DNA of 64,000 nt from Candidatus Poribacteria bacterium (GCA_965218095.1 OZ244587.1:4640001-4704000), one strand, 5' to 3'; shown: positions 1 through 64,000, counted from the stretch's first letter. Translations and numbers: made by a program. Notes: generated from the sequence alone by a model not told the origin.

Positions 1-602
1 CCTGAAGCGGTGTAGGTGTGTTCAGCGGTGAATTCTGTAGTAAATTCTGTCTGCTCCCCGTCTCCCCAATCCCAACTCACATCTTTAATCTCGCCCTGCG
101 CCGCTTCGGAAGTACTCGCATCGACTTGGACATGGCCGTTTTCCAATTCTTCAGCATCTGACGCGGTAACCGTGAATCTGGCGAACAGTTTCGGGGCGTC
201 TTTAACCGTGATAGACACACGGTTTTCCCCATCGATTAAAAGATTAACTGTCCCCTTCCCTTCAAACAAAACAACCCCGTCCTGTAAGATTTGGACCGTG
301 ACGAACCGATCATCACCGGAGAGAATGTCTCTGACCGTGACTTCATGCGTTTGATTACTCCCCGCTTGGATAGTGAGATTTTGGTTTGTCGTGATGGGTT
401 CATCAATGCCTGGCCCGGCAATCGTAATCGCTGCGACGTACTCCCCGTCCGCTGTGACGTTTGAAAAATTCATCACGATTTTTGCAGAAGTTGGGGTGGC
501 TTCCTCCTCCTCTTCCCCACAACCGGATAAAAAGAGGGTGAAGCCAATCAACGGAAGTGTGATGAAACTTAAGAACTTTGTGATGAACTGTTGTGCAACC
601 AT
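1..602 (-). CDS. PKD + FGE/SUMF1-fold lipoprotein, tandem copy C (runs off the window edge)
   Basis: ATG at 602 with GGAGAA RBS; nearly identical DNA to the 5' part of copy B; lipobox LSGC. Confidence 0.85.
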   Translation of the reverse strand, partial: MVAQQFITKFLSFITLPLIGFTLFLSGCGEEEEEATPTSAKIVMNFSNVTADGEYVAAITIAGPGIDEPITTNQNLTIQAGSNQTHEVTVRDILSGDDRFVTVQILQDGVVLFEGKGTVNLLIDGENRVSITVKDAPKLFARFTVTASDAEELENGHVQVDASTSEAAQGEIKDVSWDWGDGEQTEFTTEFTAEHTYTAS

Positions 603-756
603 TGTTTTCTCCTTTTTATCATCAGAAGTGAATGCCACGGACTTAAGCGGAATAATGCCGCTATCACCGCATTTACCTGCCATTGCCTGCCTGTGCGGTG
701 CACGCAGACAGGCAATGGCAGATAGGCCGCGATTGTGTGATAAGGGAGTAAAGGAA

Positions 757-2265
757 TTAAGGTGTAAAGGCGCAACGAAAACCAAGGCCGGCGATCGAGC
801 GCGTTGGAGCGGTACTATTCCGCACATACACGCGCAGTTCGTGGGCGTGGTTGTTGAAATACGAACCGCCGCGAAAGACGCGACGCGTGTCAACATTTGC
901 GAAATCATCATTCACAAAAGCAACCGGGACGCCGGCGATTGGGTTGTGCCTTGGGCTATTTGCGTAGAAGCCTTCATCCCACTCATCCATGCACCACTCC
1001 GAGACGTTCCCAACCACATCGTGCACGCCGTAGCCGTTGGCTGGAAAGCTCCCCACAGGCGCCGTTTGTTCCCACTCATCGTCGCCCTCGACGCCTGCAT
1101 TCATGCCTCCATAATTGGCGTCATCATGGGTGAGTTCATCCCCCCACGGAAATGGCTTGCCCTTTAGTTTCCCGCGGGCTGCCTTCTCCCACTCCGCTTC
1201 CGTCGGCAGCCGTTTGCCCGACCACTGCGCATACGCGCCGGCGCCGTACCAACTCACTTGAACCACCGGATGATCCGCGAACCCCGCCTTCGGGCGGTAC
1301 TGCCCCCCATCCAATTCTATCAACTCGCTGCCGCCGGCCTCAAGGTTCAACCATATCTTGCCATCATCCCCCACATGCTTCCCAACCGCATTGAGGAATT
1401 TGGCGTACATGGCATTGGTCACCTCCATTGCGTCGATGTAGAAGTCGTCAAGTTCGACGATGTGGACCGGGCGTGCGTTTGCGTCGTGGACTCCATCGAA
1501 ATGGTCGCCCATCTCAAACGCACCGGCGGGGATCAGCCGCATCGTCGCCCCATCCGCGTCCCAGGTGAGCTCCGCCTTCCGCGCGACGGATATCGTGTTT
1601 GTCTGCTCCGCCGTGACGGGAACAGGGTCATCGTTTCGGACAGTGAGCGTGATTGTAAATTTTCCTGAAGCGGTGTAGGTATGTTCAGCGGTGAGTTCTG
1701 TAGTAAATTCTGTCTGCTCCCCGTCTCCCCAATCCCAACCCACATCTTTAATCTCGCCCCGCGCCGCTTCGGAAGTACTCGCATCGACTTGGACATGGCC
1801 GTTTTCCAATTCTTCAGCATCTGACGCAGTAACCGTGAATCTAGCGAACAGTTTCGGGGCGTCTTTAACCGTGATAGACACACGGTTTGCCCCTTCGATT
1901 AAAAGATTAGCTATCCCGTTCCCTTCAAACAAAACAACCCCGTCCTGTAAGATTTGGACCGTGACGAACCGATCATCACCGGAGAGAATATCTCTGACCG
2001 TGACTTCATGCGTTTGATCGCCCCCCGGTTGGATAGTGAGATTCTTGTTTGACGTGATGGGTTCAGCAATGCCTGGCCCGGCAATCGTAATCGTTGCGAC
2101 GTACTCCCCCTGCGCCGTGACGTTTGAAAAATTCATCACGATTTTTGCAGAAGTTGGGGTGGCTTCCTCCTCCTCTTCCCCACAACCGGATAAAAAGAGG
2201 GTGAAGCCAATCAACGGAAGTGTGATGAAACTTAAGAACTTTGTGATGAACTGTTGTGCAACCAT
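757..2265 (-). CDS. PKD + FGE/SUMF1-fold lipoprotein, tandem copy B
   Basis: Start MVAQQF at 2265 after RBS; lipobox FLSGC; PKD motif WDWGDG..HTY; FGE motifs FEMG, RLPTEAEWEKAARG, GNVSEW, RGGS..GFRC. Confidence 0.9.
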   Translation of the reverse strand: MVAQQFITKFLSFITLPLIGFTLFLSGCGEEEEEATPTSAKIVMNFSNVTAQGEYVATITIAGPGIAEPITSNKNLTIQPGGDQTHEVTVRDILSGDDRFVTVQILQDGVVLFEGNGIANLLIEGANRVSITVKDAPKLFARFTVTASDAEELENGHVQVDASTSEAARGEIKDVGWDWGDGEQTEFTTELTAEHTYTASGKFTITLTVRNDDPVPVTAEQTNTISVARKAELTWDADGATMRLIPAGAFEMGDHFDGVHDANARPVHIVELDDFYIDAMEVTNAMYAKFLNAVGKHVGDDGKIWLNLEAGGSELIELDGGQYRPKAGFADHPVVQVSWYGAGAYAQWSGKRLPTEAEWEKAARGKLKGKPFPWGDELTHDDANYGGMNAGVEGDDEWEQTAPVGSFPANGYGVHDVVGNVSEWCMDEWDEGFYANSPRHNPIAGVPVAFVNDDFANVDTRRVFRGGSYFNNHAHELRVYVRNSTAPTRSIAGLGFRCAFTP

Positions 2266-2392
2266 TGTTTTCTCCTTTTTATCATCAGAAGTGAATGCCA
2301 CGGACTTAAGCGGAATAATGCCGCTATCACTGTATTTACCTGCCTGTGCAACAGCATACAGGCCGCGATTGTGTGACAGGGGGGTAAAGGAA

Positions 2393-3892
2393 TTAACGTG
2401 TAACGGCGCAGCGAAAACTAGTGCCGGAGGTCGTGCGCGTGGGAGCGGTACTATTCCGCACATAACAGGTCAGGTTCAACGCTGGGTGGGCGTTGAACCA
2501 CGCCCCGCCGCGAAAGACGCGACGCGTGTCAACATTTGCGAAATCATCATTCACAAAAGCAACCGGGACGCCGGCAATTGGGTTGTGCCTTGGGCTATTT
2601 GCGTAGAAGCCTTCATCCCACTCATCCATGCACCACTCCGAGACGTTCCCCGCCATGTCGTGCAAGCCGTAGCCGTTGGCTGGAAAGCTCCCCACAGGCG
2701 CCGTTTGTTCCCACTCATCGTCGCCTTCGACACCGGCATAATTGGCGTCATCATGGGTAACATCATCTCCCCACGGAAACTTCTTGCCCTCAAGTTCCCC
2801 GCGGGCTGCCTTCTCCCACTCCGCTTCCGTCGGCAACCGTTTGCCCGCCCACTGTGCATACGCGCCGGCGCCGTACCAACTCACTTGAACCACCGGATGA
2901 TCCGCGAACCCCGCCTTCGGGCGGTACTGCCCCTCAACCAATTCTATCAACTCGCTGCCGCCGGCCTCAAGGTTGAACCATATCTTGCCATCATCCCCCA
3001 CATGCTTCCCAACCACATTGAGGAATTTGGCGTACATGGCATTGGTCACCTCCATTGCGTCGATGTAGAAGTCGTCAAGTTCGACGATGTGGACCGGGCG
3101 TGCGTTTGCGTCGTGGACTCCATCGAAATGGTCGCCCATCTCAAACGCACCGGCGGGGATCAGCCGCATCGTCGCCCCATCCGCGTCCCAGGTGAGCTCC
3201 GCCTTCCGCTTGACGAGTATCGTGTTTGTCTGCTCCGCCGTGACGGGAACAGGGTCATCGTTTCGGACAGTGAGCGTGATTGTATATAATCCTGCACCGG
3301 TGTAGGTATGTTCAGCGGTGAATTCTGTAGTAAATTCTGTCTGCTCCCCGTCTCCCCAATCCCAACTCCCATCTTTAATCTCGCCCCGCGTCGCTTCGGA
3401 AGCACTCGCATCAACTTGGACATAGCCGTTTTCCAATTCTTCAGCATCTGACGCAGTAACCGTGAATCTAGCGAACAGCTTCGGGGCGTCTTTAACCGTG
3501 ATAGGCACGCGGTTTGCCCCTTCGATTGAAAGGTTAACTGTCCCCTTCCCTTCAAACAAAACAACCCCGTCCTGTAAGATTTGGACCGTGACGAACCGAT
3601 CATCACCGGAGAGAATGTCTCTGACCGTGACTTCATGCGTTTGATCGCCCCCCGGTTGGATAGTGAGATTCTTGTTTGACGTGATGGGTTCGTCAATGCC
3701 TGGCCCGGCAATCGTAATCGTTGCGACGTACTCCCCCTGCGCCGTGACGTTTGAAAAATTCATCACGATTTTTGCAGAAGTTGGGGTGGCTTCCTCCTCC
3801 TCTTCCCCACAACCGGATAAAAAGAGGGTGAAGCCAATCAACGGAAGTATGATGAAACTTAAGAACTTTGTGATGAACTGTTGTGTAGTCAT
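2393..3892 (-). CDS. PKD + FGE/SUMF1-fold lipoprotein, tandem copy A
   Basis: Same architecture and motifs as copy B; start-to-start spacing is 1627 bp (A-B) and 1663 bp (B-C). Confidence 0.9.
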   Translation of the reverse strand: MTTQQFITKFLSFIILPLIGFTLFLSGCGEEEEEATPTSAKIVMNFSNVTAQGEYVATITIAGPGIDEPITSNKNLTIQPGGDQTHEVTVRDILSGDDRFVTVQILQDGVVLFEGKGTVNLSIEGANRVPITVKDAPKLFARFTVTASDAEELENGYVQVDASASEATRGEIKDGSWDWGDGEQTEFTTEFTAEHTYTGAGLYTITLTVRNDDPVPVTAEQTNTILVKRKAELTWDADGATMRLIPAGAFEMGDHFDGVHDANARPVHIVELDDFYIDAMEVTNAMYAKFLNVVGKHVGDDGKIWFNLEAGGSELIELVEGQYRPKAGFADHPVVQVSWYGAGAYAQWAGKRLPTEAEWEKAARGELEGKKFPWGDDVTHDDANYAGVEGDDEWEQTAPVGSFPANGYGLHDMAGNVSEWCMDEWDEGFYANSPRHNPIAGVPVAFVNDDFANVDTRRVFRGGAWFNAHPALNLTCYVRNSTAPTRTTSGTSFRCAVTR

Positions 3893-3927
3893 TGTTTTCT
3901 CCTTTTTAATGTGACTTTGTTACATTC

Positions 3928-4130
3928 GTCCCCCGGCCCCCAATTCTGGGGGAGGATTCCCGTCCGCCGATGAATCAGCGGGCTACAGGGCTGCGTCCGA
4001 TAAATCGGACTGAGAAGATCTGTCATAGTATACAGCATGTTGGCGTAAGTTCTTGACCCCCTCTAACTCCCCCTGCAAGGGGGAGAACCGATTTCTCCTC
4101 CCCTCGTAGGGGAGGCCGGGAGGGGTCAGA
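3928..4130. repeat. Cluster of REP-like GC-rich palindromes
   Basis: ccccggcccccaattctgggggag, gtccgataaatcggac, gacccccctctaactccccct...ggggaggccgggaggggtc; related motifs recur at 5430-5610 and 15715-15782. Confidence 0.65.
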
Positions 4131-4196
4131 TACTTCTGCCGACGTGTAATACGGACTTGTGAAACGCACCACTAAGCGTCAATTTGAACAACGATG

Positions 4197-4230
4197 AAAA
4201 AAAAAGCCCGCATCGCTGAAGGATACGGGC
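4197..4230 (-). terminator. Rho-independent terminator of the 4318-5229 gene
   Basis: Minus strand gcccgtatc-cttcagc-gatgcgggc followed by 9 T. Confidence 0.75.
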
Positions 4231-4317
4231 AGATTAAACCAGTTAGAGCGTGTTGCCATCTGCCCCAACTATGTGTCTCACATTCCTAGAAAATGAACCA
4301 TCCCAATTGTCGTAAAG

Positions 4318-5229
4318 CTAATACTGTGTTTTCACACGGCCCCAGGTTGTTGTGACTTTTTTCTTGCCAGGATCAACTGCAAAGGGGTGCTGAAAGTTTG
4401 AGTCAGCCTGCTTCGCATCCATCGTAAAGTCATAAATCCGGACAAGATGGACTGAGCCGTTCATGTTCCGATGCTCTTCACCAAGAACCTGGCAAAATAT
4501 GGCGTTAAAGTTCATATCGGCGCCTTTGTCGAAGTCCTGCTCCGGAAAGCCGAGGTTACCGATAAACTCGCCATCCAGGTACTGTTTAACTTGCTTCTTC
4601 GCATCATCGTAAGTGTATATGATGTGGACCCACCTGGTTCCGACCGTCAGGCCGACATCGTGGTGATTCTTCCGTTTGTCGTATACGGTATTAGCCCCCA
4701 GGAGGTAGATCCAGACGTCATCCACATCCGGTCCAAATATCCAGTTTGTAAAGCCAATCATAATCCACTGGGCTCCGGTGGCAAAAGCTTTGCCATCTTT
4801 CGTGGAATGAAAGCCCATTACTTGATGCTCTGCACCTTTCATGGGGCCGTTGCGTTTCATGATGACCTCGAAGCTCCAGTTCTCCAGATGTAGGTTCGGA
4901 GTGAAGCCGGCTGGGGCGGCAAACATCTGGTTTATATCGGTAGTTTTGAACGCTGTCGGCGCCGGACCTCCTGGTTCGTAAAACTCTTCCCCTTTTTCAA
5001 GTTTCGGAGTTCCCTTTCCCAAGTCTGCTCCACCGGGAATTTCGTCCCCGGCCGTGCCGATGTTCTGCCAGGCGCCGTTTTTGAACTGCGCTTCGCCAGC
5101 GAGCATCAAGAGCTGGGGCTCCTCTGGGATTATACCTTGCACTATCGAACCGCTCATGGCAAAGAGAAACACGCCAAGAATGGCAACTCCTTTTATGTGA
5201 TGGTGATTGAATTGATTCAAGCGTAACAT
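4318..5229 (-). CDS. Secreted LamG/ConA-like jelly-roll protein with C-terminal TWG tail
   Basis: GGAGG RBS before ATG 5229; signal peptide; W.HI..TYD...YLDG, NGS...VRIYD; ends FAVDPGKKKVTTTWGRVKTQY. Confidence 0.8.
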   Translation of the reverse strand: MLRLNQFNHHHIKGVAILGVFLFAMSGSIVQGIIPEEPQLLMLAGEAQFKNGAWQNIGTAGDEIPGGADLGKGTPKLEKGEEFYEPGGPAPTAFKTTDINQMFAAPAGFTPNLHLENWSFEVIMKRNGPMKGAEHQVMGFHSTKDGKAFATGAQWIMIGFTNWIFGPDVDDVWIYLLGANTVYDKRKNHHDVGLTVGTRWVHIIYTYDDAKKQVKQYLDGEFIGNLGFPEQDFDKGADMNFNAIFCQVLGEEHRNMNGSVHLVRIYDFTMDAKQADSNFQHPFAVDPGKKKVTTTWGRVKTQY

Positions 5230-5288
5230 ATTAATACCTCCGTAATGAAATTCGCAACAACTTCTGTTGCAGGTTAGTTGAAGCTTCG

Positions 5289-5333
5289 TCATAAATGTCG
5301 TGTTCAGGCGTGGCCTGAACACGACATTTATGA
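5289..5333. other. Perfect 21-bp hairpin in a 5' leader
   Basis: tcataaatgtcgtgttcaggc-gtg-gcctgaacacgacatttatga. Confidence 0.85.
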
Positions 5334-5385
5334 TCAACCTCAGTTAGTTCGTTGGAATGGTTCATTTTTCAGGAAGGGTTAAAAG

Positions 5386-5414
5386 ATTATACCCGATAAA
5401 TCTACTTTTGTCAA
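5386..5414 (-). promoter_or_regulatory. Consensus sigma70 promoter
   Basis: TTGACA-17 bp-TATAAT on the minus strand upstream of the 5229 start. Confidence 0.8.
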
Positions 5415-5429
5415 TCAATATTAAACCAA

Positions 5430-5610
5430 CGCCCCCCGGCCCCCAATTCCCCGATGGATCGGGGCAGGCTTCAGGAGTTTTTGCAATTCTCCCCTTCCCC
5501 CCAAAGTTGGGGGGATTGAGGTCTCGGACTCTCGGTCGAAGACCGGAGGGGGCGGGGACCGCCGGACAAGCCGAAGATCCCGACCTAAGGTCGAGGGGGC
5601 ACGGAGAATT
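5430..5610. repeat. Nested REP-like palindrome cluster
   Basis: ccccggcccccaatt..., cccgatggatcgggg, ccccccaaagttgggggg and others. Confidence 0.6.
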
Positions 5611-5640
5611 AAATGCCCCTAGTCAATATTAGATCTGGAG

Positions 5641-6525
5641 TTAATAGCCCCGTTTCACACGGCCCCAGGTGGTTGTGAGTTTATCAGCAGGTTCAACAGC
5701 CAATGAAGCTATGAAGTTGTTGCGAACCCCACCTGCGCCAAGATCCTCGTCATACACCCGGACGATGGTGATTGAACCGTTGAAGGTCGAATTTACGAAG
5801 TTCTGGTCGCCCGGTTGTGCAACGAGGACAAAGTTCTGCCCCATGGCCGTGCCTTTGTTGAATTTTTCCACTTTGCGCGCTTGGTCCGCCTTGCCATCTA
5901 TGTAGGACTGGACGGTTTTACCGTCGTGGGTGAGCACTACTTGGTGCCAGTCTCCTGTTCTGATACCTTCATCGGTTTTGAGAGTGACAGCTTTCTTACC
6001 TTTAGGTTTGATCTCGGCTATGATCTGTCCCTTTGCCCCCTTGTCTACGAGCATGCGAATATACTGCCACTCCTTATTGGCTTCCGCTGCCTCGAGGTTG
6101 GGATCACCCCCTTCAACGAAGCCGAAGAAGAGAATTCCGTTCTCCTCTGCGCCTTTGAACGCTTCGCCGTTGCGCCTCAACCAGACCTCGACGGTCCAAT
6201 TCCCCAGCTTTATCTCCGGCGCTGTGCCTCGCTTCCCGCCGAAGGAACTTTCCGGCGCCGAGGCGGTGAAGTGTGCCGGGTTTTTGCCTTCTGCCGCGGA
6301 AAATTTTGGCGGAGGTGGGAAGACATGCCCCCCAATGCGGCCAGCGTCTAGATTCAGGGGAAAGACGCCGCCCGCGGCGCCAAGGTTCCTCCACGACAAT
6401 TTAGCGGTGTCTGCAGCGTTAAGATCGATTAGAGCGCCTTCCTTAACATCTTGACCGAATGCCACTGGACTAACCATTGCCAAGACAAACGCCACGCTCA
6501 GAATTGCAATTAGTTGACGTCTCAT
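5641..6525 (-). CDS. Secreted LamG-like protein with TWG tail
   Basis: Start MRRQLIAIL; WHQVVLTHDG..YIDG; ends LAVEPADKLTTTWGRVKRGY. Confidence 0.85.
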   Translation of the reverse strand: MRRQLIAILSVAFVLAMVSPVAFGQDVKEGALIDLNAADTAKLSWRNLGAAGGVFPLNLDAGRIGGHVFPPPPKFSAAEGKNPAHFTASAPESSFGGKRGTAPEIKLGNWTVEVWLRRNGEAFKGAEENGILFFGFVEGGDPNLEAAEANKEWQYIRMLVDKGAKGQIIAEIKPKGKKAVTLKTDEGIRTGDWHQVVLTHDGKTVQSYIDGKADQARKVEKFNKGTAMGQNFVLVAQPGDQNFVNSTFNGSITIVRVYDEDLGAGGVRNNFIASLAVEPADKLTTTWGRVKRGY

Positions 6526-6587
6526 TTTATATCTTCCTGTACTGCTTATTTTACAGAGCACTACCTTTATCAATATTAGATCTGGAG

Positions 6588-7481
6588 TTAATAGCCCTGT
6601 TTCACACGGCCCCAGGTGGTTGTGAGTTTATCAGCAGGTTCAACAGCCAATGAAGCTATGAAGTTGTTGCGAACCCCACCTGCGCCAAGATCCTCGCCAT
6701 ACACCCGGACGATGGCGAGTGAACCGTTGAAGCTCGACTTTACGAAGTCATGGTCGCCCGGTTGTGCAACGAAGACAAAGTTCTGACCCATCTTCGCGGC
6801 TTTGTCCCATCCTTCCACTTTGCTCGCTTGGTCCGCCTTGCTATCTATGTAGGACTGGACGGTTTTACCGTCGTAGGTGAGCGCTACCTGGTGCCAGTCT
6901 CCTGTTCCGATACCTTCATCGGTTTTGAGAGTGACAGCTTTCTTACCTTTAGGTTTGATCTCGGCTATGATCTGCCCCTTCGCCCCCTTGTCTACGAGCA
7001 TGCGAATATACTGTATGTCGTTAGCCATCGCTTCCTTGACAATGTCGCCAGCGTTGTGTAGATCTTCGGGGATGAAGCCGAAGAAGACAAACCCGTTCTC
7101 CTCTGCGGGTTCGACCATTTCGCCGTTGCGCCTCAACCAGACCTCGACGGTCCAATTCCCCAGCATTATCTCCGGCGCTGTGCCTCGCTTCCCGCCGAAG
7201 GAACTTTCCGGCACCGAGGCGGTAAAGTGTGCCGGGTTTTTGCCTTCTGCCGCGGAAAATTTTGGCGGAGGTGGGAAGATATGCCCCCCAATGCGGCCAG
7301 CGTCTAGATTCAGGGGAAAGACGCCGCCCGCGGCGCCAAGGTTCCTCCACGACAATTTAGCAGTGTCTGTAGCGTTAAGATCGATTAGAGCGCCTTCCTT
7401 AACACCTTGACCGAATGCCACTGGACTAACCATCGCCAAGACAAACGCCGCGCTCAGAATTGCAATTAGTTGACGTCTCAT
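6588..7481 (-). CDS. Secreted LamG-like protein with TWG tail (recent tandem paralog of 5641-6525)
   Basis: Near-identical sequence and the same 3' flank (tcaatattagatctggag); ends LAVEPADKLTTTWGRVKQGY. Confidence 0.85.
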   Translation of the reverse strand: MRRQLIAILSAAFVLAMVSPVAFGQGVKEGALIDLNATDTAKLSWRNLGAAGGVFPLNLDAGRIGGHIFPPPPKFSAAEGKNPAHFTASVPESSFGGKRGTAPEIMLGNWTVEVWLRRNGEMVEPAEENGFVFFGFIPEDLHNAGDIVKEAMANDIQYIRMLVDKGAKGQIIAEIKPKGKKAVTLKTDEGIGTGDWHQVALTYDGKTVQSYIDSKADQASKVEGWDKAAKMGQNFVFVAQPGDHDFVKSSFNGSLAIVRVYGEDLGAGGVRNNFIASLAVEPADKLTTTWGRVKQGY

Positions 7482-7625
7482 TTTATACTCTCCTATACTG
7501 TCTGGCAAAAAATTGCCATCATATACGTCACTCATGTTCAATATCTTTTTTGCTTAGATTATGAGCGACAACACCTTCACTTGACACTTGAGGTACAATC
7601 CATCATATAGAATGATTAACTAACT

Positions 7626-7654
7626 ATTCTATCACAATCCCAAATTCTTGTCAA
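7626..7654 (-). promoter_or_regulatory. sigma70 promoter
   Basis: TTGACA-17 bp-TAGAAT with an extended TG. Confidence 0.75.
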
Positions 7655-7781
7655 CCCTTTTTTCCATTCTCCGAGGGCTATTTATCTCCGAGGGCTATTT
7701 AATTTTCGATATTCGATGATACCAGGGTGGGGCGGTACTCCACCTTGGAAAGGTTACGATTTATCTGGACTTTGCGTAAAG

Positions 7782-8669
7782 CTAATATCCCCTTTTCACA
7801 TGGCCCCAGGTGGTTGTGAGTTTATCGGCAGGCTCAACAGCCAAAAAATCTATGAAGTTCGTACGAACCCCACCCGCGCCAAGCGCCTTGTCATACACCC
7901 GGATGATACTGAGTGAACCGTTGAAGCTCTCCCCGTTGCGGTCCCAGTCAAGTTGTCCAAGGAAAACCATGTTCTGATCCATAACCTCAGGCACGAAGGC
8001 CACATCCACGTCGTGCAACTTTTGCGCCTTGCCATCTATGTAGGACTGGAGTGTTTTGCCATCACCCTTGTATTCGACCGCAAACTGGCGCCACTCTCCT
8101 GTTCCGATACCCTCTTCGGTTCTGAAAGTCAGAATTTTGCCCTGTGGCACTTTGACCTTGAAGACTATCTGCCCCGCTGCCCCATCTGCTACGAACATAC
8201 GAATATACTGCACGTTGGGGGCATCGAGTTCAAATACGCGTGCCGCTTGATCTACCTTCTCCGACCCGAGGCCGAAGTAGGCAAGTCCGTTCTCGTCGCC
8301 CTGTTCCCACGCTTCGCCGTTGCGCCTCAACCAGATCTCAATGGTCCAGCTCGTCCCCAGCTTGAAGTGCGAAGCGGTGCCGCGTATTGAGCCGAAGGAG
8401 CTAGACGGTACCTCGCTGGTGTAATGTGCCGGCTCGTCACCCTCGGCCTTTACGTGTTTGGGCGGAGGTGGGATTTTCGACCAGTTGTCTGCATTTAGGG
8501 CAAATTTTCCGCCGGACGTGCCATCATTCCCCCAAAACAATGGCCTAGCATTCTCGCTCGCCGCGTTAAGCTCTATCTGGGCGCCAGGGGCAACACCGAA
8601 TGCCATTGAACCGGCCATTGTCAAGACAAATGCCGCGCTCAGAATTGAAATCGGTTTTAGGCGTATCAT
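7782..8669 (-). CDS. Secreted LamG-like protein with TWG tail
   Basis: Start MIRLKPIS; paralog of the two adjacent genes; ends LAVEPADKLTTTWGHVKRGY. Confidence 0.85.
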   Translation of the reverse strand: MIRLKPISILSAAFVLTMAGSMAFGVAPGAQIELNAASENARPLFWGNDGTSGGKFALNADNWSKIPPPPKHVKAEGDEPAHYTSEVPSSSFGSIRGTASHFKLGTSWTIEIWLRRNGEAWEQGDENGLAYFGLGSEKVDQAARVFELDAPNVQYIRMFVADGAAGQIVFKVKVPQGKILTFRTEEGIGTGEWRQFAVEYKGDGKTLQSYIDGKAQKLHDVDVAFVPEVMDQNMVFLGQLDWDRNGESFNGSLSIIRVYDKALGAGGVRTNFIDFLAVEPADKLTTTWGHVKRGY

Positions 8670-8759
8670 TTTATATCCTCTTGTATCGTAAGTAACTATG
8701 CGAAATATTCTTGCACTTTTGATCCTGCAAGAAACTACACACCACAAAAAACCGTTCAA

Positions 8760-8788
8760 ATTTTATCAGAAAACGAAAATTTTGTCAA
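8760..8788 (-). promoter_or_regulatory. sigma70 promoter
   Basis: TTGACA-17 bp-TAAAAT with an extended TG. Confidence 0.7.
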
Positions 8789-9053
8789 TCCTTAACTTTA
8801 AAACTCAGGTGGATCGGAGTAAACTCTGCTCAGATTCATCGGAGGGAGCACGTTGCTTATTCTCCCTGCTCCTTTTCTACCCTGTTTCCCCTCTGAATAC
8901 GCACGACGCCCAATGCCTATCGGTTTGGGATAAACACTGGAACTTCCTAAGTGCGATCGCCCTGAGGTAAGGAGGGATTAATACGAGTTTTTCACTGAGC
9001 GGTTGGAGCCAGGATATGCCTGATTTTCCCCTACAACTGAAAAAGTCGTAGAA

Positions 9054-10025
9054 TTAGGGTGTAAGTGCGCAGCGAAAACCAACGTTGTTGCGCGTGTCCG
9101 TTGGGTCGCGGCTGTTGCGGCTCGCCACGCGCAAGTGACGAAAATGGAGGTTCCAACTCCCGCCGCGAAGGACGCGCACTGTATTAACACTTGTGAAACT
9201 ATTGTTCATAAAAGATATTAGCCCGCCTGCAATCGGGTTCTCCTTCGGACTGTTCGCATAAAAGCCTGACTGGTACTCATCCATGCACCACTCCCAGACG
9301 TTCCCCGCCATGTCGTGCAAGCCATAGCCGTTGGGTGGGAAGCTGCCGACGGGAGAAGTTCGTTCCCACTGCTTGGCTCCCTCTGCGCCGAGATAATTGG
9401 CGTTATCCTGAGAGATCTCATTGCCCCACGGATACCGCTTACCGTCTAATCCACCACGAGCGGCTTTCTCCCACTCTGCTTCGGTGGGCAGGCGTTTCTC
9501 CGCCCACTGGGCATAAGCAGCGGCGCCATACCAGCTCACCTTAGTTACCGGATGATCCGCGAAGCCCGCCTTCGGGCGATACTCTCCGTAAACCAATTTA
9601 ATCAACGCGTTTGCGTCGTCAACCTCCAACCATTCTTTTCCATCATCCCCCACATGCTGACTGACAGCATTGAGGAACTTCGCGTACTGGGCGTTGGTCA
9701 CTTCGTAAACGTCGAGGTAGAAATCGTCGAGATAGACGGAATGTCGAGGCACTTCATCTTCAAAAGATGAACGTTGAACTGCAAAGAAAGCAAAGTCAAG
9801 CACTAATTGATCAGCCTCTGCTTCGGTAGTTCCCATCTCAAACTCCCCGGCGGGGATGAGCTGCATCGTCGCGGTCGCGTCATCCTTTTCGGTGATAATT
9901 TCTTCCGGGTTCTGAGGTGGCGTATCTTCTTCAGTCAATAGGTCGGGTGTATCGTTAGCACAGCCCGTCAATAAAAGGCAGGGCAAGGAAAAGGCGCATA
10001 TTGAGATGACTGTAAATTTCCACAT
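9054..10025 (-). CDS. FGE/SUMF1-fold lipoprotein without PKD domain (copy E)
   Basis: Lipobox LTGC; RLPTEAEWEKAARG, GNVWEW, RGGSW...GFRC. Confidence 0.9.
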   Translation of the reverse strand: MWKFTVISICAFSLPCLLLTGCANDTPDLLTEEDTPPQNPEEIITEKDDATATMQLIPAGEFEMGTTEAEADQLVLDFAFFAVQRSSFEDEVPRHSVYLDDFYLDVYEVTNAQYAKFLNAVSQHVGDDGKEWLEVDDANALIKLVYGEYRPKAGFADHPVTKVSWYGAAAYAQWAEKRLPTEAEWEKAARGGLDGKRYPWGNEISQDNANYLGAEGAKQWERTSPVGSFPPNGYGLHDMAGNVWEWCMDEYQSGFYANSPKENPIAGGLISFMNNSFTSVNTVRVLRGGSWNLHFRHLRVASRNSRDPTDTRNNVGFRCALTP

Positions 10026-10288
10026 TGATTCGAACTCCTTAAAGGTTGGAAGTAATCATAACAGATGCCGGTTGAGTCGCGTACTAGGGCTGGATTGAGC
10101 GGTGAATTGGTAGGCAAAACCATATCGAAACAAGTATCGAACAGTTTTTCAACTTTGTTGCTTTCAGCCCCCTTCACCTCTTCGACTGTACTATTGCTAA
10201 ATCCGTGAGAAAATCCGTTTGGCGGCCCTCGATGCCCTGCCGCGTCGTTCAGCGATACAAGCTCTTCATCAGTCCTGAACGATTACGA

Positions 10289-12196
10289 TTAGATAAACCG
10301 ATTAAGCAGATTTCTGCCGAGAAGCGTTCCCAACAAGCCCCAGAAGCTCACCATGACGAAGTCCCCCAGAACAAGACCGATGAAAAATACGCTTGCCCTG
10401 CGATGAAGGGCTAACCCACCAAATTTCAAGATAATCCATTTTAAGAGCCAGCTTATGAATATCGAAAACCAGAGGATTCCAGACGACGGCCAGGGCCCGC
10501 CGAGAAGATATCCCATCGGGTGGAACGGCCACCAGATAAAGACGCGGTGCATAAAAAGTAAAAAGAACCCGATAAAGGCGCCAAACCCCATTGTAACCAG
10601 GGAAAGGACATCCGCGGGCTGGGGGTAGAGAAGCCGGTTCGTCAGCATATTGAATATGCTCCACTGGTCGCTGCCGGCATGGGGACCGCCCTTTATCTGA
10701 TATGAAGAATGGAGTACCGCCCAGCATGCGGCAAACGTGCCGATGATAATCGCCAGAACCATCCCCCAAATCAACATTTTATCTATCTTGAGCCGCATCC
10801 GCTCGGCCATCTTAAACGTCTCCAGTTGATAAGGTTGTGGGTTGCCCCTGTGACCACTGGTCAGAAAATAGAGAAAGGGAAACAGCGTCAAACTCTTGGG
10901 GCCAATCCGGCGAGTTCCCACAGCTGCCACCACGATGAGATCACTCCAGAGCCCCTCATGCATCGGATAGCCGACCTCCGCTCGGATGCGCGTGACAACC
11001 AGCGAAATGGCGAAGAAAATCAGGAAGAACATCGCAGCTACCCAGACTTTCATCCCCGCATAGGAAAGAAACCCCACCAGATATCCGAAGCTCAGGAGAA
11101 GCCCTAAAACCGCCCATCTATACCCCTTTAACTCAGCGGCGTCTCCCTCAGTATGACCGAAAAAGCTTCTTAGGATCTTCAACGCCTGAAACCGATACAT
11201 CCAGAGGGAAAAAAGCAGGATGGCAGCGGAAGTGCCGACGGCCTGTTCCCATTCGAACGGAAATCCCTGCAAGGCCCCCACCCCTGTGAGCCTTCCCAGT
11301 ACCCGCTCAAAACGCCAGACCCAATAGAAAAACCACATGGAGAAGGACATCTCCAGCGGCATGAAATAAGCTAAACCAATCACAAAGGGATGAAAAGCTC
11401 CGCTAACCCCGCCAAGGGCGTCCCATGGCCGGGTCGTGAAGTATTGACTCAACGAGAACCCCTCAACGAGGATGCCCGGAACATTCGGGTAGAGATAGTG
11501 AAAGCCGTTTATCAAGGTCCTCCCGGCGGCGAGGGCAAACCCTATCCATAAAAGCCCGCTCTTGAACAGCCCTGCGCCTTTGTCTATCATCTCCAGAGGG
11601 ATTTGCGTCAGCGGATAGGAGAGTCTTTCATGCTCTATCCATTGACGACGCACCAGAATCGTTGTGCAGAGCATAAATAACACCGCCGCTATGGTCACCA
11701 TAGCCCATGCGATGGAAGGGATGAGCCATGTCCTTATATATTCCTTCACGTAGAGGGTGCTTTCACCTGTGTAATATCCATCGAGGACCAACTTATCGCT
11801 GACCACGAGCCATCTGGGGATGTAGGGATGAAAAAGCTTCCACTCGTTTTCCGGCGTCGCGTAATAGAAGGCATGCCCCAGCCCAGGATAGAGATGTTGA
11901 AGCATGTCATGCCCGGCGAGTCCAGATGAGATGGATAACATCGCATGCAGGAGCAGCATCTCCGTCTTGGTCAGGGCAACCGAAGGGAGAAACCGCTTGA
12001 GGGGGATGTTCAGGAAGCACAGGACGAAGAGGATTGAGACAACGTTCATGAAGAGGGAGAAACGGGTGAAATTCACCCCGTATCCGAGATAACCCGTATG
12101 TATCACCCACAGGGTGTTCAACGGCATAAGGATCAGGGTGAAAAAAATGAGTTTTATCGTTGTAAAGGAACCCGCTCTATGTCTCTTTTTATCCAA
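10289..12196 (-). CDS. Polytopic membrane protein, probable transporter (DUF6785/DUF6784-like)
   Basis: 635 aa with many TM segments; RRQW...E.L.YPL, RIRAE.G and WWPFHP.GY motifs. Confidence 0.7.
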   Translation of the reverse strand: MDKKRHRAGSFTTIKLIFFTLILMPLNTLWVIHTGYLGYGVNFTRFSLFMNVVSILFVLCFLNIPLKRFLPSVALTKTEMLLLHAMLSISSGLAGHDMLQHLYPGLGHAFYYATPENEWKLFHPYIPRWLVVSDKLVLDGYYTGESTLYVKEYIRTWLIPSIAWAMVTIAAVLFMLCTTILVRRQWIEHERLSYPLTQIPLEMIDKGAGLFKSGLLWIGFALAAGRTLINGFHYLYPNVPGILVEGFSLSQYFTTRPWDALGGVSGAFHPFVIGLAYFMPLEMSFSMWFFYWVWRFERVLGRLTGVGALQGFPFEWEQAVGTSAAILLFSLWMYRFQALKILRSFFGHTEGDAAELKGYRWAVLGLLLSFGYLVGFLSYAGMKVWVAAMFFLIFFAISLVVTRIRAEVGYPMHEGLWSDLIVVAAVGTRRIGPKSLTLFPFLYFLTSGHRGNPQPYQLETFKMAERMRLKIDKMLIWGMVLAIIIGTFAACWAVLHSSYQIKGGPHAGSDQWSIFNMLTNRLLYPQPADVLSLVTMGFGAFIGFFLLFMHRVFIWWPFHPMGYLLGGPWPSSGILWFSIFISWLLKWIILKFGGLALHRRASVFFIGLVLGDFVMVSFWGLLGTLLGRNLLNRFI

Positions 12197-12347
12197 TGGT
12201 CTCCCACCTTCTCATTCACACCAAACATCATCGTATTTCAACAAGGCTTCCCATATGCTTTCAAATACGCCGGCTTGGACCCACCGCCGAAAACGGTGCG
12301 TACCGTTGAGCTTGGGACATTAGTCTTTAGCACTACAACGAAATTTT

Positions 12348-12382
12348 TGTAGGAGAACAAGCTGCTAGCTTGTTCTCCTACA
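12348..12382. repeat. GTAG-type REP hairpin
   Basis: tgtaggagaacaagc-tgcta-gcttgttctcctaca, 15-bp stem. Confidence 0.7.
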
Positions 12383-12421
12383 GCGCGGATCTTGGAAGAT
12401 AACCGCGCGGCTCAAGGAACG

Positions 12422-14281
12422 CTAATACCAGTTGAGACTCTCGTTAGAGACAAATCGCCTCACCTTTCGCCAGCGGGGGTTGTCGTCACGATAGTGCTGG
12501 CGCTGATAGAGCGGACAGTACTTCCCTGGCGGATCAATTGCCACGACCTCATTCCCCTTGCGCACCACGACATATCGACGCTTCTCCACGTGCACCTCCT
12601 CCGTTTGTTCAGCGATGGGGAATGTCACTGTGGCTATGTTCCCCGGATGCAGACTGCCGACTTGAGCATATCGACCATCCCATCCGATGTTCCGGTCGGC
12701 GCCGTTCACTTGGACGCGTGTGTCTTTGGGTGTGACCCACTCCGGAATGCGAACGGACAGATCCACCGATTGCTTCGCCTTTATCTCCACACGCCCTTGA
12801 TAAGGAATATAGCTGTCGATATCCGCCCACCTCGAAGCCCGGTTCAGAAGCAAGTTTACTTTGAGCTTGCCATCCTTGTAGGTGAGGGTACGGTCCCAAA
12901 TAAGATACAAGGCACGCGCCCCATTTGCTGTACAGCAGTGCATGATACCGGCACCATTGCCGACATACCAATCGTTGGCGGCAGGCCAGCCCGCGAAGGC
13001 GCCCAAATTGCACTCCCCCACCCGATCAGTGGACTGAAAGGTGGCATCCATCTGACTCGGAATGGCATGACGCGGTTGGGGCTTGGTCCAGCCCGCCTCG
13101 GGCAAACGGTTAATCCAGTCTGTTCTGAGCAACTGCCCCTCGGCAAACATATTGCGCACCCACCGGTCAGCTTCATCCCAGTAGTCACCTACCCCTTCCT
13201 CGCTAAGTCGTAAGGCGAGCGAGATCATGTCGGAGACCTCACAGATCTCGGACGTCTGGTATTCTGGACTGTTGGCAAACTCCGGAAAATAGCCAAGCAG
13301 CGTATTACCTTGGGTCTTAGCATATTCATAGCTCTTCAGCACAAACTCCATCAGTTCTTGGTCATTTGTGACCAGCGAATACTCCATCATTGACAGGAGA
13401 CCGTGGGTGTGGGCGTGAAAGTGAGCATTCATCGGAGTGTTCGGCAGACAAAGGTAGGTACCGTCAGGGGTGAAAAAGTTCTCAACTTGGTAAGTAATCA
13501 ACTTACGAGCCAGCGCCAGGGCAGGTTCATAGTCGATTTGTTTGTAGGCGTGCACTAAACCAAGGGGAACTCGCGAGCTTTCCGCGTCGTGGCGGTGACT
13601 CACCGGTGGTGAAACATCCGTTGGATGCGTCTTCTCGCCGCACAAAGGGCTTGGCCAGAAGTAGGCACCGTGCCCATCGTCCACAGCCAGCTCGATAAGG
13701 CCATCCACCAAACGGCGGATCGCCTCTTTCCACATCGTGCCGCTATCGCGTATGGAATACAGTGACATCGTGCTCAGCGTCCGACCATTGGTGAAAGGAT
13801 GAATCCATTGATCAACATCAGCTAATCGGTGAACCCAGGGGTCGGAATTTCTGTGATAGGCCCAAGGGCGGCCCCTCACAGGAATGTAGATAAGTCCATC
13901 GGGCCCTTGCTGTTTTAGCATTATCTCCATCCAGCGACGTTCTACGTGAAGGTTCTGTTCACTGCCACTCATCATTCGCATCAAGGACAGAGCCTCTTGA
14001 AATTTGGGCGTAATCGAATGGTCGACCCAGTTATTCTCCATCATAGGGGGAGTGCTGCGGAAAAAGACCAACCAGTAGATCTCATAGTCTGCCAGAGGGT
14101 TGGTAGGTTCAGTCATACCATGGACAGCTAAAGTCGCTCGTTCAGCCAGATCCAACGTGTCAGGTACCAGTACTTCGTAACTCTCGCCGCGATAAGATGG
14201 CAAATCAAACACGGGTATCTCCGACCGAATGTAACCAATGGGATCACCCGGCTTCCAGTTTTGATTATAGTTTGTAGACAT
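12422..14281 (-). CDS. GH127/GH146-like (beta-L-arabinofuranosidase-like) glycoside hydrolase
   Basis: E.CE..DM and HCCTANG Cys motifs; C-terminal PYQG.V..RIPEW; paralog of the 18643 and 61384 genes. Confidence 0.65.
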   Translation of the reverse strand: MSTNYNQNWKPGDPIGYIRSEIPVFDLPSYRGESYEVLVPDTLDLAERATLAVHGMTEPTNPLADYEIYWLVFFRSTPPMMENNWVDHSITPKFQEALSLMRMMSGSEQNLHVERRWMEIMLKQQGPDGLIYIPVRGRPWAYHRNSDPWVHRLADVDQWIHPFTNGRTLSTMSLYSIRDSGTMWKEAIRRLVDGLIELAVDDGHGAYFWPSPLCGEKTHPTDVSPPVSHRHDAESSRVPLGLVHAYKQIDYEPALALARKLITYQVENFFTPDGTYLCLPNTPMNAHFHAHTHGLLSMMEYSLVTNDQELMEFVLKSYEYAKTQGNTLLGYFPEFANSPEYQTSEICEVSDMISLALRLSEEGVGDYWDEADRWVRNMFAEGQLLRTDWINRLPEAGWTKPQPRHAIPSQMDATFQSTDRVGECNLGAFAGWPAANDWYVGNGAGIMHCCTANGARALYLIWDRTLTYKDGKLKVNLLLNRASRWADIDSYIPYQGRVEIKAKQSVDLSVRIPEWVTPKDTRVQVNGADRNIGWDGRYAQVGSLHPGNIATVTFPIAEQTEEVHVEKRRYVVVRKGNEVVAIDPPGKYCPLYQRQHYRDDNPRWRKVRRFVSNESLNWY

Positions 14282-14517
14282 CTGCTTCCTCCTATAAGAA
14301 AAGTGAAAAGTCAGAAACAAGGAGAACAAGGGACTACCCCCGATAAATCAGGGTAGAGCCTGGTCTCGCATAGCGGACTCCGAGAATCGGAGAGCGTTGC
14401 CCTCCCGGGGGGGGGTAGCAAACCATCAATCTTCACGTATGTTTCATAGACAACCTGGACGGTTATACTCATGTAGGTTATTATTTGTGAATTTCTATGT
14501 GAAGAGATATCGCATCC

Positions 14518-14595
14518 AGGAAGAAAGGGAAGGAGGAGAAGGAATGGAAGAAAGGCGAAATTCCTTCCTTTCCCTCCATTCTTCCTTTCCTTCCA
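14518..14595. repeat. Purine/pyrimidine imperfect inverted repeat made of short tandem units
   Basis: ggaagaaagggaagg...ggaatggaagaaagg / ccttcctttccctccattcttcctttccttcc; similar tract at 21743-21803. Confidence 0.6.
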
Positions 14596-14626
14596 AACTT
14601 GAAATTATAAGTTCACATTTCTCGTT

Positions 14627-15646
14627 TTACGGCTCTTCAGGCTTACCCTCATCGGATTCGGGTTGAGGGGCGGAATCATCAGTAGCAGGAGGTTCGCCTT
14701 CTGATTCCTCCTCTGCCTTCGGTGTTTCGGGGATTCGATCTGGGAAGGTTTGAACCTTCGCCCGCTCGTGGAGCCGCATTAGCCACTCGTTCATGAGGTT
14801 TTCACGCTTTTGACGTTCAGCGCCGCTTTCCACATTTCGGCGGACACGGTCTTCTTCAAGCGTCCGTTGGCGTGCTTCTTTGTGTTCCTCCTTACGGAAG
14901 ATCATGTAATATTGCACCTCTCGGATTTCGATGGACAGGATCTCCTCGGCCATTTGACCGGCTTCCAGAGCAAACGCCGCATCAGCGAAAGCTTTTGCCC
15001 TCGCAGCATAGGCAGAATGACTGAAAAAGCCGGTGTCGCCCGGATTTTTGGGATTTGCCGCAGGTCCCGCCGTCAATTCTCCTCCATCCGATAGTTCTTT
15101 GGCAACTTTCTTGATGTCCTCCCCATTCTTGATCCGCTGGAAGATTTCATTCGCTCGCTCTTCGTCCGCGAGGGTAATGCATGTCAGGCGCACCTGCTCT
15201 GCCTCGATATAATCGCTCTTATTCTCTTCATAGTAAAGCCGGTAGTCTTCCTCGGTCAACTTGAGTTTTTGATCAACTTCCTGTCCTGTGATTCTATCAA
15301 TCATCAGTTCGTGAAAGTACTCCTGCACATTCTTCAGGATTTCGGGATCTTCATCAAGCTTCTTCTCTTTGGCAAGGAAGAGGATCAAACGACTCTCTGC
15401 CATGAGGTTTATGTATTCCTCAAGTCCCGCTTTATCTTGATACTGTGGTTGCTTGTACTCAGGAAGTTCGCTAATCTCCTGTTGCAGCTCTTCAAGCGTG
15501 ATATGGTGTTTCCCGTTCCATTCAAACTCAACAACTACAGTTCCATCAGCCCCGGTTGCCTTTCCACCACAGCCGTTGAAAGAGATGCCAGCGACAGCGG
15601 CGCTGAATAAGATGAAACTCATGATTCCTAATGTCTTCATAGTCAT
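14627..15646 (-). CDS. Parvulin/PrsA-like peptidyl-prolyl isomerase/foldase lipoprotein
   Basis: Lipobox FNGC; YYEENK..Y..EQVRL, F..AAFAL..G; helical SurA-like N-domain. Confidence 0.75.
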   Translation of the reverse strand: MTMKTLGIMSFILFSAAVAGISFNGCGGKATGADGTVVVEFEWNGKHHITLEELQQEISELPEYKQPQYQDKAGLEEYINLMAESRLILFLAKEKKLDEDPEILKNVQEYFHELMIDRITGQEVDQKLKLTEEDYRLYYEENKSDYIEAEQVRLTCITLADEERANEIFQRIKNGEDIKKVAKELSDGGELTAGPAANPKNPGDTGFFSHSAYAARAKAFADAAFALEAGQMAEEILSIEIREVQYYMIFRKEEHKEARQRTLEEDRVRRNVESGAERQKRENLMNEWLMRLHERAKVQTFPDRIPETPKAEEESEGEPPATDDSAPQPESDEGKPEEP

Positions 15647-15907
15647 ACCTCCTTAGATTTTGAGTGGTGCGTGAAAAGCCTTATGTATACTGCGATTTGA
15701 CTTTGTTACATTTGCCCTCCGGCCCCCAATTCTGAGGGAGTTTGTGCGATTCTCCCTCCAGCATTGGGGGGCCGGGGGAGGGCAAGCTGCCAGTGGATTG
15801 GCCGATGAGCCCTCATACAAAGTCAAGATAAATTACACTTTCGCAAAGTCGCAACGATATCAGTTCTGACCTGCAGCAATATATTACGCATGAGGTTTTA
15901 CGTTTCG

Positions 15908-16864
15908 CTATTCCTCAGATTTTTCCTTTTTGGCATCTTCCTCCGCTGGTGGAGGCACCGGAATGCGGTCTGGATAAACCTTGATCTTACCTTTCCTTAT
16001 GATCCCTTCTACCCATTCCTTGAGGCGTTCTCGTTTCTTCTCTTTTGCCACGTCCCACTCAATATTCTCCTTAACCTCTTCAAAAGGTTGTTGGCGCTTA
16101 GGTTTGTACTCTTCCTTGCGGAAGAACACATAATAGGTCTCATCCTCGATTTCGACTTCAAAAACGCGGTCAGGTATTTCGCCAATCTCCGCTTCAAAGA
16201 CTGCGTCGACAAACTCCTGCCAATGCGGGTAAGCATTTCGGGTAAAGAAGGCCGTATCACTCGGATCGGTCGGGTTGGGGCCTGGCAGAGCCAGTTTTCC
16301 TTTTCTCGAAAGTTCCTCCGCCATGTCAATGATGTCTTTACCTCCCTTAATCTGCTCTAATACTTCATACGCGAAATCTTCATCGGTGAGTGAGATGGAG
16401 GTTGCCCGCGCTTTGGCCTTCTGCACAAACTCGTCTTTGTGCACCTCGTAATACGCCCGGAGCTCCGCGTCCGTAACGGAAATCTTCTCATCAACTTCAA
16501 TTTCTGTCAAGCGCTCGATCATAAGTGTGTGTTTATAGTTTTCTACTTTTTTGAGCAATTCCTCGTTTTTATCGAATCCCGCATCAGCAGCCGCGAGGCG
16601 TTTTAGCTTTTCGTTGATGGATTCCTCAAGATATGTTACTTTATCTTTTTTGGATTCGTATTTTGATCGGCGGTAATCCGGCTCATCTGCAATCATTGCG
16701 TTGAGCGCTGCAAGCGGAATCTTTTGCGTGCCGTTCCACTCGTATTGAGCCACAATAATCTGGCTTTCATCCATAGGCCCGGCGGCATTTTGCGACTGGA
16801 CAATCTGCCAACCCATTAAACCGATTGCCGCAATCGCGACGAGAACTATCAATGTTTTTTTCAT
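15908..16864 (-). CDS. Parvulin/PrsA-like foldase (paralog)
   Basis: Signal peptide; YYE.HKDEF, EFVDAVF...IGEI, FEEVKE.I. Confidence 0.75.
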   Translation of the reverse strand: MKKTLIVLVAIAAIGLMGWQIVQSQNAAGPMDESQIIVAQYEWNGTQKIPLAALNAMIADEPDYRRSKYESKKDKVTYLEESINEKLKRLAAADAGFDKNEELLKKVENYKHTLMIERLTEIEVDEKISVTDAELRAYYEVHKDEFVQKAKARATSISLTDEDFAYEVLEQIKGGKDIIDMAEELSRKGKLALPGPNPTDPSDTAFFTRNAYPHWQEFVDAVFEAEIGEIPDRVFEVEIEDETYYVFFRKEEYKPKRQQPFEEVKENIEWDVAKEKKRERLKEWVEGIIRKGKIKVYPDRIPVPPPAEEDAKKEKSEE

Positions 16865-17008
16865 TGTGTGTTTCTCCTTCCTGATTCACATAAAAAGCGA
16901 AAATACTGTTTTCGCGGTCAGTTAGGGTGGGTTAGCTTGAGGGAACGCTTTGGGGGTGATCCCTCCGATATTCAATAGAAGTACCGAGAATCCTTAACCA
17001 GTGTCATT

Positions 17009-18496
17009 CTACTCAAGCGCCCCGATTTTTGCAGTTTCTGGCGCTTTGGTCGGCAGCTTCTGCTTTGCCATCCGATCTTCTGGCACATAACCGGAGTAAT
17101 CTGAAATTGAACCGTGTGTCAGTGCGTAGACCGCGACATTGGTCATGAAACGATAGACGCCGGGGGAGTAATGCACGCCCCGGGTGGGTAAACTGACCGA
17201 CTCCATCGCACACATATAGTCACGACGGACCATCAGGACTGAAAGTTTTTCGCCAACGGAAACGCCTTCAAGGAAATTCCGCTTGTTCTCTCTGAATCGC
17301 AAACCCCAGAAATGGGCAAAACCGACCGGTGGTCCACCCATCTCATAGAAGTTATCGTAGACTTCGTGGTCGTTGGGAACACGCTGAACCTGATATTCGG
17401 GCATCACATATCGCATCTGAGCGAGGAACAAGCGGGTTATGCCGTGGGCCGCCGCGTTTATACCGCAGTCGTCAAAGACGAAGAAACCACCTCTTTCAAC
17501 GAAATACCGCCGCAATGCAGCGGCCTCCGCCTCGGTAAATTTGTTACCTATCTTTTGACCGCCGCCACCGCCGCCGCGTCTAATCAAGTTCTGCCCCTTG
17601 GCCATTGCGGGATCATGGCCTGTCATGAAGATTAACGGGCATTTCTGCAAGTTGGCGTCAGTCAATTTCAACGCGCCGCCTTGAACATTCATGTCCGTTT
17701 TGATCTGCGTTCGGTGATTGAGCCAGTTGGTAAATGCGTTCAGTGAAGACGCATCCGCCCACCAGTCAGAAAGAGTGTGGCGCACGCGCGTGAAGCGGAA
17801 TACACCTCGAATGTCACGACCTTTACCGATGACTCGACCGCCCGGTTCGCCGCGTGGCAGCGGCGGCACTTCAACGTTACCCAGCATGATGTTCTCAACC
17901 ACATCACTCAAGGCGTCGCGAGCGGCTCCTACATGCTCAACCATCGCAAGCCCCGCCGGACGCTTGAAAGCAACCTTCACCTGCACAAGACCGCCCATAC
18001 CACGACCGATGTTCGCCGGCGCGGCGCTTGGAGCCGTTGCAACAGGGGCAGAAAATGCCAACGCACCGGGCGCATCAGAAACGGGCAGGTCAGCGTGCGT
18101 TACCACTTGAGGCACCGGAACATTGGGGTTGACTACTTTCGGAACGTTTGGATTGATAGGTGCATCCAGTTTAACAACTTTATTCGAGAATTCAAGCACA
18201 GTTTGCGGTTGGACTGCGGTCGGACGAACGACAGCCGCCGTCGTCACTCGCGGTTGGACTTGAACTTGCTCAACAACGACGGTACTCGTGGTCGGAACCG
18301 TTGGCTTGACAACCGGTTTGATAACCGGTTTGCGAACCTGGGGTTTGGGGGGATCCTTCGCTTTTAGGACCTCAGCGCCCACTAAATCTTTGAACTGTTG
18401 GGTTTGGGTGACGAGATAGATACCGGCGATAAAGGCAATCACGCCGTGAAGAATCAACGAGATCATCAAAGCTCCTGAAGTTTGCTTGACACTCAT
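17009..18496 (-). CDS. DUF4159-domain protein with N-terminal TM anchor and Pro/Val-rich linker
   Basis: SLILHG TM; PLIFMTGH, LRRY...GGF..FDDC, DHEVY..FY. Confidence 0.75.
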   Translation of the reverse strand: MSVKQTSGALMISLILHGVIAFIAGIYLVTQTQQFKDLVGAEVLKAKDPPKPQVRKPVIKPVVKPTVPTTSTVVVEQVQVQPRVTTAAVVRPTAVQPQTVLEFSNKVVKLDAPINPNVPKVVNPNVPVPQVVTHADLPVSDAPGALAFSAPVATAPSAAPANIGRGMGGLVQVKVAFKRPAGLAMVEHVGAARDALSDVVENIMLGNVEVPPLPRGEPGGRVIGKGRDIRGVFRFTRVRHTLSDWWADASSLNAFTNWLNHRTQIKTDMNVQGGALKLTDANLQKCPLIFMTGHDPAMAKGQNLIRRGGGGGGQKIGNKFTEAEAAALRRYFVERGGFFVFDDCGINAAAHGITRLFLAQMRYVMPEYQVQRVPNDHEVYDNFYEMGGPPVGFAHFWGLRFRENKRNFLEGVSVGEKLSVLMVRRDYMCAMESVSLPTRGVHYSPGVYRFMTNVAVYALTHGSISDYSGYVPEDRMAKQKLPTKAPETAKIGALE

Positions 18497-18642
18497 TTGT
18501 TACCTCCAAAATTATTATGATTTGCATTAGCAATTGGACACCCCGTTGCATTATCTTGCAGGGGAAACCAAAGTCTGTTTACTATCCTAGGCGAACTATT
18601 TAACTAACTCCAGGGTTCAAGGGCGAGCAGTCAGGCGCCTCC

Positions 18643-20439
18643 CTATCGATAGAGCAACTCGTCCGAGGCAAACCGGGTGACTTTCTTCCAGTGCACCGTG
18701 TTGTCCCGGTAGTGCTCACGCTGGTAGAGCGGATGGTACACACCTGTTGGCTGGATGTTAACCACCTCGTTCCCCTTGCACACCAGATTGTACGGCTGCT
18801 TCTCGATCGTGACCCAGTGGGTGTGCTCCTCAATCGGGAAGGTCAGCGCCGCTACCGTGCCAGCCGCAGTCTGGCCCACCTGCGCGTAGCGCCCTTGCCA
18901 GCCGACCGTACGGACCTCACCATCCACCCGACAGGTGATTTGCTCCGGCTCGACCCACTCCGGGATGCGTATTGACAGCTCTACGTCCTGCTTGATCTTG
19001 ACATCAACCTGGCCCTCGTAGGGTAGGTAGCTGTCTATATCGGCCCAAGGCGACGTCCGGTTAAGCAGCAGATTCACCCGCAGCTTGCCCCCCTCATGGG
19101 TGAGAATGTGCTCCCAGATGAAGTAGAGTGCCCGTGAGCCAGTTCCGGAGCAGCAGCCGGCGAAGCCCATATTATGGCCGCCCATAAAGTCATTCGGCAA
19201 AGCAGAGCTGGTGAAGGCGCCTACACACGCGTCCCCGACACCTTCTGTCCGCTGGCGGCGAGGGTCCGTTTGGCTCCATGCTGTTGAGGACCCGTGTGGA
19301 CCTGACCAGGCCCGCCGCTCGATCCAGTCGCCGTGGGTTAACTGCTGCTCCACAAACTGGTTGCGCAGCCAACGGTCCACGTCGTCCCAGTAGTCACCCG
19401 CGCCGATAATGCTCAAGCGCAAGCCCAGGCCGATCATGTCCGCCAAGCCGCAGGTCTCGCACATCTGGAAGTTCTCCCGGAAGAGCAGCTCCGGAAAGTA
19501 GCCCGTCCGAGGTTCGCCGTGGACGCGGGCGAACTCGAACCCCTGCTGCGCAAACTCAATCAGTTCTTGGTCGCCGCCTGCAGCCAGGGCGTAGTCTAGG
19601 ATTTCCAGCAGGGAATGGACGTGGGCGTAGAAGTGGGCTTCGGGCCCCGGTCGGCGTTTGCACGCCCGAAAGCTGGCGTCAGGGCCGAAGTGGTTGCCGT
19701 GATTTTTGATGGTCCGCACCAGCTTGCCTGCCAGTTCCAGGCAAGGCTCGTAGCCGGTCTCCTGGAAAAAGAGGAGCAGCCCGTGCACCACCCACCCTCC
19801 ATGGGAGACCATGTGTGGGTTCGGCATGGTCGGATCGGTCCAGGGGATAACGCTCTGGGGAAAGTACGCGTAATCGCCCTTATCCACCACATTCGCCGCC
19901 AGCCCCTGCACCAGCCGCTCGCCGGTCTCTTTCCACAGAGACTCGCGGCTGCGATGATAGTAAAGCGCCAGGATGGTAAGTCCCCAGGCGCCCGTTAAGA
20001 TGGAGGTCCGATCGCCCGTGCTGGCGCCATGGGTCCCGAGCGAGTTGAAGGCCAGCCAGGGCCTTTCCTCGATCTTCTCGTAGAGCAGCCCATCCGGCGC
20101 TTGCATGTGCAGCAGGACCTTCGTCCAATGTTCCTCCACGTGCGTATTGAGGTCGCTGCCGCTCATAATCCGCATGAGTGGCAACTGATCGTGCCATAAC
20201 ATTTGATTCCAGATGTCCCAGTGCCAATGCCCGATAAAGGGAGGATTGCTCCCCAAAACTGTCACGTAGTAAATTTCGTAATCAGCCTCGGGATCGCTCC
20301 GGGATGTTATACTATGGATAGCCAGAGCCGCCCGCTCCTGCAGATCAAGGGTAGCGGGGACCATGGCTTCGTAGCGTTGTCCCTTATAGGGTGGAATCTC
20401 AAAAGCTGGAATCTCCTCACGTATGTACTTGAAATCCAT
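18643..20439 (-). CDS. GH127-like glycoside hydrolase paralog
   Basis: GAGGAGG RBS; CETC..DM and GCCSGTG motifs. Confidence 0.65.
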   Translation of the reverse strand: MDFKYIREEIPAFEIPPYKGQRYEAMVPATLDLQERAALAIHSITSRSDPEADYEIYYVTVLGSNPPFIGHWHWDIWNQMLWHDQLPLMRIMSGSDLNTHVEEHWTKVLLHMQAPDGLLYEKIEERPWLAFNSLGTHGASTGDRTSILTGAWGLTILALYYHRSRESLWKETGERLVQGLAANVVDKGDYAYFPQSVIPWTDPTMPNPHMVSHGGWVVHGLLLFFQETGYEPCLELAGKLVRTIKNHGNHFGPDASFRACKRRPGPEAHFYAHVHSLLEILDYALAAGGDQELIEFAQQGFEFARVHGEPRTGYFPELLFRENFQMCETCGLADMIGLGLRLSIIGAGDYWDDVDRWLRNQFVEQQLTHGDWIERRAWSGPHGSSTAWSQTDPRRQRTEGVGDACVGAFTSSALPNDFMGGHNMGFAGCCSGTGSRALYFIWEHILTHEGGKLRVNLLLNRTSPWADIDSYLPYEGQVDVKIKQDVELSIRIPEWVEPEQITCRVDGEVRTVGWQGRYAQVGQTAAGTVAALTFPIEEHTHWVTIEKQPYNLVCKGNEVVNIQPTGVYHPLYQREHYRDNTVHWKKVTRFASDELLYR

Positions 20440-20603
20440 AGGGGTTGCCTCCTCAGATAGCAATTGGTTTTTGTAATCGTCCCCTGTGTAATCGTCCCCT
20501 GGTTGTGTTACATTGATTATGTTATGCGCTGCGAACCGAAAATTCTCACCAACTCAGGCGTAGCACCTTGGCTATATTCGGGATATTGCGGTCTGCTCTG
20601 CGT

Positions 20604-21347
20604 TTAGAAACTCTTTATCCGACCCCAGGCGGTTGTGAGTTTGGCTTCAGGTGAAACTGCGAAAAAATTCATATCTATCTTAGGAATCTCATCACCTGTA
20701 ATGACGACGTTATCGAAATGAACCTCGCAATTTCTTCCCAGGATTGCTGCAGCCCCTGTAGCTCGGAACCTACCTAGGAAATTACAAACTAACGTGTCGT
20801 TGATAAACATCCTGTAACGATTTCCATCAGCAACAATTCGCAATGCATACCATCTCCCCTCCTTAATAGGGAAATTGACAGCAACCTCAACAATGTCTGC
20901 GTCTCCTTGAAAGAAGAGTTCGCAAAAAGCCGCATTCCAGTCATCACCTTCTGTCGAAATCTTAACATCTGTACCAGTGATGAAGCCTTTTGTATCGTCG
21001 TAACGAACCCCAATGCTAAAGAATGGCCGCCGGGAGGGAAAATCACATCCAGCATGGAGGAAAGCTTGTTCAACTTTGGCTTGGCACTCAAACTCATAAT
21101 CTTTCCATGTATTATCGCCAATTCCAAGGGTGCTTGCCGATCGACAAACCCCTTGGGAAAGGCAAACCAGTTCGCCTTCTTCCACAAACCATTGGGCTGA
21201 TTCACCATGGATGAAAACATCTCCGGCCTTCCCTTCAAATAGCCGCCACCCATCAAGATTCCCATCGTCAAAGTTATCCCTTAATGTTCGTGCCCATGCC
21301 GATGTTGCCAGCAGGAATAGTATCAACCCAACCATTGTGTGTTTCAT
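20604..21347 (-). CDS. Secreted ConA-like (DUF1080-like) protein with TWG tail
   Basis: Signal peptide ending AWA; DNFDDG, WKDYEF, FDNVVI; ends FAVSPEAKLTTAWGRIKSF. Confidence 0.7.
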   Translation of the reverse strand: MKHTMVGLILFLLATSAWARTLRDNFDDGNLDGWRLFEGKAGDVFIHGESAQWFVEEGELVCLSQGVCRSASTLGIGDNTWKDYEFECQAKVEQAFLHAGCDFPSRRPFFSIGVRYDDTKGFITGTDVKISTEGDDWNAAFCELFFQGDADIVEVAVNFPIKEGRWYALRIVADGNRYRMFINDTLVCNFLGRFRATGAAAILGRNCEVHFDNVVITGDEIPKIDMNFFAVSPEAKLTTAWGRIKSF

Positions 21348-21718
21348 AACCTTCTCCTGTTTTGAAATTACAAACCACGTCTCCCTCCTCAGCGGGCTAA
21401 CCTTACTTTTACCTACAAGCACCGGCAAAGAGAAAGTGAGAACTCGCTCCCTTGCTTCCTCGCCTCCCTGCCCGATAGCCGCCGGATAAAAAGATCTGGG
21501 TAAAAGTAAGGAATTGGGGGCCAGGGGGCTAAGAACCTGTTTTAAAAACCCAAGTTGCTACTTGAAAAACACCGTTGAGAAATGCTCGGAAGTTGCATAC
21601 TTTTCATACTTTTCCGAGGAAACGGGAGAATTTGATAGAGACAAAAAAGGGTGAGAACTCACGCTAGGACTCATTTCTGGGCGGTTTGCACAGGAAGGGT
21701 ACTCGGAAAAGTACTCAG

Positions 21719-22220
21719 AAACCCAAGTTGCCACCTAAAGAATTGGAAGACTAGAAGATTGGAAGAGTTTATCCCTTCCAGCCTTCCAGTCTTTTTCCTT
21801 CCACCCCTTGCTCAAAATGTAAAGTTTATTCTTGAAACTTGCTTACCGGTGTGCGGAGGATGTTGTGTTTCGAGAAGGATGCCTCTCCCACAGCTCACCT
21901 AACCCCCCGCTAGACGGTTTTGATAATCTCAATGTCACAAATTGTCACAAATTGTCACATAATTTTATCGGATGCGGTCGGCGGGGCAAGGATGCCTCTC
22001 CCACAACCTACGGGGAGAAGCCAACCCCGGTCAAACTTTCCGCTTGCTGCAACTGTGCCCCTAGCAAACGGTTTTGATAATTACGATGTCACAATATATC
22101 ACAAATCGTCACATCAATGTGATATATTGTGACATCGGCAGGCTTTGAGTTAAAAGTGCGGCTTTTTATCCTCGTTGTCTCCATCAAGTTATTTCCTTTC
22201 TAAGGTGGCAACTTGGGTTT
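21719..22220. mobile_element. MITE-like non-coding element with 18-bp TIRs
   Basis: aaacccaagttgccacct (21719-21736) and its perfect inverse (22203-22220); internal direct and inverted repeats; related ends at ~21546 and ~59066. Confidence 0.6.
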
Positions 22221-22609
22221 TATTTAGCACTCCTTAACTCAAAAGCCCTAACGATAACATATGCAATTAAGGCAAATATAAATACCACTAAGTATAGCCA
22301 AGCAATCGCTTGAAGGGTTTCGATGATGGTTCGATATGCCTCTAGTATCCATCGATCACTATTCAACTCTAAAACCTGAGAATCTTCGGTAGGTGCACTT
22401 ATATATCTTTCTAGCTCATGTATTCTCACACCACCGGAAATACCAACTACATAAGCAGCAAATTTCACATACTTATGCCACGCACTGCTGATCTCGTCCT
22501 GAATGATGCGCCTAAATATGGTGGATATTGGCTTATTAAAGACCTGCACAACCCAAAATGAGACAACAGCCGCTAAGACGAATGTGACTAACAGTAATGT
22601 AAAAAACAT
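22220..22609 (-). CDS. Small membrane protein, gene-cassette-like
   Basis: 129 aa, low GC, ~3 TM segments, GGAGG RBS directly after a GTTAGCG core-like site. Confidence 0.75.
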   Translation of the reverse strand: MFFTLLLVTFVLAAVVSFWVVQVFNKPISTIFRRIIQDEISSAWHKYVKFAAYVVGISGGVRIHELERYISAPTEDSQVLELNSDRWILEAYRTIIETLQAIAWLYLVVFIFALIAYVIVRAFELRSAK

Positions 22610-22627
22610 ATATCCTCCATTTACACG

Positions 22628-22857
22628 CTAACGCCCCAAGTTCAGTTTGAGTACAGGGCACTTCACATCTTTCACCGCGCCGAGTTCGGGGTCGTAAACC
22701 GTGTCTGTAACTTCCTGCTCATGGATAAAACTGTTGATTAACTCCATCAGGTTATCGGGCTGTAGGATGTCTTCCCACAGGTAGGAGACCTTTAGCCCGA
22801 CGGGTTCAACTGCGCTTCGATGTGGTTTTCAAAGTCTGTTTCGGTATACGTGGGCAT
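22628..22857 (-). pseudogene. hsdR: Type I restriction subunit (hsdR) remnant with a large deletion
   Basis: MPTYTETDFENHIE.. starts right after the hsdS stop, then shifts frame into SYLWEDILQPDNLMELINSF. Confidence 0.65.
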
Positions 22858-22860
22858 GGT

Positions 22861-24168
22861 CTAAACCTCGCTTCGGACATCTATCTTGCCGGTGACAACT
22901 TCGGAGATGAGGGATTGACGGTATTCTTTGAGGAGTTCAACTTTTCGCTGTTCTGCGGATATCAGTTCGTCGATCTGCTCGGTTTTGCGGTCAAGGAAGT
23001 CGGCGATTTGGGTTTGTTCAGAAAACGACGGGAAGATAGCAGATATATTCTTGAAATTATCATAATATAAGTTATGCCTCTGGTCTACTACTTGGTAAGA
23101 TGCCCTATCAAAGGTCGTTTTATACAAATCAGTCCGAAATAGATAATGAAAATACTTGGAAACTAACTTTGTAGTAGGGCGACAAACCTGATAGGCTGGA
23201 CTGACTATTCCTTCATAATCAGACATACCTATTCCACCTTTCCAAACTGTCATTACATTAAAAGCAATATCGCCAATTTTTACTCTCTTATAGAGAGATT
23301 TGTCCACAGATGAAACATCTTTTTGACCTGTTTCACTTTTTGGAATTATCCCCTTTATGCCAATTGAAAGTAAAATCAAATTTGGATAACCAACATCTCT
23401 AATTTGCTGGAATATAAACTTGTTGCGAATCACTTCCCAATGCTTCGGTATTTCCCCAATCCACTCTACGCCTGATGGTTTCATCTCCACATTTGGGTCA
23501 AGCCCCTTCGTCACTGCCTGATTTATCAGAACAGTTCGTTGTTCTTGCAGCAGTTCTATCTTTCGTTCCTTGATGCGGCTCAGTTCGTCTATCTGTTGGG
23601 TCTTGCGGTCGAGGAAGTTGGCGATTTGGGTTTGTTCTTGTTTGGGTGGTACTGATAGCAGTAACTCGTCAATAGACTGTGTATTAAGGTTAGCCAATCC
23701 AGTAGTCGTTTCACTTTGATATTTATACTGCTCTCGTGCGAGAGGGCAGTTCATGAAGTAGTGCAGAAATTTGCTGTTGATGTGGCTCTTGGGACAAATC
23801 CTTTGAACAAAGTTTGAGTAACAAACGAACATAGACTCGATTTTTTCATCAACGAGACCTGTTTTTCCAATGTGGTCTTGACTACCACTGGATTTCGTGA
23901 TTACCAAATCACCTTTCTTGAGCAAAAATCTTTCTGCTTCTTCCTTGCTAATCTCCCGTTTTATTAAACCCCGTAAATCCCAATGACCATCTATCGTGAT
24001 TTCCGTTGACCGAAGGACATAAGTACCAGTTCCAAATTCATCGTCTTGTCCCCAAATGCCACCAGAGTTTTCAGAGAGATGAAACTTAAACCTACTGCAT
24101 CTCCAATGCGCTGGTATCTCCCCAATCCAATCCACACCACTCTCTTTATATTCAGGATAACGCTTTAT
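22861..24168 (-). CDS. hsdS: Type I R-M specificity subunit (native ATG appears mutated to ATA; in-frame GTG at 24135)
   Basis: KRYPEYKESGVDWIGEIP, two TRDs, PP..EQTQIA.FLD, MKPSGVEWIGEIP, SLISEVVTGKID. Confidence 0.85.
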   Translation of the reverse strand: MKRYPEYKESGVDWIGEIPAHWRCSRFKFHLSENSGGIWGQDDEFGTGTYVLRSTEITIDGHWDLRGLIKREISKEEAERFLLKKGDLVITKSSGSQDHIGKTGLVDEKIESMFVCYSNFVQRICPKSHINSKFLHYFMNCPLAREQYKYQSETTTGLANLNTQSIDELLLSVPPKQEQTQIANFLDRKTQQIDELSRIKERKIELLQEQRTVLINQAVTKGLDPNVEMKPSGVEWIGEIPKHWEVIRNKFIFQQIRDVGYPNLILLSIGIKGIIPKSETGQKDVSSVDKSLYKRVKIGDIAFNVMTVWKGGIGMSDYEGIVSPAYQVCRPTTKLVSKYFHYLFRTDLYKTTFDRASYQVVDQRHNLYYDNFKNISAIFPSFSEQTQIADFLDRKTEQIDELISAEQRKVELLKEYRQSLISEVVTGKIDVRSEV

Positions 24169-24200
24169 AACGCCAACACCTCACTCAGCAAACCTTCACT
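24165..24200 (-). pseudogene. hsdM: Last codons of hsdM
   Basis: SEGLLSEVLAL* with its stop overlapping the hsdS start position (ATAA where ATGA is expected). Confidence 0.45.
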
Positions 24201-24284
24201 TTTCCATCGGAAAGGAAATTGGCATCATTCTTCTATTATGCGACAACCTTCCACGCAAATGTCAGCAGAACCTAGCACCATTGG

Positions 24285-25136
24285 TTAATACTGCGTTTTC
24301 ACACTGCCCCAGGTTATTGCGAGTTTTGAGGCAGGCTCAACTGCTGCCGCCTCGGGGTTTTTGAAGTTGTTGCGAATTTCCGCATCGCTCAGCACCCGGT
24401 CATACACCCGGACAAGATGGATTGAACCGTTGAAGTTCCGACGCGCTTCAGAACGGACCTGGCAGAAGATCGCGTGATAGTTCATATTCACATCTTTGAC
24501 AAAGTCATGAACAGTCTTTATCGCCTTTTCTTTCTCGCCATCCATCCAGGGCTGAAGTTGGTTGCCTCCTCGTCCGCCTTTATCTTTGTAGGTGAATAAG
24601 ATGTGGTGCCACTTTCCTACCCCGATATCCATGACGCCGTAAGCCACCCGGTTTGCCAACGGGGTCTTCGCCCCTTTGAGGTACATCCACATCGCCCCCC
24701 CGTTCACCGTGTAGAAGCCCAACATGATCCACTGGCTTTGTTCTGTAAACCAACCGCCACCATCCACAGAATGGAAGCCAGCGACCTGGTGCTCATCGCC
24801 ATACGCTGGGCCGTTGCGCTTCAAGATGACCTCGACAGTAAAGTCCTCCAGATGCAGGGTCGGGTTAGCACCGGCCGGGCCGCCGAATATCTGGCTCCCC
24901 CTTTTAGCGGTGAACCGCGCCGGGTTCTTACCCTCGGCCGGTTCGAAAACCGGTGCCGACCCACCGGGTATCACCCCACCGGCGACGCCGCGGTTCTTCC
25001 AGCTACCGTTGACGAGGCTCGCTTCGTCAGCAATAAGCTCAAGCTGGGGGCCTTTGACGGCGCCTCGCGCCATAGAACCGGCCATTGCAAAAAGAAGCGT
25101 CAGACTGAGAATCGCAATTCCTTTTAGGTAGTTCAT
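24285..25136 (-). CDS. Secreted LamG-like protein with TWG tail (paralog of the 4318 gene)
   Basis: Shares LHLE..KRNGP..EHQV.GFHS; ends AAVEPASKLAITWGSVKTQY. Confidence 0.85.
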   Translation of the reverse strand: MNYLKGIAILSLTLLFAMAGSMARGAVKGPQLELIADEASLVNGSWKNRGVAGGVIPGGSAPVFEPAEGKNPARFTAKRGSQIFGGPAGANPTLHLEDFTVEVILKRNGPAYGDEHQVAGFHSVDGGGWFTEQSQWIMLGFYTVNGGAMWMYLKGAKTPLANRVAYGVMDIGVGKWHHILFTYKDKGGRGGNQLQPWMDGEKEKAIKTVHDFVKDVNMNYHAIFCQVRSEARRNFNGSIHLVRVYDRVLSDAEIRNNFKNPEAAAVEPASKLAITWGSVKTQY

Positions 25137-25216
25137 TTTATATCATCCTTTTACTATAAAGTTATATGAGGGTGGTTCATAATTCAATGTACGTCATTGC
25201 TGGCCTCGGGTAAGTT

Positions 25217-25270
25217 TGTAGTCGGGCGATTTATCGCCCGTCTCAACGCGCAATGAATTGCACTACTACC
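25217..25270. repeat. GTAG-type REP doublet
   Basis: gtagtcgggcgatttatcgcccg ... gcaatgaattgcactactac. Confidence 0.6.
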
Positions 25271-25300
25271 AACCGCACGATCTATTATGTTCCACCCTCA

Positions 25301-25329
25301 ATTATATAACCTCTCTAAAAAGTCGTCAA
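25301..25329 (-). promoter_or_regulatory. sigma70 promoter
   Basis: TTGACG-17 bp-TATAAT. Confidence 0.7.
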
Positions 25330-25399
25330 GCCAAAAGTTGTAAAGCAGCCTCTTGACAGCGGATGCGTTTGAGTGTATAATTCAAAGGTTGATAGGTGG

Positions 25400-25710
25400 A
25401 AGAGGCGTTGTGGACGTTTGTGCGCCTGGAGGGTGTGGAGCCAACAAATCACGCCGTGGAACGAGCGGTACGGTCGGGTGTGCTATAGCGCAAGGGGAGT
25501 TTCGGCCGTCTAGCACCGATGGCATCCGCTTTGTGGGACGGATTTGGACAGTGGTTGCCACACTCAGACAGCAAAAACGCAATGTCCTTGCATCTCTGAC
25601 GGAGGCCTGCGAAACCACGATTCAGGGCGAAAAGGCGCCATCGCTGCTTCCTAATGAGATGGTCGGCAGCCAACCGACTGGGTAACCTCTACGACCACCT
25701 GAACAGTTAG
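25400..25710 (+). pseudogene. IS66-family transposase C-terminal remnant with degenerate right end
   Basis: EPTNHAVERAVRSGVL*RKGSF / RFVGRIWTVVATLRQQKRNV..APSLLP; cctgaacagttag resembles the IS66-type end cctgaacggttac. Confidence 0.7.
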
Positions 25711-25736
25711 AAAAAACGAAAAAGGAGGAAATCAAA

Positions 25737-26567
25737 ATGAAAGGCATTATCACGAGATTCCTTTTCGTCTCTGTCAGTATCATTGTCGTGAGTCTTTGGT
25801 CTCCACTCCGGGGTTCTGCCGAAATTGACCTCAAAAACGTTGTGGGAATCTGGACCTTTGATGAGGGCACAGGTGACCTGGCCAAGGACATCTCTTTGAA
25901 AAGGAATCATGGAAAGCTTATTGCCCCAAAGAGAAATGATCCTCCAAAATGGGTCAAAGGAAAGTTTAGTCAGGCGTTGGAATTTGACGGGCAACCGTAT
26001 TTTGGGAATTATGTTGACATGGGGGATCCAGCGGACGGCTCTCTCGATTTTGGGAAAAACGATTTTTCCGTCACTTGGTGGTTCAAAACGACAGCGCTGG
26101 GCAAGTATATGGTTTCCAAAAAAGCTGCTGGTCACTTTGATGCAGGTTTTCATGCCAATCTGGATGGCCCAAGGGGGAATCTTCGTATCCTTCTGGCAGA
26201 TGGGAAGATAGATGCCAGCGTGGATGGGGAAACAGGGAACCTCCATAACGACAAATGGCATCATGGCGCTTTTGTGAGATCTGGAGATAAGTTACAGGTG
26301 TACGTGGATGGGAGGGCAAATAACTCGACGGCCGGCGTCGTAAACCTTGACATTAGCAGCACGACGAATTTTTATGCCGGTCGAGAGAACAATGGAAACA
26401 AGAGATACCCCGGCCTCCTCGACGACCTTGCCGCCTTTTCTGTTGCCTTAACGGAAGATGAGATTAAAGAGATCATGAACGAGGGGCTAAGAGAGGTAGT
26501 TCCGACTGCTGCCGTTTCCCCCAAAGGGAAACTTGCCACTGCTTGGGGCGCCATCAAAGCCCGATAA
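25737..26567 (+). CDS. Secreted LamG-like protein with TWG tail
   Basis: W.FDEG.G, GKF..ALEFDG, WHH, YVDG, G.LDDL; ends AAVSPKGKLATAWGAIKAR. Confidence 0.9.
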   Translation: MKGIITRFLFVSVSIIVVSLWSPLRGSAEIDLKNVVGIWTFDEGTGDLAKDISLKRNHGKLIAPKRNDPPKWVKGKFSQALEFDGQPYFGNYVDMGDPADGSLDFGKNDFSVTWWFKTTALGKYMVSKKAAGHFDAGFHANLDGPRGNLRILLADGKIDASVDGETGNLHNDKWHHGAFVRSGDKLQVYVDGRANNSTAGVVNLDISSTTNFYAGRENNGNKRYPGLLDDLAAFSVALTEDEIKEIMNEGLREVVPTAAVSPKGKLATAWGAIKAR

Positions 26568-26796
26568 CAAATCCCAAAAAAGGCAGGGTATGCGTAATAA
26601 ATCGTGGGCTTTTGAAGTTTTGGCATGAAAATTCAATTCAAAGAATTTTCTAACTGATCACGACTTGATAGGGATGAGCAAAGGGTTGGCTAAAATGTGC
26701 ATGGTGTAAAAGAGGAACCCATGAAACGCTACAACAATCCACTGCTTATAGCATTTGCGCTATGAGGGGCAGCCCTAACATAAAAAGGAGTTTCTT

Positions 26797-27627
26797 ATGA
26801 TGTTGCGTGTTGTCTGGATTATGTGCTTGGTTTTTATTGTCGTTTTCCCCCCACTTGTGCGTGGACAGGGGCAAGGCTTCCAATTGATGGAAGATGTTGT
26901 CTATCTGAAGAACGGGGGCATTGTCCGCGGTATGATCTACGAGCAGGTTCTGGGGGAATCGCTGAAGATACATACACAGGATGGCAGTGTGTTTGTCTTT
27001 GAAATAGAGGAAATTAGCAGAATCACGAAGGAACCCCCCGTGGTAAACAGATCTGCCCAAGCACCTCGCATGGAAGATGTTGTCTATCTGAAGAACGGGG
27101 GCATTGTCCGCGGTATGATCTACGAGCAGGTTCCGTGGGAATCGCTGAAGATACATACACAGGATGGCAGTGTGTTTGTCTTTGAAATGGGGGAGATTAG
27201 CAGAATCACGAAGGAACCCCCCGTGCCATCGGCTGCCAATGTGTCCGTCTCTGAAATAGAGGGGATTAGCAGGATCACGAAACGACCTCGCCGTTTCGCG
27301 TTTGGACCGAAAAATCCTGGACTCGCTTTTGTCTTATCGTTGCTGATCACTGGAGGGGGACAGATCTATAATGAGCAGTATGAAAAGGCAGCTGCTCAAG
27401 CGGGACTTGCGATTTTCGGGGCTGTCCTTGTGCTTGAGGACAGTGGCGATAATGCTGATATTGGCGCAATCCTTTGGATTAGTGCGGTTTTGTGGTCGAT
27501 TATTGATGCGCCAATATCAGCGAACGAAATCAATCTTCAAAGTCAGTCTGCAAGCCGGATTGAGGTTAGAATCGATCCGATGGTCTCACGGGAGGGGGCG
27601 GGGGCTATGGTGGCCCTCCGTTGGTAA
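26797..27627 (+). CDS. Exported/membrane protein with an internal tandem domain duplication
   Basis: Two near-identical DVVYLKNGGIVRG...EISRITKEPP units; KNPGLAFVLSLL..GGGQIYN TM2-like segment. Confidence 0.75.
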   Translation: MMLRVVWIMCLVFIVVFPPLVRGQGQGFQLMEDVVYLKNGGIVRGMIYEQVLGESLKIHTQDGSVFVFEIEEISRITKEPPVVNRSAQAPRMEDVVYLKNGGIVRGMIYEQVPWESLKIHTQDGSVFVFEMGEISRITKEPPVPSAANVSVSEIEGISRITKRPRRFAFGPKNPGLAFVLSLLITGGGQIYNEQYEKAAAQAGLAIFGAVLVLEDSGDNADIGAILWISAVLWSIIDAPISANEINLQSQSASRIEVRIDPMVSREGAGAMVALRW

Positions 27628-27630
27628 AAC

Positions 27631-28980
27631 ATGAGAAATCAGAGGAGAGAAATCAGACCGTTGCCATCGTTCCGGGTTCGGTATCATGTGCGGCGGACGA
27701 TGCGTCGACGACAAAATCGCTGGGCGTTGGCGATCACCCTTGTTTTGCATCTGATTGCGTTGTTTTTTCTGATACAACTGATCCCGCAGAAAATGGTGGA
27801 GCCAAATGTCATTCATGTGGATTTTGTAGAGATACCAGAGCCGAAGCGGACATTCATTAAGCCACGAAAAATCGAAGAGGCAGCGCCCGCCCGCACCCTG
27901 TCCGTATTCCGACAGGCAAGCACGACGGTAGCTGTGCAGTCGGTGCAACCCGAAATCCTAGAGCCCCCACCGTTAGGGACCTTGGCGCGATTGCCAGAGG
28001 CAGATAGCGGTCTGACTCGCGGGGATATGCAAACGGGAGTTCAACCCGCAGGCGGGCAGACGGGGCGCGGTGCGTTGGCGACAGGTGAATCTATCCGTCC
28101 CGCCGGCAGGGGGAGCGCCTTCGATGCGTTTCGGCTGGGCGGGCACGGGACAGACGAATCGACGCCGACGACTGCGGAACACGATTTATCGCCTCGTGTT
28201 GATGCAGATCGATTAGGGGCTGTGCTTGAAGGGACGGCTCAAGAACCGAGTGGACACATTCGGATTGTTCGACTGAAACACTCGCTTTCCGATTGGTGGC
28301 AGGATCCGAGCGCGATCCCTTCTTTTGCCCAGTGGCTAGAGGAAAATACCCATCTCCGCGTCGATATGAAGTTTGCGGGCGGTAGCTTGAAGCTGACCGA
28401 TCCGCGCATCCAAAGCGCGCCTCTGGTGATCATGACTGGGCACGATAAGGACACAGTGACTAGCCATAATCTCGGCACGCCGAACCGCGAAAAGGCAACC
28501 TTGGCGTCGGGTTTTTCTTCCGCAGAGCGGGCGGCATTGCGGAAGTATATCATCGAATCGAGGGGGATGCTATTTTTCGATGATTGTGGGTTTAACGGAT
28601 TGTTTGCGGCGATTGTCGCCAATGAGCTACGCTTGACGTTCCCAGAGTATGGACTGAGCCCCATCCCGTGGAATCATGAGATCTACCAAATCTATTATGA
28701 CCTGCCGCGCCCACCGACGGGCGGTGATGTCTTTTGGGCGTCTGAGAATAAGGCGCAACCCTCAAAGTTCAAACACCAGCGGGGGATCACGATTGGTCGG
28801 CGGCTCGCAGTGGTCTATAACCGAAAAGATTACATGTGCGCGATGGAGACTGTCGAGATTTCGAGCCGGACCATGTTGAGAATGCGGCGGTCGACAGATG
28901 TTCATCGCTTTATGACCAATTTACTCATTTACACCATGAAGTACGGTGGAAACACCGACCGCACTGGGTATCAGCGGTAG
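27631..28980 (+). CDS. DUF4159-domain protein with TM anchor
   Basis: TLVLH TM; SDWW.D, PLVIMTGHD, FFDDCG, DYMCAME shared with the 17009 gene. Confidence 0.75.
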   Translation: MRNQRREIRPLPSFRVRYHVRRTMRRRQNRWALAITLVLHLIALFFLIQLIPQKMVEPNVIHVDFVEIPEPKRTFIKPRKIEEAAPARTLSVFRQASTTVAVQSVQPEILEPPPLGTLARLPEADSGLTRGDMQTGVQPAGGQTGRGALATGESIRPAGRGSAFDAFRLGGHGTDESTPTTAEHDLSPRVDADRLGAVLEGTAQEPSGHIRIVRLKHSLSDWWQDPSAIPSFAQWLEENTHLRVDMKFAGGSLKLTDPRIQSAPLVIMTGHDKDTVTSHNLGTPNREKATLASGFSSAERAALRKYIIESRGMLFFDDCGFNGLFAAIVANELRLTFPEYGLSPIPWNHEIYQIYYDLPRPPTGGDVFWASENKAQPSKFKHQRGITIGRRLAVVYNRKDYMCAMETVEISSRTMLRMRRSTDVHRFMTNLLIYTMKYGGNTDRTGYQR

Positions 28981-28988
28981 GAGGTTTT

Positions 28989-29375
28989 ATGATGTTACGA
29001 TTAAGCATAGGGTTCATCTTATGTCTTACCTTAGTGATCGGATGCGGTCCGAGCACTAAGGAGATTATGAACTCTTGGAAAGGGGCGCATGTGTCGAGGT
29101 TAATTAGGAGTTGGGGGCCACCTCAAGAAATAACGTCTGATGGCTTGGGTGGTCGAATTTACATTTGGCGAAGTGATGTTTACATTCCGATTACCAAAGG
29201 CACAACGAAAACGCGTGGCACTGTTACTTACAATCCGTATTCAAATCAGTTTCACACAAAGAGTAAGTCAACATATACACCGCCCGTCACTATTGAAGGT
29301 GAAAAGGTGCGGATGTTCTGGGTGAACTCACAGGGGATTATATATACTTGGAAAGCGAAAGGGTTTGTTTGGTAG
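28989..29375 (+). CDS. Small lipoprotein
   Basis: GGAGG RBS; VIGC lipobox; M.SW.G...LI.SWGPP. Confidence 0.7.
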   Translation: MMLRLSIGFILCLTLVIGCGPSTKEIMNSWKGAHVSRLIRSWGPPQEITSDGLGGRIYIWRSDVYIPITKGTTKTRGTVTYNPYSNQFHTKSKSTYTPPVTIEGEKVRMFWVNSQGIIYTWKAKGFVW

Positions 29376-29398
29376 GTTGACAGTGAAAGGAGGTTTTT

Positions 29399-30262
29399 AT
29401 GATGCTGCGTTCCCGTATGTTTTCACTGTTGCTAGTGGGTTTGCTTCTCATCGGCTATGTGTTCGGATGCGGTGGCGATGATGTTGACGAGCCAAATAAT
29501 AAGAACCAAATTCCAACTATCACCATCGAGAAACTCCGTAGCGAGAAAACGGAAGAGAAAGACGTAAAATACTACAGGAATCGTATTGTACGGACCACAC
29601 GGGGTGTAGAAACGATCACGTGGCGGCTTAAAGCATACCCTGCTCCTAAAACCGATCTGGTGGTGAAGGTGGAGATAGGTGGCTCTCACTCCAAATGGGT
29701 ATTGATCCCTAAGTTGAAGAACAACTCAAAGGAGTTCACTGATATTGTAAGTTCCTCTCTAAATCTATCTGGTGTCGCAATTCTAATTTCCCCTGTACCC
29801 ATGGTCTACATTGTCGGCCAAGGTTTAGTGATTGACCTTAAGAGATTTCAACAGTCTATGCCCGATACTACACGCGAAGGCCACATAATCCCGGAGGACT
29901 TTGACTTCTCTCTTTATCAGATTGGAGAGAAGTCACACATCTTATGTGATCGCTGTGGTGTTATTGATAGGACCGAGGACATTATACTACCTAGGGTACC
30001 TAGGGCAACAAGGGTAACGGTAGATCCAGCCCCCGGCGGTGCGGCAATTCCATCGAATACCGAATTCAAACTCACGTTTGACCAGGGCGTCAAGAGCGCT
30101 ACTATTAATGGTGGACCCACTGTGGGATCGGGACTTAACTTTAGCGGGCCAGCGCCAGGCCTTGCAAGCGGCCAAACCGCAACCCTTAATATTGAGTGGG
30201 TAAACAGAGACGACTCCCCTGGGGCTGGGGCGGTTGGCCCTTATACTGTAATCAAAAAGTGA
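29399..30262 (+). CDS. Lipoprotein with C-terminal Ig-like domain
   Basis: AGGAGG RBS; VFGC lipobox; P.PG...IP.N....LTFD. Confidence 0.7.
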   Translation: MMLRSRMFSLLLVGLLLIGYVFGCGGDDVDEPNNKNQIPTITIEKLRSEKTEEKDVKYYRNRIVRTTRGVETITWRLKAYPAPKTDLVVKVEIGGSHSKWVLIPKLKNNSKEFTDIVSSSLNLSGVAILISPVPMVYIVGQGLVIDLKRFQQSMPDTTREGHIIPEDFDFSLYQIGEKSHILCDRCGVIDRTEDIILPRVPRATRVTVDPAPGGAAIPSNTEFKLTFDQGVKSATINGGPTVGSGLNFSGPAPGLASGQTATLNIEWVNRDDSPGAGAVGPYTVIKK

Positions 30263-30966
30263 TACACTTTCACCCCTTGCCGCGATGCAGATTTGCTTCT
30301 TTGTAAGCCCCCCCTTCCCCCCCGCAAGCGGACACGCAAATCATAAGCAGAGCCCTGAGTTTGATGGGATTATATTCCATATTGGTTTGCCTCCATAAGT
30401 GCCCCAAAGTGCCGACGCTAATGTCGGCACTTTGTCGGTGCTTCCAAAATTACCTTTTTTCATCGTCGATTACACAATAGCGACGGGTTCGCCTGTTTTT
30501 CCGATCAAGAAGTATCGCATTTTCGACCAACTCCCGACATGCGGCGTTCACCTGTTTCGCCGATGACCACCTGATGCGCTTTGCAACTTCTCGCGCCGTT
30601 AAACACGGATGGATGGAGAGAAGGGGATATTTGAACAAAACATCTCCATATCCCCTTTATCCCCTTCTCTCCCTTGTTACACCTTGGGATTGTCATCGGT
30701 CTCAACGGCGCCGAGCCGCCTGTGCTGTGACTTTTGCCCACGCCCATTATTTTTCGCTAACAAAGGCAGGGGGGCTCCCCTGCCTTTGTTTTGAGTAATC
30801 TGAGGAGAGAAGTAGGGAGGGTGTAGAGGGCAAATTTCCTCAGAAACTCATCAACATTTCCGAATTTATCATTGACTGATTGGAAGATGGAAAACGGGTA
30901 AGATAACTCATTAACAGGCCCAAAACTGTTTAAAATGAGGAATCTTGCAGTTGGAAAGGAAAAGCT

Positions 30967-32829
30967 TTGGTCAAGACCCCACCTGAAAGAATCGCTCCCT
31001 TTGAAACCGAATATCTGGGTAAAATCGCAGGCTTGTTGGACGAAGAACCGAGGGGCTTAGCCCGCCCAATTGACGACCGGGAAGCTTGGCAAGTATTAGC
31101 CCGGTTGACGAACTTTCGGCGAGTGATTTCCGACGCCAAAAAATCACTGGACCAATCCCCGCTTGAGCTGACCGAGGGTATTTATCTGGACTTTATACGC
31201 GCTGGCGAGGCAAAGCTGTATACTTCCTACAGTACCCACACACGTTCGCGTTTCTGCAAATTTGTGTTGGCGGAGTGCCTTGAAAACCAGGGTCTGTTTT
31301 TACCCGACATTCACCAGATGATCCGGGTCCTGTGTGAGGAAAAAACTTGGGTTCATGCTTTTCACGATCCACGATTGACCAACTGGCACGGTGAAACAAC
31401 GCACATCGATCTGGACGCGGCGACCGTTGCCTGGAGCCTTGCCACGGCGCAATATTTCTTGGGAGATCGGCTTGAGACGGAGACTCAACAAATGATCCGG
31501 TGGGAGCTCAGGCATCGAATCTTTGATCCCTTCCTGAGAATGTTGGAGGGGGAATTAATTCTTCTAAACCAAACTCGCTCATGGTCATGGCTGGAGTTGA
31601 CGCATAACTGGAACGCGGTCTGTTTGGCTGGCGTAGTGGGGGCGGCTCTGACGATTATCAAGTCACGAGATGAACGCTCCATGTGCATTGCGGCTGCGGA
31701 AAGATACACTAGGAATTTTCTCTCAGGATTTCCTGAGGATGGTTCTTGCTCGGAGGGGATCGGCTACTGGAATTATGGTTTTGGCCACTTCCTCATGCTC
31801 AACGAAGCTATCTGGCAGGCCACGCGTGGCCGAATGGATCTGCTGGAGAACGAGCAGGTGAGACTGATTGCCCAATATGGGCCCCATTTGGAGATTATGC
31901 CCGGTGTGTATCCGGCCTTCGCCGATTGCGGGACCGGAACGTTCCCTGATACCAACGTAATGCGCTTTGTCAACCGACGGTACGGGATGGGTTTGGGGCA
32001 GTGGGAAAATCGTGAACCGGAACCCTCAAGTCTCCAACATGTGGCGGTTTTCGCGTTTCCCAATTCCTCCAGTCAGGTTACCATCGACTGCGGACGGAAA
32101 CAGATCTTCGGGATGCGGAGCTGGTTTCAGAATGCGGGTATTTTGGTGGAACGTCCCAGGACTTCGAGTAACGGAGCGATTGGTATAGCTATCAAGGGAG
32201 GGCATAATGCCGAACACCATAATCACAGTGACCTGGCGAGTTTCGTTGTTGCTCTCAACGGAAAACTCCTTTTGACCGATCCAGGCTCTGAGCGATACAC
32301 TGTACGCACCTTCAGCGAGCGTCGGTACGAAAGCAACGTGTTGAACTCTTACGGCCATTCCGTCCCACTCGTTGCCGGACAGCTTCAAAAAGAAGGTGAT
32401 AAGGCCCGGGCCCGTATTCTCAAGCAAGAGTTGAGCGAGGAGCGGGATCTGGTGGTGTTTGATCTCCGGTCGGCGTACGACGTAGTGAGTCTGGTAAAAC
32501 TTCATCGCTCCTTCCTCTTCTCTCGTCAGGGCGCTGGGAGGTTAACGGTGATCGACGAGGTGAGTTTCACCGAACCGGAAGCTTTCGGCACGGCGCTGAT
32601 AACCTTTAATCATTGGCGTGAAGTTGCGGAGGGAATACTGGAGATCTTTGAAGGAGAAGACGCGTTACGGGTGGAGATCCGCGTGGATGGCGGTAATTTT
32701 GAAATCACTTCCGAAGAAATCAAAGAGAACGTACGAGTAAAGGGTTATCCCACGAGGATTGCGATTGATCTGACGAACCCTGTGCAAAGCGCGCGTATCG
32801 AGACAACCATCGCGCCAAGGCCCATGTGA
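30967..32829 (+). CDS. Heparinase II/III-like polysaccharide lyase
   Basis: HNWNAVC, DG...EG.GYW.YG, FAD, HNH.D..SF, DPG...Y, HSVP. Confidence 0.75.
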   Translation: MVKTPPERIAPFETEYLGKIAGLLDEEPRGLARPIDDREAWQVLARLTNFRRVISDAKKSLDQSPLELTEGIYLDFIRAGEAKLYTSYSTHTRSRFCKFVLAECLENQGLFLPDIHQMIRVLCEEKTWVHAFHDPRLTNWHGETTHIDLDAATVAWSLATAQYFLGDRLETETQQMIRWELRHRIFDPFLRMLEGELILLNQTRSWSWLELTHNWNAVCLAGVVGAALTIIKSRDERSMCIAAAERYTRNFLSGFPEDGSCSEGIGYWNYGFGHFLMLNEAIWQATRGRMDLLENEQVRLIAQYGPHLEIMPGVYPAFADCGTGTFPDTNVMRFVNRRYGMGLGQWENREPEPSSLQHVAVFAFPNSSSQVTIDCGRKQIFGMRSWFQNAGILVERPRTSSNGAIGIAIKGGHNAEHHNHSDLASFVVALNGKLLLTDPGSERYTVRTFSERRYESNVLNSYGHSVPLVAGQLQKEGDKARARILKQELSEERDLVVFDLRSAYDVVSLVKLHRSFLFSRQGAGRLTVIDEVSFTEPEAFGTALITFNHWREVAEGILEIFEGEDALRVEIRVDGGNFEITSEEIKENVRVKGYPTRIAIDLTNPVQSARIETTIAPRPM

Positions 32830-33026
32830 GTCTCCCTCTGGTTTAGCCCCTGATAGTGGTACGATGGCGATCAGTAGCATACGGGAGACCACAGATTTTG
32901 TTGACGGATTGTTGGGATTCTGCTACACTGTACTCCACAAGGGAACTTTTTCCTTAAACGTCGGGATGGGTTTGCGCGACTTTTCCGAATTCTCGAAGGT
33001 AATTCGTACTATAAGGAGTACAGACC

Positions 33027-34325
33027 ATGAAAGCTGGATTTGCTCAAGCTAACATCAACCCACCGATTGGAACGCGGATGACGGGATTCGGCCCTCGGGA
33101 TCGCGACCACGGCTGTGAGGCCATCCATGACGATCTCTATGTTCGCGCCCTCTACCTGACGCACGAGGGGAAAGACGTCCTTATCATGGGATTCGATCTC
33201 CTCTTCTTCAGCCGAGACGAAGCTGATCGCTACAAAGGCGCAATTGGTCGCCAAATCAACCTCGCTCCCAGCCAAATTCTGCTCAATACCTCCCATACCC
33301 ATACGGGGCCCAAAGTCGGCACATGGCTCTACGATCCGCCATCGGATGCGTTCTATTTACAGGTGTTGGAACATGCGATCATTAACGCCGCCTGTCAGGC
33401 CAGAGAAGCGGCTACCGACGTCACAATCTGGGCAGGCGCCACCCGGTCCGCCTTGCCGATGAGTCGGCGCCTCAAACGCGAAAATGGAAAAGGCCACACA
33501 GTCTTCTGGCGCCCAAATCCTGATGGTTCCGCGTGCGATGCCCTACCGATCTGCCTTTTGAAAGCGCTTGATGAAACTCCCGTCTGTCTTCTTTTCTCGG
33601 TCTCCTGTCATCCCTCAACTACCAACGGCTTTGAAATCTCCGCCGAATATCCCGGCGTCGCTATGGAACGACTTGACGCCCATCTCGGCAAATCGTGCAG
33701 CCTCTTTCTCCAGGGTACGGGTGGCGATGCCAAACCGAGCGTCATCGGCGGCGGAGAACGCTGGCGCGCTGGCGCCTGGGACGATGTCGCCGAAGCCGGG
33801 GTGATGGTCGCAAATGAGGTGATTGAAGCCGTTGACGCGGGGCTGGTGGAGATCGAACCTGACCTCCGCGCTTATGCGGTCGAAACCGAATGGGTAATGG
33901 AGCAAAACATCGGTCGCAGTGGCTACGAAGCGCTGTTATCAGATCCGACAACAGATCGAACCACCAAACTCTGGGCAAAGGAAAAGCTTGGCTACTTAGA
34001 TCGGGGATACCCGCTGCCCACAACAGTCTCGGTTACCATTCACGGCCTTCAGCTCGGTGAAGGACTTCGCATTGTCGGCATTGAGGGCGAAGCGGTGGGG
34101 GAACTTGGCTGCCTCGTTCTCGATTTCTATAGTGACGGAATTACCTTCCCACTCGGCTATACCAATGGCGCACAACTCTATCTGCCAACTGACACCATGC
34201 TGGATGAAGGTGGCTATGAGGTGGACAGCTATTACGAGTACAGGCAACCCGCCTGCTTGGCTAAGGGGATAGAAGCCACTCTAACGGCGGCGCTGTATCA
34301 ACTCCGCGAGCAAGGGATAAAATAG
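33027..34325 (+). CDS. Neutral/alkaline ceramidase N-terminal-domain family protein
   Basis: GF...INPP.G..M.GF, HDDLYVRAL, SHTHTGP, CHP, QG.GGD, GYTNG..YLP. Confidence 0.75.
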   Translation: MKAGFAQANINPPIGTRMTGFGPRDRDHGCEAIHDDLYVRALYLTHEGKDVLIMGFDLLFFSRDEADRYKGAIGRQINLAPSQILLNTSHTHTGPKVGTWLYDPPSDAFYLQVLEHAIINAACQAREAATDVTIWAGATRSALPMSRRLKRENGKGHTVFWRPNPDGSACDALPICLLKALDETPVCLLFSVSCHPSTTNGFEISAEYPGVAMERLDAHLGKSCSLFLQGTGGDAKPSVIGGGERWRAGAWDDVAEAGVMVANEVIEAVDAGLVEIEPDLRAYAVETEWVMEQNIGRSGYEALLSDPTTDRTTKLWAKEKLGYLDRGYPLPTTVSVTIHGLQLGEGLRIVGIEGEAVGELGCLVLDFYSDGITFPLGYTNGAQLYLPTDTMLDEGGYEVDSYYEYRQPACLAKGIEATLTAALYQLREQGIK

Positions 34326-34326
34326 G

Positions 34327-34445
34327 CAAAAAGAGGAGTATCGGGCCGTCGCGGAGAAGATACTCGAAATAGCGCAATCAATGCCGGGATTCATCTCCTT
34401 CAAAAACTTCATATCAGATGGCTCAGAGCGTGTTTCAATCATCAT
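34327..34445 (+). pseudogene. Antibiotic-biosynthesis-monooxygenase-like fragment
   Basis: EYRAVAEKILEIAQSMPGFISFKNF..ERVSII, with no start or complete domain. Confidence 0.4.
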
Positions 34446-34520
34446 ACGGCCACAGATTAGATGGCCGCCATCACCTTCAGCAGGAGACGTTTGGACGCGT
34501 CCCCGGACAGGAGACACATC

Positions 34521-35759
34521 ATGAACGCTACACAGCACACAAACCGAAACTCGAACGGCCAACGCACTGCGCTACGTGGCGGGCAACTCTTCGATGGCAC
34601 CGGCGCGGATCCGGTTTCTGACGCCGTGGTCGTCTGTAAAGACGAGCGCATCGTCGCGGTAGGGCCGGCGTCGCAGGTGGACATCAAGCCGACGGATAAG
34701 GTCATTGATCTGCGGCCGTGGACGCTAATGCCGGGCATGATTGACGCACATGTGCATCTGTGGGGGCTCGCCCGATCGCTTGATGCGCCCAACCCCGTCG
34801 AGGACCGCGCCCTGCGTAGCGCCGGTGAGAGCCTCGCCCTGCTTCATGCGGGTTTCACGACCGTGCGCGACTGCGGCTCGACCACGACGGTGATCCTCAA
34901 GCGTATGATCGATCAGGGAACGATTCCCGGACCGCGCATCATAACGGCGGGTATGGCCATCGCACGATCCGGGCACCACTGGCTCCGGGTCGATCCACGA
35001 TGGCTGTGGACGCGCCCAGCCAACACGGTCGATGAGTGTCGCGCTGCTACCCGTCTGGCCATCCACGAGCAATCCGGCTTCATCAAGATCGCCACCTCTT
35101 CCGGACTTGGCCGGGCGTGGGGTGAGATTCCGACGTTCACTGTTGATGAGGTCAAGGCGATCACGGATGAGGCGCATCAATGGGGCTTGCGTGTCGCTAG
35201 CCACTCCATGGGCACCGAAAGCGTACGCATCGCCGTGCTCGGCGGGGTCGATACGGTTGAACACGCCTATAACATTGACGACGAAACACTCGGCCTAATC
35301 ATCGAGCACGACAAGTTCATCGTACCCACGCTTCGCAACATGCACAAGGGACTCACGCCGTCGGGCGCGCAGACGTTCCGTGACCAGATCAAAGCACTGG
35401 AGAAGGCCTACGCTGCCGGGGCAAAGATCGCCATGGGCACCGATTCGACCGGCGCGCAGTATTTAGAGAACGGCCCCGGCAATGCGGTCGAATGCGCGCT
35501 GATGGCGAGGGTCATGCCGACGAAGGAGATTCTGATCTCCACCACGCGCACTGCCGCCGAAGCCCTCGGCATTGAGGCCGAGGGCGGCACAATCGAGCCC
35601 GGCAAATGCGCCGATATCATCGCCATGCGCGACGATCCGCTGACCTACATCGAAACCCTCCAGAACACCGCATTTGTCATGCACGACGGACAGGTCGTGC
35701 GTCAGGAAGAACCCGGCAGGAAGAACCCGGTTAGTGATGTTGCGACGTCTTTGAACTAG
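34521..35759 (+). CDS. Metal-dependent amidohydrolase (Xaa-Pro dipeptidase-like)
   Basis: PGMIDAHVH, GFTTVRD.G, IKI, VASH, VEH, GTD, GK.ADI. Confidence 0.85.
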   Translation: MNATQHTNRNSNGQRTALRGGQLFDGTGADPVSDAVVVCKDERIVAVGPASQVDIKPTDKVIDLRPWTLMPGMIDAHVHLWGLARSLDAPNPVEDRALRSAGESLALLHAGFTTVRDCGSTTTVILKRMIDQGTIPGPRIITAGMAIARSGHHWLRVDPRWLWTRPANTVDECRAATRLAIHEQSGFIKIATSSGLGRAWGEIPTFTVDEVKAITDEAHQWGLRVASHSMGTESVRIAVLGGVDTVEHAYNIDDETLGLIIEHDKFIVPTLRNMHKGLTPSGAQTFRDQIKALEKAYAAGAKIAMGTDSTGAQYLENGPGNAVECALMARVMPTKEILISTTRTAAEALGIEAEGGTIEPGKCADIIAMRDDPLTYIETLQNTAFVMHDGQVVRQEEPGRKNPVSDVATSLN

Positions 35760-35916
35760 CACTCTCGGAATGTAAACAAGGTTCGTGACCTTTCATCCTT
35801 CGGATGATAGACCTTGAAGACTTTGCAGATGCTCTGGTGGCGAGCGAGCTATAGATATTGTAGAGGTGCAAGGGGCTCTTCGCAGGTTACAATAATTCCA
35901 CCATGAAGATCTTCAT

Positions 35917-36032
35917 GGTGGTAAGGATTTCCCACCAGCGAGCATTCGTCCGTTTATGTCTGAAGGATGATGACATTTATTGGTTCTTTCTTGGCTCTCA
36001 CGCTGAGGCGGACAAATTTCTCAATTCGTGGA
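35917..36032 (+). pseudogene. RelE/ParE-like toxin C-terminal remnant
   Basis: VRISHQRA...DDIYWFFLGSHAEADKFL resembles the W.WIGSHAEYD end of ParE-like toxins. Confidence 0.4.
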
Positions 36033-36159
36033 TCCTAACAAGCTGTTGCAGGCAACGGCGGAATCTTCGGTTTTAATAATATCTGTAGGGTTGCGGTGGG
36101 TTTTGGTGTGTCGAACGTTTTCGGCGAACCCCCGCCCCGCCTGAACTTGGGTTGTTACA
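36033..36159 (+). other. attC-like integron cassette recombination site
   Basis: cctaac-aagct-gttGcaggc ... gcctgaac-ttgggtt-gtta; the L boxes pair with one extra unpaired G. Confidence 0.5.
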
Positions 36160-36224
36160 CTGCCTGCTTGAAGGCCAGTCCATGGAGCGTGGGCAAAGGT
36201 CATTAGTAGAAAGGAAATCAAAAT

Positions 36225-39200
36225 ATGGAAATAATCTTGTCAGCAGTAGTGATGTCAGCCCAGTTAATTGTAGTAGGAACAGACTTGGGCACACCTGCGG
36301 AAAAAAAGCTGACTGCAGAGGACGCCCGCCTTTGTGTCACGGGGTATGATTATAACCGCCCCGATCCGTTTCCCGGGCTGGGAGACTTCATCGGATGGGC
36401 CGAAGCGATCGAGCGAATGCCTAACGGTGATATTCTGCTGGTCCACTCGGCCGGTTACGGCCACGTGTCTTTCGCGTCGCCGAGGCAGTTGGCGGGCGGG
36501 GCGGTCGATTTTGAGGCGCCAACCGGCGGTCGGTCAATGGCCTGCCGATCCAACGACAACGGTAAGACGTGGTCCAAGCCGGTGACGGTGGTTGACCACC
36601 GGCTGGATGACCGGCCGGATGGCTTGTTTGTATGTCGCGACGGAACGGTATTATGTTTCGTCAATGTGAATGCTTCATGGTCAGGTTATCAGAAAGCCCC
36701 AGCGGGTTTTGAAAATGACATCGACGGTCTCAACTCCAAACAGTTTGTCGTTCGCTCGAAGGATAACGGCCGGACATGGTCTAGCCCGATCTGGATTGAC
36801 AGTCCCGGCGCCTTCTACGAGCGCGCCCACGGTCGACCGATTCAACTGGACGACGGTGCGATTCTGTGGGCTACGTATTGTGAGAATGTCGGTGGCGCCG
36901 AATCAGGCGGGAAAGAACCCCTGTTCGGTGCGATTCACCGCTCAACCGACTCAGGAAAGACGTGGAAAACCATTTCTACCATTCACCGGGATGGGCTGGA
37001 CGTCGATGAACCGGCAATTGCCGAACTAAAGGACGGCCGCTTAATCATGGTTACGCGCCCCGACGGTGGTGTGTTGTACTCGAAGGACCGGGGCGTCACG
37101 TGGATCGATTCCGGTAAGACGGTGAAAAAACACGGGCCGACATTCAGGGCCCCGCAGTTGTTTGTGCTCCAGGATGGCACGGTGGTGGCACTGGCTACTT
37201 GGCATGTCTTTGGCTTTGGCGGAGACTTGCCCTATCTATGCGCGTGGATCAGTAAAGACAGTGGCATGACCTGGAGCGAAGGTATTCCGCTCGACACTTC
37301 CTGCTATGGCTATCCGGGCGGATTCATGATGAAGGATGAATCGATCATGGTTTCTTACTGTGAGAGCGCTCAAGCTCCGAATAGAGTCTATGTCATTCGC
37401 ATCAGGGTAAATGCGGTGAGAGACGACATAGAGTTTTTGCCAATTAACGAACCTATCAAGACAAATATGACTAAAGCGACTATGGACATTGTCGTGAACG
37501 AAAAGGCTACCTGTACGATTGTTATACCCGATGAGCCTCTTGAGGTTGTCGAATACGCCGCTCGGGAACTCCAGTATCACATAAAGGAGTCAACGGGCGC
37601 CACGCTGCCCGTCCTGTCAGAGAGCACAGAGGCCGACAGCGGATCGTTCATCTACCTGGGTTCCTGCCGCAAGACAGCAAAGGCAGGTATTTCTATGGAT
37701 GAGATCGCCGCTAACGGCTTCCGTATCAAGCTGATCGGTTCCGACCTCTTCATGTGCGGTCGCGACAGCGGCGGCCACCCGGTGTCGACCGCGGGAATTT
37801 CCGTAGGCCCTCTCGTGCAGGCAGGAACACTGTTTGCTGTGTACGGGTTTCTCACGGAGCAGGTGGGCGTTAGGTGGCTCTGGCCAGGCAAGTTGGGCGA
37901 GGTTATTCCCAAGCGCCGCACCATCCGCGTGAGCCACTGGGACCAGACCTGGCAACCGCCCCTGGTGCATACCCGCATCCGTACCCATGTCAACTATAAT
38001 ACCGGGGAAGCGGGCTGGCCTTCCAGTGAAGCCCGCAACAGATTCCTCACCGAGCAGTCGGCCTGGCTGCGTCGCCATCGATTTGGGCGGGCAGTCGGTC
38101 TGGACTATCCTCATGCCTTTACCGGCTACTGGGAGCGCTACGGTGAAACTCACCCCGAATTCTTTAATCTGCTGCCCAACGGCGAACGCGTAGGTGACCC
38201 GCACTATTGGGGTGGGGCCGGGAACGTGATTTCCATGTGTGTCTCACAGCCGGGATTCTGGAAACAGATCGTCGCCAATTGGCAAGAATCGCGCTCGTCT
38301 TTGCATCCCTGGATAAACTTGTGCGAAAATGATGTGCCGGGCAAATGCACCTGTCCGAGTTGCCGGGCGTGGGACGTGCCAGCTCCTGACGACATCGTCT
38401 CCATGGCGAGGGTCGAGGAGGGCTTCGAAAAAGGCAGCGGCTGGTACAGGTGGCTGGGTTCACTTTCAGACCGCTATTGCAGGTTCTATCTGGCCGTGCA
38501 GAAGGAAGCCCAGAAAGTCGATCCGGAAGCAACTGTGATTGGCTTCTCTTATGAAAACTACGCCAAGCCGCCAGTGGAAACGAAGTTGAATGAGCGGGTC
38601 GTCATTTCCCTTGTGCCGGGCCTCATGTTCCCCTGGACCGAGGAGAAGCGCCAGCATTTTCGCGAGCAGTGGCAAGGGTGGGCGGTTACCGGCGCAAGGC
38701 TTTACCTGCGGCCGAATTACACCCTCGACGGACATAATCTGCCCATCTTCTATGCTCGTAAGTTCGGTGAAGATTTTTCCTTTGCCTTTGCCCACGGCAT
38801 GATTGCCACCGATTTTGATTCTCTGACGGGGCAATACGCCACTCAGGGGCCGAACCTTTATGTCCTGGCCCGCGTGCAGATCGACGGCGACAAACCAGTA
38901 GATGAACTCCTCGACGAATACTACCAGGCTTTCGGGCCTGCCGGGCACGCCGTTCGCGCGTACTTTCGGCACTGGGAAGAGGTGTCCGATGCTGTGACGG
39001 ATGAGTTGCTGCGAAAGAACGCCAGGAGTGCCCTGGGCACGGACTGGGTGAAATTTTGTGATTTTTATCAGGTTGCCGATGCAATCTTCACACCGGCCGT
39101 GATGCAGCAGGGGTTTGCCCTGCTGGAAGAGGCCGAGCGGGCCTCGCAGGGAGATGCCCTAGCGCAGCAGCGTGTTGAGTTTCTCAAGAAAGGGCTCAAA

Positions 39201-39407
39201 AATGCCGAGTTGACCCTTGCTGTTCAGGTTGGGTATCGCCATTACAAAAAAACTGGAGATACCGAAGCGTACCTCCAGGCCCTTGAGACGCTTGACCGCT
39301 ACCGCGAGGTAATCGAGAAGGACAACATCGCGAATATGGCCTATCTGGCTTGGGCAGAATCGCGTGCCTGGGATCGGACGCTCCTCCAGGTGCAGCCATT
39401 AGAGTGA
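36225..39407 (+). CDS. BNR/Asp-box sialidase-like propeller fused to a DUF4838-like domain
   Basis: Five S.D.G.TW Asp-boxes, then AA.EL..H, GTLFAVY.FL...GVRW.WPG, HPEFF. Confidence 0.75.
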   Translation: MEIILSAVVMSAQLIVVGTDLGTPAEKKLTAEDARLCVTGYDYNRPDPFPGLGDFIGWAEAIERMPNGDILLVHSAGYGHVSFASPRQLAGGAVDFEAPTGGRSMACRSNDNGKTWSKPVTVVDHRLDDRPDGLFVCRDGTVLCFVNVNASWSGYQKAPAGFENDIDGLNSKQFVVRSKDNGRTWSSPIWIDSPGAFYERAHGRPIQLDDGAILWATYCENVGGAESGGKEPLFGAIHRSTDSGKTWKTISTIHRDGLDVDEPAIAELKDGRLIMVTRPDGGVLYSKDRGVTWIDSGKTVKKHGPTFRAPQLFVLQDGTVVALATWHVFGFGGDLPYLCAWISKDSGMTWSEGIPLDTSCYGYPGGFMMKDESIMVSYCESAQAPNRVYVIRIRVNAVRDDIEFLPINEPIKTNMTKATMDIVVNEKATCTIVIPDEPLEVVEYAARELQYHIKESTGATLPVLSESTEADSGSFIYLGSCRKTAKAGISMDEIAANGFRIKLIGSDLFMCGRDSGGHPVSTAGISVGPLVQAGTLFAVYGFLTEQVGVRWLWPGKLGEVIPKRRTIRVSHWDQTWQPPLVHTRIRTHVNYNTGEAGWPSSEARNRFLTEQSAWLRRHRFGRAVGLDYPHAFTGYWERYGETHPEFFNLLPNGERVGDPHYWGGAGNVISMCVSQPGFWKQIVANWQESRSSLHPWINLCENDVPGKCTCPSCRAWDVPAPDDIVSMARVEEGFEKGSGWYRWLGSLSDRYCRFYLAVQKEAQKVDPEATVIGFSYENYAKPPVETKLNERVVISLVPGLMFPWTEEKRQHFREQWQGWAVTGARLYLRPNYTLDGHNLPIFYARKFGEDFSFAFAHGMIATDFDSLTGQYATQGPNLYVLARVQIDGDKPVDELLDEYYQAFGPAGHAVRAYFRHWEEVSDAVTDELLRKNARSALGTDWVKFCDFYQVADAIFTPAVMQQGFALLEEAERASQGDALAQQRVEFLKKGLKNAELTLAVQVGYRHYKKTGDTEAYLQALETLDRYREVIEKDNIANMAYLAWAESRAWDRTLLQVQPLE

Positions 39408-39937
39408 CGCCAAGTGGAAGAGTATTGCACCAAGGAAGGTGCTTAGCCGAGAGCAGGTGGTTTGTTGCACCACCGCAATCTTGCCTAGCTGCTTCTGGGC
39501 GCGCCCGTATCCGGGCGCTGTGTCGATGTAGGTCACCCTCAGATGATAGGCCGCTTGTAGAGGACGTTAGATAGAGGACAGCGTGATGGGCCGGGACCCG
39601 CTGTAGCCAATGCCGGACAAAAGCGCTCGTTGATTAGAGCAAATTTCGCACAACCCCTAATACTACAAAGAGAGATTGAATAAATGCGCGAGCCGTAGAG
39701 TAGGTCCGATTCTCGGACGAGCACGGTTCGCCCGTTCACGTATCTCACCGGATAGTTCAAACGGGCTGGCAGCCCACTCTACTTCTGGAAATCTCGTTGT
39801 AGTACTAAAATGGCGGAAGGAAATAGAGGCTGAGTCCTGATTTCGGCGTGCAGCGCGATAAGGTTATGGTACGGCACCCCCGCCATCGCATCAAGCGTTG
39901 ACGCCCTGCGGGAGCGCCGGCCCTATCCACAGGAAGC

Positions 39938-39995
39938 CCGTAGAAGCCATAATCCCATTCATCCCCATGCACCACTCCCAGACGTTCCCCGCCAT
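39938..39995 (-). pseudogene. Short FGE-gene fragment
   Basis: Matches the MAGNVWEWCMDEWD.GFY region at ~47001-47056 with a 2-bp insertion. Confidence 0.6.
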
Positions 39996-40115
39996 TAGCA
40001 ACATAACCGTTTGTTATGCGTCAATACAGTGAACCATCCTCGGAAAGCGCCCGTGGTGGCAGTCGCCCAGTAATCCTTTCCTTGCGTTACCGCCGAAGCA
40101 TGACGCCGCCGGCTA

Positions 40116-41243
40116 TTAGAAATCGGTCTTCAAATCCCCCTGGTGATTCAGCAGGTGTTCGATGCCCTGGGTGTCCGCGTGCACGGTGATCGTCAGGTCG
40201 TAGCTTTTGGTCTGACCTGGGGCAAGCCACTGCGCGGCGAGTGGGTGTTTGTCCTGTGGCTTGCCCCATAGCGAACCACTGAACGGCTCCAGCGCACAAA
40301 CGTAGGAGCCGTTCGGCCCATAATGTTGCCAGTTAGCAAGCCGCGGCAGGCTCTCCGCCGGGTAAGACACCTCCACGCCCAATGGCAAATTGTGGTTGGC
40401 CAGGCCGCAGTGCGCGATACCCTGGCTGTCGCAGTTGATATCCACAATCAGACCACGCGAGCCGGCCGCAGTATGCTCGGTCAGTGGATCCGGTACCGTC
40501 AAGTAGCCGCCCAGATCCCGTTCCTCCTTCGGTGGATCGGACATTGACATATCCGCGTTCATGACCCAACCCCCGTTGACGGTTCCCGAGTAGACTACCT
40601 GGCTGTCTCGATTGAGCAGCGGATAGCCGAAGTTGATGTGGTACAGCCAGTTGTGGGCCACGGTCGCGTTGCCGAGGTTAACCACTTCATCATGTAGTTC
40701 GATCACCGGGCGACCGAGCTGACATACAATGCGCCGGCGCACCTCAACCGATGGGCCGTACATCTTCGTGTCCCGGATGATCATCTCCAAATGCATATCC
40801 AGGTCGCTACCGCGCGGATTCGGATTTTTTAGACCCACCAAGGCCGCCGGCGTATTGGAATGATGTCCGTGCAGGACCAACTTATTTCCGTCCTCTTCGC
40901 GACCTGGACCAATGTATTGCGGCCCACATGAAGTCACGAGGCCGCCGGGCCAAGCCGCCAGCCAATCGTCGTCCTGGTACAGAGGCTGCATGGGAGGCTT
41001 GTAACCGTTGGGCGTCAAGTACGCGAGGCTGGCGTTCTGGTAAAATGCCTCCACAATATCCCCGCCGCGGTCGAGTGCCACGGTGAAGCGCAACCCGGAA
41101 CCAGTATCCACCAGCGCCACACGGCAGCCACCGGCACCGCCCATGTCGGGCCAGTCGAATCTGGCGGTGCGGATGCCCCCGACTTGGTGAATCAGTTCAA
41201 ACTTGTTGGCGTCAAATCTCGCTGTCCGCTTGTGAACTTTCAC
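40116..41243 (-). CDS. Aldose-1-epimerase-like (DUF4432) protein
   Basis: GTG start after GGAGGG; TGSGL.F.V..DRG.DI, GG...CG, LHG, LYHINFGYP, ALEP. Confidence 0.75.
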   Translation of the reverse strand: MKVHKRTARFDANKFELIHQVGGIRTARFDWPDMGGAGGCRVALVDTGSGLRFTVALDRGGDIVEAFYQNASLAYLTPNGYKPPMQPLYQDDDWLAAWPGGLVTSCGPQYIGPGREEDGNKLVLHGHHSNTPAALVGLKNPNPRGSDLDMHLEMIIRDTKMYGPSVEVRRRIVCQLGRPVIELHDEVVNLGNATVAHNWLYHINFGYPLLNRDSQVVYSGTVNGGWVMNADMSMSDPPKEERDLGGYLTVPDPLTEHTAAGSRGLIVDINCDSQGIAHCGLANHNLPLGVEVSYPAESLPRLANWQHYGPNGSYVCALEPFSGSLWGKPQDKHPLAAQWLAPGQTKSYDLTITVHADTQGIEHLLNHQGDLKTDF

Positions 41244-41456
41244 CGTATTTCCCTCCACAAAAGATGCCTTCGTGCTTCTTCTCCAACGACCTTGCCGATT
41301 TCCTGAAAGCCGGTCGGATATTTTGCGATGTGAACTGTGATCCAGTTTTTGCAGTGACTTGTTAGGCGACGTTTGAGTCTGGTCAAGCGAGAACAAAGGT
41401 AATGACCGAGTGCCCTATATAAAGCTCGCTTTCGTAGAAACTCACAGTGTTAGGTG

Positions 41457-42252
41457 TTAGCGGCTATGCTGCCGCAGGAAGTTAAGGGTAACCCGATTGA
41501 ACTCCTCCGGATTCTCAACGTTGTGTAGGTGTCCCCCGCCCGCAAACACAATCAGTTCAGCGCCGGGGATTCTATCCGCCACTTCGCGAGCATATAGCGG
41601 TGGTGTCGCCAGATCAAAGCTGCCGACCGTCACAAGAGTCGGGATCTGAATCCGGTGGAGGCGATCGACTGCGTCATGCTCAAGGTCTGCCCGATACTGA
41701 CGTATGAGTGGCACCCTTGACGGGTTGTTCGTGACCGCCGTATTAATCTGGTCGGACACGAGATCGGGACGACGTTGCATGAGGAGTCACGAACCATAGC
41801 ACGTTGATCTCGTAGAACAAGCGCATGTCCAATGTTTGGAGCAGACGGATCTGGGCCTCGAACTTGCGCGCTGCATAGCCGTGTGCACGTCCCCAGGTGC
41901 CGTGAAGCTGAAGTGTTTGTACGAGGTCCGGGCGCATCAGCGCCAGCTCCTGAGCCACGCATGACCCCAGCGACAGACCCGAAACATGCGCGTGGGAAAT
42001 ACCGAGTTCGTCCATCAGTCCAGCCGTATCCATTGCCATCAGACGTGTCGTGATTGGCTCATCGGGCGCTTTGGTCTTGCCCGTCCCCCGATTGTCGAAA
42101 CAGATACAATCGAATTCGCTGCGGTACGCCTCGCCCTGCGCGCTCCAGCAGGAATGATCCAGACCGGTACCCATGATCAGTACCAGCGGAGGCCCGGCGC
42201 CGCAGCGTTCGTAATAGATCATTGCCTTCGTGTGGACTGTTACATAGGGCAT
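41457..42252 (-). pseudogene. Alpha/beta hydrolase split by a frameshift near 41780
   Basis: GLSLG nucleophile in the 5' ORF; PTLV..G..D and GGHL in the 3' ORF, in a different frame. Confidence 0.7.
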
Positions 42253-42436
42253 AGGACATCAAACCAGCCGAGCGCCTCGAAACAAACAGTTCAGACGACT
42301 TGTTGGTCCGCTTGTGGCTTATAGGACCACATGAGCGGCGGTCGATTACTCTGTTGGTTATTGTACTTAGCCCTCCGCCCGAAAGTCAATGGCAAAATCC
42401 CCTTGCTATATGCCTTCAGCTCTACCAGTAAAGGAG

Positions 42437-43669
42437 TTAGAAGACCAGCGGGAGCGACTTCAGCCTCCGGAGCTGGTAGCTCGGCAGCCAGTCGGGCAAC
42501 GCCTCTGCCAGCTGCAGGCTCGGAAGCCGGCGCAGCAACCCCTCGAAAGCAATCTCCGCTTCGAGTTGGGCCAACGGCATGCCGATGCAGAAGTGGGGGC
42601 CCGCAGCGAAGGCCAGGTGGCGGTTGGGGGTGCGCCGGATGTCGAGGCGGTCTGCGTCGGGGAACTGGGCGGGGTCCCGGTTCGCCGACCCGAGCAGGAA
42701 CATGATCCGCTCGCCGCGCCGGATCTGTCGCCCTTGGATCTCGATATCCTCCTTCGCTAGGCGGTTGATCCGCTGGTTCGGGCTTTCGTAGCGCAAGAAC
42801 TCCTCGACCGCGCTCCCCATCGCCGATGGGTCGTCCCGGAGCGCCGTGAGCTGGTCGGGGTGGTGGAACAAGGCGAGTAGGCCGCTGCCGATGAGAGCCG
42901 TCGTTGTTTCGTGGCCCCCGACGAGGAAGGTGACGCAGGTCGAGAGAAGCTCTCCTTCGGTGAGTCCCTCTCCCTTAAGTTCGGCACTGATAAGACGACT
43001 GATGAGATCGTCGCGAGGCTGCTCACGGCGCTGCGCAGCGATGTCCAGCAGGTACGCCCGCACTGCGAGGAGGCTGCGCTGGGCGGCTTTGGCGACCTCG
43101 ACTGTGAGCCGGTTGCTGGCTGAGAAGGCGGCAATGTCGTCGGACCAGGCCTTGAACTGATAGCGGTCTTCCGGTGGCATGCCGATCACATCAGCGGTGA
43201 CGATCGCCGGCAGCGGGAAGGCGAAGTCGCGGATGATGTCCATCTGTCCGGCGCCTTCGACGGAGTCGAGGAGCTTATCGACTGTCGCTTCAATCCGCCG
43301 GCGCATCCCCTTGACGACCCGCGGCGTGAAGGCTTTGTTGATGAAGCTCCGCAGGCGGGTGTGATCGGGTGGATCGGAGTGGAGCAACCCGACCGAGTAG
43401 TGGTGCTTGATTGGCTGGAACCTGGCTTGGGCCGCATCAGGCAACGCATTGAGGGACCCTCCGAACTGGCCGACGACCGAGAACTGGCGACCGTCCTGAC
43501 GGAGGCAGGCGAGGACGTCAGCGTACCGCGAGACGATCCAGCAGTTCCAAGCCTCGCACCAATGGACGGGATCCTCAGCGCGGAGTTGATGGTAGACCGG
43601 ATAGGGATTTACGAAAAATTCAGGAGAGTGTAGTTGTTGATCGAGGCGCTCATTGTTTTTTCGGGTCAT
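42437..43669 (-). CDS. Cytochrome P450
   Basis: DPPDHTRLR, GGHETT, EEFLR, FAAGPHFCIG heme motif. Confidence 0.95.
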   Translation of the reverse strand: MTRKNNERLDQQLHSPEFFVNPYPVYHQLRAEDPVHWCEAWNCWIVSRYADVLACLRQDGRQFSVVGQFGGSLNALPDAAQARFQPIKHHYSVGLLHSDPPDHTRLRSFINKAFTPRVVKGMRRRIEATVDKLLDSVEGAGQMDIIRDFAFPLPAIVTADVIGMPPEDRYQFKAWSDDIAAFSASNRLTVEVAKAAQRSLLAVRAYLLDIAAQRREQPRDDLISRLISAELKGEGLTEGELLSTCVTFLVGGHETTTALIGSGLLALFHHPDQLTALRDDPSAMGSAVEEFLRYESPNQRINRLAKEDIEIQGRQIRRGERIMFLLGSANRDPAQFPDADRLDIRRTPNRHLAFAAGPHFCIGMPLAQLEAEIAFEGLLRRLPSLQLAEALPDWLPSYQLRRLKSLPLVF

Positions 43670-43921
43670 AGACAAGTTTACTCCCTCTGAACAGCAAGTG
43701 GGCTCAACATAGATTAAGCTAATCGTTCCGCTCCATTTCCTGCGTTGGTCACGAAGCGATGTCTAAATCGTGACGCTTTGGAGTCAGGGCTTCATGTGGA
43801 TTTCCTTAATCCATCCTTACTTTCTGAGAGAGCTCTCAAGTTGAATTGCCCACGTGAGCCTTCTGCGGCAACCTCAACGAGATCGCGCGCGTCTACTTGC
43901 GTGCATTCGGGATGCTGGAGA

Positions 43922-44692
43922 TCAGTGGGTTGGTGTAAATCGGCAGAACCCATCGAATGAGATGCGCAGCCTCAGATTAGCTTCGTAGGGCCACGGATTA
44001 AAAGAATAGGGGATGTAGTGGCACGCGAAACTGTGGCGAAAAGCCCCCGGCTTCAAAATGGGACCGCCGCGATGAATGAGCCGGCCGTGGAAGAATACCA
44101 CGTCTCCCTTTGAAGCTTCGACTGTGATTTCCGGAAGCCCGTTGCGCTCGAAGAGGGCATCGAAGGCGTCTTCGTGATTCCAGTCGTACCAGGGACCCCG
44201 GTTGCCGTCTTCATCCGCTCTGAAATCCTTCTTATCGATGATCGGGCCGTTGTGGGAGCCGAGTTGGATATGGATGCTTCCGTTCCATTCGCCAACCTCC
44301 TGAAGGGCAATCCATGCCGACATACATCCCGGGAGATGGTACGCATCCTGATGCCGACGCTGTTCCGAGCCTTTATAGAAATACATACTCTGTACTGCAT
44401 CGGGCTCATCGCCGAGGAGGGTGCGCAGCGGCTGGCGTAGTCTGGCATCCAGCATCCAAGCCATGCCCACAGGCTCGTGAAGGGACCGGTTATGAGTCCG
44501 GCTCCAGTCGTCCGGATCGCGGGGGGCGTAGCCTTCGATTGTCTTGCGCCCTGCATGCAGATCCATCATGTAGTCGATAAACCGATCACACTCGTCAGAA
44601 TCGAACGCGCCTTTAACTATTGTATAACCATTGCGTTGATACTCTTCTTTTTGAATTGATGTTAGTTGTATATCCATAAGAACCTCGCTCAA
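43922..44692 (-). CDS. Phytanoyl-CoA dioxygenase (PhyH) family protein
   Basis: HQD, SAWIAL, GSH, GDVVFFH..L.HRG. Confidence 0.9.
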   Translation of the reverse strand: MSEVLMDIQLTSIQKEEYQRNGYTIVKGAFDSDECDRFIDYMMDLHAGRKTIEGYAPRDPDDWSRTHNRSLHEPVGMAWMLDARLRQPLRTLLGDEPDAVQSMYFYKGSEQRRHQDAYHLPGCMSAWIALQEVGEWNGSIHIQLGSHNGPIIDKKDFRADEDGNRGPWYDWNHEDAFDALFERNGLPEITVEASKGDVVFFHGRLIHRGGPILKPGAFRHSFACHYIPYSFNPWPYEANLRLRISFDGFCRFTPTH

Positions 44693-44716
44693 CAGTTACA
44701 ATTTCCTGCTCGATCT

Positions 44717-44851
44717 GGATTGGCAAATCCAGATCGGCCATTGGATTTGCCAATCCAACGGGAGCGTGGGAGATTTCTACTCAACAGTCTCGTAGCCGAA
44801 TTCGTGAGAATTCGGTCCCGTCACGCCCCGAACTCTCACGAGTTCGTCTAC
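44717..44851. repeat. Two REP-like palindromes
   Basis: ggattggcaaatcc...ggatttgccaatcc; gtagccgaattcgtgagaattcgg...ccgaactctcacgagttcgtctac. Confidence 0.65.
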
Positions 44852-44934
44852 CGGCATTATGAACCACCCTCATCTATCTATTTAAGGGGTCAATTTCAAT
44901 GAATTCGCATGCGCTCGGGCCGCAGAGAGATTTT

Positions 44935-45795
44935 CTAGGCGCACTCCAAAACGGCCTTAAGCTCTGTGACACTGGCAACGGCCACCAGGGCGCTGCTCAC
45001 GCCCTGGTTCTCAAGTACCCACGACACGGCGCGACTGGTCCGCGAAATCCTTTCCCCCGGCCCAGCCAGTTCGTGCCAGGGGCCAGCAATAAAGGAATAG
45101 ACAAGCCTCAGTTCGCTTCGGATGCTCTCGCCAAGGGGCGAGAGCTGCACCAGAGTCTCCTCCGTCGCCTCAGTCCAGTCCGTCCAATTTTTCTGTTCCC
45201 AGCTTAAGTACTGTCCACCGAGCGCCTTCATTACCAGTACTCCCTTTCCGGCTTTGGCTGCGGACTCAATGCCCGGCGCCTGCCCGCGGCAGACATAGTT
45301 GTAGATGACCAGGTCCGCGTCGGCCTCCTTTTCTGGGCCTCGCATCGCATAGGCCTCCTGATCCGCTTGGAAGTGGCGTATCAGACAGAGCGATCGCACC
45401 TTACCTGCCTCCTTGAGAGCAGCGATACGGGCGCGCAGTCGGTCGTCCTTTATGTAGGCATAATAATGCACCCGGAGGATGTCAATCGCATCTCTGCGCA
45501 GGTTCACGAGATGTTTGTCGACTATCGCCTCTAGATCCACAGCTACGGGAGCACCCACTTTCAGGGAAAAGTAGCGGTCTTCCGTATGTCCCTTCAACTC
45601 TTCCGGGATATGGACCTCGTCCCCGTACCCTGTGTCAAACAGGTTTATCCCGGATTCGGCCGCCTGCAGGTAGATCTGCCGCTTCTCCTCAGGTGGTGGA
45701 TGTCCGGATTCTCCCTCCCAGTAGTGTGCCAGCAGTCCTCCCAACCCTACAGTGCTCAACCTCATGCCTGTCCTTCCGAATTCACGATGTTCCAT
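44935..45795 (-). CDS. Aldo/keto reductase family protein
   Basis: R.FGRTG..LS.VGLG, GIN.FDT, DI..VH, GKVR, MKALGG. Confidence 0.75.
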   Translation of the reverse strand: MEHREFGRTGMRLSTVGLGGLLAHYWEGESGHPPPEEKRQIYLQAAESGINLFDTGYGDEVHIPEELKGHTEDRYFSLKVGAPVAVDLEAIVDKHLVNLRRDAIDILRVHYYAYIKDDRLRARIAALKEAGKVRSLCLIRHFQADQEAYAMRGPEKEADADLVIYNYVCRGQAPGIESAAKAGKGVLVMKALGGQYLSWEQKNWTDWTEATEETLVQLSPLGESIRSELRLVYSFIAGPWHELAGPGERISRTSRAVSWVLENQGVSSALVAVASVTELKAVLECA

Positions 45796-46247
45796 AACAA
45801 ACCTCCCTGATAGCTTTGGTGTGATGTGGTGGGTTTTGTGTGTATCTGTGACTTGGGCTTCCATACTGTAGATTCTAGCAGCATAAGTTTTTAACCCCTC
45901 CCAGCTCCCCTTGGTAACTTACTATTACCCATAAGTTGGTAAACCCGCGTGGGAAGTGGATTTGTGAGTGCCGCTTGTGGGGGCGGGGGGGCAAGTCTGT
46001 GAGGCAACTTTTTTTGCGTATGTGAGTCCACCTTTGCTCGCTTCCCCGCTCCCTTGTTTACCCACTTTTCCTTGGTGCCAACCGGTCCCGAGATGTGGGT
46101 ATCGGAACAGAGGAGGGTAAATGACACCCCACTAAAGTAAGTATTAGAATTGAGATGCATTTCAAATTCTGCATTTTGAGTAGACTTCTCAGACACATAC
46201 GCATGATTTCGCACACTAACACTAATAACGATGAAGCAAAATATCGG

Positions 46248-46700
46248 TTAGATGGTGTAGATGGCGGACTTGATGTAGCGCATGGGATCGCTGTCGCCGT
46301 TGGTCCAGTAGTACACGGTGATGACCCGGCCATCCGGCAGTTGGGTCGAGCAGGTCTCGCCGCTGGCCTTGGAGTCCGCAGGAGCGAGCAGAAGATCCCC
46401 ACTAACCACGCTGACTGACATCTGCTCTACACCTTGTTCCTGTTCAGCCAGTACTCGCACCGTATCAAGGGGCCAGGTCTGGCCGCCATCGGTGCTGCGG
46501 ATGATGGCGCCACGCGCTCGCACGTCGCCGTGGGCGTGGCTCGTCTGCCCAGCAGTCTCTGTGGGAGGGTAGGGCGCCTGCCGGAACGCTGTCACCAGGT
46601 CGCCGGTGCTGAGGCAGACAATCTCAGGGAACGCGGTGTTCCACTTGCTCTCAGGGTCTCAATATACCGTGACGTGCTGAAGCTCATTCACTGTAGCCAT
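46248..46700 (-). pseudogene. BNR/sialidase-family pseudogene
   Basis: ATG 46700 with RBS, in-frame TGA at codon 14, RSTDGGQTW Asp-box, C-terminal DGRVITVYY; most of the middle is missing. Confidence 0.65.
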
Positions 46701-46788
46701 TGGTTTCTCCTTTTCAACGTTGGTGATGGCTCAACTCCCCCAGAAGCTGAACACCCGCCGCGGGCGATTCATGACAGGGGTAAAGGAA

Positions 46789-48276
46789 TTAACGTGTCAC
46801 TGCGCAGCGAAAACCAACGTCGTGCTTCGTCTCCGATGGGTTGCCGCTGTTGCGGGCCGCCACGCGCAGGAAGTTCGGAGCGTTTTTGGTCATGGCCCAA
46901 GAACCACCGCGAACGGCGCGACGCGTGGTAACATCTGTGAACTTATTATCCACAAAAGCAACCGGACCGCCGGCGATTGGGTTTTTCTTTGGGCTATTTG
47001 CGTAGAAGCCATGATCCCATTCATCCATGCACCACTCCCAGACATTCCCCGCTATGTCGTGCAAGCCGTAGCCGTTGGGTGGAAAGCTCCCAACAGGCGC
47101 CGTTCGTTCCCACTGATCGCCTCCACCTGTGCCGTCATAATTGGCGTCATCATGGGTGATGGCATTTCCCCACGGATACCGATTGCCCGCCAATCCCCCG
47201 CGAGCTGCCTTCTCCCACTCCGCTTCGGTCGGCAGCCGTTTGCCCGACCACTGCGCATACGCGGCGGCGCCGTACCAACTAACTTCAATCACCGGATGAT
47301 CCGCAAACCCCGCCTTCGGGCGGTACTGCCCGTCAACCAATTCTATCAACTCGTCTCCGGCGCCAATCTCCAACCATTGTATGCCATCATCCCCCACATG
47401 CTTGCCGACGGCATTGAGGAATTTGGCGTACATGGCGTTGATCACCTCCGTCTCGTCAATGTAGAAGGCATCCAGGAAAACGGGGTGAATGGGGAGTTCA
47501 TTACCGAAGCCTTCGTTGAGATGTTGGTCGCCCATCTCAAACTCACCGGCGGGGATTAGTTGCATCGTCGCCCCATCCGTTTCCCAAGTGATCTCCTCCT
47601 TCCCCGTGACAGTGATCGCTTTTTCCTGCCCCGCCGTGACGGAGGCAGGAGCATTGTTTCGGACCGTTAGCGTGATTGTATATGCTCCTGAACTTGTATA
47701 GGTATGCTCAGCGGTGAGTATTTTATTATATGCTGTCTGCTCGCCATCTCCCCAATCCCACTTGACATCTTTAATCTCATAGTGCGTATCGTGGGAAGCA
47801 CTGGCATCGACTTTGACATATCCGTTTTTCAAGTTTCCACTATCTGACGCCGTCAATTTGAATGTTGCGACAAGCTTATGACCGGGCGGATTCACTGTGA
47901 TGATAGGCACACCGTTTCCGCCATCGCTTGAAAGATTAACCACTCCGGAGCCTTCAAACACAACCGTCCCATCCTTTAATATTTCGACCTCAACGATCCG
48001 ATTATCACCGGCGGGAATGTCTCCAACCGTGATTTCATAAGTTGGATCACTCCCCGGTTGGATAGCGAGATTTTGGTTTGCCGTGATGGGTGCATCAATG
48101 TCTGGGGCGGTAACCGTAATCTTTACGACGTACTTCCCCTCCGCCGTGACGTTTGAAAAACTAATCGGGATTTTGACAGAAGTTGAGGTTGCTTCCTCCT
48201 CCTTTTCCCCGCAACTTGATAAAAAGAGGGTGAAGCCAATGAAGGTGAGTGTGATGAAACTTAAGGGCTTAGTCAT
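46789..48276 (-). CDS. PKD + FGE/SUMF1-fold lipoprotein (copy D)
   Basis: Start MTKPLS after GGAGAA; LSSC lipobox; same architecture as copies A-C. Confidence 0.9.
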   Translation of the reverse strand: MTKPLSFITLTFIGFTLFLSSCGEKEEEATSTSVKIPISFSNVTAEGKYVVKITVTAPDIDAPITANQNLAIQPGSDPTYEITVGDIPAGDNRIVEVEILKDGTVVFEGSGVVNLSSDGGNGVPIITVNPPGHKLVATFKLTASDSGNLKNGYVKVDASASHDTHYEIKDVKWDWGDGEQTAYNKILTAEHTYTSSGAYTITLTVRNNAPASVTAGQEKAITVTGKEEITWETDGATMQLIPAGEFEMGDQHLNEGFGNELPIHPVFLDAFYIDETEVINAMYAKFLNAVGKHVGDDGIQWLEIGAGDELIELVDGQYRPKAGFADHPVIEVSWYGAAAYAQWSGKRLPTEAEWEKAARGGLAGNRYPWGNAITHDDANYDGTGGGDQWERTAPVGSFPPNGYGLHDIAGNVWEWCMDEWDHGFYANSPKKNPIAGGPVAFVDNKFTDVTTRRAVRGGSWAMTKNAPNFLRVAARNSGNPSETKHDVGFRCAVTR

Positions 48277-48416
48277 TGTTTTCTCCTTTCTATTATTCCA
48301 TTTTGCCCATTCTTCTTCGGTGATAGGCAGAAAATCCGGTCGGGACATCAAGAAAAAACTCCTCTGAAGTCTCGAGCTTCAGTCAGAAAATACCTGAAAA
48401 CAACTTCCTTGTCAAG

Positions 48417-49508
48417 TCAAAAATTGAATCCTTCAGGTTGCCCAGCATATTTTAGAATATGACTGTAAGGTGGCTTATACCCCTGTGCGACCACATTCAG
48501 GATTTCTTCCCGCCTCGTTAGACGTTCTGCGGGGGGTAGCTCGACGATAATGTCTTCGACATCATGAGGGCCAATTTGCCAATGACCGACAACTGCTCCT
48601 TGAAATGCACCGTCAACCAGCAGGTATTGAAGAACCTCTTTATCCTTGAACCGCTGCTTTAACTGGCTAGCGTGGGACCGGACCAGAGTATCTGATTTAT
48701 GGAGCATGAATACCGATGGCGGCACTTGATAGGATTTCAAAGGCAGGTCTTCAGCACAACAGAAACCTTCTCCGAGTCCCCTCACGGTTTGCGGAACGAT
48801 CGTCCCGTTTTTCTCCATTTCACAGACCAATTGTGCTAAAGCCTTGACGGGAAACCGGGACCAGTCTCTCAGTTGCTCCAAGGTCCCGAAGACGTGTCCC
48901 CGCAGGAAACGAAGCAAAACTTCAGCGGCAGCGGTCTCCCACGAAAGGTCTAAATCGACCGCTGGCCATTCTGAGGCAAAGTCGTACCAATCGCGTTCCC
49001 AATCGCTATTGACCTGGTCTTCATACACCAGAAAAGCCTCCTGAAGCCGGTGCAGAGCAGGCATGATCTGTTTGTTGAGTAACCCCGTTTCTGCTTTAAT
49101 CTGGCGTGGGGTGAGCGGTCCCAGGTATTTGACCCGGTCGAAGACGAGATGTTGTGTCTCGTTGAGTTTGAGCAGCGGCCGACGAAAAGCATTGGCATAG
49201 CGTTGGAGATCCTTAGCGAGAACATAACCAATACGTCCACCGAGGAAACGCCCCTTGACGATGATGTGCTGCGCTCTCCACCGGTCTGTCAATTCACCGT
49301 CATCAAAGGTAATTCGATGCACCAGACGGGGCGGTTCACCTGGACGTGTGTTGTGGACAGGCGACACCGGTTGCAATAACGAAAAAAGTTCCAGATACCC
49401 ATGCGGATCTTTGAGTGGTTGAGTAAGCTGCTGGCGTCGAAGGCGTTCAGCAAGTATTGTTTGTGGACTGATGCTTATTTTCACCGGACACTGCTCCAAA
49501 TTAACCAC
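48417..49508 (-). CDS. YcaQ/AlkZ-like winged-helix DNA glycosylase family protein
   Basis: RL.RQ.L, LQP, GPLT..QI, L.RFL..H, LLVDG...G..VG.W. Confidence 0.55.
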   Translation of the reverse strand: MVNLEQCPVKISISPQTILAERLRRQQLTQPLKDPHGYLELFSLLQPVSPVHNTRPGEPPRLVHRITFDDGELTDRWRAQHIIVKGRFLGGRIGYVLAKDLQRYANAFRRPLLKLNETQHLVFDRVKYLGPLTPRQIKAETGLLNKQIMPALHRLQEAFLVYEDQVNSDWERDWYDFASEWPAVDLDLSWETAAAEVLLRFLRGHVFGTLEQLRDWSRFPVKALAQLVCEMEKNGTIVPQTVRGLGEGFCCAEDLPLKSYQVPPSVFMLHKSDTLVRSHASQLKQRFKDKEVLQYLLVDGAFQGAVVGHWQIGPHDVEDIIVELPPAERLTRREEILNVVAQGYKPPYSHILKYAGQPEGFNF

Positions 49509-49616
49509 TTGTATAAGGCTGTGCTATTGCCGAAACCGGGAGAAATTTGGTAAAATTTTGCTCCTTACCTGAACGGTTACACTTCAAGAAGCAGTTGCAT
49601 TCTTCCTCCGACCTGT

Positions 49617-50681
49617 TCACCACCCCTTATAGAAAGTTCCACCAATAAATCGGATGCCATCGTCCCTGTGGAAATAGTAGACGGTCAAGAGAGTGTCATC
49701 ATCCAACTCGACCGAACAGGGATAACCGATATCTCCATCTGAACCGTCGTCTCGCAGCACCTTTTCATCTCCCACGTCCCATGTTTTTCCCCCATCCAAG
49801 CTTCGCACTGCCCGCACGCCGTATGGGGGGCGCCTATATCCGTATGCGCAGAGGGTTGCCCCGCTCCGCAGTCGCAGAAGGTGTCCGGGAAAACCCCACA
49901 TCGGAACGCGCTCGAGGGTGCTCCACCGATGGCCCCCGTCTTCAGATATTGACTGGTACATGTGTCCTCCTCCAGCGGCAGAATCCACGCGAACCATCGC
50001 TAGGATGTCGCCATCCGGAAACTCAAGCAGCGATATCTCATGGTAGTTGAAGGTGGCTGAGGGGTCGGAGGCGATGATTGATGACGCTCCCCACGTCTCT
50101 CCGCCATCTCTCGATTTCACGACACACGCAGAGTGATTCTTCACCGCCATATCTGCCAACGTGAGGGAGCCGCATAGAGGCATCAGGAGCGTTCCATCCT
50201 TGATCTCCAGAATTGGGCAACGCAGGGCGACGCCGTAGTTAAGTGGGCTCACGTCGACCTTCTTATGCGCTGACCAGGTGTATCCGTTGTCATTCGACTT
50301 GCGCACGAACACGCCGTCTTCCTGGGTTGACTCACCTGCCTTCACGCGTTCCACAAAGTTCGGACCGATGACCGTGTAATGCGTAATGAGTGAGCGGTCA
50401 GAAAGAGCGGTGATGCCGATATTTCCCAAACCAAGAGGTATGTTTGAAATCGTCACTTTGGTGGAGGGATGCCAGGTCTTCCCTTCGTCCTTCGATCTAA
50501 TCAACACGCCCCACGAAGATTGGCCTCCATGCGTGTGACCTCCTCCCTCCAAAGCGAGAGATTCCCGGTAGACTGTGACGAGGTCGCCGTTCTGCAACTT
50601 TGCTATGCAGGGGAACGCGCTTTGTACGCTTCCATCAGGACTCTTGTGGATGATTACATGAGACTGACTAGTAGTTGACAT
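49617..50681 (-). CDS. BNR/Asp-box sialidase-family protein
   Basis: AFP.I..L.NGDL; five S.D.G.(T/R)W boxes; D.GYP.SVEL.D. Confidence 0.8.
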   Translation of the reverse strand: MSTTSQSHVIIHKSPDGSVQSAFPCIAKLQNGDLVTVYRESLALEGGGHTHGGQSSWGVLIRSKDEGKTWHPSTKVTISNIPLGLGNIGITALSDRSLITHYTVIGPNFVERVKAGESTQEDGVFVRKSNDNGYTWSAHKKVDVSPLNYGVALRCPILEIKDGTLLMPLCGSLTLADMAVKNHSACVVKSRDGGETWGASSIIASDPSATFNYHEISLLEFPDGDILAMVRVDSAAGGGHMYQSISEDGGHRWSTLERVPMWGFPGHLLRLRSGATLCAYGYRRPPYGVRAVRSLDGGKTWDVGDEKVLRDDGSDGDIGYPCSVELDDDTLLTVYYFHRDDGIRFIGGTFYKGW

Positions 50682-50727
50682 ATCAAATTTCCTTTCATAT
50701 GGCTGGTGTGAAATTATCTAAGACGGT

Positions 50728-52134
50728 TCAGTCGCCTGTCGCTGAACGGAACGAGTAAATCTCTGCAGACCGAAGCAGAAAACGTAACGCAATCTGCTTA
50801 CCAATTAGCGCCTTTAGGTCTTGCGGCTGATCCAACCAAGTTGGTTCAGCGGACACGTCATCACGATAAAGTGGATTGCTCTCGCATCTCGAATAGCCGG
50901 GGATGACGGCGCCCCCCTCGTCCAGAATCTCGATCCGCAGCCACCCGTCGCTGCTATCGAGCCCGGTGTAAGTCCACAGGTTACCACCGGATACACGATA
51001 GTTGACACGAAGTCGCCCACCCGGCCACACGAATGGCTTGGTCGTCACCAATCCCTCACGTCTGCCGGCGCGAAGCGAGACGAACCCGTCCACTCGGAGC
51101 TTCGCCAATCCGATGCACCGATTGTGAGTCATGAAGCGGTCGCCATGAAAACTCGGACCCCCATAGTAGTAAATCCAGATCGCATCCTCGCATCGAATGG
51201 GAGGGCCGTTGGCGGGCGTGGATACCGCATAGTCGAACGCCCCGATATCCCGCCCAGTCGGGGGCGTCGCGAAGAACGGTGTCCGGGGTCGTAGGCGATG
51301 CCAAGAACGGGTGTCCCGGCTCACCGTCAGCTCCACATCGGCATAAGGCGGCTCGCACGTGTGATACCGTTCGATGAAGCCGAGGTACAGGCTTTCGTAT
51401 CGGAACGCACTCATTTGATAGAACTCGACATACGGCCCATCCTCCAGGTCCGGACGTAGTGCGAGTTGCGACGCAGATGAGACCGTCCGCCCATCCCGGC
51501 TGCCGACCCGATAGACGCACCGAATCCACTGTCGCTCACGCATATCTTTGCCGTCTCGGCTGAGGATAACGTACGGTTCTTCTGCCTGTGGATCGAAGAG
51601 CGCCGTGGTGCGATCCCCGAAACCGGGTAAGATGGCGTCCTCCTGCTTCGATGGAATCGTCCAGTGCAGTCCATCCGGTGAGTTGCCGACGAAAACGCCG
51701 GTTCCTTGATAAAGCATCAGCTTCCATGGGCGCTCTGTGTCCCGCGTGTCATGCAATATCGTCGGCCCGTCCATCCGCAACGGCGTGGCGAAGAGGACAT
51801 TGCTGGGTCCGCCAATGACGTCCCGGCAGATATCTAGTTCCGGTCGCGTCCAATGAATTCCGTCCTCGCTGGTGATTGTACATAGCATCGAACGGTACCC
51901 CTCGTAGTCGCGCGGGTGAGTCACATACCAGGCGCGAAAGCCACCGGCCACCTCATCGCGATAGACCCCCGCGATAAAGCTGATGCTGGGAATCTCCCAC
52001 GGCATTTCCGGTACAAAGAGCGGATTGAGTCTCGACCGCACGGGCTGGTGCACTACACGCTCCAGAAGCGTCTGGTGTTCGATAATCTCGTCATCCACAA
52101 AAAGTTGAGCTTGGCAAACATCAATCGGAATCAT
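50728..52134 (-). CDS. Five-bladed beta-propeller glycosidase-like protein (copy B)
   Basis: QLFVDD, S.DGIHW.RP, SRD...W.R, IGLA.LR.DGFVSL. Confidence 0.65.
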   Translation of the reverse strand: MIPIDVCQAQLFVDDEIIEHQTLLERVVHQPVRSRLNPLFVPEMPWEIPSISFIAGVYRDEVAGGFRAWYVTHPRDYEGYRSMLCTITSEDGIHWTRPELDICRDVIGGPSNVLFATPLRMDGPTILHDTRDTERPWKLMLYQGTGVFVGNSPDGLHWTIPSKQEDAILPGFGDRTTALFDPQAEEPYVILSRDGKDMRERQWIRCVYRVGSRDGRTVSSASQLALRPDLEDGPYVEFYQMSAFRYESLYLGFIERYHTCEPPYADVELTVSRDTRSWHRLRPRTPFFATPPTGRDIGAFDYAVSTPANGPPIRCEDAIWIYYYGGPSFHGDRFMTHNRCIGLAKLRVDGFVSLRAGRREGLVTTKPFVWPGGRLRVNYRVSGGNLWTYTGLDSSDGWLRIEILDEGGAVIPGYSRCESNPLYRDDVSAEPTWLDQPQDLKALIGKQIALRFLLRSAEIYSFRSATGD

Positions 52135-52149
52135 ATATCCTCCTTTGAA

Positions 52150-52283
52150 TCTACCATCCCTATAGCGTCACACGCTTGGCTCTGGGAGAAACGTCGGCAA
52201 ACGCAGGATCATACCAGTCAGGGGTCAAGTCTTTCCACGGCTGCTTTGTCAGACGGTGAGACCTCCGCGTACCACATTTAATC
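52150..52283 (-). pseudogene. 3' stub of the TolB-like gene
   Basis: Matches ~58180-58310; the tail reads ADVSPRAKRVTL*GW*. Confidence 0.65.
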
Positions 52284-52506
52284 ATAAGAACCTTCACTCA
52301 CTTCTGCCTTGCTGCGATGTAAATGGCGAATATATACTTTTTCCAAAGTACATCAACGGCATTAAAGCCCACGGTACAAGAAAATCCAAATGGTGTCGCA
52401 GCAAAATCGGGGGATTTTCCCTGTAAGTTTTCCTGATCGTTTATCCTGTCCTTACGACCCCGATTGCCTAGCATCCAAAAGGCAAACGGGAGGTGCTTTC
52501 AGGTAG

Positions 52507-53094
52507 TTAAAGAACCTTGGGCGGTTGTATCATGGTCTCCGCTAAGGCGAATACGCAGGAACTGTAGGCCTCTCCAAGGCTCTGACGCCAGATTTCCCTC
52601 AGATAGGGTCTGCCTACCACTGGCTCGCCATTCAGCAAAATGCCGCCTTCGTCGGCAAAGCAGAGCACCGTGAAAACAATAGACTCATTGAGTGTCGGTG
52701 GGCCGACCAATGGCGACTGAATCTGCTCCCACGTAGCTACGATGCAATCCTCTCCCACCCGAATCGTCCAGAATAGCGAGCTGCGAACGTCCCCACGGCG
52801 TGTGATTGCCGCATCCAGGACTGGTAGGTCGCGATCGAAGGGATTACCTCGTCCGCGAATCATCGTCTCGCTGATGAATTCGGCCAATTCTCGATTGTCG
52901 GTGCAAACTCCGGTGAAACCCGGATTCCCGGCGATGTCCACAAACGCCACAGTTCCCTCGCCGGCGGAACTATAGTGGGCATGGTAGAGACTGACCATGC
53001 CGCTGTCTGATTCAGCTCTTGGTGGACGTAAATAGTTAATCCAATGTTCACCAGACCAGATGAGGGTTCCTAAACTGTTTTGCAAACCATCCAT
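52507..53094 (-). CDS. Hypothetical protein
   Basis: 195-aa ORF co-oriented with its neighbours. Confidence 0.65.
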   Translation of the reverse strand: MDGLQNSLGTLIWSGEHWINYLRPPRAESDSGMVSLYHAHYSSAGEGTVAFVDIAGNPGFTGVCTDNRELAEFISETMIRGRGNPFDRDLPVLDAAITRRGDVRSSLFWTIRVGEDCIVATWEQIQSPLVGPPTLNESIVFTVLCFADEGGILLNGEPVVGRPYLREIWRQSLGEAYSSCVFALAETMIQPPKVL

Positions 53095-53270
53095 GGCTTC
53101 TGCGTTGATTGAACTTCTCCTCCCTTAAGAAGGGAAATGGTGTGACTTCGGCTCATGTCAAAAGAAAGTGCAAAAGTGTTAGAGAAGCCGCGAAATCATT
53201 GGTGTGAATTTTGCCTTCGCGCGAAGTTTTAACGTGAGCCAACTCTATAGAACGTACAAGAAATGAACAG

Positions 53271-54521
53271 CTAGGCGTGGGAAGGTGGTACAGTAAACTC
53301 CCCTTCCTTCTGTACTCTCTCGTAGGTCCGGGCAAATTCCTCAGAGCTGTCGTCAACCCACAACTCAAAATTGATTCCCCGGATAGTTCCCTCCTCACGG
53401 CCTGTCAACTGACTGACACTGGCCCAGTGTGGGGTATAAATCTTGTGACCGCCTGGCAGGTGCAGGATACCCACGTGTTTGGATGCCTCTATCGGTTTAT
53501 TCGCCGCAAACCGTTTGAGGGTATCTTCGTCTACCTCATAACCCAGTCCGGGGCCTTCTGGGACAGGGGAAAATCCTTCGATTACCGGAATTCGTTCCGT
53601 GGTGATGTCCTCTTCGTACTGGTCGTCCAAGTTGATTGAATGACCGGTCATGGAGGGCAGGACAGCGGCCATATGTAATGCCAACGCCTTCATCAGCGTT
53701 CCCCCTGTCAACTGCATTATCGTCTGGATGTTTGCCAACCCACAAACAGTCCCGCGGGCCAGGGTATCACCGATACTACATGTCGGCAGCCCGTCCCCGA
53801 TCATATAGATGTCAGCCGCACCGAAGATGATCTCCTGGAATCCGCCAAGAACCGGTCTATGCATCACAATCGGGATTTGGGTTTGTTCCCGTAGCATCCG
53901 CCAGCCATCGAGATCAGTCCTTACGAGCGGGTCTTCGATGAAGCCAACGATGGGGTGATTTTTCTCCAACTCACTGACCAGGGGCAGCAAAGCCGCCAGG
54001 GTACGGCTGCCGTTGAAATCGTAGTGTATCTTAAAACCTTCCGGTGCGACTTCTTCAGCGGCGCGTGTCTGCTCTAGGACATCGTACATTGCGCTCGTAT
54101 GCACCTTAAATACCATGTAACCTTGGGCAACCGCCCGACGAATTTCTTCACGGAATACTCTCGGCGAACACGGCCGGGTCCATGCTCCAACGGTGACTGC
54201 ATCTCGCACTTTTTGCCCTATTAGCTTGTAGGCTGGTACTTCAAGGTATTTCCCCATTACATCATAGAGCGCGCCGCCCAAGCCGGGGGTAAATGTATTG
54301 TTGATAAAGTCAAACGGGTTGCGGCCGATGAGAGGCTCGACACTCGATTGCAGAGGCAGAAGACCAGGCCAATCAGAATCGCAGTAGCCGATTAGCCCGT
54401 TGTCTGTGTGGATTTTGAAAACCGCGCGATGGTCTATGCCGCCTAAGCGGGCTTTGTGGTTCTCATAACGTTTTGCCAGCGGCGGGTGAATTCGGATAAT
54501 CTCAATATCGGTAATCTTCAT
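53271..54521 (-). CDS. Mandelate racemase/muconate-lactonizing enzyme family (enolase superfamily)
   Basis: MKITDIE, TDNGL.GY, ALYD..GK...VP.Y.L.G, FK.H, DFN, IEDP, P.GPGLG. Confidence 0.85.
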   Translation of the reverse strand: MKITDIEIIRIHPPLAKRYENHKARLGGIDHRAVFKIHTDNGLIGYCDSDWPGLLPLQSSVEPLIGRNPFDFINNTFTPGLGGALYDVMGKYLEVPAYKLIGQKVRDAVTVGAWTRPCSPRVFREEIRRAVAQGYMVFKVHTSAMYDVLEQTRAAEEVAPEGFKIHYDFNGSRTLAALLPLVSELEKNHPIVGFIEDPLVRTDLDGWRMLREQTQIPIVMHRPVLGGFQEIIFGAADIYMIGDGLPTCSIGDTLARGTVCGLANIQTIMQLTGGTLMKALALHMAAVLPSMTGHSINLDDQYEEDITTERIPVIEGFSPVPEGPGLGYEVDEDTLKRFAANKPIEASKHVGILHLPGGHKIYTPHWASVSQLTGREEGTIRGINFELWVDDSSEEFARTYERVQKEGEFTVPPSHA

Positions 54522-54581
54522 GGTAGACTCCTAACGTCAGGAAAAAGTGATAGCTGTAAGAGAGTATTGAGGTTCGCGCCC

Positions 54582-55808
54582 TTAATCGGCACAGAATATT
54601 CCCTCTGCTTGCACTCGTTCATAGATCTGGACGAACGCTTCAGAACCATCGTCTTCCCACACTTCAGATTTGATTCCCCGGATTGTCCCTTCTTCACGAC
54701 CCGTCACCCTACTCGGTGAAACATAGGAAGGGCCGTAGAACGTGTGACCGCCTGGCATACGCAAGATTCCCACATGTTTGGGTATCTCTATGGGGGTATT
54801 CGCAGCGATGCGCGTCAGGGCTTCTTCGTCCACCTCATAGCCCAGACCGGGGGCTTCCGGAACGGGTGATGAACCCTCGATGACCGGAACCCGCTCTGTG
54901 GTGATGTCCTCCTCGTACTGGTCGTCCAGATTGATCGTATGGGCAGTGTGAGTAGGCAGGACAGCGGCGATATGCAGCGCTAACGCCTTGGTGAGCGTAC
55001 CTCCTGTCAGTTGGACAAGTGTCTGGATGTTGGCCCTTCCAAGAGCGAAGCCCGTAGCCAAGGTATCCCCAACACCGCCTCCGAGCATATAGATATCAGC
55101 AACGCCGCAAATGACTTCCTGCATACCGCCGAGTGGCGTCACGTGCATGATGATTGGGATTCGCGTTTGCTCCCGCAGCCGTCGCCAACCGTCGATATCG
55201 GTCCTCACGAGTGGGTCTTCGATGTATCCGACGATGGGGTGATTCTTCTCCAGTTCACTAACGAGGGGCAAAACCGCTCCCAGGCTACGGTTGCCATTGA
55301 AGTCATAATGAATCTTAAAGCCTTCCGGGGCCACCTCTTCGGCGAGGCGCGTTTGCTCTATGACGTCGTGGTGAGCGCATGTGTGTATCTTAAAGATGGT
55401 GTAGCCTTCTGCCGCTGCTCGGCGGATTTCTTCGCGAAACTCTTCTGGCGAAGCCGGTCGAGTCCAGGCTGCAACCGAAACTGCATCCCGCACTTTTTGC
55501 CCCATTAGTTTGTAAGCGGGCACTTCGAGGTATTTCCCCATCACGTCGTAGAGGGCGCCGCTCAAGCCCATGTCTAAGTTGCTGTTGATGAAGTCAAACG
55601 GATCGCGGCCAATGAATGGCTCTACACTCGACTGAGGAGGTTGCCTTCCGGGGCGCCCTCGTATGTCGCCGTACCCGACCAGCCCATTGTCTGTATGCAC
55701 CTTGAAAACTGTGCGATGGTCTATGCCGTATAAACTGACTTTACGGTTTTTGTAGCGTTTTGCGAGACGTGGAAAAATTGGAATAATCTCAATGTCGGTA
55801 ATCTTCAT
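54582..55808 (-). CDS. Mandelate racemase/MLE family paralog
   Basis: Same motifs; tandem paralog. Confidence 0.85.
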   Translation of the reverse strand: MKITDIEIIPIFPRLAKRYKNRKVSLYGIDHRTVFKVHTDNGLVGYGDIRGRPGRQPPQSSVEPFIGRDPFDFINSNLDMGLSGALYDVMGKYLEVPAYKLMGQKVRDAVSVAAWTRPASPEEFREEIRRAAAEGYTIFKIHTCAHHDVIEQTRLAEEVAPEGFKIHYDFNGNRSLGAVLPLVSELEKNHPIVGYIEDPLVRTDIDGWRRLREQTRIPIIMHVTPLGGMQEVICGVADIYMLGGGVGDTLATGFALGRANIQTLVQLTGGTLTKALALHIAAVLPTHTAHTINLDDQYEEDITTERVPVIEGSSPVPEAPGLGYEVDEEALTRIAANTPIEIPKHVGILRMPGGHTFYGPSYVSPSRVTGREEGTIRGIKSEVWEDDGSEAFVQIYERVQAEGIFCAD

Positions 55809-55851
55809 GTTATCCTCCTGTGTTATATACTTCTAATGGCTTGTTAGGTGA

Positions 55852-56412
55852 CTATTGCAACCTTCGTTTCATAAAAACCGCTATTTCGCCATCAGGATAA
55901 TCATTGTTTGAGTAGTAGGAAATATCAATTCCTTCAACTCGAAAACCCAGTTTGCGATAGATCCTGATAGCGATCCCATTCGTATTCTGCGTCTCGCCAA
56001 CGATTGTTCTAAAACCTGCTCTTTTGGCTTTCTCTGAAACGCATTCCATCAATCGTTTACCAATGCTCATATTGCGATACACCTCTGCCACATGAAACTC
56101 CCATACCCATAAACTGCGATTCCATTTGTGTGGCTCAACAACAACAAGCCCCACAAGCAAATTGCCGTCATATGCCCCAAACGAATAACTGTCGTTGAGA
56201 ACCCTTTCATATCGCTGAAGTGTACCGTCGTCATGGTCCCAGTCCCACTTTTTGACATATGGTCTGTTGAGGGGGACAAGTTGAAGGTCAAATGAAACGC
56301 AACCTTCCGACTCTGTGTAGCTGACAGCATATTTGCTGTCAGAAGAATAGCTGCTTGCCACACGCTTAAGGTCAGTTAAATTCAATTGTGTCAAAGGGCG
56401 AATTTTAATCAT
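55852..56412 (-). CDS. GNAT N-acetyltransferase
   Basis: V...YR..SIGK.LM, ETQN.N..A...Y.K.GF; low GC; stop followed by an ACCTAAC core. Confidence 0.85.
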   Translation of the reverse strand: MIKIRPLTQLNLTDLKRVASSYSSDSKYAVSYTESEGCVSFDLQLVPLNRPYVKKWDWDHDDGTLQRYERVLNDSYSFGAYDGNLLVGLVVVEPHKWNRSLWVWEFHVAEVYRNMSIGKRLMECVSEKAKRAGFRTIVGETQNTNGIAIRIYRKLGFRVEGIDISYYSNNDYPDGEIAVFMKRRLQ

Positions 56413-56449
56413 TGCATTCACACGTGCTAGTCGAAGCTGCATAGCGAGA

Positions 56450-56551
56450 GAGGTTGCTGTTCTGCAACTTTGCTATGCAGGGGAAAGCGCTTTGAACGCT
56501 TCCATCAGGACTCTTGTGGATGATTACATGAGACTGACTGGTAGTTGACAT
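56450..56551 (-). pseudogene. 5' stub of the sialidase-family gene
   Basis: First ~33 codons match the 50681 gene start. Confidence 0.7.
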
Positions 56552-56598
56552 ATCAAATTTCCTTTCATACGGCTGGTGTGAAATTATCCAAGACGGGA

Positions 56599-58002
56599 TC
56601 AGTCGCCTGTCGCTGAACGGAACGAGTAAATCTCTGCCGAGCGTAGTAGAAAGCGCAACGCAATCTGCTTACCAATTAGCGCCTTTAGGTCTTGCGGCTG
56701 ATCCAACCAGGTCGGTTCAGCGGACATGTCATCACGATAGAGTGGATTGCTCTCGCATCTCGAATAGCCGGGGATGACGGCGCCCCCCTCGTCCAGAATC
56801 TCGATCCGCAGCCACCCGTCGCTGCTATCGAGCCCGGTGTAAGTCCATAGGTTACCACCGGATACGCGATAGTTGACACGAAGTCGCCCACCTGGCCACA
56901 CGAATGGCTTGGTCGTCACCAATCCCTCACGTCTGCCGGCGCGAAGCGAGACGAACCCGTCCACTCGGAGCTTCGCCAATCCGATGCACCGATCGCGATT
57001 CATGAAGCGGTCGCCATGAAAACTCGGCGCCCCTTTGTAGTAAATCCAGATTGCATCCTCGCATCGAATGAGAGGGCTGGTGGCGGGCGTAGACACCGCA
57101 TAGTCGAACGCCCCGATATCCCGCCCAGTCGGGGGCGTCGCGAAGAACGGTGTCCGGGGTCGTAGGCGATGCCAAGAACGGGTGTCCCGGCTCACCGTCA
57201 GCTCCACATCGGCATAAGGCGGCTCGCACGTGTGATACCGTTCGATGAAGCCGAGGTACAGGCTTTCGTATCGGAACGCACTCATTTGATAGAACTCGAC
57301 ATACGGCCCATCCTCCAGGTCCGGACGTAGCGCGAGTTGCGACGCAGATGAGACCGTCCGCCCATCCCGGCTGCCGACCCGATAGACGCACCGAACCCAC
57401 TGTCGCTCACGCATATCTTTGCCATCTCGGCTGAGGATAACGTACGGTTCTTCTGCCTGTGGATCAAAGAGCGCCGTGGTGCGATCCCCGAAACCGGGTA
57501 AGATGGCGTCCTCCCGCTTCGATGGAATCGTCCAGTGCAGTCCATCCGGTGAGCTGCCGACGAAAACACCACTTCCATGATAAAGGATGAACTTCCATGG
57601 GCACGCGGTGTCCCGTGTGTCATGCAATATCGTCGGCCCGTCCACCGTCAACGGCGTGGCGAAGAGGACATTGCTGGGGCCGCCGATGACATCCCGGCAG
57701 ATATCCAGTTCCGGTCGCGTCCAATGAATTCCGTCCTTGCTGGTGATTGTGCATAACATCGAACGGCACCCCTCGTAGCTGCGCGGGTGAGTCACATACC
57801 AGGCGCGAAAGCCACCGGCTGACTCATCGCGATAGACCCCCGCGATGATGACGCTGGGAATCTCCCACGGCATTTCCGGTGCAAAGAGCGGATTGAGCCT
57901 CGACCGCACGGGCTGATGCACCACACGCTCCAGAAGCGTCTGGTGTTCGATAATCTCGTCATCCACAAAAAGTTGAGCTTGGCAAACGTCAATCGGGATC
58001 AT
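56599..58002 (-). CDS. Beta-propeller glycosidase-like protein (copy A)
   Basis: Near-identical to 50728-52134. Confidence 0.7.
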   Translation of the reverse strand: MIPIDVCQAQLFVDDEIIEHQTLLERVVHQPVRSRLNPLFAPEMPWEIPSVIIAGVYRDESAGGFRAWYVTHPRSYEGCRSMLCTITSKDGIHWTRPELDICRDVIGGPSNVLFATPLTVDGPTILHDTRDTACPWKFILYHGSGVFVGSSPDGLHWTIPSKREDAILPGFGDRTTALFDPQAEEPYVILSRDGKDMRERQWVRCVYRVGSRDGRTVSSASQLALRPDLEDGPYVEFYQMSAFRYESLYLGFIERYHTCEPPYADVELTVSRDTRSWHRLRPRTPFFATPPTGRDIGAFDYAVSTPATSPLIRCEDAIWIYYKGAPSFHGDRFMNRDRCIGLAKLRVDGFVSLRAGRREGLVTTKPFVWPGGRLRVNYRVSGGNLWTYTGLDSSDGWLRIEILDEGGAVIPGYSRCESNPLYRDDMSAEPTWLDQPQDLKALIGKQIALRFLLRSAEIYSFRSATGD

Positions 58003-58168
58003 ATATCCTCCTTTGAAATCTTCTTACTCCCATCTGGCTGACAATTCGCAGGGTTTGTCCAGGAGGTTGTCAGCACGATGTGGCCGCCCCTGGTCACCTA
58101 TCAAGCGGAACTCACCGGCAGAGTCTGTCAATAATTTTGTGTAAAATCTATTGCGCGGTAAACCTTTC

Positions 58169-59002
58169 TCACACCTTCAGCCACCCCCATAGCGTCACAC
58201 GCTTGGCTCTGGGAGAAACGTCGGCAGACGCAGTACCATACCAATCAGGGGCGAAGTCCTTCCCCGGTTCCTTTGTCAGACGGTGAGACATCCGCGTACC
58301 AATATCTAATACATAAATATCCAAAACGCGATCGGTATCATCTGCCAAGCGGACATAAGCAATGTGTTTTCCATCCGGTGACCACGTTGGCTCAAGGTCA
58401 ATCCACTTACGATTATTTGTCATATTGCGCAGAAACAATCCATCGGCATTCATCACGTAGATTTCCGCTCGTTGTCTTATTGGCCATCTGGTAAAGGCAA
58501 TTTCCCCGTCTGGTGACCACGCGGGCGAAGAATTCTGCAAGTCCGGACGGTTTGTCAGATTGCGGGGATTGTTTCCATCGGCGTCCATCACGTAGATGTC
58601 TCCGGTTATCTTTGCCCTTCTTTCCTCTCTGTGGAAGGCAATAAATCGACCATCCGGCGACCACGCGGGGTCATGGTCGTCGTCGGGATGGTCTGTCAGT
58701 CTCCGGACGTTGTTTCCATCGGCGTCCATCACGTAGATTTCAAAGTTCCCGTCTCGACCGCTAGTGAAGGCGATTTGGGCAAGTCGCGGCGGCTGCGCTT
58801 GCGCTTGATTATTTATCCATAGCGTCGTCCTGCTAGGTAGTAGATATCCAAAATTGATGGAGATTGCACCGATCCCAATCAACGCAATAAATGTCGCAAT
58901 CCCAATGCTTGGAATCAGTTGCTTGGGTAACAGTCTCCCAATGGTCTGGATAAGACTCCCTTTTGGCAAACTCCCAACCCGTTCCATCATCTGGTTTAGC
59001 AT
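58169..59002 (-). CDS. TolB-like PD40-repeat protein with TWG-like tail
   Basis: IYVM.ADG..LT...P.WSPDG repeats; ends ADVSPRAKRVTLWGWLKV. Confidence 0.85.
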   Translation of the reverse strand: MLNQMMERVGSLPKGSLIQTIGRLLPKQLIPSIGIATFIALIGIGAISINFGYLLPSRTTLWINNQAQAQPPRLAQIAFTSGRDGNFEIYVMDADGNNVRRLTDHPDDDHDPAWSPDGRFIAFHREERRAKITGDIYVMDADGNNPRNLTNRPDLQNSSPAWSPDGEIAFTRWPIRQRAEIYVMNADGLFLRNMTNNRKWIDLEPTWSPDGKHIAYVRLADDTDRVLDIYVLDIGTRMSHRLTKEPGKDFAPDWYGTASADVSPRAKRVTLWGWLKV

Positions 59003-59241
59003 GCCGACCTCCTAAAAGCGGAAAGGGTTGCCGATTCGATAAGAACTGGCAATTTGAGTAAAAGATGACAACTTGGGTTATATGTAACCGTTTAGGTAGA
59101 TTGATCTTCGCATTTATAAATAATTGGCTTGCAGATTCTTTGAATATGTGATATTATTGGGGTGTTACAAGCCTGTGATTCTGAAGTTTATTAAATCGTT
59201 GGCTTGTTTTACCTTTCCTCGCCAAAGTAAAGGACACCCCA

Positions 59242-59682
59242 ATGAGTGATTTTCTTAGTGTAGTAGCGGATATACTCATTATCATTGCTGCTGGAAAGTT
59301 CATTTGGAAACACATTCCCAGTAGTGACGATTTGTATAGTATCAGAAAGTCCTTCATAGACTTCAGAGATGAAGCAAAACAACTGAAAGAAGAAGTCGTC
59401 AATTTAAGAAGGGTAGAGCTTACCAACATCGCAGAGAATCTGAAAACTAGAGATGCAACTGCGAAGAAAACCGTACCTGTTGAAGATATTGACAAGAAAC
59501 TTGATTCTTTTCAACAGTCAGTAACGAGAATGGACAGGTACATGACAACTACCCTTGCAACTCATGTAGCAGTCATCAAGTCAATAGATAGTATAGAGGG
59601 GCGTTATGCCCAAATGGAGGAACGATTTGGGCAAACCGAAACAACCCTCCGAAATGTTGCTAGAAGATTGCACATGAGATAG
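59242..59682 (+). CDS. IS passenger: N-terminal TM plus coiled-coil protein
   Basis: AAGGA RBS; hydrophobic N-terminus; heptad-rich body. Confidence 0.65.
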   Translation: MSDFLSVVADILIIIAAGKFIWKHIPSSDDLYSIRKSFIDFRDEAKQLKEEVVNLRRVELTNIAENLKTRDATAKKTVPVEDIDKKLDSFQQSVTRMDRYMTTTLATHVAVIKSIDSIEGRYAQMEERFGQTETTLRNVARRLHMR

Positions 59683-59747
59683 ACATAAAACAGGCGAGGG
59701 GGTGTTATAGCACCCCCACCGCCACAACATGGCAAAGGAGACCCCCC

Positions 59748-59927
59748 ATGCCACGCATCAAATACATCAAGTCTTACAGGCGTAAAGACGGCACGCTTGT
59801 AAGTCCACATATACGGACAACTGCTGATAACACCCTCTGCATCACGACTTATTCCAATGAAAGGAGGGATTATCGTGTTTATAAAAATACGCAAAACCTT
59901 TACGTTTATCGTACTCAAAATCGCTAA
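59748..59927 (+). CDS. IS passenger: 59-aa protein with a YRRKDGT.V.PH.RT motif (below the ORF-track cutoff)
   Basis: AAAGGAG RBS; MPRIKYIKSYRRKDGTLVSPHIRTTADN... Confidence 0.55.
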   Translation: MPRIKYIKSYRRKDGTLVSPHIRTTADNTLCITTYSNERRDYRVYKNTQNLYVYRTQNR

Positions 59928-60116
59928 ACGTAAGGGTAATCAAACGCCGTATAGCAGTCCTTATACGGCTACGCCTAAGCAATAACTCTTAGGCAATATC
60001 AGGGGGTGCTACACAAAGCACTCCCTGATATTTTGTTGCTAGAGTGTCCGGCTCCCACCGGACACTCCCTTATGGGAAAACCTCTGAAAATATGACTCAG
60101 AAAGGAGGCAGATGTT

Positions 60117-60311
60117 ATGTCATCACAAAGGAAGGTGGATATTCAACGTGTTAAAGAACATCTACAAAAACATGCTGATAAAACCCACCGAATTGAAGAG
60201 AGGTTATTTACCTCTACTGCAACCGTAGAAGATTTAAGAGTTGCAATTCAGTTACTTAAAAATGACTACACACTAATTACAACCATTTTCAAAAGGTTGG
60301 AAATAGTGTAA
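60117..60311 (+). CDS. IS passenger: 64-aa hypothetical protein
   Basis: Strong AAAGGAGG RBS. Confidence 0.55.
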   Translation: MSSQRKVDIQRVKEHLQKHADKTHRIEERLFTSTATVEDLRVAIQLLKNDYTLITTIFKRLEIV

Positions 60312-60349
60312 TCTAATCCTTCTATGGAGTCTCCAGAGGTTTTCCCACC

Positions 60350-61231
60350 CTACACAAAGCATTCCCTGATAAACTTCTTGAAGATGTTCCGGTTCTTCCG
60401 GTTGTTGTACTTGTAACACGCCTCAGCGATGTAGAGCGAAACATGCTTGTAGTGGTGATGTGTACCATGAAACGCACGTTTCACCAGCGACCAGAACCCT
60501 TCAATCGTGTTTGTGTGGGTATTACCGTCCACGTACTGCCAGTTCTTGTGTCTGATGACATGGTGAGGCATGAGCCCATCAACCGCCTCATACGATGAGA
60601 ACTCATCTGTCATTAGAACTGAATCCTTCGGCTTCTCAATAACGCCTTTGATGAACCCCAAAACGCCCTTACGACTCAAACTCGTAGCCACACGCGCCAC
60701 AACATTCCCAGCCCGTTCAACAGCACCGATAACGGGCGTTTTCTTCGTGCCTCTACCTCGCTTGCTCGGTGGAGGCAAGTTCCCGTCCTTGTCTTTTCGT
60801 CGTCGGGGCTTACCGCCCACGTAGGTTTCATCGCATTCAATAATTCCTCTCAGTAAAACCTTGCCCTTTCTACCCATCTCAGACCTGATTCGTTTCATCA
60901 TGAACCAAGCTGAGGGTTGCGTTAAGTCCAAATGACGAGCCATTTGACAACTTGATAGGCTTTTCTTCGCATCGTTCATTAACAGGATAGCCATAAACCA
61001 CTTCTGAAGTGGAATCTGTGTTCCTTGAAATATCGTTCCCTGTAACACATTGAAACTTGACTTACAAGTATGGCAATTCCAACGACCAATTATGCTAGCT
61101 TCATTCTTCGGTGCAACCTTTTTACTTTCGCAATATGGACACTCAGGTTTGCCACCCCAGCGGATAGTTTCTAAGTGTTTAATACAACTCTCTTGGTCAG
61201 AAAATCGTTCTACAGCATCAAACAAGTTCAT
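60350..61231 (-). CDS. IS1595-family DDE transposase
   Basis: CPYC..C..C zinc ribbon, GTIF....PLQKWF, ECDETYVGG, TDE, HTNTIEGFWSLVKR. Confidence 0.95.
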   Translation of the reverse strand: MNLFDAVERFSDQESCIKHLETIRWGGKPECPYCESKKVAPKNEASIIGRWNCHTCKSSFNVLQGTIFQGTQIPLQKWFMAILLMNDAKKSLSSCQMARHLDLTQPSAWFMMKRIRSEMGRKGKVLLRGIIECDETYVGGKPRRRKDKDGNLPPPSKRGRGTKKTPVIGAVERAGNVVARVATSLSRKGVLGFIKGVIEKPKDSVLMTDEFSSYEAVDGLMPHHVIRHKNWQYVDGNTHTNTIEGFWSLVKRAFHGTHHHYKHVSLYIAEACYKYNNRKNRNIFKKFIRECFV

Positions 61232-61383
61232 TCATCTCAACTCCTTTATTCATAAGGGTTTGATGCCTATATTGTATCAAATTTACACAAAACTTGCAAG
61301 CCTAAACCTTATAAGCGCGTTGATCTTTTGCCCTCCTCTTCATTTTTACCCCCTGAACGGTTACGGTTATATGAGTCACATCA

Positions 61384-63270
61384 TTACCAATCGAGTGATT
61401 GCTCGTCGATGTACCGCGTTGTCTTCTTCCATAGTGTGACGTCGTCCCGGTAGTGGTCGCGTTGGTAAAGCGGGCAAAGCACCCCCGGCGGATCGATACA
61501 CACGACGTCGTGACCCTTGCGTACCAGGAAATACCGCTGATTGTCGATGTTTATGCAATCGGTCCGCTCCGCAATGGGAAAGGTAAATTGTACAACCTGA
61601 TCTGCATGAACCTGCCCCACCTGCGCGTATCGGCCATTGAAGCTAACCGCACGTGGGGTCTCGCTGACCATACATTGCACTTGACCCCGTTCGACCCAGG
61701 CCGGCATCCGCACGGACAGGGCACAATTCTGTTTGACAGTTATATCCACTTGGCCCATGTAGGGAATGTGACTGTTCACATCCACCGCCTCGTGGGCGCG
61801 ATTTAGCAGCAGATTGACCTTGACCCGGTCACCTTCGATATGGACCACATTTCGCCACACGTCATACAGGCCGAAAGTTGCATTGGCAGTGCAACAGTGC
61901 ATGATGCCCTGCACATGGCCCAGGCGTTCAGCCTTTGCGCCCTCCAGGATGTGCCGGCCAAACTCTACCCACTCATTGGGGCTCTGCCAGCCTGCAAACG
62001 CCCCAATATTGCGCTCACCGACCCGATCCGTCGTCATCGGCCATGTGCCATCGGGCTCGATCTGTGAAGGCGGATCGCCCACATGCAAGCGGTGGATCCA
62101 GTCATGGCGAAGGAATTGTCCCTCCGCCAATTGGTTCCGGGCCCAACGATCCGCATCGTCCCAATATTCATCGCCCAAGCCTGCTTCAGCCAGACGAACC
62201 GCGATCCGGATCATGTCGCCCACTTCACAGAGTTCACACGTTTGGTCCCTTGCAAGGCAGGTTTGGGGCCTTGCAAGACCAACCGACTCTGGAAAAAAGC
62301 CTGTTAAACACTCACCAAACGTCTTGGCGACTGGAAACGCATCACAGGCAAAATCAAGCAACTGCTGATCGCCAGATGCCAGGGCGTACTCCAGGCAGGT
62401 CAGGATGGTCATGGCGTGATGGTGAAAATGATTGACATGATGGCGGGGGCCCTGCGGGTCAGGGTTGTCGGGTAGGAATTCAAAGTTAGGCCCAAAATAC
62501 TGGCTCGCTTTGGGCATGTAACGGCACAGTCGCCCCGCAAGTTCCAGTGCCGGCTCATAGCCGCTGACTCGATAGAAATAAACGAGCCGCCGTGCAGGCC
62601 ACATACCATAGGCGGCAAATGTTCCCAGGGGTCGGGGCAGCGCCGGATTGCCCTGCTCTCCCGGCGCGTAGTGCCATTGTTGCAGGTAGGCCATATCACC
62701 CGTGGAGACTACCAGGCGCCGCAATCCATCCACAATGCCTCGACCAATTGGCTCCCAGAAATCCCTGTCGTCCAGAACCGCAAAGGTTGCTGCTGCGCCC
62801 AACGCCAGACCGTTGACCTGCTGATCGATAACTTGTTCGCCCTCAAAGACACCTGTCCCTCCGAACCGCAGATAGGGAAGGCCCTCCATCGGTGTCGCTA
62901 CCAGTCCATCAGGCGCGATCATGTGGAGCAACACTTCCTTCCAGCACTGCTCCACATGGAGTCCTTGCTCGGAACCACTCATCAGCCGCATGCGGGGCAC
63001 CACGTCCATGAACTTGATCATGATGCCGGTATCCGAGATATCATGATACATCACCGGCGGGTTGAAACGGAAAGAGACTTTCCAATAGACCCGGTAATCC
63101 GCCTCCGGATCGGTCGGCTCCGTCATACCATTGACCGCTAACCTGGCCCGTTCAGCCAGATCGAGCGTGGCGGGGGTCATCAATTCGTAGTGCCTTCCCC
63201 GGCACTTGCCCTCGGGTGGGATCGGCGCATCAGGTTGAATATAGCGAATACCACTTCCAATAGTTGCCAT
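61384..63270 (-). CDS. GH127-like glycoside hydrolase paralog
   Basis: CELCE.GDM and HCCTAN motifs; paralog of the 12422 and 18643 genes. Confidence 0.65.
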   Translation of the reverse strand: MATIGSGIRYIQPDAPIPPEGKCRGRHYELMTPATLDLAERARLAVNGMTEPTDPEADYRVYWKVSFRFNPPVMYHDISDTGIMIKFMDVVPRMRLMSGSEQGLHVEQCWKEVLLHMIAPDGLVATPMEGLPYLRFGGTGVFEGEQVIDQQVNGLALGAAATFAVLDDRDFWEPIGRGIVDGLRRLVVSTGDMAYLQQWHYAPGEQGNPALPRPLGTFAAYGMWPARRLVYFYRVSGYEPALELAGRLCRYMPKASQYFGPNFEFLPDNPDPQGPRHHVNHFHHHAMTILTCLEYALASGDQQLLDFACDAFPVAKTFGECLTGFFPESVGLARPQTCLARDQTCELCEVGDMIRIAVRLAEAGLGDEYWDDADRWARNQLAEGQFLRHDWIHRLHVGDPPSQIEPDGTWPMTTDRVGERNIGAFAGWQSPNEWVEFGRHILEGAKAERLGHVQGIMHCCTANATFGLYDVWRNVVHIEGDRVKVNLLLNRAHEAVDVNSHIPYMGQVDITVKQNCALSVRMPAWVERGQVQCMVSETPRAVSFNGRYAQVGQVHADQVVQFTFPIAERTDCINIDNQRYFLVRKGHDVVCIDPPGVLCPLYQRDHYRDDVTLWKKTTRYIDEQSLDW

Positions 63271-64000
63271 AGTCAATCTCCTCTATTATATGAGTTTTTC
63301 GTTGTAGTGGTGACTGGGATACACACCTGTGCAAAGCTGGCACGCGGGCTCCCAGATAACGTTTTGGATAGGTAGATTCCTTGCGGAATTTTCCCCCCAT
63401 CAGAACTGTACGTGCGATTTTCACCGCATACAGCTCGCACTGTCAATTACTGATTATCTTTAATAAACGGATAGAGAATCTTTAGGCTGACTGGATTCCA
63501 AGTCTATCCTAAAAGATAATCTCAGCCCTACTTACTTTACCTCATGCAGAACATGGGGATAAGTCGCCAAGTTTGCAAGCAGTGACTCGATATGCGCTCA
63601 TCTTCCCTTAATCTATTCATGATGTATTTCAGTACGTTGACACTAGGCAGGCTCGGTATCTCTACCTATCTGCCCTCCTCTCCCATATTTCTCAGAGAGA
63701 AACTTAGGGACTTTCCTGTTCTCACATAATGCACATTTCAGATGATTTAGGCTCTGACTATACCCCGAAGTTGTTAGCTTACTCGACGGTGTAAATGTTA
63801 GACACCACCCTTTAGCTCGTACCTTTTGGTTATAGGCTGGTAACAGGGAGTTGGTTAGTCTCCCCCATTGTAGATTCACCTATTCTATCCTCACGAGGCT
63901 TCTATCATCAGTTCAGTTTTCGCGTTAGCCATGTCATCTTTAGCCTGACGTCCCAATCTCTAGGGTCTACATTCCCATTCAGGGATTCGCCTTTTCCCTT

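Follow-up and report, generated by a model that had tools for sequence, protein, structure and literature searches.

Do exported proteins of Candidatus Poribacteria with unrelated domains share a C-terminal tail that could act as a protein-sorting signal? We have addressed this question in a 64,000-nucleotide stretch of DNA (GCA_965218095.1 OZ244587.1:4640001-4704000), hereafter the window. A sequence-only reading had pointed to eight of its genes as ending in a common tail and encoding an N-terminal export or hydrophobic segment. All eight exist as described, tail ends included, and a hydrophobic leader is present in 8/8. For the genes at 4318, 5641, 6588, 7782 and 20604, the likely ATG starts (5229, 6525, 7481, 8669 and 21347, respectively) lie inside the open reading frames as listed. 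In the features below, E values of the tail HMM refer to a model trained solely on 137 tails from other genomes.

4318..5229, minus strand: LamG-like exported protein, 303 aa from the ATG at 5229; Laminin_G_3 (E = 2.8e-6); tail at 4321-4380 with a one-residue insertion, tail HMM E = 1e-3
5641..6525, minus strand: LamG-like exported protein, 294 aa; Laminin_G_3; canonical tail at 5644-5700, tail HMM E = 6.9e-10
6588..7481, minus strand: LamG-like exported protein, 297 aa; Laminin_G_3; canonical tail at 6591-6647, tail HMM E = 6.1e-10; tandem paralogue of the 5641 gene (81% body identity)
7782..8669, minus strand: LamG-like exported protein, 295 aa; Laminin_G_3; canonical tail at 7785-7841, tail HMM E = 3.4e-10
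20604..21347, minus strand: DUF1080 (3-keto-disaccharide-hydrolase-like) exported protein, 247 aa (P0001); 3keto-disac_hyd; canonical tail at 20607-20660, tail HMM E = 3.6e-9
24285..25136, minus strand: LamG-like exported protein, 283 aa; Laminin_G_3; canonical tail at 24288-24344, tail HMM E = 1e-7
25737..26567, plus strand: LamG-like exported protein, 276 aa, near-identical to P0006; Laminin_G_3 (E = 1.7e-23); canonical tail at 26511-26564, tail HMM E = 3.8e-8
58169..59002, minus strand: PD40 (TolB-like) beta-propeller protein with an N-terminal hydrophobic segment, 277 aa; PD40; divergent tail at 58172-58222

The independent HMM recovered seven of the eight tails, six of them with E ≤ 1e-7, the higher value of the 4318 tail being due to its one-residue insertion. 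The PD40 tail at 58169 was not recovered (-2.4 bits, rank 726 of 1,072 segments). It retains nine consensus residues (V, S, P, K, T, W, G, L and K), fits the loose motif WG-x-[VIL]-K and is therefore a divergent variant. The same variant is found in P0007, a relative of the 58169 protein, and PD40 proteins of other genomes do bear canonical tails. Thus, the tail claimed for all eight genes is canonical in seven and divergent in the 58169 gene. In all eight, the Pfam domain matches end about 25-30 residues short of the C-terminus.

The tail consensus is [LFA]-A-V-[SED]-P-x-x-K-L-[TA]-T-T-W-G-x-[ILV]-K-x(1-10)-end, comprising about 17-20 residues, with V, P, K, L, T, T, W, G and K near-invariant across unrelated passengers. 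When the window was read in six frames (1,847 stop-to-stop segments of at least 20 aa), WG-x-[VIL]-K occurred exactly eight times, always at the eight named genes and 1-3 residues ahead of the stop. A 45-nt degenerate back-translation of the tail core gave six matches in the window, whereas 100 dinucleotide-preserving shuffles averaged 0.00. We have also searched a protein database of 1.84 billion representatives, which returned 141 hits with E ≤ 1e-3. The tail lay within 10 residues of the C-terminus in 137 of the 142 proteins assessed, and a stop codon followed it by 1-12 codons in 140/140 unique genome matches, none of which was internal. All synonymous codons are in use at the invariant V, P, T, G, L and K, and third-position identity is 0.37 vs. 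an amino-acid identity of 0.65; selection on the tail acts on the protein, not on the DNA.

The tail end is variable. The 1-10 residues after the conserved block are mostly basic, polar or aromatic, and the 1-12 that follow the conserved K are rich in R, Q, A, S, T, G, Y and K. Arginine is the commonest post-motif residue (89/472) and also the commonest last residue (R 31, Y 21, F 17, Q 16, K 14, E 12 and others, n = 137), a basic cluster not being obligatory. The mean net charge of the tail is +2.65 and its mean hydrophobicity is negative. The hydrophobic moment at 100 degrees was 0.225 vs. 0.236 in shuffles (282 unique tails) and thus not well above expectation from composition, as it would be in C-terminal amphipathic-helix anchors. 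The sole excess, a weak one, was found at the strand-like angle of 160 degrees (0.384 vs. 0.242, z = 1.16). An outer-membrane-protein beta-signal, with its aromatic last residue and alternating hydrophobic residues in the last strand, does not describe the tail: Y, F or W ends 39 of 137 tails, and the preceding positions are K, R, G or polar.

Signal-peptide-like N-termini were called by an in-house heuristic in 104 of 106 tail-bearing ORFs (≥200 aa) vs. 35 of 130 other ORFs of the same DNA; the leaders of the two missed ORFs are visible by eye. As the sequence-only reading had stated, the tail is absent from the lipobox proteins of the window (among them the FGE-sulfatase proteins at 2393, 9054 and 46789, and the proteins at 14627 and 29399) and from its cytoplasmic-type enzymes. 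Its absence from the lipobox proteins fits a role as an alternative placement route for non-lipoproteins.

We have then investigated which passengers carry the tail. Among 74 tail proteins of other genomes, Pfam assigned 37 to Laminin_G_3, 4 to CBM9_1, 3 to DUF3108_like, 2 each to PD40, 3keto-disac_hyd and F5_F8_type_C (the last slightly below the Pfam cut-off) and 1 to DUF4960, with 2 giving weak hits only and 21 matching no Pfam family. A further 37 included Laminin_G_3 (22), PD40 (4), DUF1080 (3), WD40 (1) and PKD (1). The carriers are small (about 210-440 aa), mostly with lectin-like or carbohydrate-binding beta-domains and a short linker before the tail, and the Pfam envelopes end before the tail in window and other-genome proteins alike. 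In the AlphaFold2 model of the LamG passenger at 25737, the core extends to about residue 254, followed by a linker (259-265, pLDDT < 50) and the tail (262-275, pLDDT 51-72); in that of the DUF1080 passenger at 20604, the core extends to about residue 219 and the tail (233-246) is of low confidence. Both models thus place the tail outside the folded core, rendering it as a weak short helix without strand, with its S/D/E-Pro pair at the would-be N-cap position.

The predominance of Laminin_G_3 among the carriers (37/74 and 22/37) would be expected of a structural leftover without a separate role, either a C-terminal element passed down in a single expanded family of paralogues or a strand or helix integral to the passenger fold. 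DUF1080 is moreover a member of the same concanavalin-like superfamily as LamG. This explanation is scarcely credible, given that the tail also occurs on PD40/WD40 beta-propellers, CBM9, PKD, DUF3108-like, DUF4960 and no-Pfam families, lies beyond the confident core in both models and is absent from four distant LamG relatives of other architecture (P0201, P0207, P0211 and P0212). Furthermore, for the 22 pairs of window proteins with body identity below 30%, the bodies agree at noise level (mean identity 0.20) and the tails at 0.53.

A scan of 185,579 species genomes yielded at least 138 tail loci from at least 82 assemblies. Of the 138 listed, 134 are named Poribacteria and four carry the name "uncultured bacterium"; no other phylum appears among these names. 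P0153, a close LamG relative that also ends in the tail, bears the source label "Planctomycetes bacterium". The tail-bearing records include a 3,000-m ocean MAG, and the tail is therefore not confined to sponge-derived records. Among the matches listed, its distribution is apparently restricted to the phylum Poribacteria. No sorting-signal model of NCBIfam 20.0, TIGR04183 and TIGR04131 included, matched the eight window proteins (E ≤ 1), six isolated tails (E ≤ 10) or 25 further tail proteins. Pfam, with its dockerin model, gave no match on the tails at E ≤ 10, and no PDB entry matched. The tail is, apparently, an undescribed, phylum-wide tag resembling an address label. The sequence-only reading had named internal occurrence, leaderless carriers, integration into one domain family and a match to a known sorting-signal HMM as grounds for abandoning the idea. 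Since none of these tests refuted it, a portable, not yet described C-terminal tag on exported proteins is supported. The reading as a whole is partly supported, as the dedicated secretion or attachment machine is what we infer.

Does the tail resemble a known system? As in the tripartite sorting domains (LPXTG/sortase, PEP-CTERM/exosortase, GlyGly-CTERM/rhombosortase and MYXO-CTERM/myxosortase), a short, portable, Pro-containing C-terminal signature motif is found within one lineage on many unrelated signal-peptide proteins, in many copies per genome, and the same many-to-one logic is implied. Unlike in those domains, the motif is followed by 1-12 residues only, without a transmembrane helix, and matches no NCBIfam sorting model. 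We know of no sortase-like enzyme for the tail, and none was present among the Pfam hits of the window or in the flanks of tail loci. The T9SS CTD (TIGR04183, type A; TIGR04131, type B) likewise combines a Sec signal peptide with a non-membrane C-terminal signal on secreted or surface proteins of diderms, with lectin-like and beta-propeller passengers. However, the CTD folds as a beta-sandwich of about 70-100 residues, according to PMC4804311, whereas the tail has 17-20 residues, no folded domain and the appearance of a separate low-confidence segment in the AlphaFold models. No T9SS machinery gene was found among the Pfam hits of the window. Kamke et al. 2014 (PMC3909097) reports that WD40 proteins of Poribacteria may carry TIGR04183 domains in the absence of a T9SS, and leaves open how surface-type proteins of Poribacteria are exported, since the single-cell genomes showed no Por/T9SS structural genes. 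Sortase-type signals have a transmembrane helix and T9SS signals a folded domain; the tail lacks both, so that no known mechanism can be borrowed for it.

We have examined the flanks of 80 tail loci (143 ORFs) for a reader of the tail. They were heterogeneous, with no consistently recurring machinery candidate; the families seen were TPR (about 6 loci), FGE-sulfatase (4-5), FG-GAP/ASPIC (4), DUF3500 (3), LysM (3) and MurJ (3). The peroxisomal PTS1 of eukaryotes, an extreme C-terminal tripeptide read by the soluble TPR receptor PEX5, is also a very short C-terminal peptide without a transmembrane segment, and tail genes have TPR proteins among their more frequent neighbours (about 6/80 loci, which does not imply an excess over chance). 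PTS1, however, belongs to another domain of life and another compartment, and the conserved block of the tail precedes a variable end.

The near-invariance of nine residues across unrelated passengers suggests one common reader. Our main reading, to which we give a probability of roughly 0.5, is that the tail serves as a portable tag for sorting or anchoring, recognised by one common, putative envelope factor. Tail proteins would cross the inner membrane via Sec, with removal of the N-terminal signal peptide. The exposed tail, polar, basic and on its own probably unstructured or weakly helical, would then be bound by a single Poribacteria-specific envelope factor, which would either move the protein over the outer membrane or fix it to the outer membrane or cell surface, and may cleave at the invariant A-V-x-P. 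The dedicated factor, the secretion or surface-attachment outcome and the cleavage are all parts that we infer. Against this reading weigh the heterogeneous flanks of the tail loci and the lack of a mechanism to borrow.

The passengers are overwhelmingly binding modules, and a docking or oligomerisation tag would fit this equally well. The tail might plug such modules into one another or into a shared scaffold to give multivalent lectin arrays, with no role in membrane translocation, by analogy with a dockerin in its cohesin or with the donated strand of chaperone-free pili. We consider this rather unlikely overall. Almost all passengers are non-catalytic binding folds that need attachment, and the genes line up in tandem as differing paralogues (four consecutive genes at 4318-8759 and three PD40 genes at locus L010; 106 tail ORFs within about 70 loci of 4 kb). 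Dockerins are also C-terminal add-ons common to unrelated extracellular modules of one organism that serve attachment and not catalysis, and a cohesin+dockerin protein adjoins one tail gene (locus L005); they are, however, Ca-binding duplicated domains of about 60-70 residues, and their model did not match the tails. The weak strand-like moment excess would suit strand donation, in which an exported beta-rich protein could slot a short peptide at its terminus into a partner, as in the donor-strand complementation described for the chaperone-free archaeal Tafi pili in PMC12337348. TafC, the proposed tip protein of these haloarchaeal Tat-fimbriae, which assemble by strand donation (same source), is weakly similar to LamG passengers (E down to 1.7e-12, below the TafC cut-off). 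Yet this similarity is limited to the LamG-like domain and lies far below the TafC cut-off (47 vs. 410 bits), hydrophobic residues do not alternate in the tail as is typical of donor strands, the tail is modelled as a weak helix rather than a strand, no filament genes were seen and no acceptor protein was identified.

We have weighed two further explanations. C-terminal amphipathic helices anchor some periplasmic enzymes to the membrane surface, and by analogy a basic, Trp-bearing tail might adhere non-specifically to anionic lipid, LPS or polysaccharide there. The net charge of the tail, its invariant Trp and two invariant Lys, and the short C-terminal helix predicted in two unrelated passengers with S/D/E-Pro at the N-cap place are compatible with such an anchor. 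It is nevertheless improbable, as the helical moment equals that of shuffled tails, the mean hydrophobicity is negative, the helix confidence is low (pLDDT about 51-72) and nine near-invariant positions far exceed the needs of lipid binding. The strictly C-terminal position, the variable end (1-10 residues) and the invariant small-residue/V/x/P segment, a candidate cleavage site, could instead indicate a pro-peptide or degron for a periplasmic C-terminal processing protease, setting maturation or lifetime and not location. Tail-specific proteases, however, usually recognise the extreme C-terminal residues, which are the variable part of the tail (R 31, Y 21, F 17 ... of 137), and no need for processing limited to small binding modules is evident; we regard such a signal as very improbable.

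Poribacteria are uncultivated, abundant sponge symbionts in which the export and display of surface proteins is an open question, the 2014 single-cell study having described surface-type proteins without a recognisable secretion route (PMC3909097). Occurring on dozens of small lectin-like proteins, the tail offers a sequence handle by which the "glycan-reading" proteins that are probably secreted or displayed at the surface can be listed for any poribacterial genome. It also enables a phylogenetic-profiling hunt for the cognate machinery and a search for tagged proteins in sponge metaproteomes. More tentatively, and somewhat against the odds, the sorting-tag reading may extend to a new, Poribacteria-confined outer-membrane sorting or surface-attachment system, its machine unrelated to sortase-like enzymes or the T9SS, that dresses the cell with a large, fast-diversifying lectin-like repertoire for contact with sponge-host or particle glycans. 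The tail would then be the first short C-terminal sorting peptide of a diderm bacterium to do without both a transmembrane segment and a folded domain. If its reader is a new machine, the tail would represent a third architectural class of C-terminal sorting signal, beside the sortase-type tripartite signals and the T9SS domains.

The eight genes that the sequence-only reading had named as carriers of a common C-terminal tail are all present in the window, and their C-termini match the tails quoted for them. The carriers, by start coordinate and Pfam identity, are:

4318, 5641, 6588, 7782, 24285 and 25737: exported proteins, Laminin_G_3 (LamG)
20604: exported protein, 3keto-disac_hyd (DUF1080)
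58169: exported protein, PD40

In each carrier ~25-30 residues separate the end of the Pfam domain from the C-terminus. Among the 1,847 six-frame segments of at least 20 aa in the window, WG.[VIL]K occurred eight times, always in these eight genes and with a stop 1-3 residues downstream. A 45-nt degenerate back-translation of the tail gave six matches in the window, with 0.00 expected (100 shuffles), the tails missed being those of 4318 (one-residue insertion) and 58169 (R for L, L for T). We have also built an independent HMM (19 columns, about 2.5 bits per position) from 137 unique tails, all from other genomes. This model recovered seven window tails at E ≤ 1e-3, six of them at ≤ 1e-7, the next segment having E = 2.5. 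The tail of 58169 scored -2.4 bits. Thus, a tail common to all eight genes was upheld for seven, whereas 58169 carries a divergent variant, also present on its database relative P0007; canonical tails do occur on PD40 proteins of other genomes. As had been proposed, the lipoproteins and cytoplasmic enzymes of the window lack the tail.

A 32-column profile of the eight window tails was searched against 1,835,955,588 representative proteins and returned 141 matches at E ≤ 1e-3, many of them short metagenomic fragments. With the representative P0002 added, the resulting set of 142 gave the consensus [LFA]-A-V-[SED]-P-x-x-K-L-[TA]-T-T-W-G-x-[ILV]-K-x(1-10), with V conserved in 138, P in 136, K in 140, L in 130, T in 126 and 114, W in 142, G in 141 and the last K in 141 sequences. 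The motif ended within 10 residues of the C-terminus in 137 of the 142 representatives, which supported a terminal rather than internal element. In the five exceptions it was followed by 15, 36, 43, 59 and 63 residues, and at least one of these (P0080) runs on into the apparent signal peptide of the next gene. A word-indexed protein search with the C-terminal 44 residues of the DUF1080 carrier yielded two candidates and was too insensitive.

The 45-nt pattern was then used to scan one genome per species (185,579 species); assuming a uniform base composition, chance alone would account for about nine matches over 1.2e12 positions. At least 138 loci matched, those listed representing 82 assemblies (hand count). 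The stop codon lay 1-12 codons past the motif in all 140 unique locus matches. By name, 134 of the 138 listed loci belonged to Candidatus or uncultured Poribacteria and four to "uncultured bacterium," and no locus among the matches listed was named for another phylum. These matches strongly suggest, though they do not prove, that the tail is confined to Poribacteria; P0153, a close LamG relative with the tail, carries the source label "Planctomycetes bacterium." With a 3,000-m ocean MAG (L085, L103) among the matches listed, the tail extends beyond records derived from sponges.

Export was assessed with a simple heuristic of our own on ORFs of at least 200 aa closed at both ends, taken from the window and from L001-L080 (~4-kb loci of the genome scan). 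A signal-peptide-like N-terminus was found in 104 of 106 tail-bearing ORFs vs. 35 of 130 other ORFs, the latter including spurious frames. The two misses have plain leaders by inspection, and the three "lipobox" calls resemble type-I signal peptides whose hydrophobic core contains a Cys. These counts support the tail as a mark of exported proteins. It is also portable, since it sits on unrelated Pfam families, including LamG, CBM9, PD40, WD40, PKD and DUF4960. The 74 tail proteins from the loci comprised 37 Laminin_G_3, 4 CBM9_1, 3 DUF3108_like, 2 PD40, 2 3keto-disac_hyd, 2 F5_F8_type_C (26.5 and 28.0 bits, cut-off 28.2) and 1 DUF4960, with 2 having weak sub-threshold matches only and 21 no Pfam match. 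A further 37 full-length representatives with the tail divided into 22 Laminin_G_3, 4 PD40, 3 3keto-disac_hyd, 1 WD40, 1 PKD and 6 without a match. The carriers measure about 210-440 aa and are devoid of catalytic domains, with one exception, a 341-aa record joining sigma-70 region-4 domains to DUF1080, which was taken to be a gene-call fusion.

Within single families, the tail pattern was present in 59 of 71 LamG relatives of P0006 (near-identical to the 25737 protein) and in 22 of 25 DUF1080 relatives, the other three being truncated. The 12 LamG relatives that did not fit the pattern consisted of five with W-S and one with W-R for W-G (P0154, P0162, P0167, P0168, P0179 and P0187), two truncated records and four longer proteins of other architectures in which the tail is absent. 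Among the representatives, P0012, P0020 and P0108 end in a ...TTWGREK... form, with E for I/L/V, and P0057 has a W-A form. Such natural variants are useful for mapping the tolerance of the reader, the putative factor recognizing the tail.

For the 22 window pairs with body identity below 30%, identity averaged 0.20 outside the tail (body) but 0.53 over its 16 residues. Every synonymous codon is in use at the invariant tail residues, and identity in the tails is 0.37 at third codon positions vs. 0.65 at the amino-acid level. This free synonymous variation indicated that selection acts on the peptide and ruled out a DNA- or RNA-level element in its place.

The AlphaFold2 models of P0006 (72-row alignment, mean pLDDT 85.3) and of the DUF1080 protein P0001 (22 rows, mean pLDDT 85.0) have confident cores up to ~residue 254 and ~residue 219, respectively. 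In P0006 these are followed by a linker at 259-265 (pLDDT < 50) and a helix at 262-275 (block means 51-72), and in P0001 by a helix at 233-246 (pLDDT about 54-55). Both models show the tail as an appendage of low confidence, separate from the core, in agreement with its being placed outside the passenger fold; before binding it is most probably disordered. The S/D/E-Pro pair would be compatible with a helix N-cap. A helical wheel placing L, W, I and Y on one face had made an amphipathic-helix anchor a candidate. Across 282 unique tails, however, the helical hydrophobic moment was 0.225 vs. 0.236 in shuffles, and the only excess was a weak one at 160 degrees (0.384 vs. 0.242 shuffled). Since the helical moment equals that of shuffles and the tails are polar (mean net charge +2.65), this candidate was rejected and a membrane-binding amphipathic helix is not claimed.

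No described sorting-signal HMM was found to fit the tail: NCBIfam 20.0, which holds the curated models of this kind, was negative for the eight proteins (E ≤ 1), six tails (E ≤ 10) and 25 further tail proteins. A T9SS CTD remnant was likewise ruled out by the lack of an NCBIfam match. With Pfam-A the tail region of whole proteins stayed unmatched, as did isolated 32-residue tails at E ≤ 10. A profile of the aligned tails matched 0 PDB chains at E ≤ 10, and the best ESM Atlas score for P0006 residues 250-276 was 0.83, below the meaningful level. The only recurrent NCBIfam match was a sub-threshold one between the LamG domain and TafC, which has been proposed as the tip protein of haloarchaeal Tat-fimbriae (PMC12337348). 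In the literature, the strings KLTTTWG, KLATTWG and TTWGxIK were not found, the "TTWG" occurrences examined were unrelated, and searches on Poribacteria with sorting signals, LamG/laminin G, T9SS, exosortase and PEP-CTERM met no description of such a tail. Kamke et al. 2014 (PMC3909097) report that WD40 and other proteins of Poribacteria may contain TIGR04183 domains, and state that Por secretion genes were not found, leaving the secretion route open.

By Pfam, the window (64 kb, GC 0.45-0.58) carries a high density of genes related to the envelope and to carbohydrates. Besides BNR/sialidase-like proteins, one heparinase-like protein, two PPIase-domain proteins and cytoplasmic enzymes, it encodes:

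757-2463, 2393-3892, 9054-10025 and 46789-48351: four proteins with an FGE-sulfatase domain, three of which also have a PKD domain
10289-12196: large DUF6785+DUF6784 membrane protein, two genes upstream of the tail-gene cluster, same strand
17009-18496 and 27631-28980: two DUF4159 proteins, each with a hydrophobic segment at the N-terminus, encoded at 1-2 kb from tail genes
12422-14329, 18643-20463 and 61384-63276: three leaderless paralogues of about 600-635 aa with common N- and C-terminal motifs
22861-24135: type I restriction-modification specificity subunit, in the lowest-GC stretch
50725-52134 and 56596-58002: duplicated 467/468-aa proteins without a Pfam family, about 95% DNA identity over the compared stretch
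53271-54521 and 54582-55808: tandem MR_MLE (enolase-superfamily) paralogues, 74-76% identical
60350-61231: IS1595-family transposase

The 467/468-aa pair brackets the MR_MLE pair in a segmental duplication, one only of the leaderless paralogues has a weak GH127 middle-domain match, and GC is lowest (0.45) at 20001-24000.

A consistent machinery candidate emerged neither from Pfam analysis of 143 flanking ORFs nor when 33 window proteins were compared with all loci by tblastn. The window families recurring at other loci were FGE-sulfatase (four genomes), MR_MLE (three), one unnamed family (three) and DUF6785 (one). Tail genes form tandem arrays, for example at 4318-8759 in the window and as three PD40 genes in L010. 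The four-gene window cluster is flanked by FGE-sulfatase proteins, and this family adjoins tail genes in four other genomes (L014/15, L023, L024 and L030), with stop and start overlapping in two cases; given its abundance, an excess of this adjacency over chance is not shown. The FGE-sulfatase proteins at 2393, 9054 and 46789 have lipobox-like N-termini. The C-termini of the four window proteins of this family are similar to the variable regions found in targets of diversity-generating retroelements; a reverse transcriptase was not seen in the window. A DUF6785+DUF6784 homologue lies directly downstream of two F5/8-type-C-like tail genes in another genome (L078/L079), making two cases in all, and a third DUF4159 gene lies near a tail gene (L048:1-855). 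One window DUF4159 gene is preceded by a 276-aa exported protein without assigned family (26797-27627), which ends in Trp as outer-membrane barrels do. The recurrence of DUF6785/6784, DUF4159 and this ORF beside tail genes is too rare to count. A cohesin plus dockerin protein (Pfam; L005:2106-3767) adjoins a tail gene convergently in one poribacterial genome. DUF3500 genes adjoin CBM9-type tail genes (L008, L047, L064), and DUF3108-like tail genes (L028, L035, L057) have as neighbors a homologue of window ORF 33027-34325 and a gene for a LysM protein. These pairings suggest that particular passenger families have small conserved operons of their own.

A free peptide at the C-terminus, the tail shows near-invariance at nine positions and is attached to many unrelated Sec-exported binding modules within one phylum. 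A single shared reader would be expected to impose such invariance across unrelated carriers, as with the LPXTG, PEP-CTERM and T9SS signals. We infer that one poribacterial envelope factor may bind the tail after export and either carry the protein through the outer membrane or anchor it there or at the cell surface, possibly with cleavage at A-V-x-P. The main rival is that the tail docks the carriers to a scaffold or to one another. As non-enzymatic binding modules, the carriers would functionally need to be attached to something, and this need fits surface anchoring and docking alike. A complex prediction pairing two unrelated tail carriers, the DUF1080 protein (20-247) and the LamG protein (27-276), gave no verdict (score 0.00, mark 0.32) and weighs on neither side. 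A non-specific basic anchor, a processing or degron signal and a structural leftover are weaker explanations.

The shared-reader interpretation would have the tail work in the manner of small C-terminal sorting domains, but the transmembrane helix defining these is absent, as is the folded, HMM-matching domain that defines a T9SS CTD; the tail is thus a member of neither class. Portable C-terminal tags are a known kind; the sorting or attachment function of this one is putative. There is a real chance that its reader is a new machine. The tag makes the export route of poribacterial surface proteins testable and should be of interest to specialists in protein sorting and sponge symbiosis.
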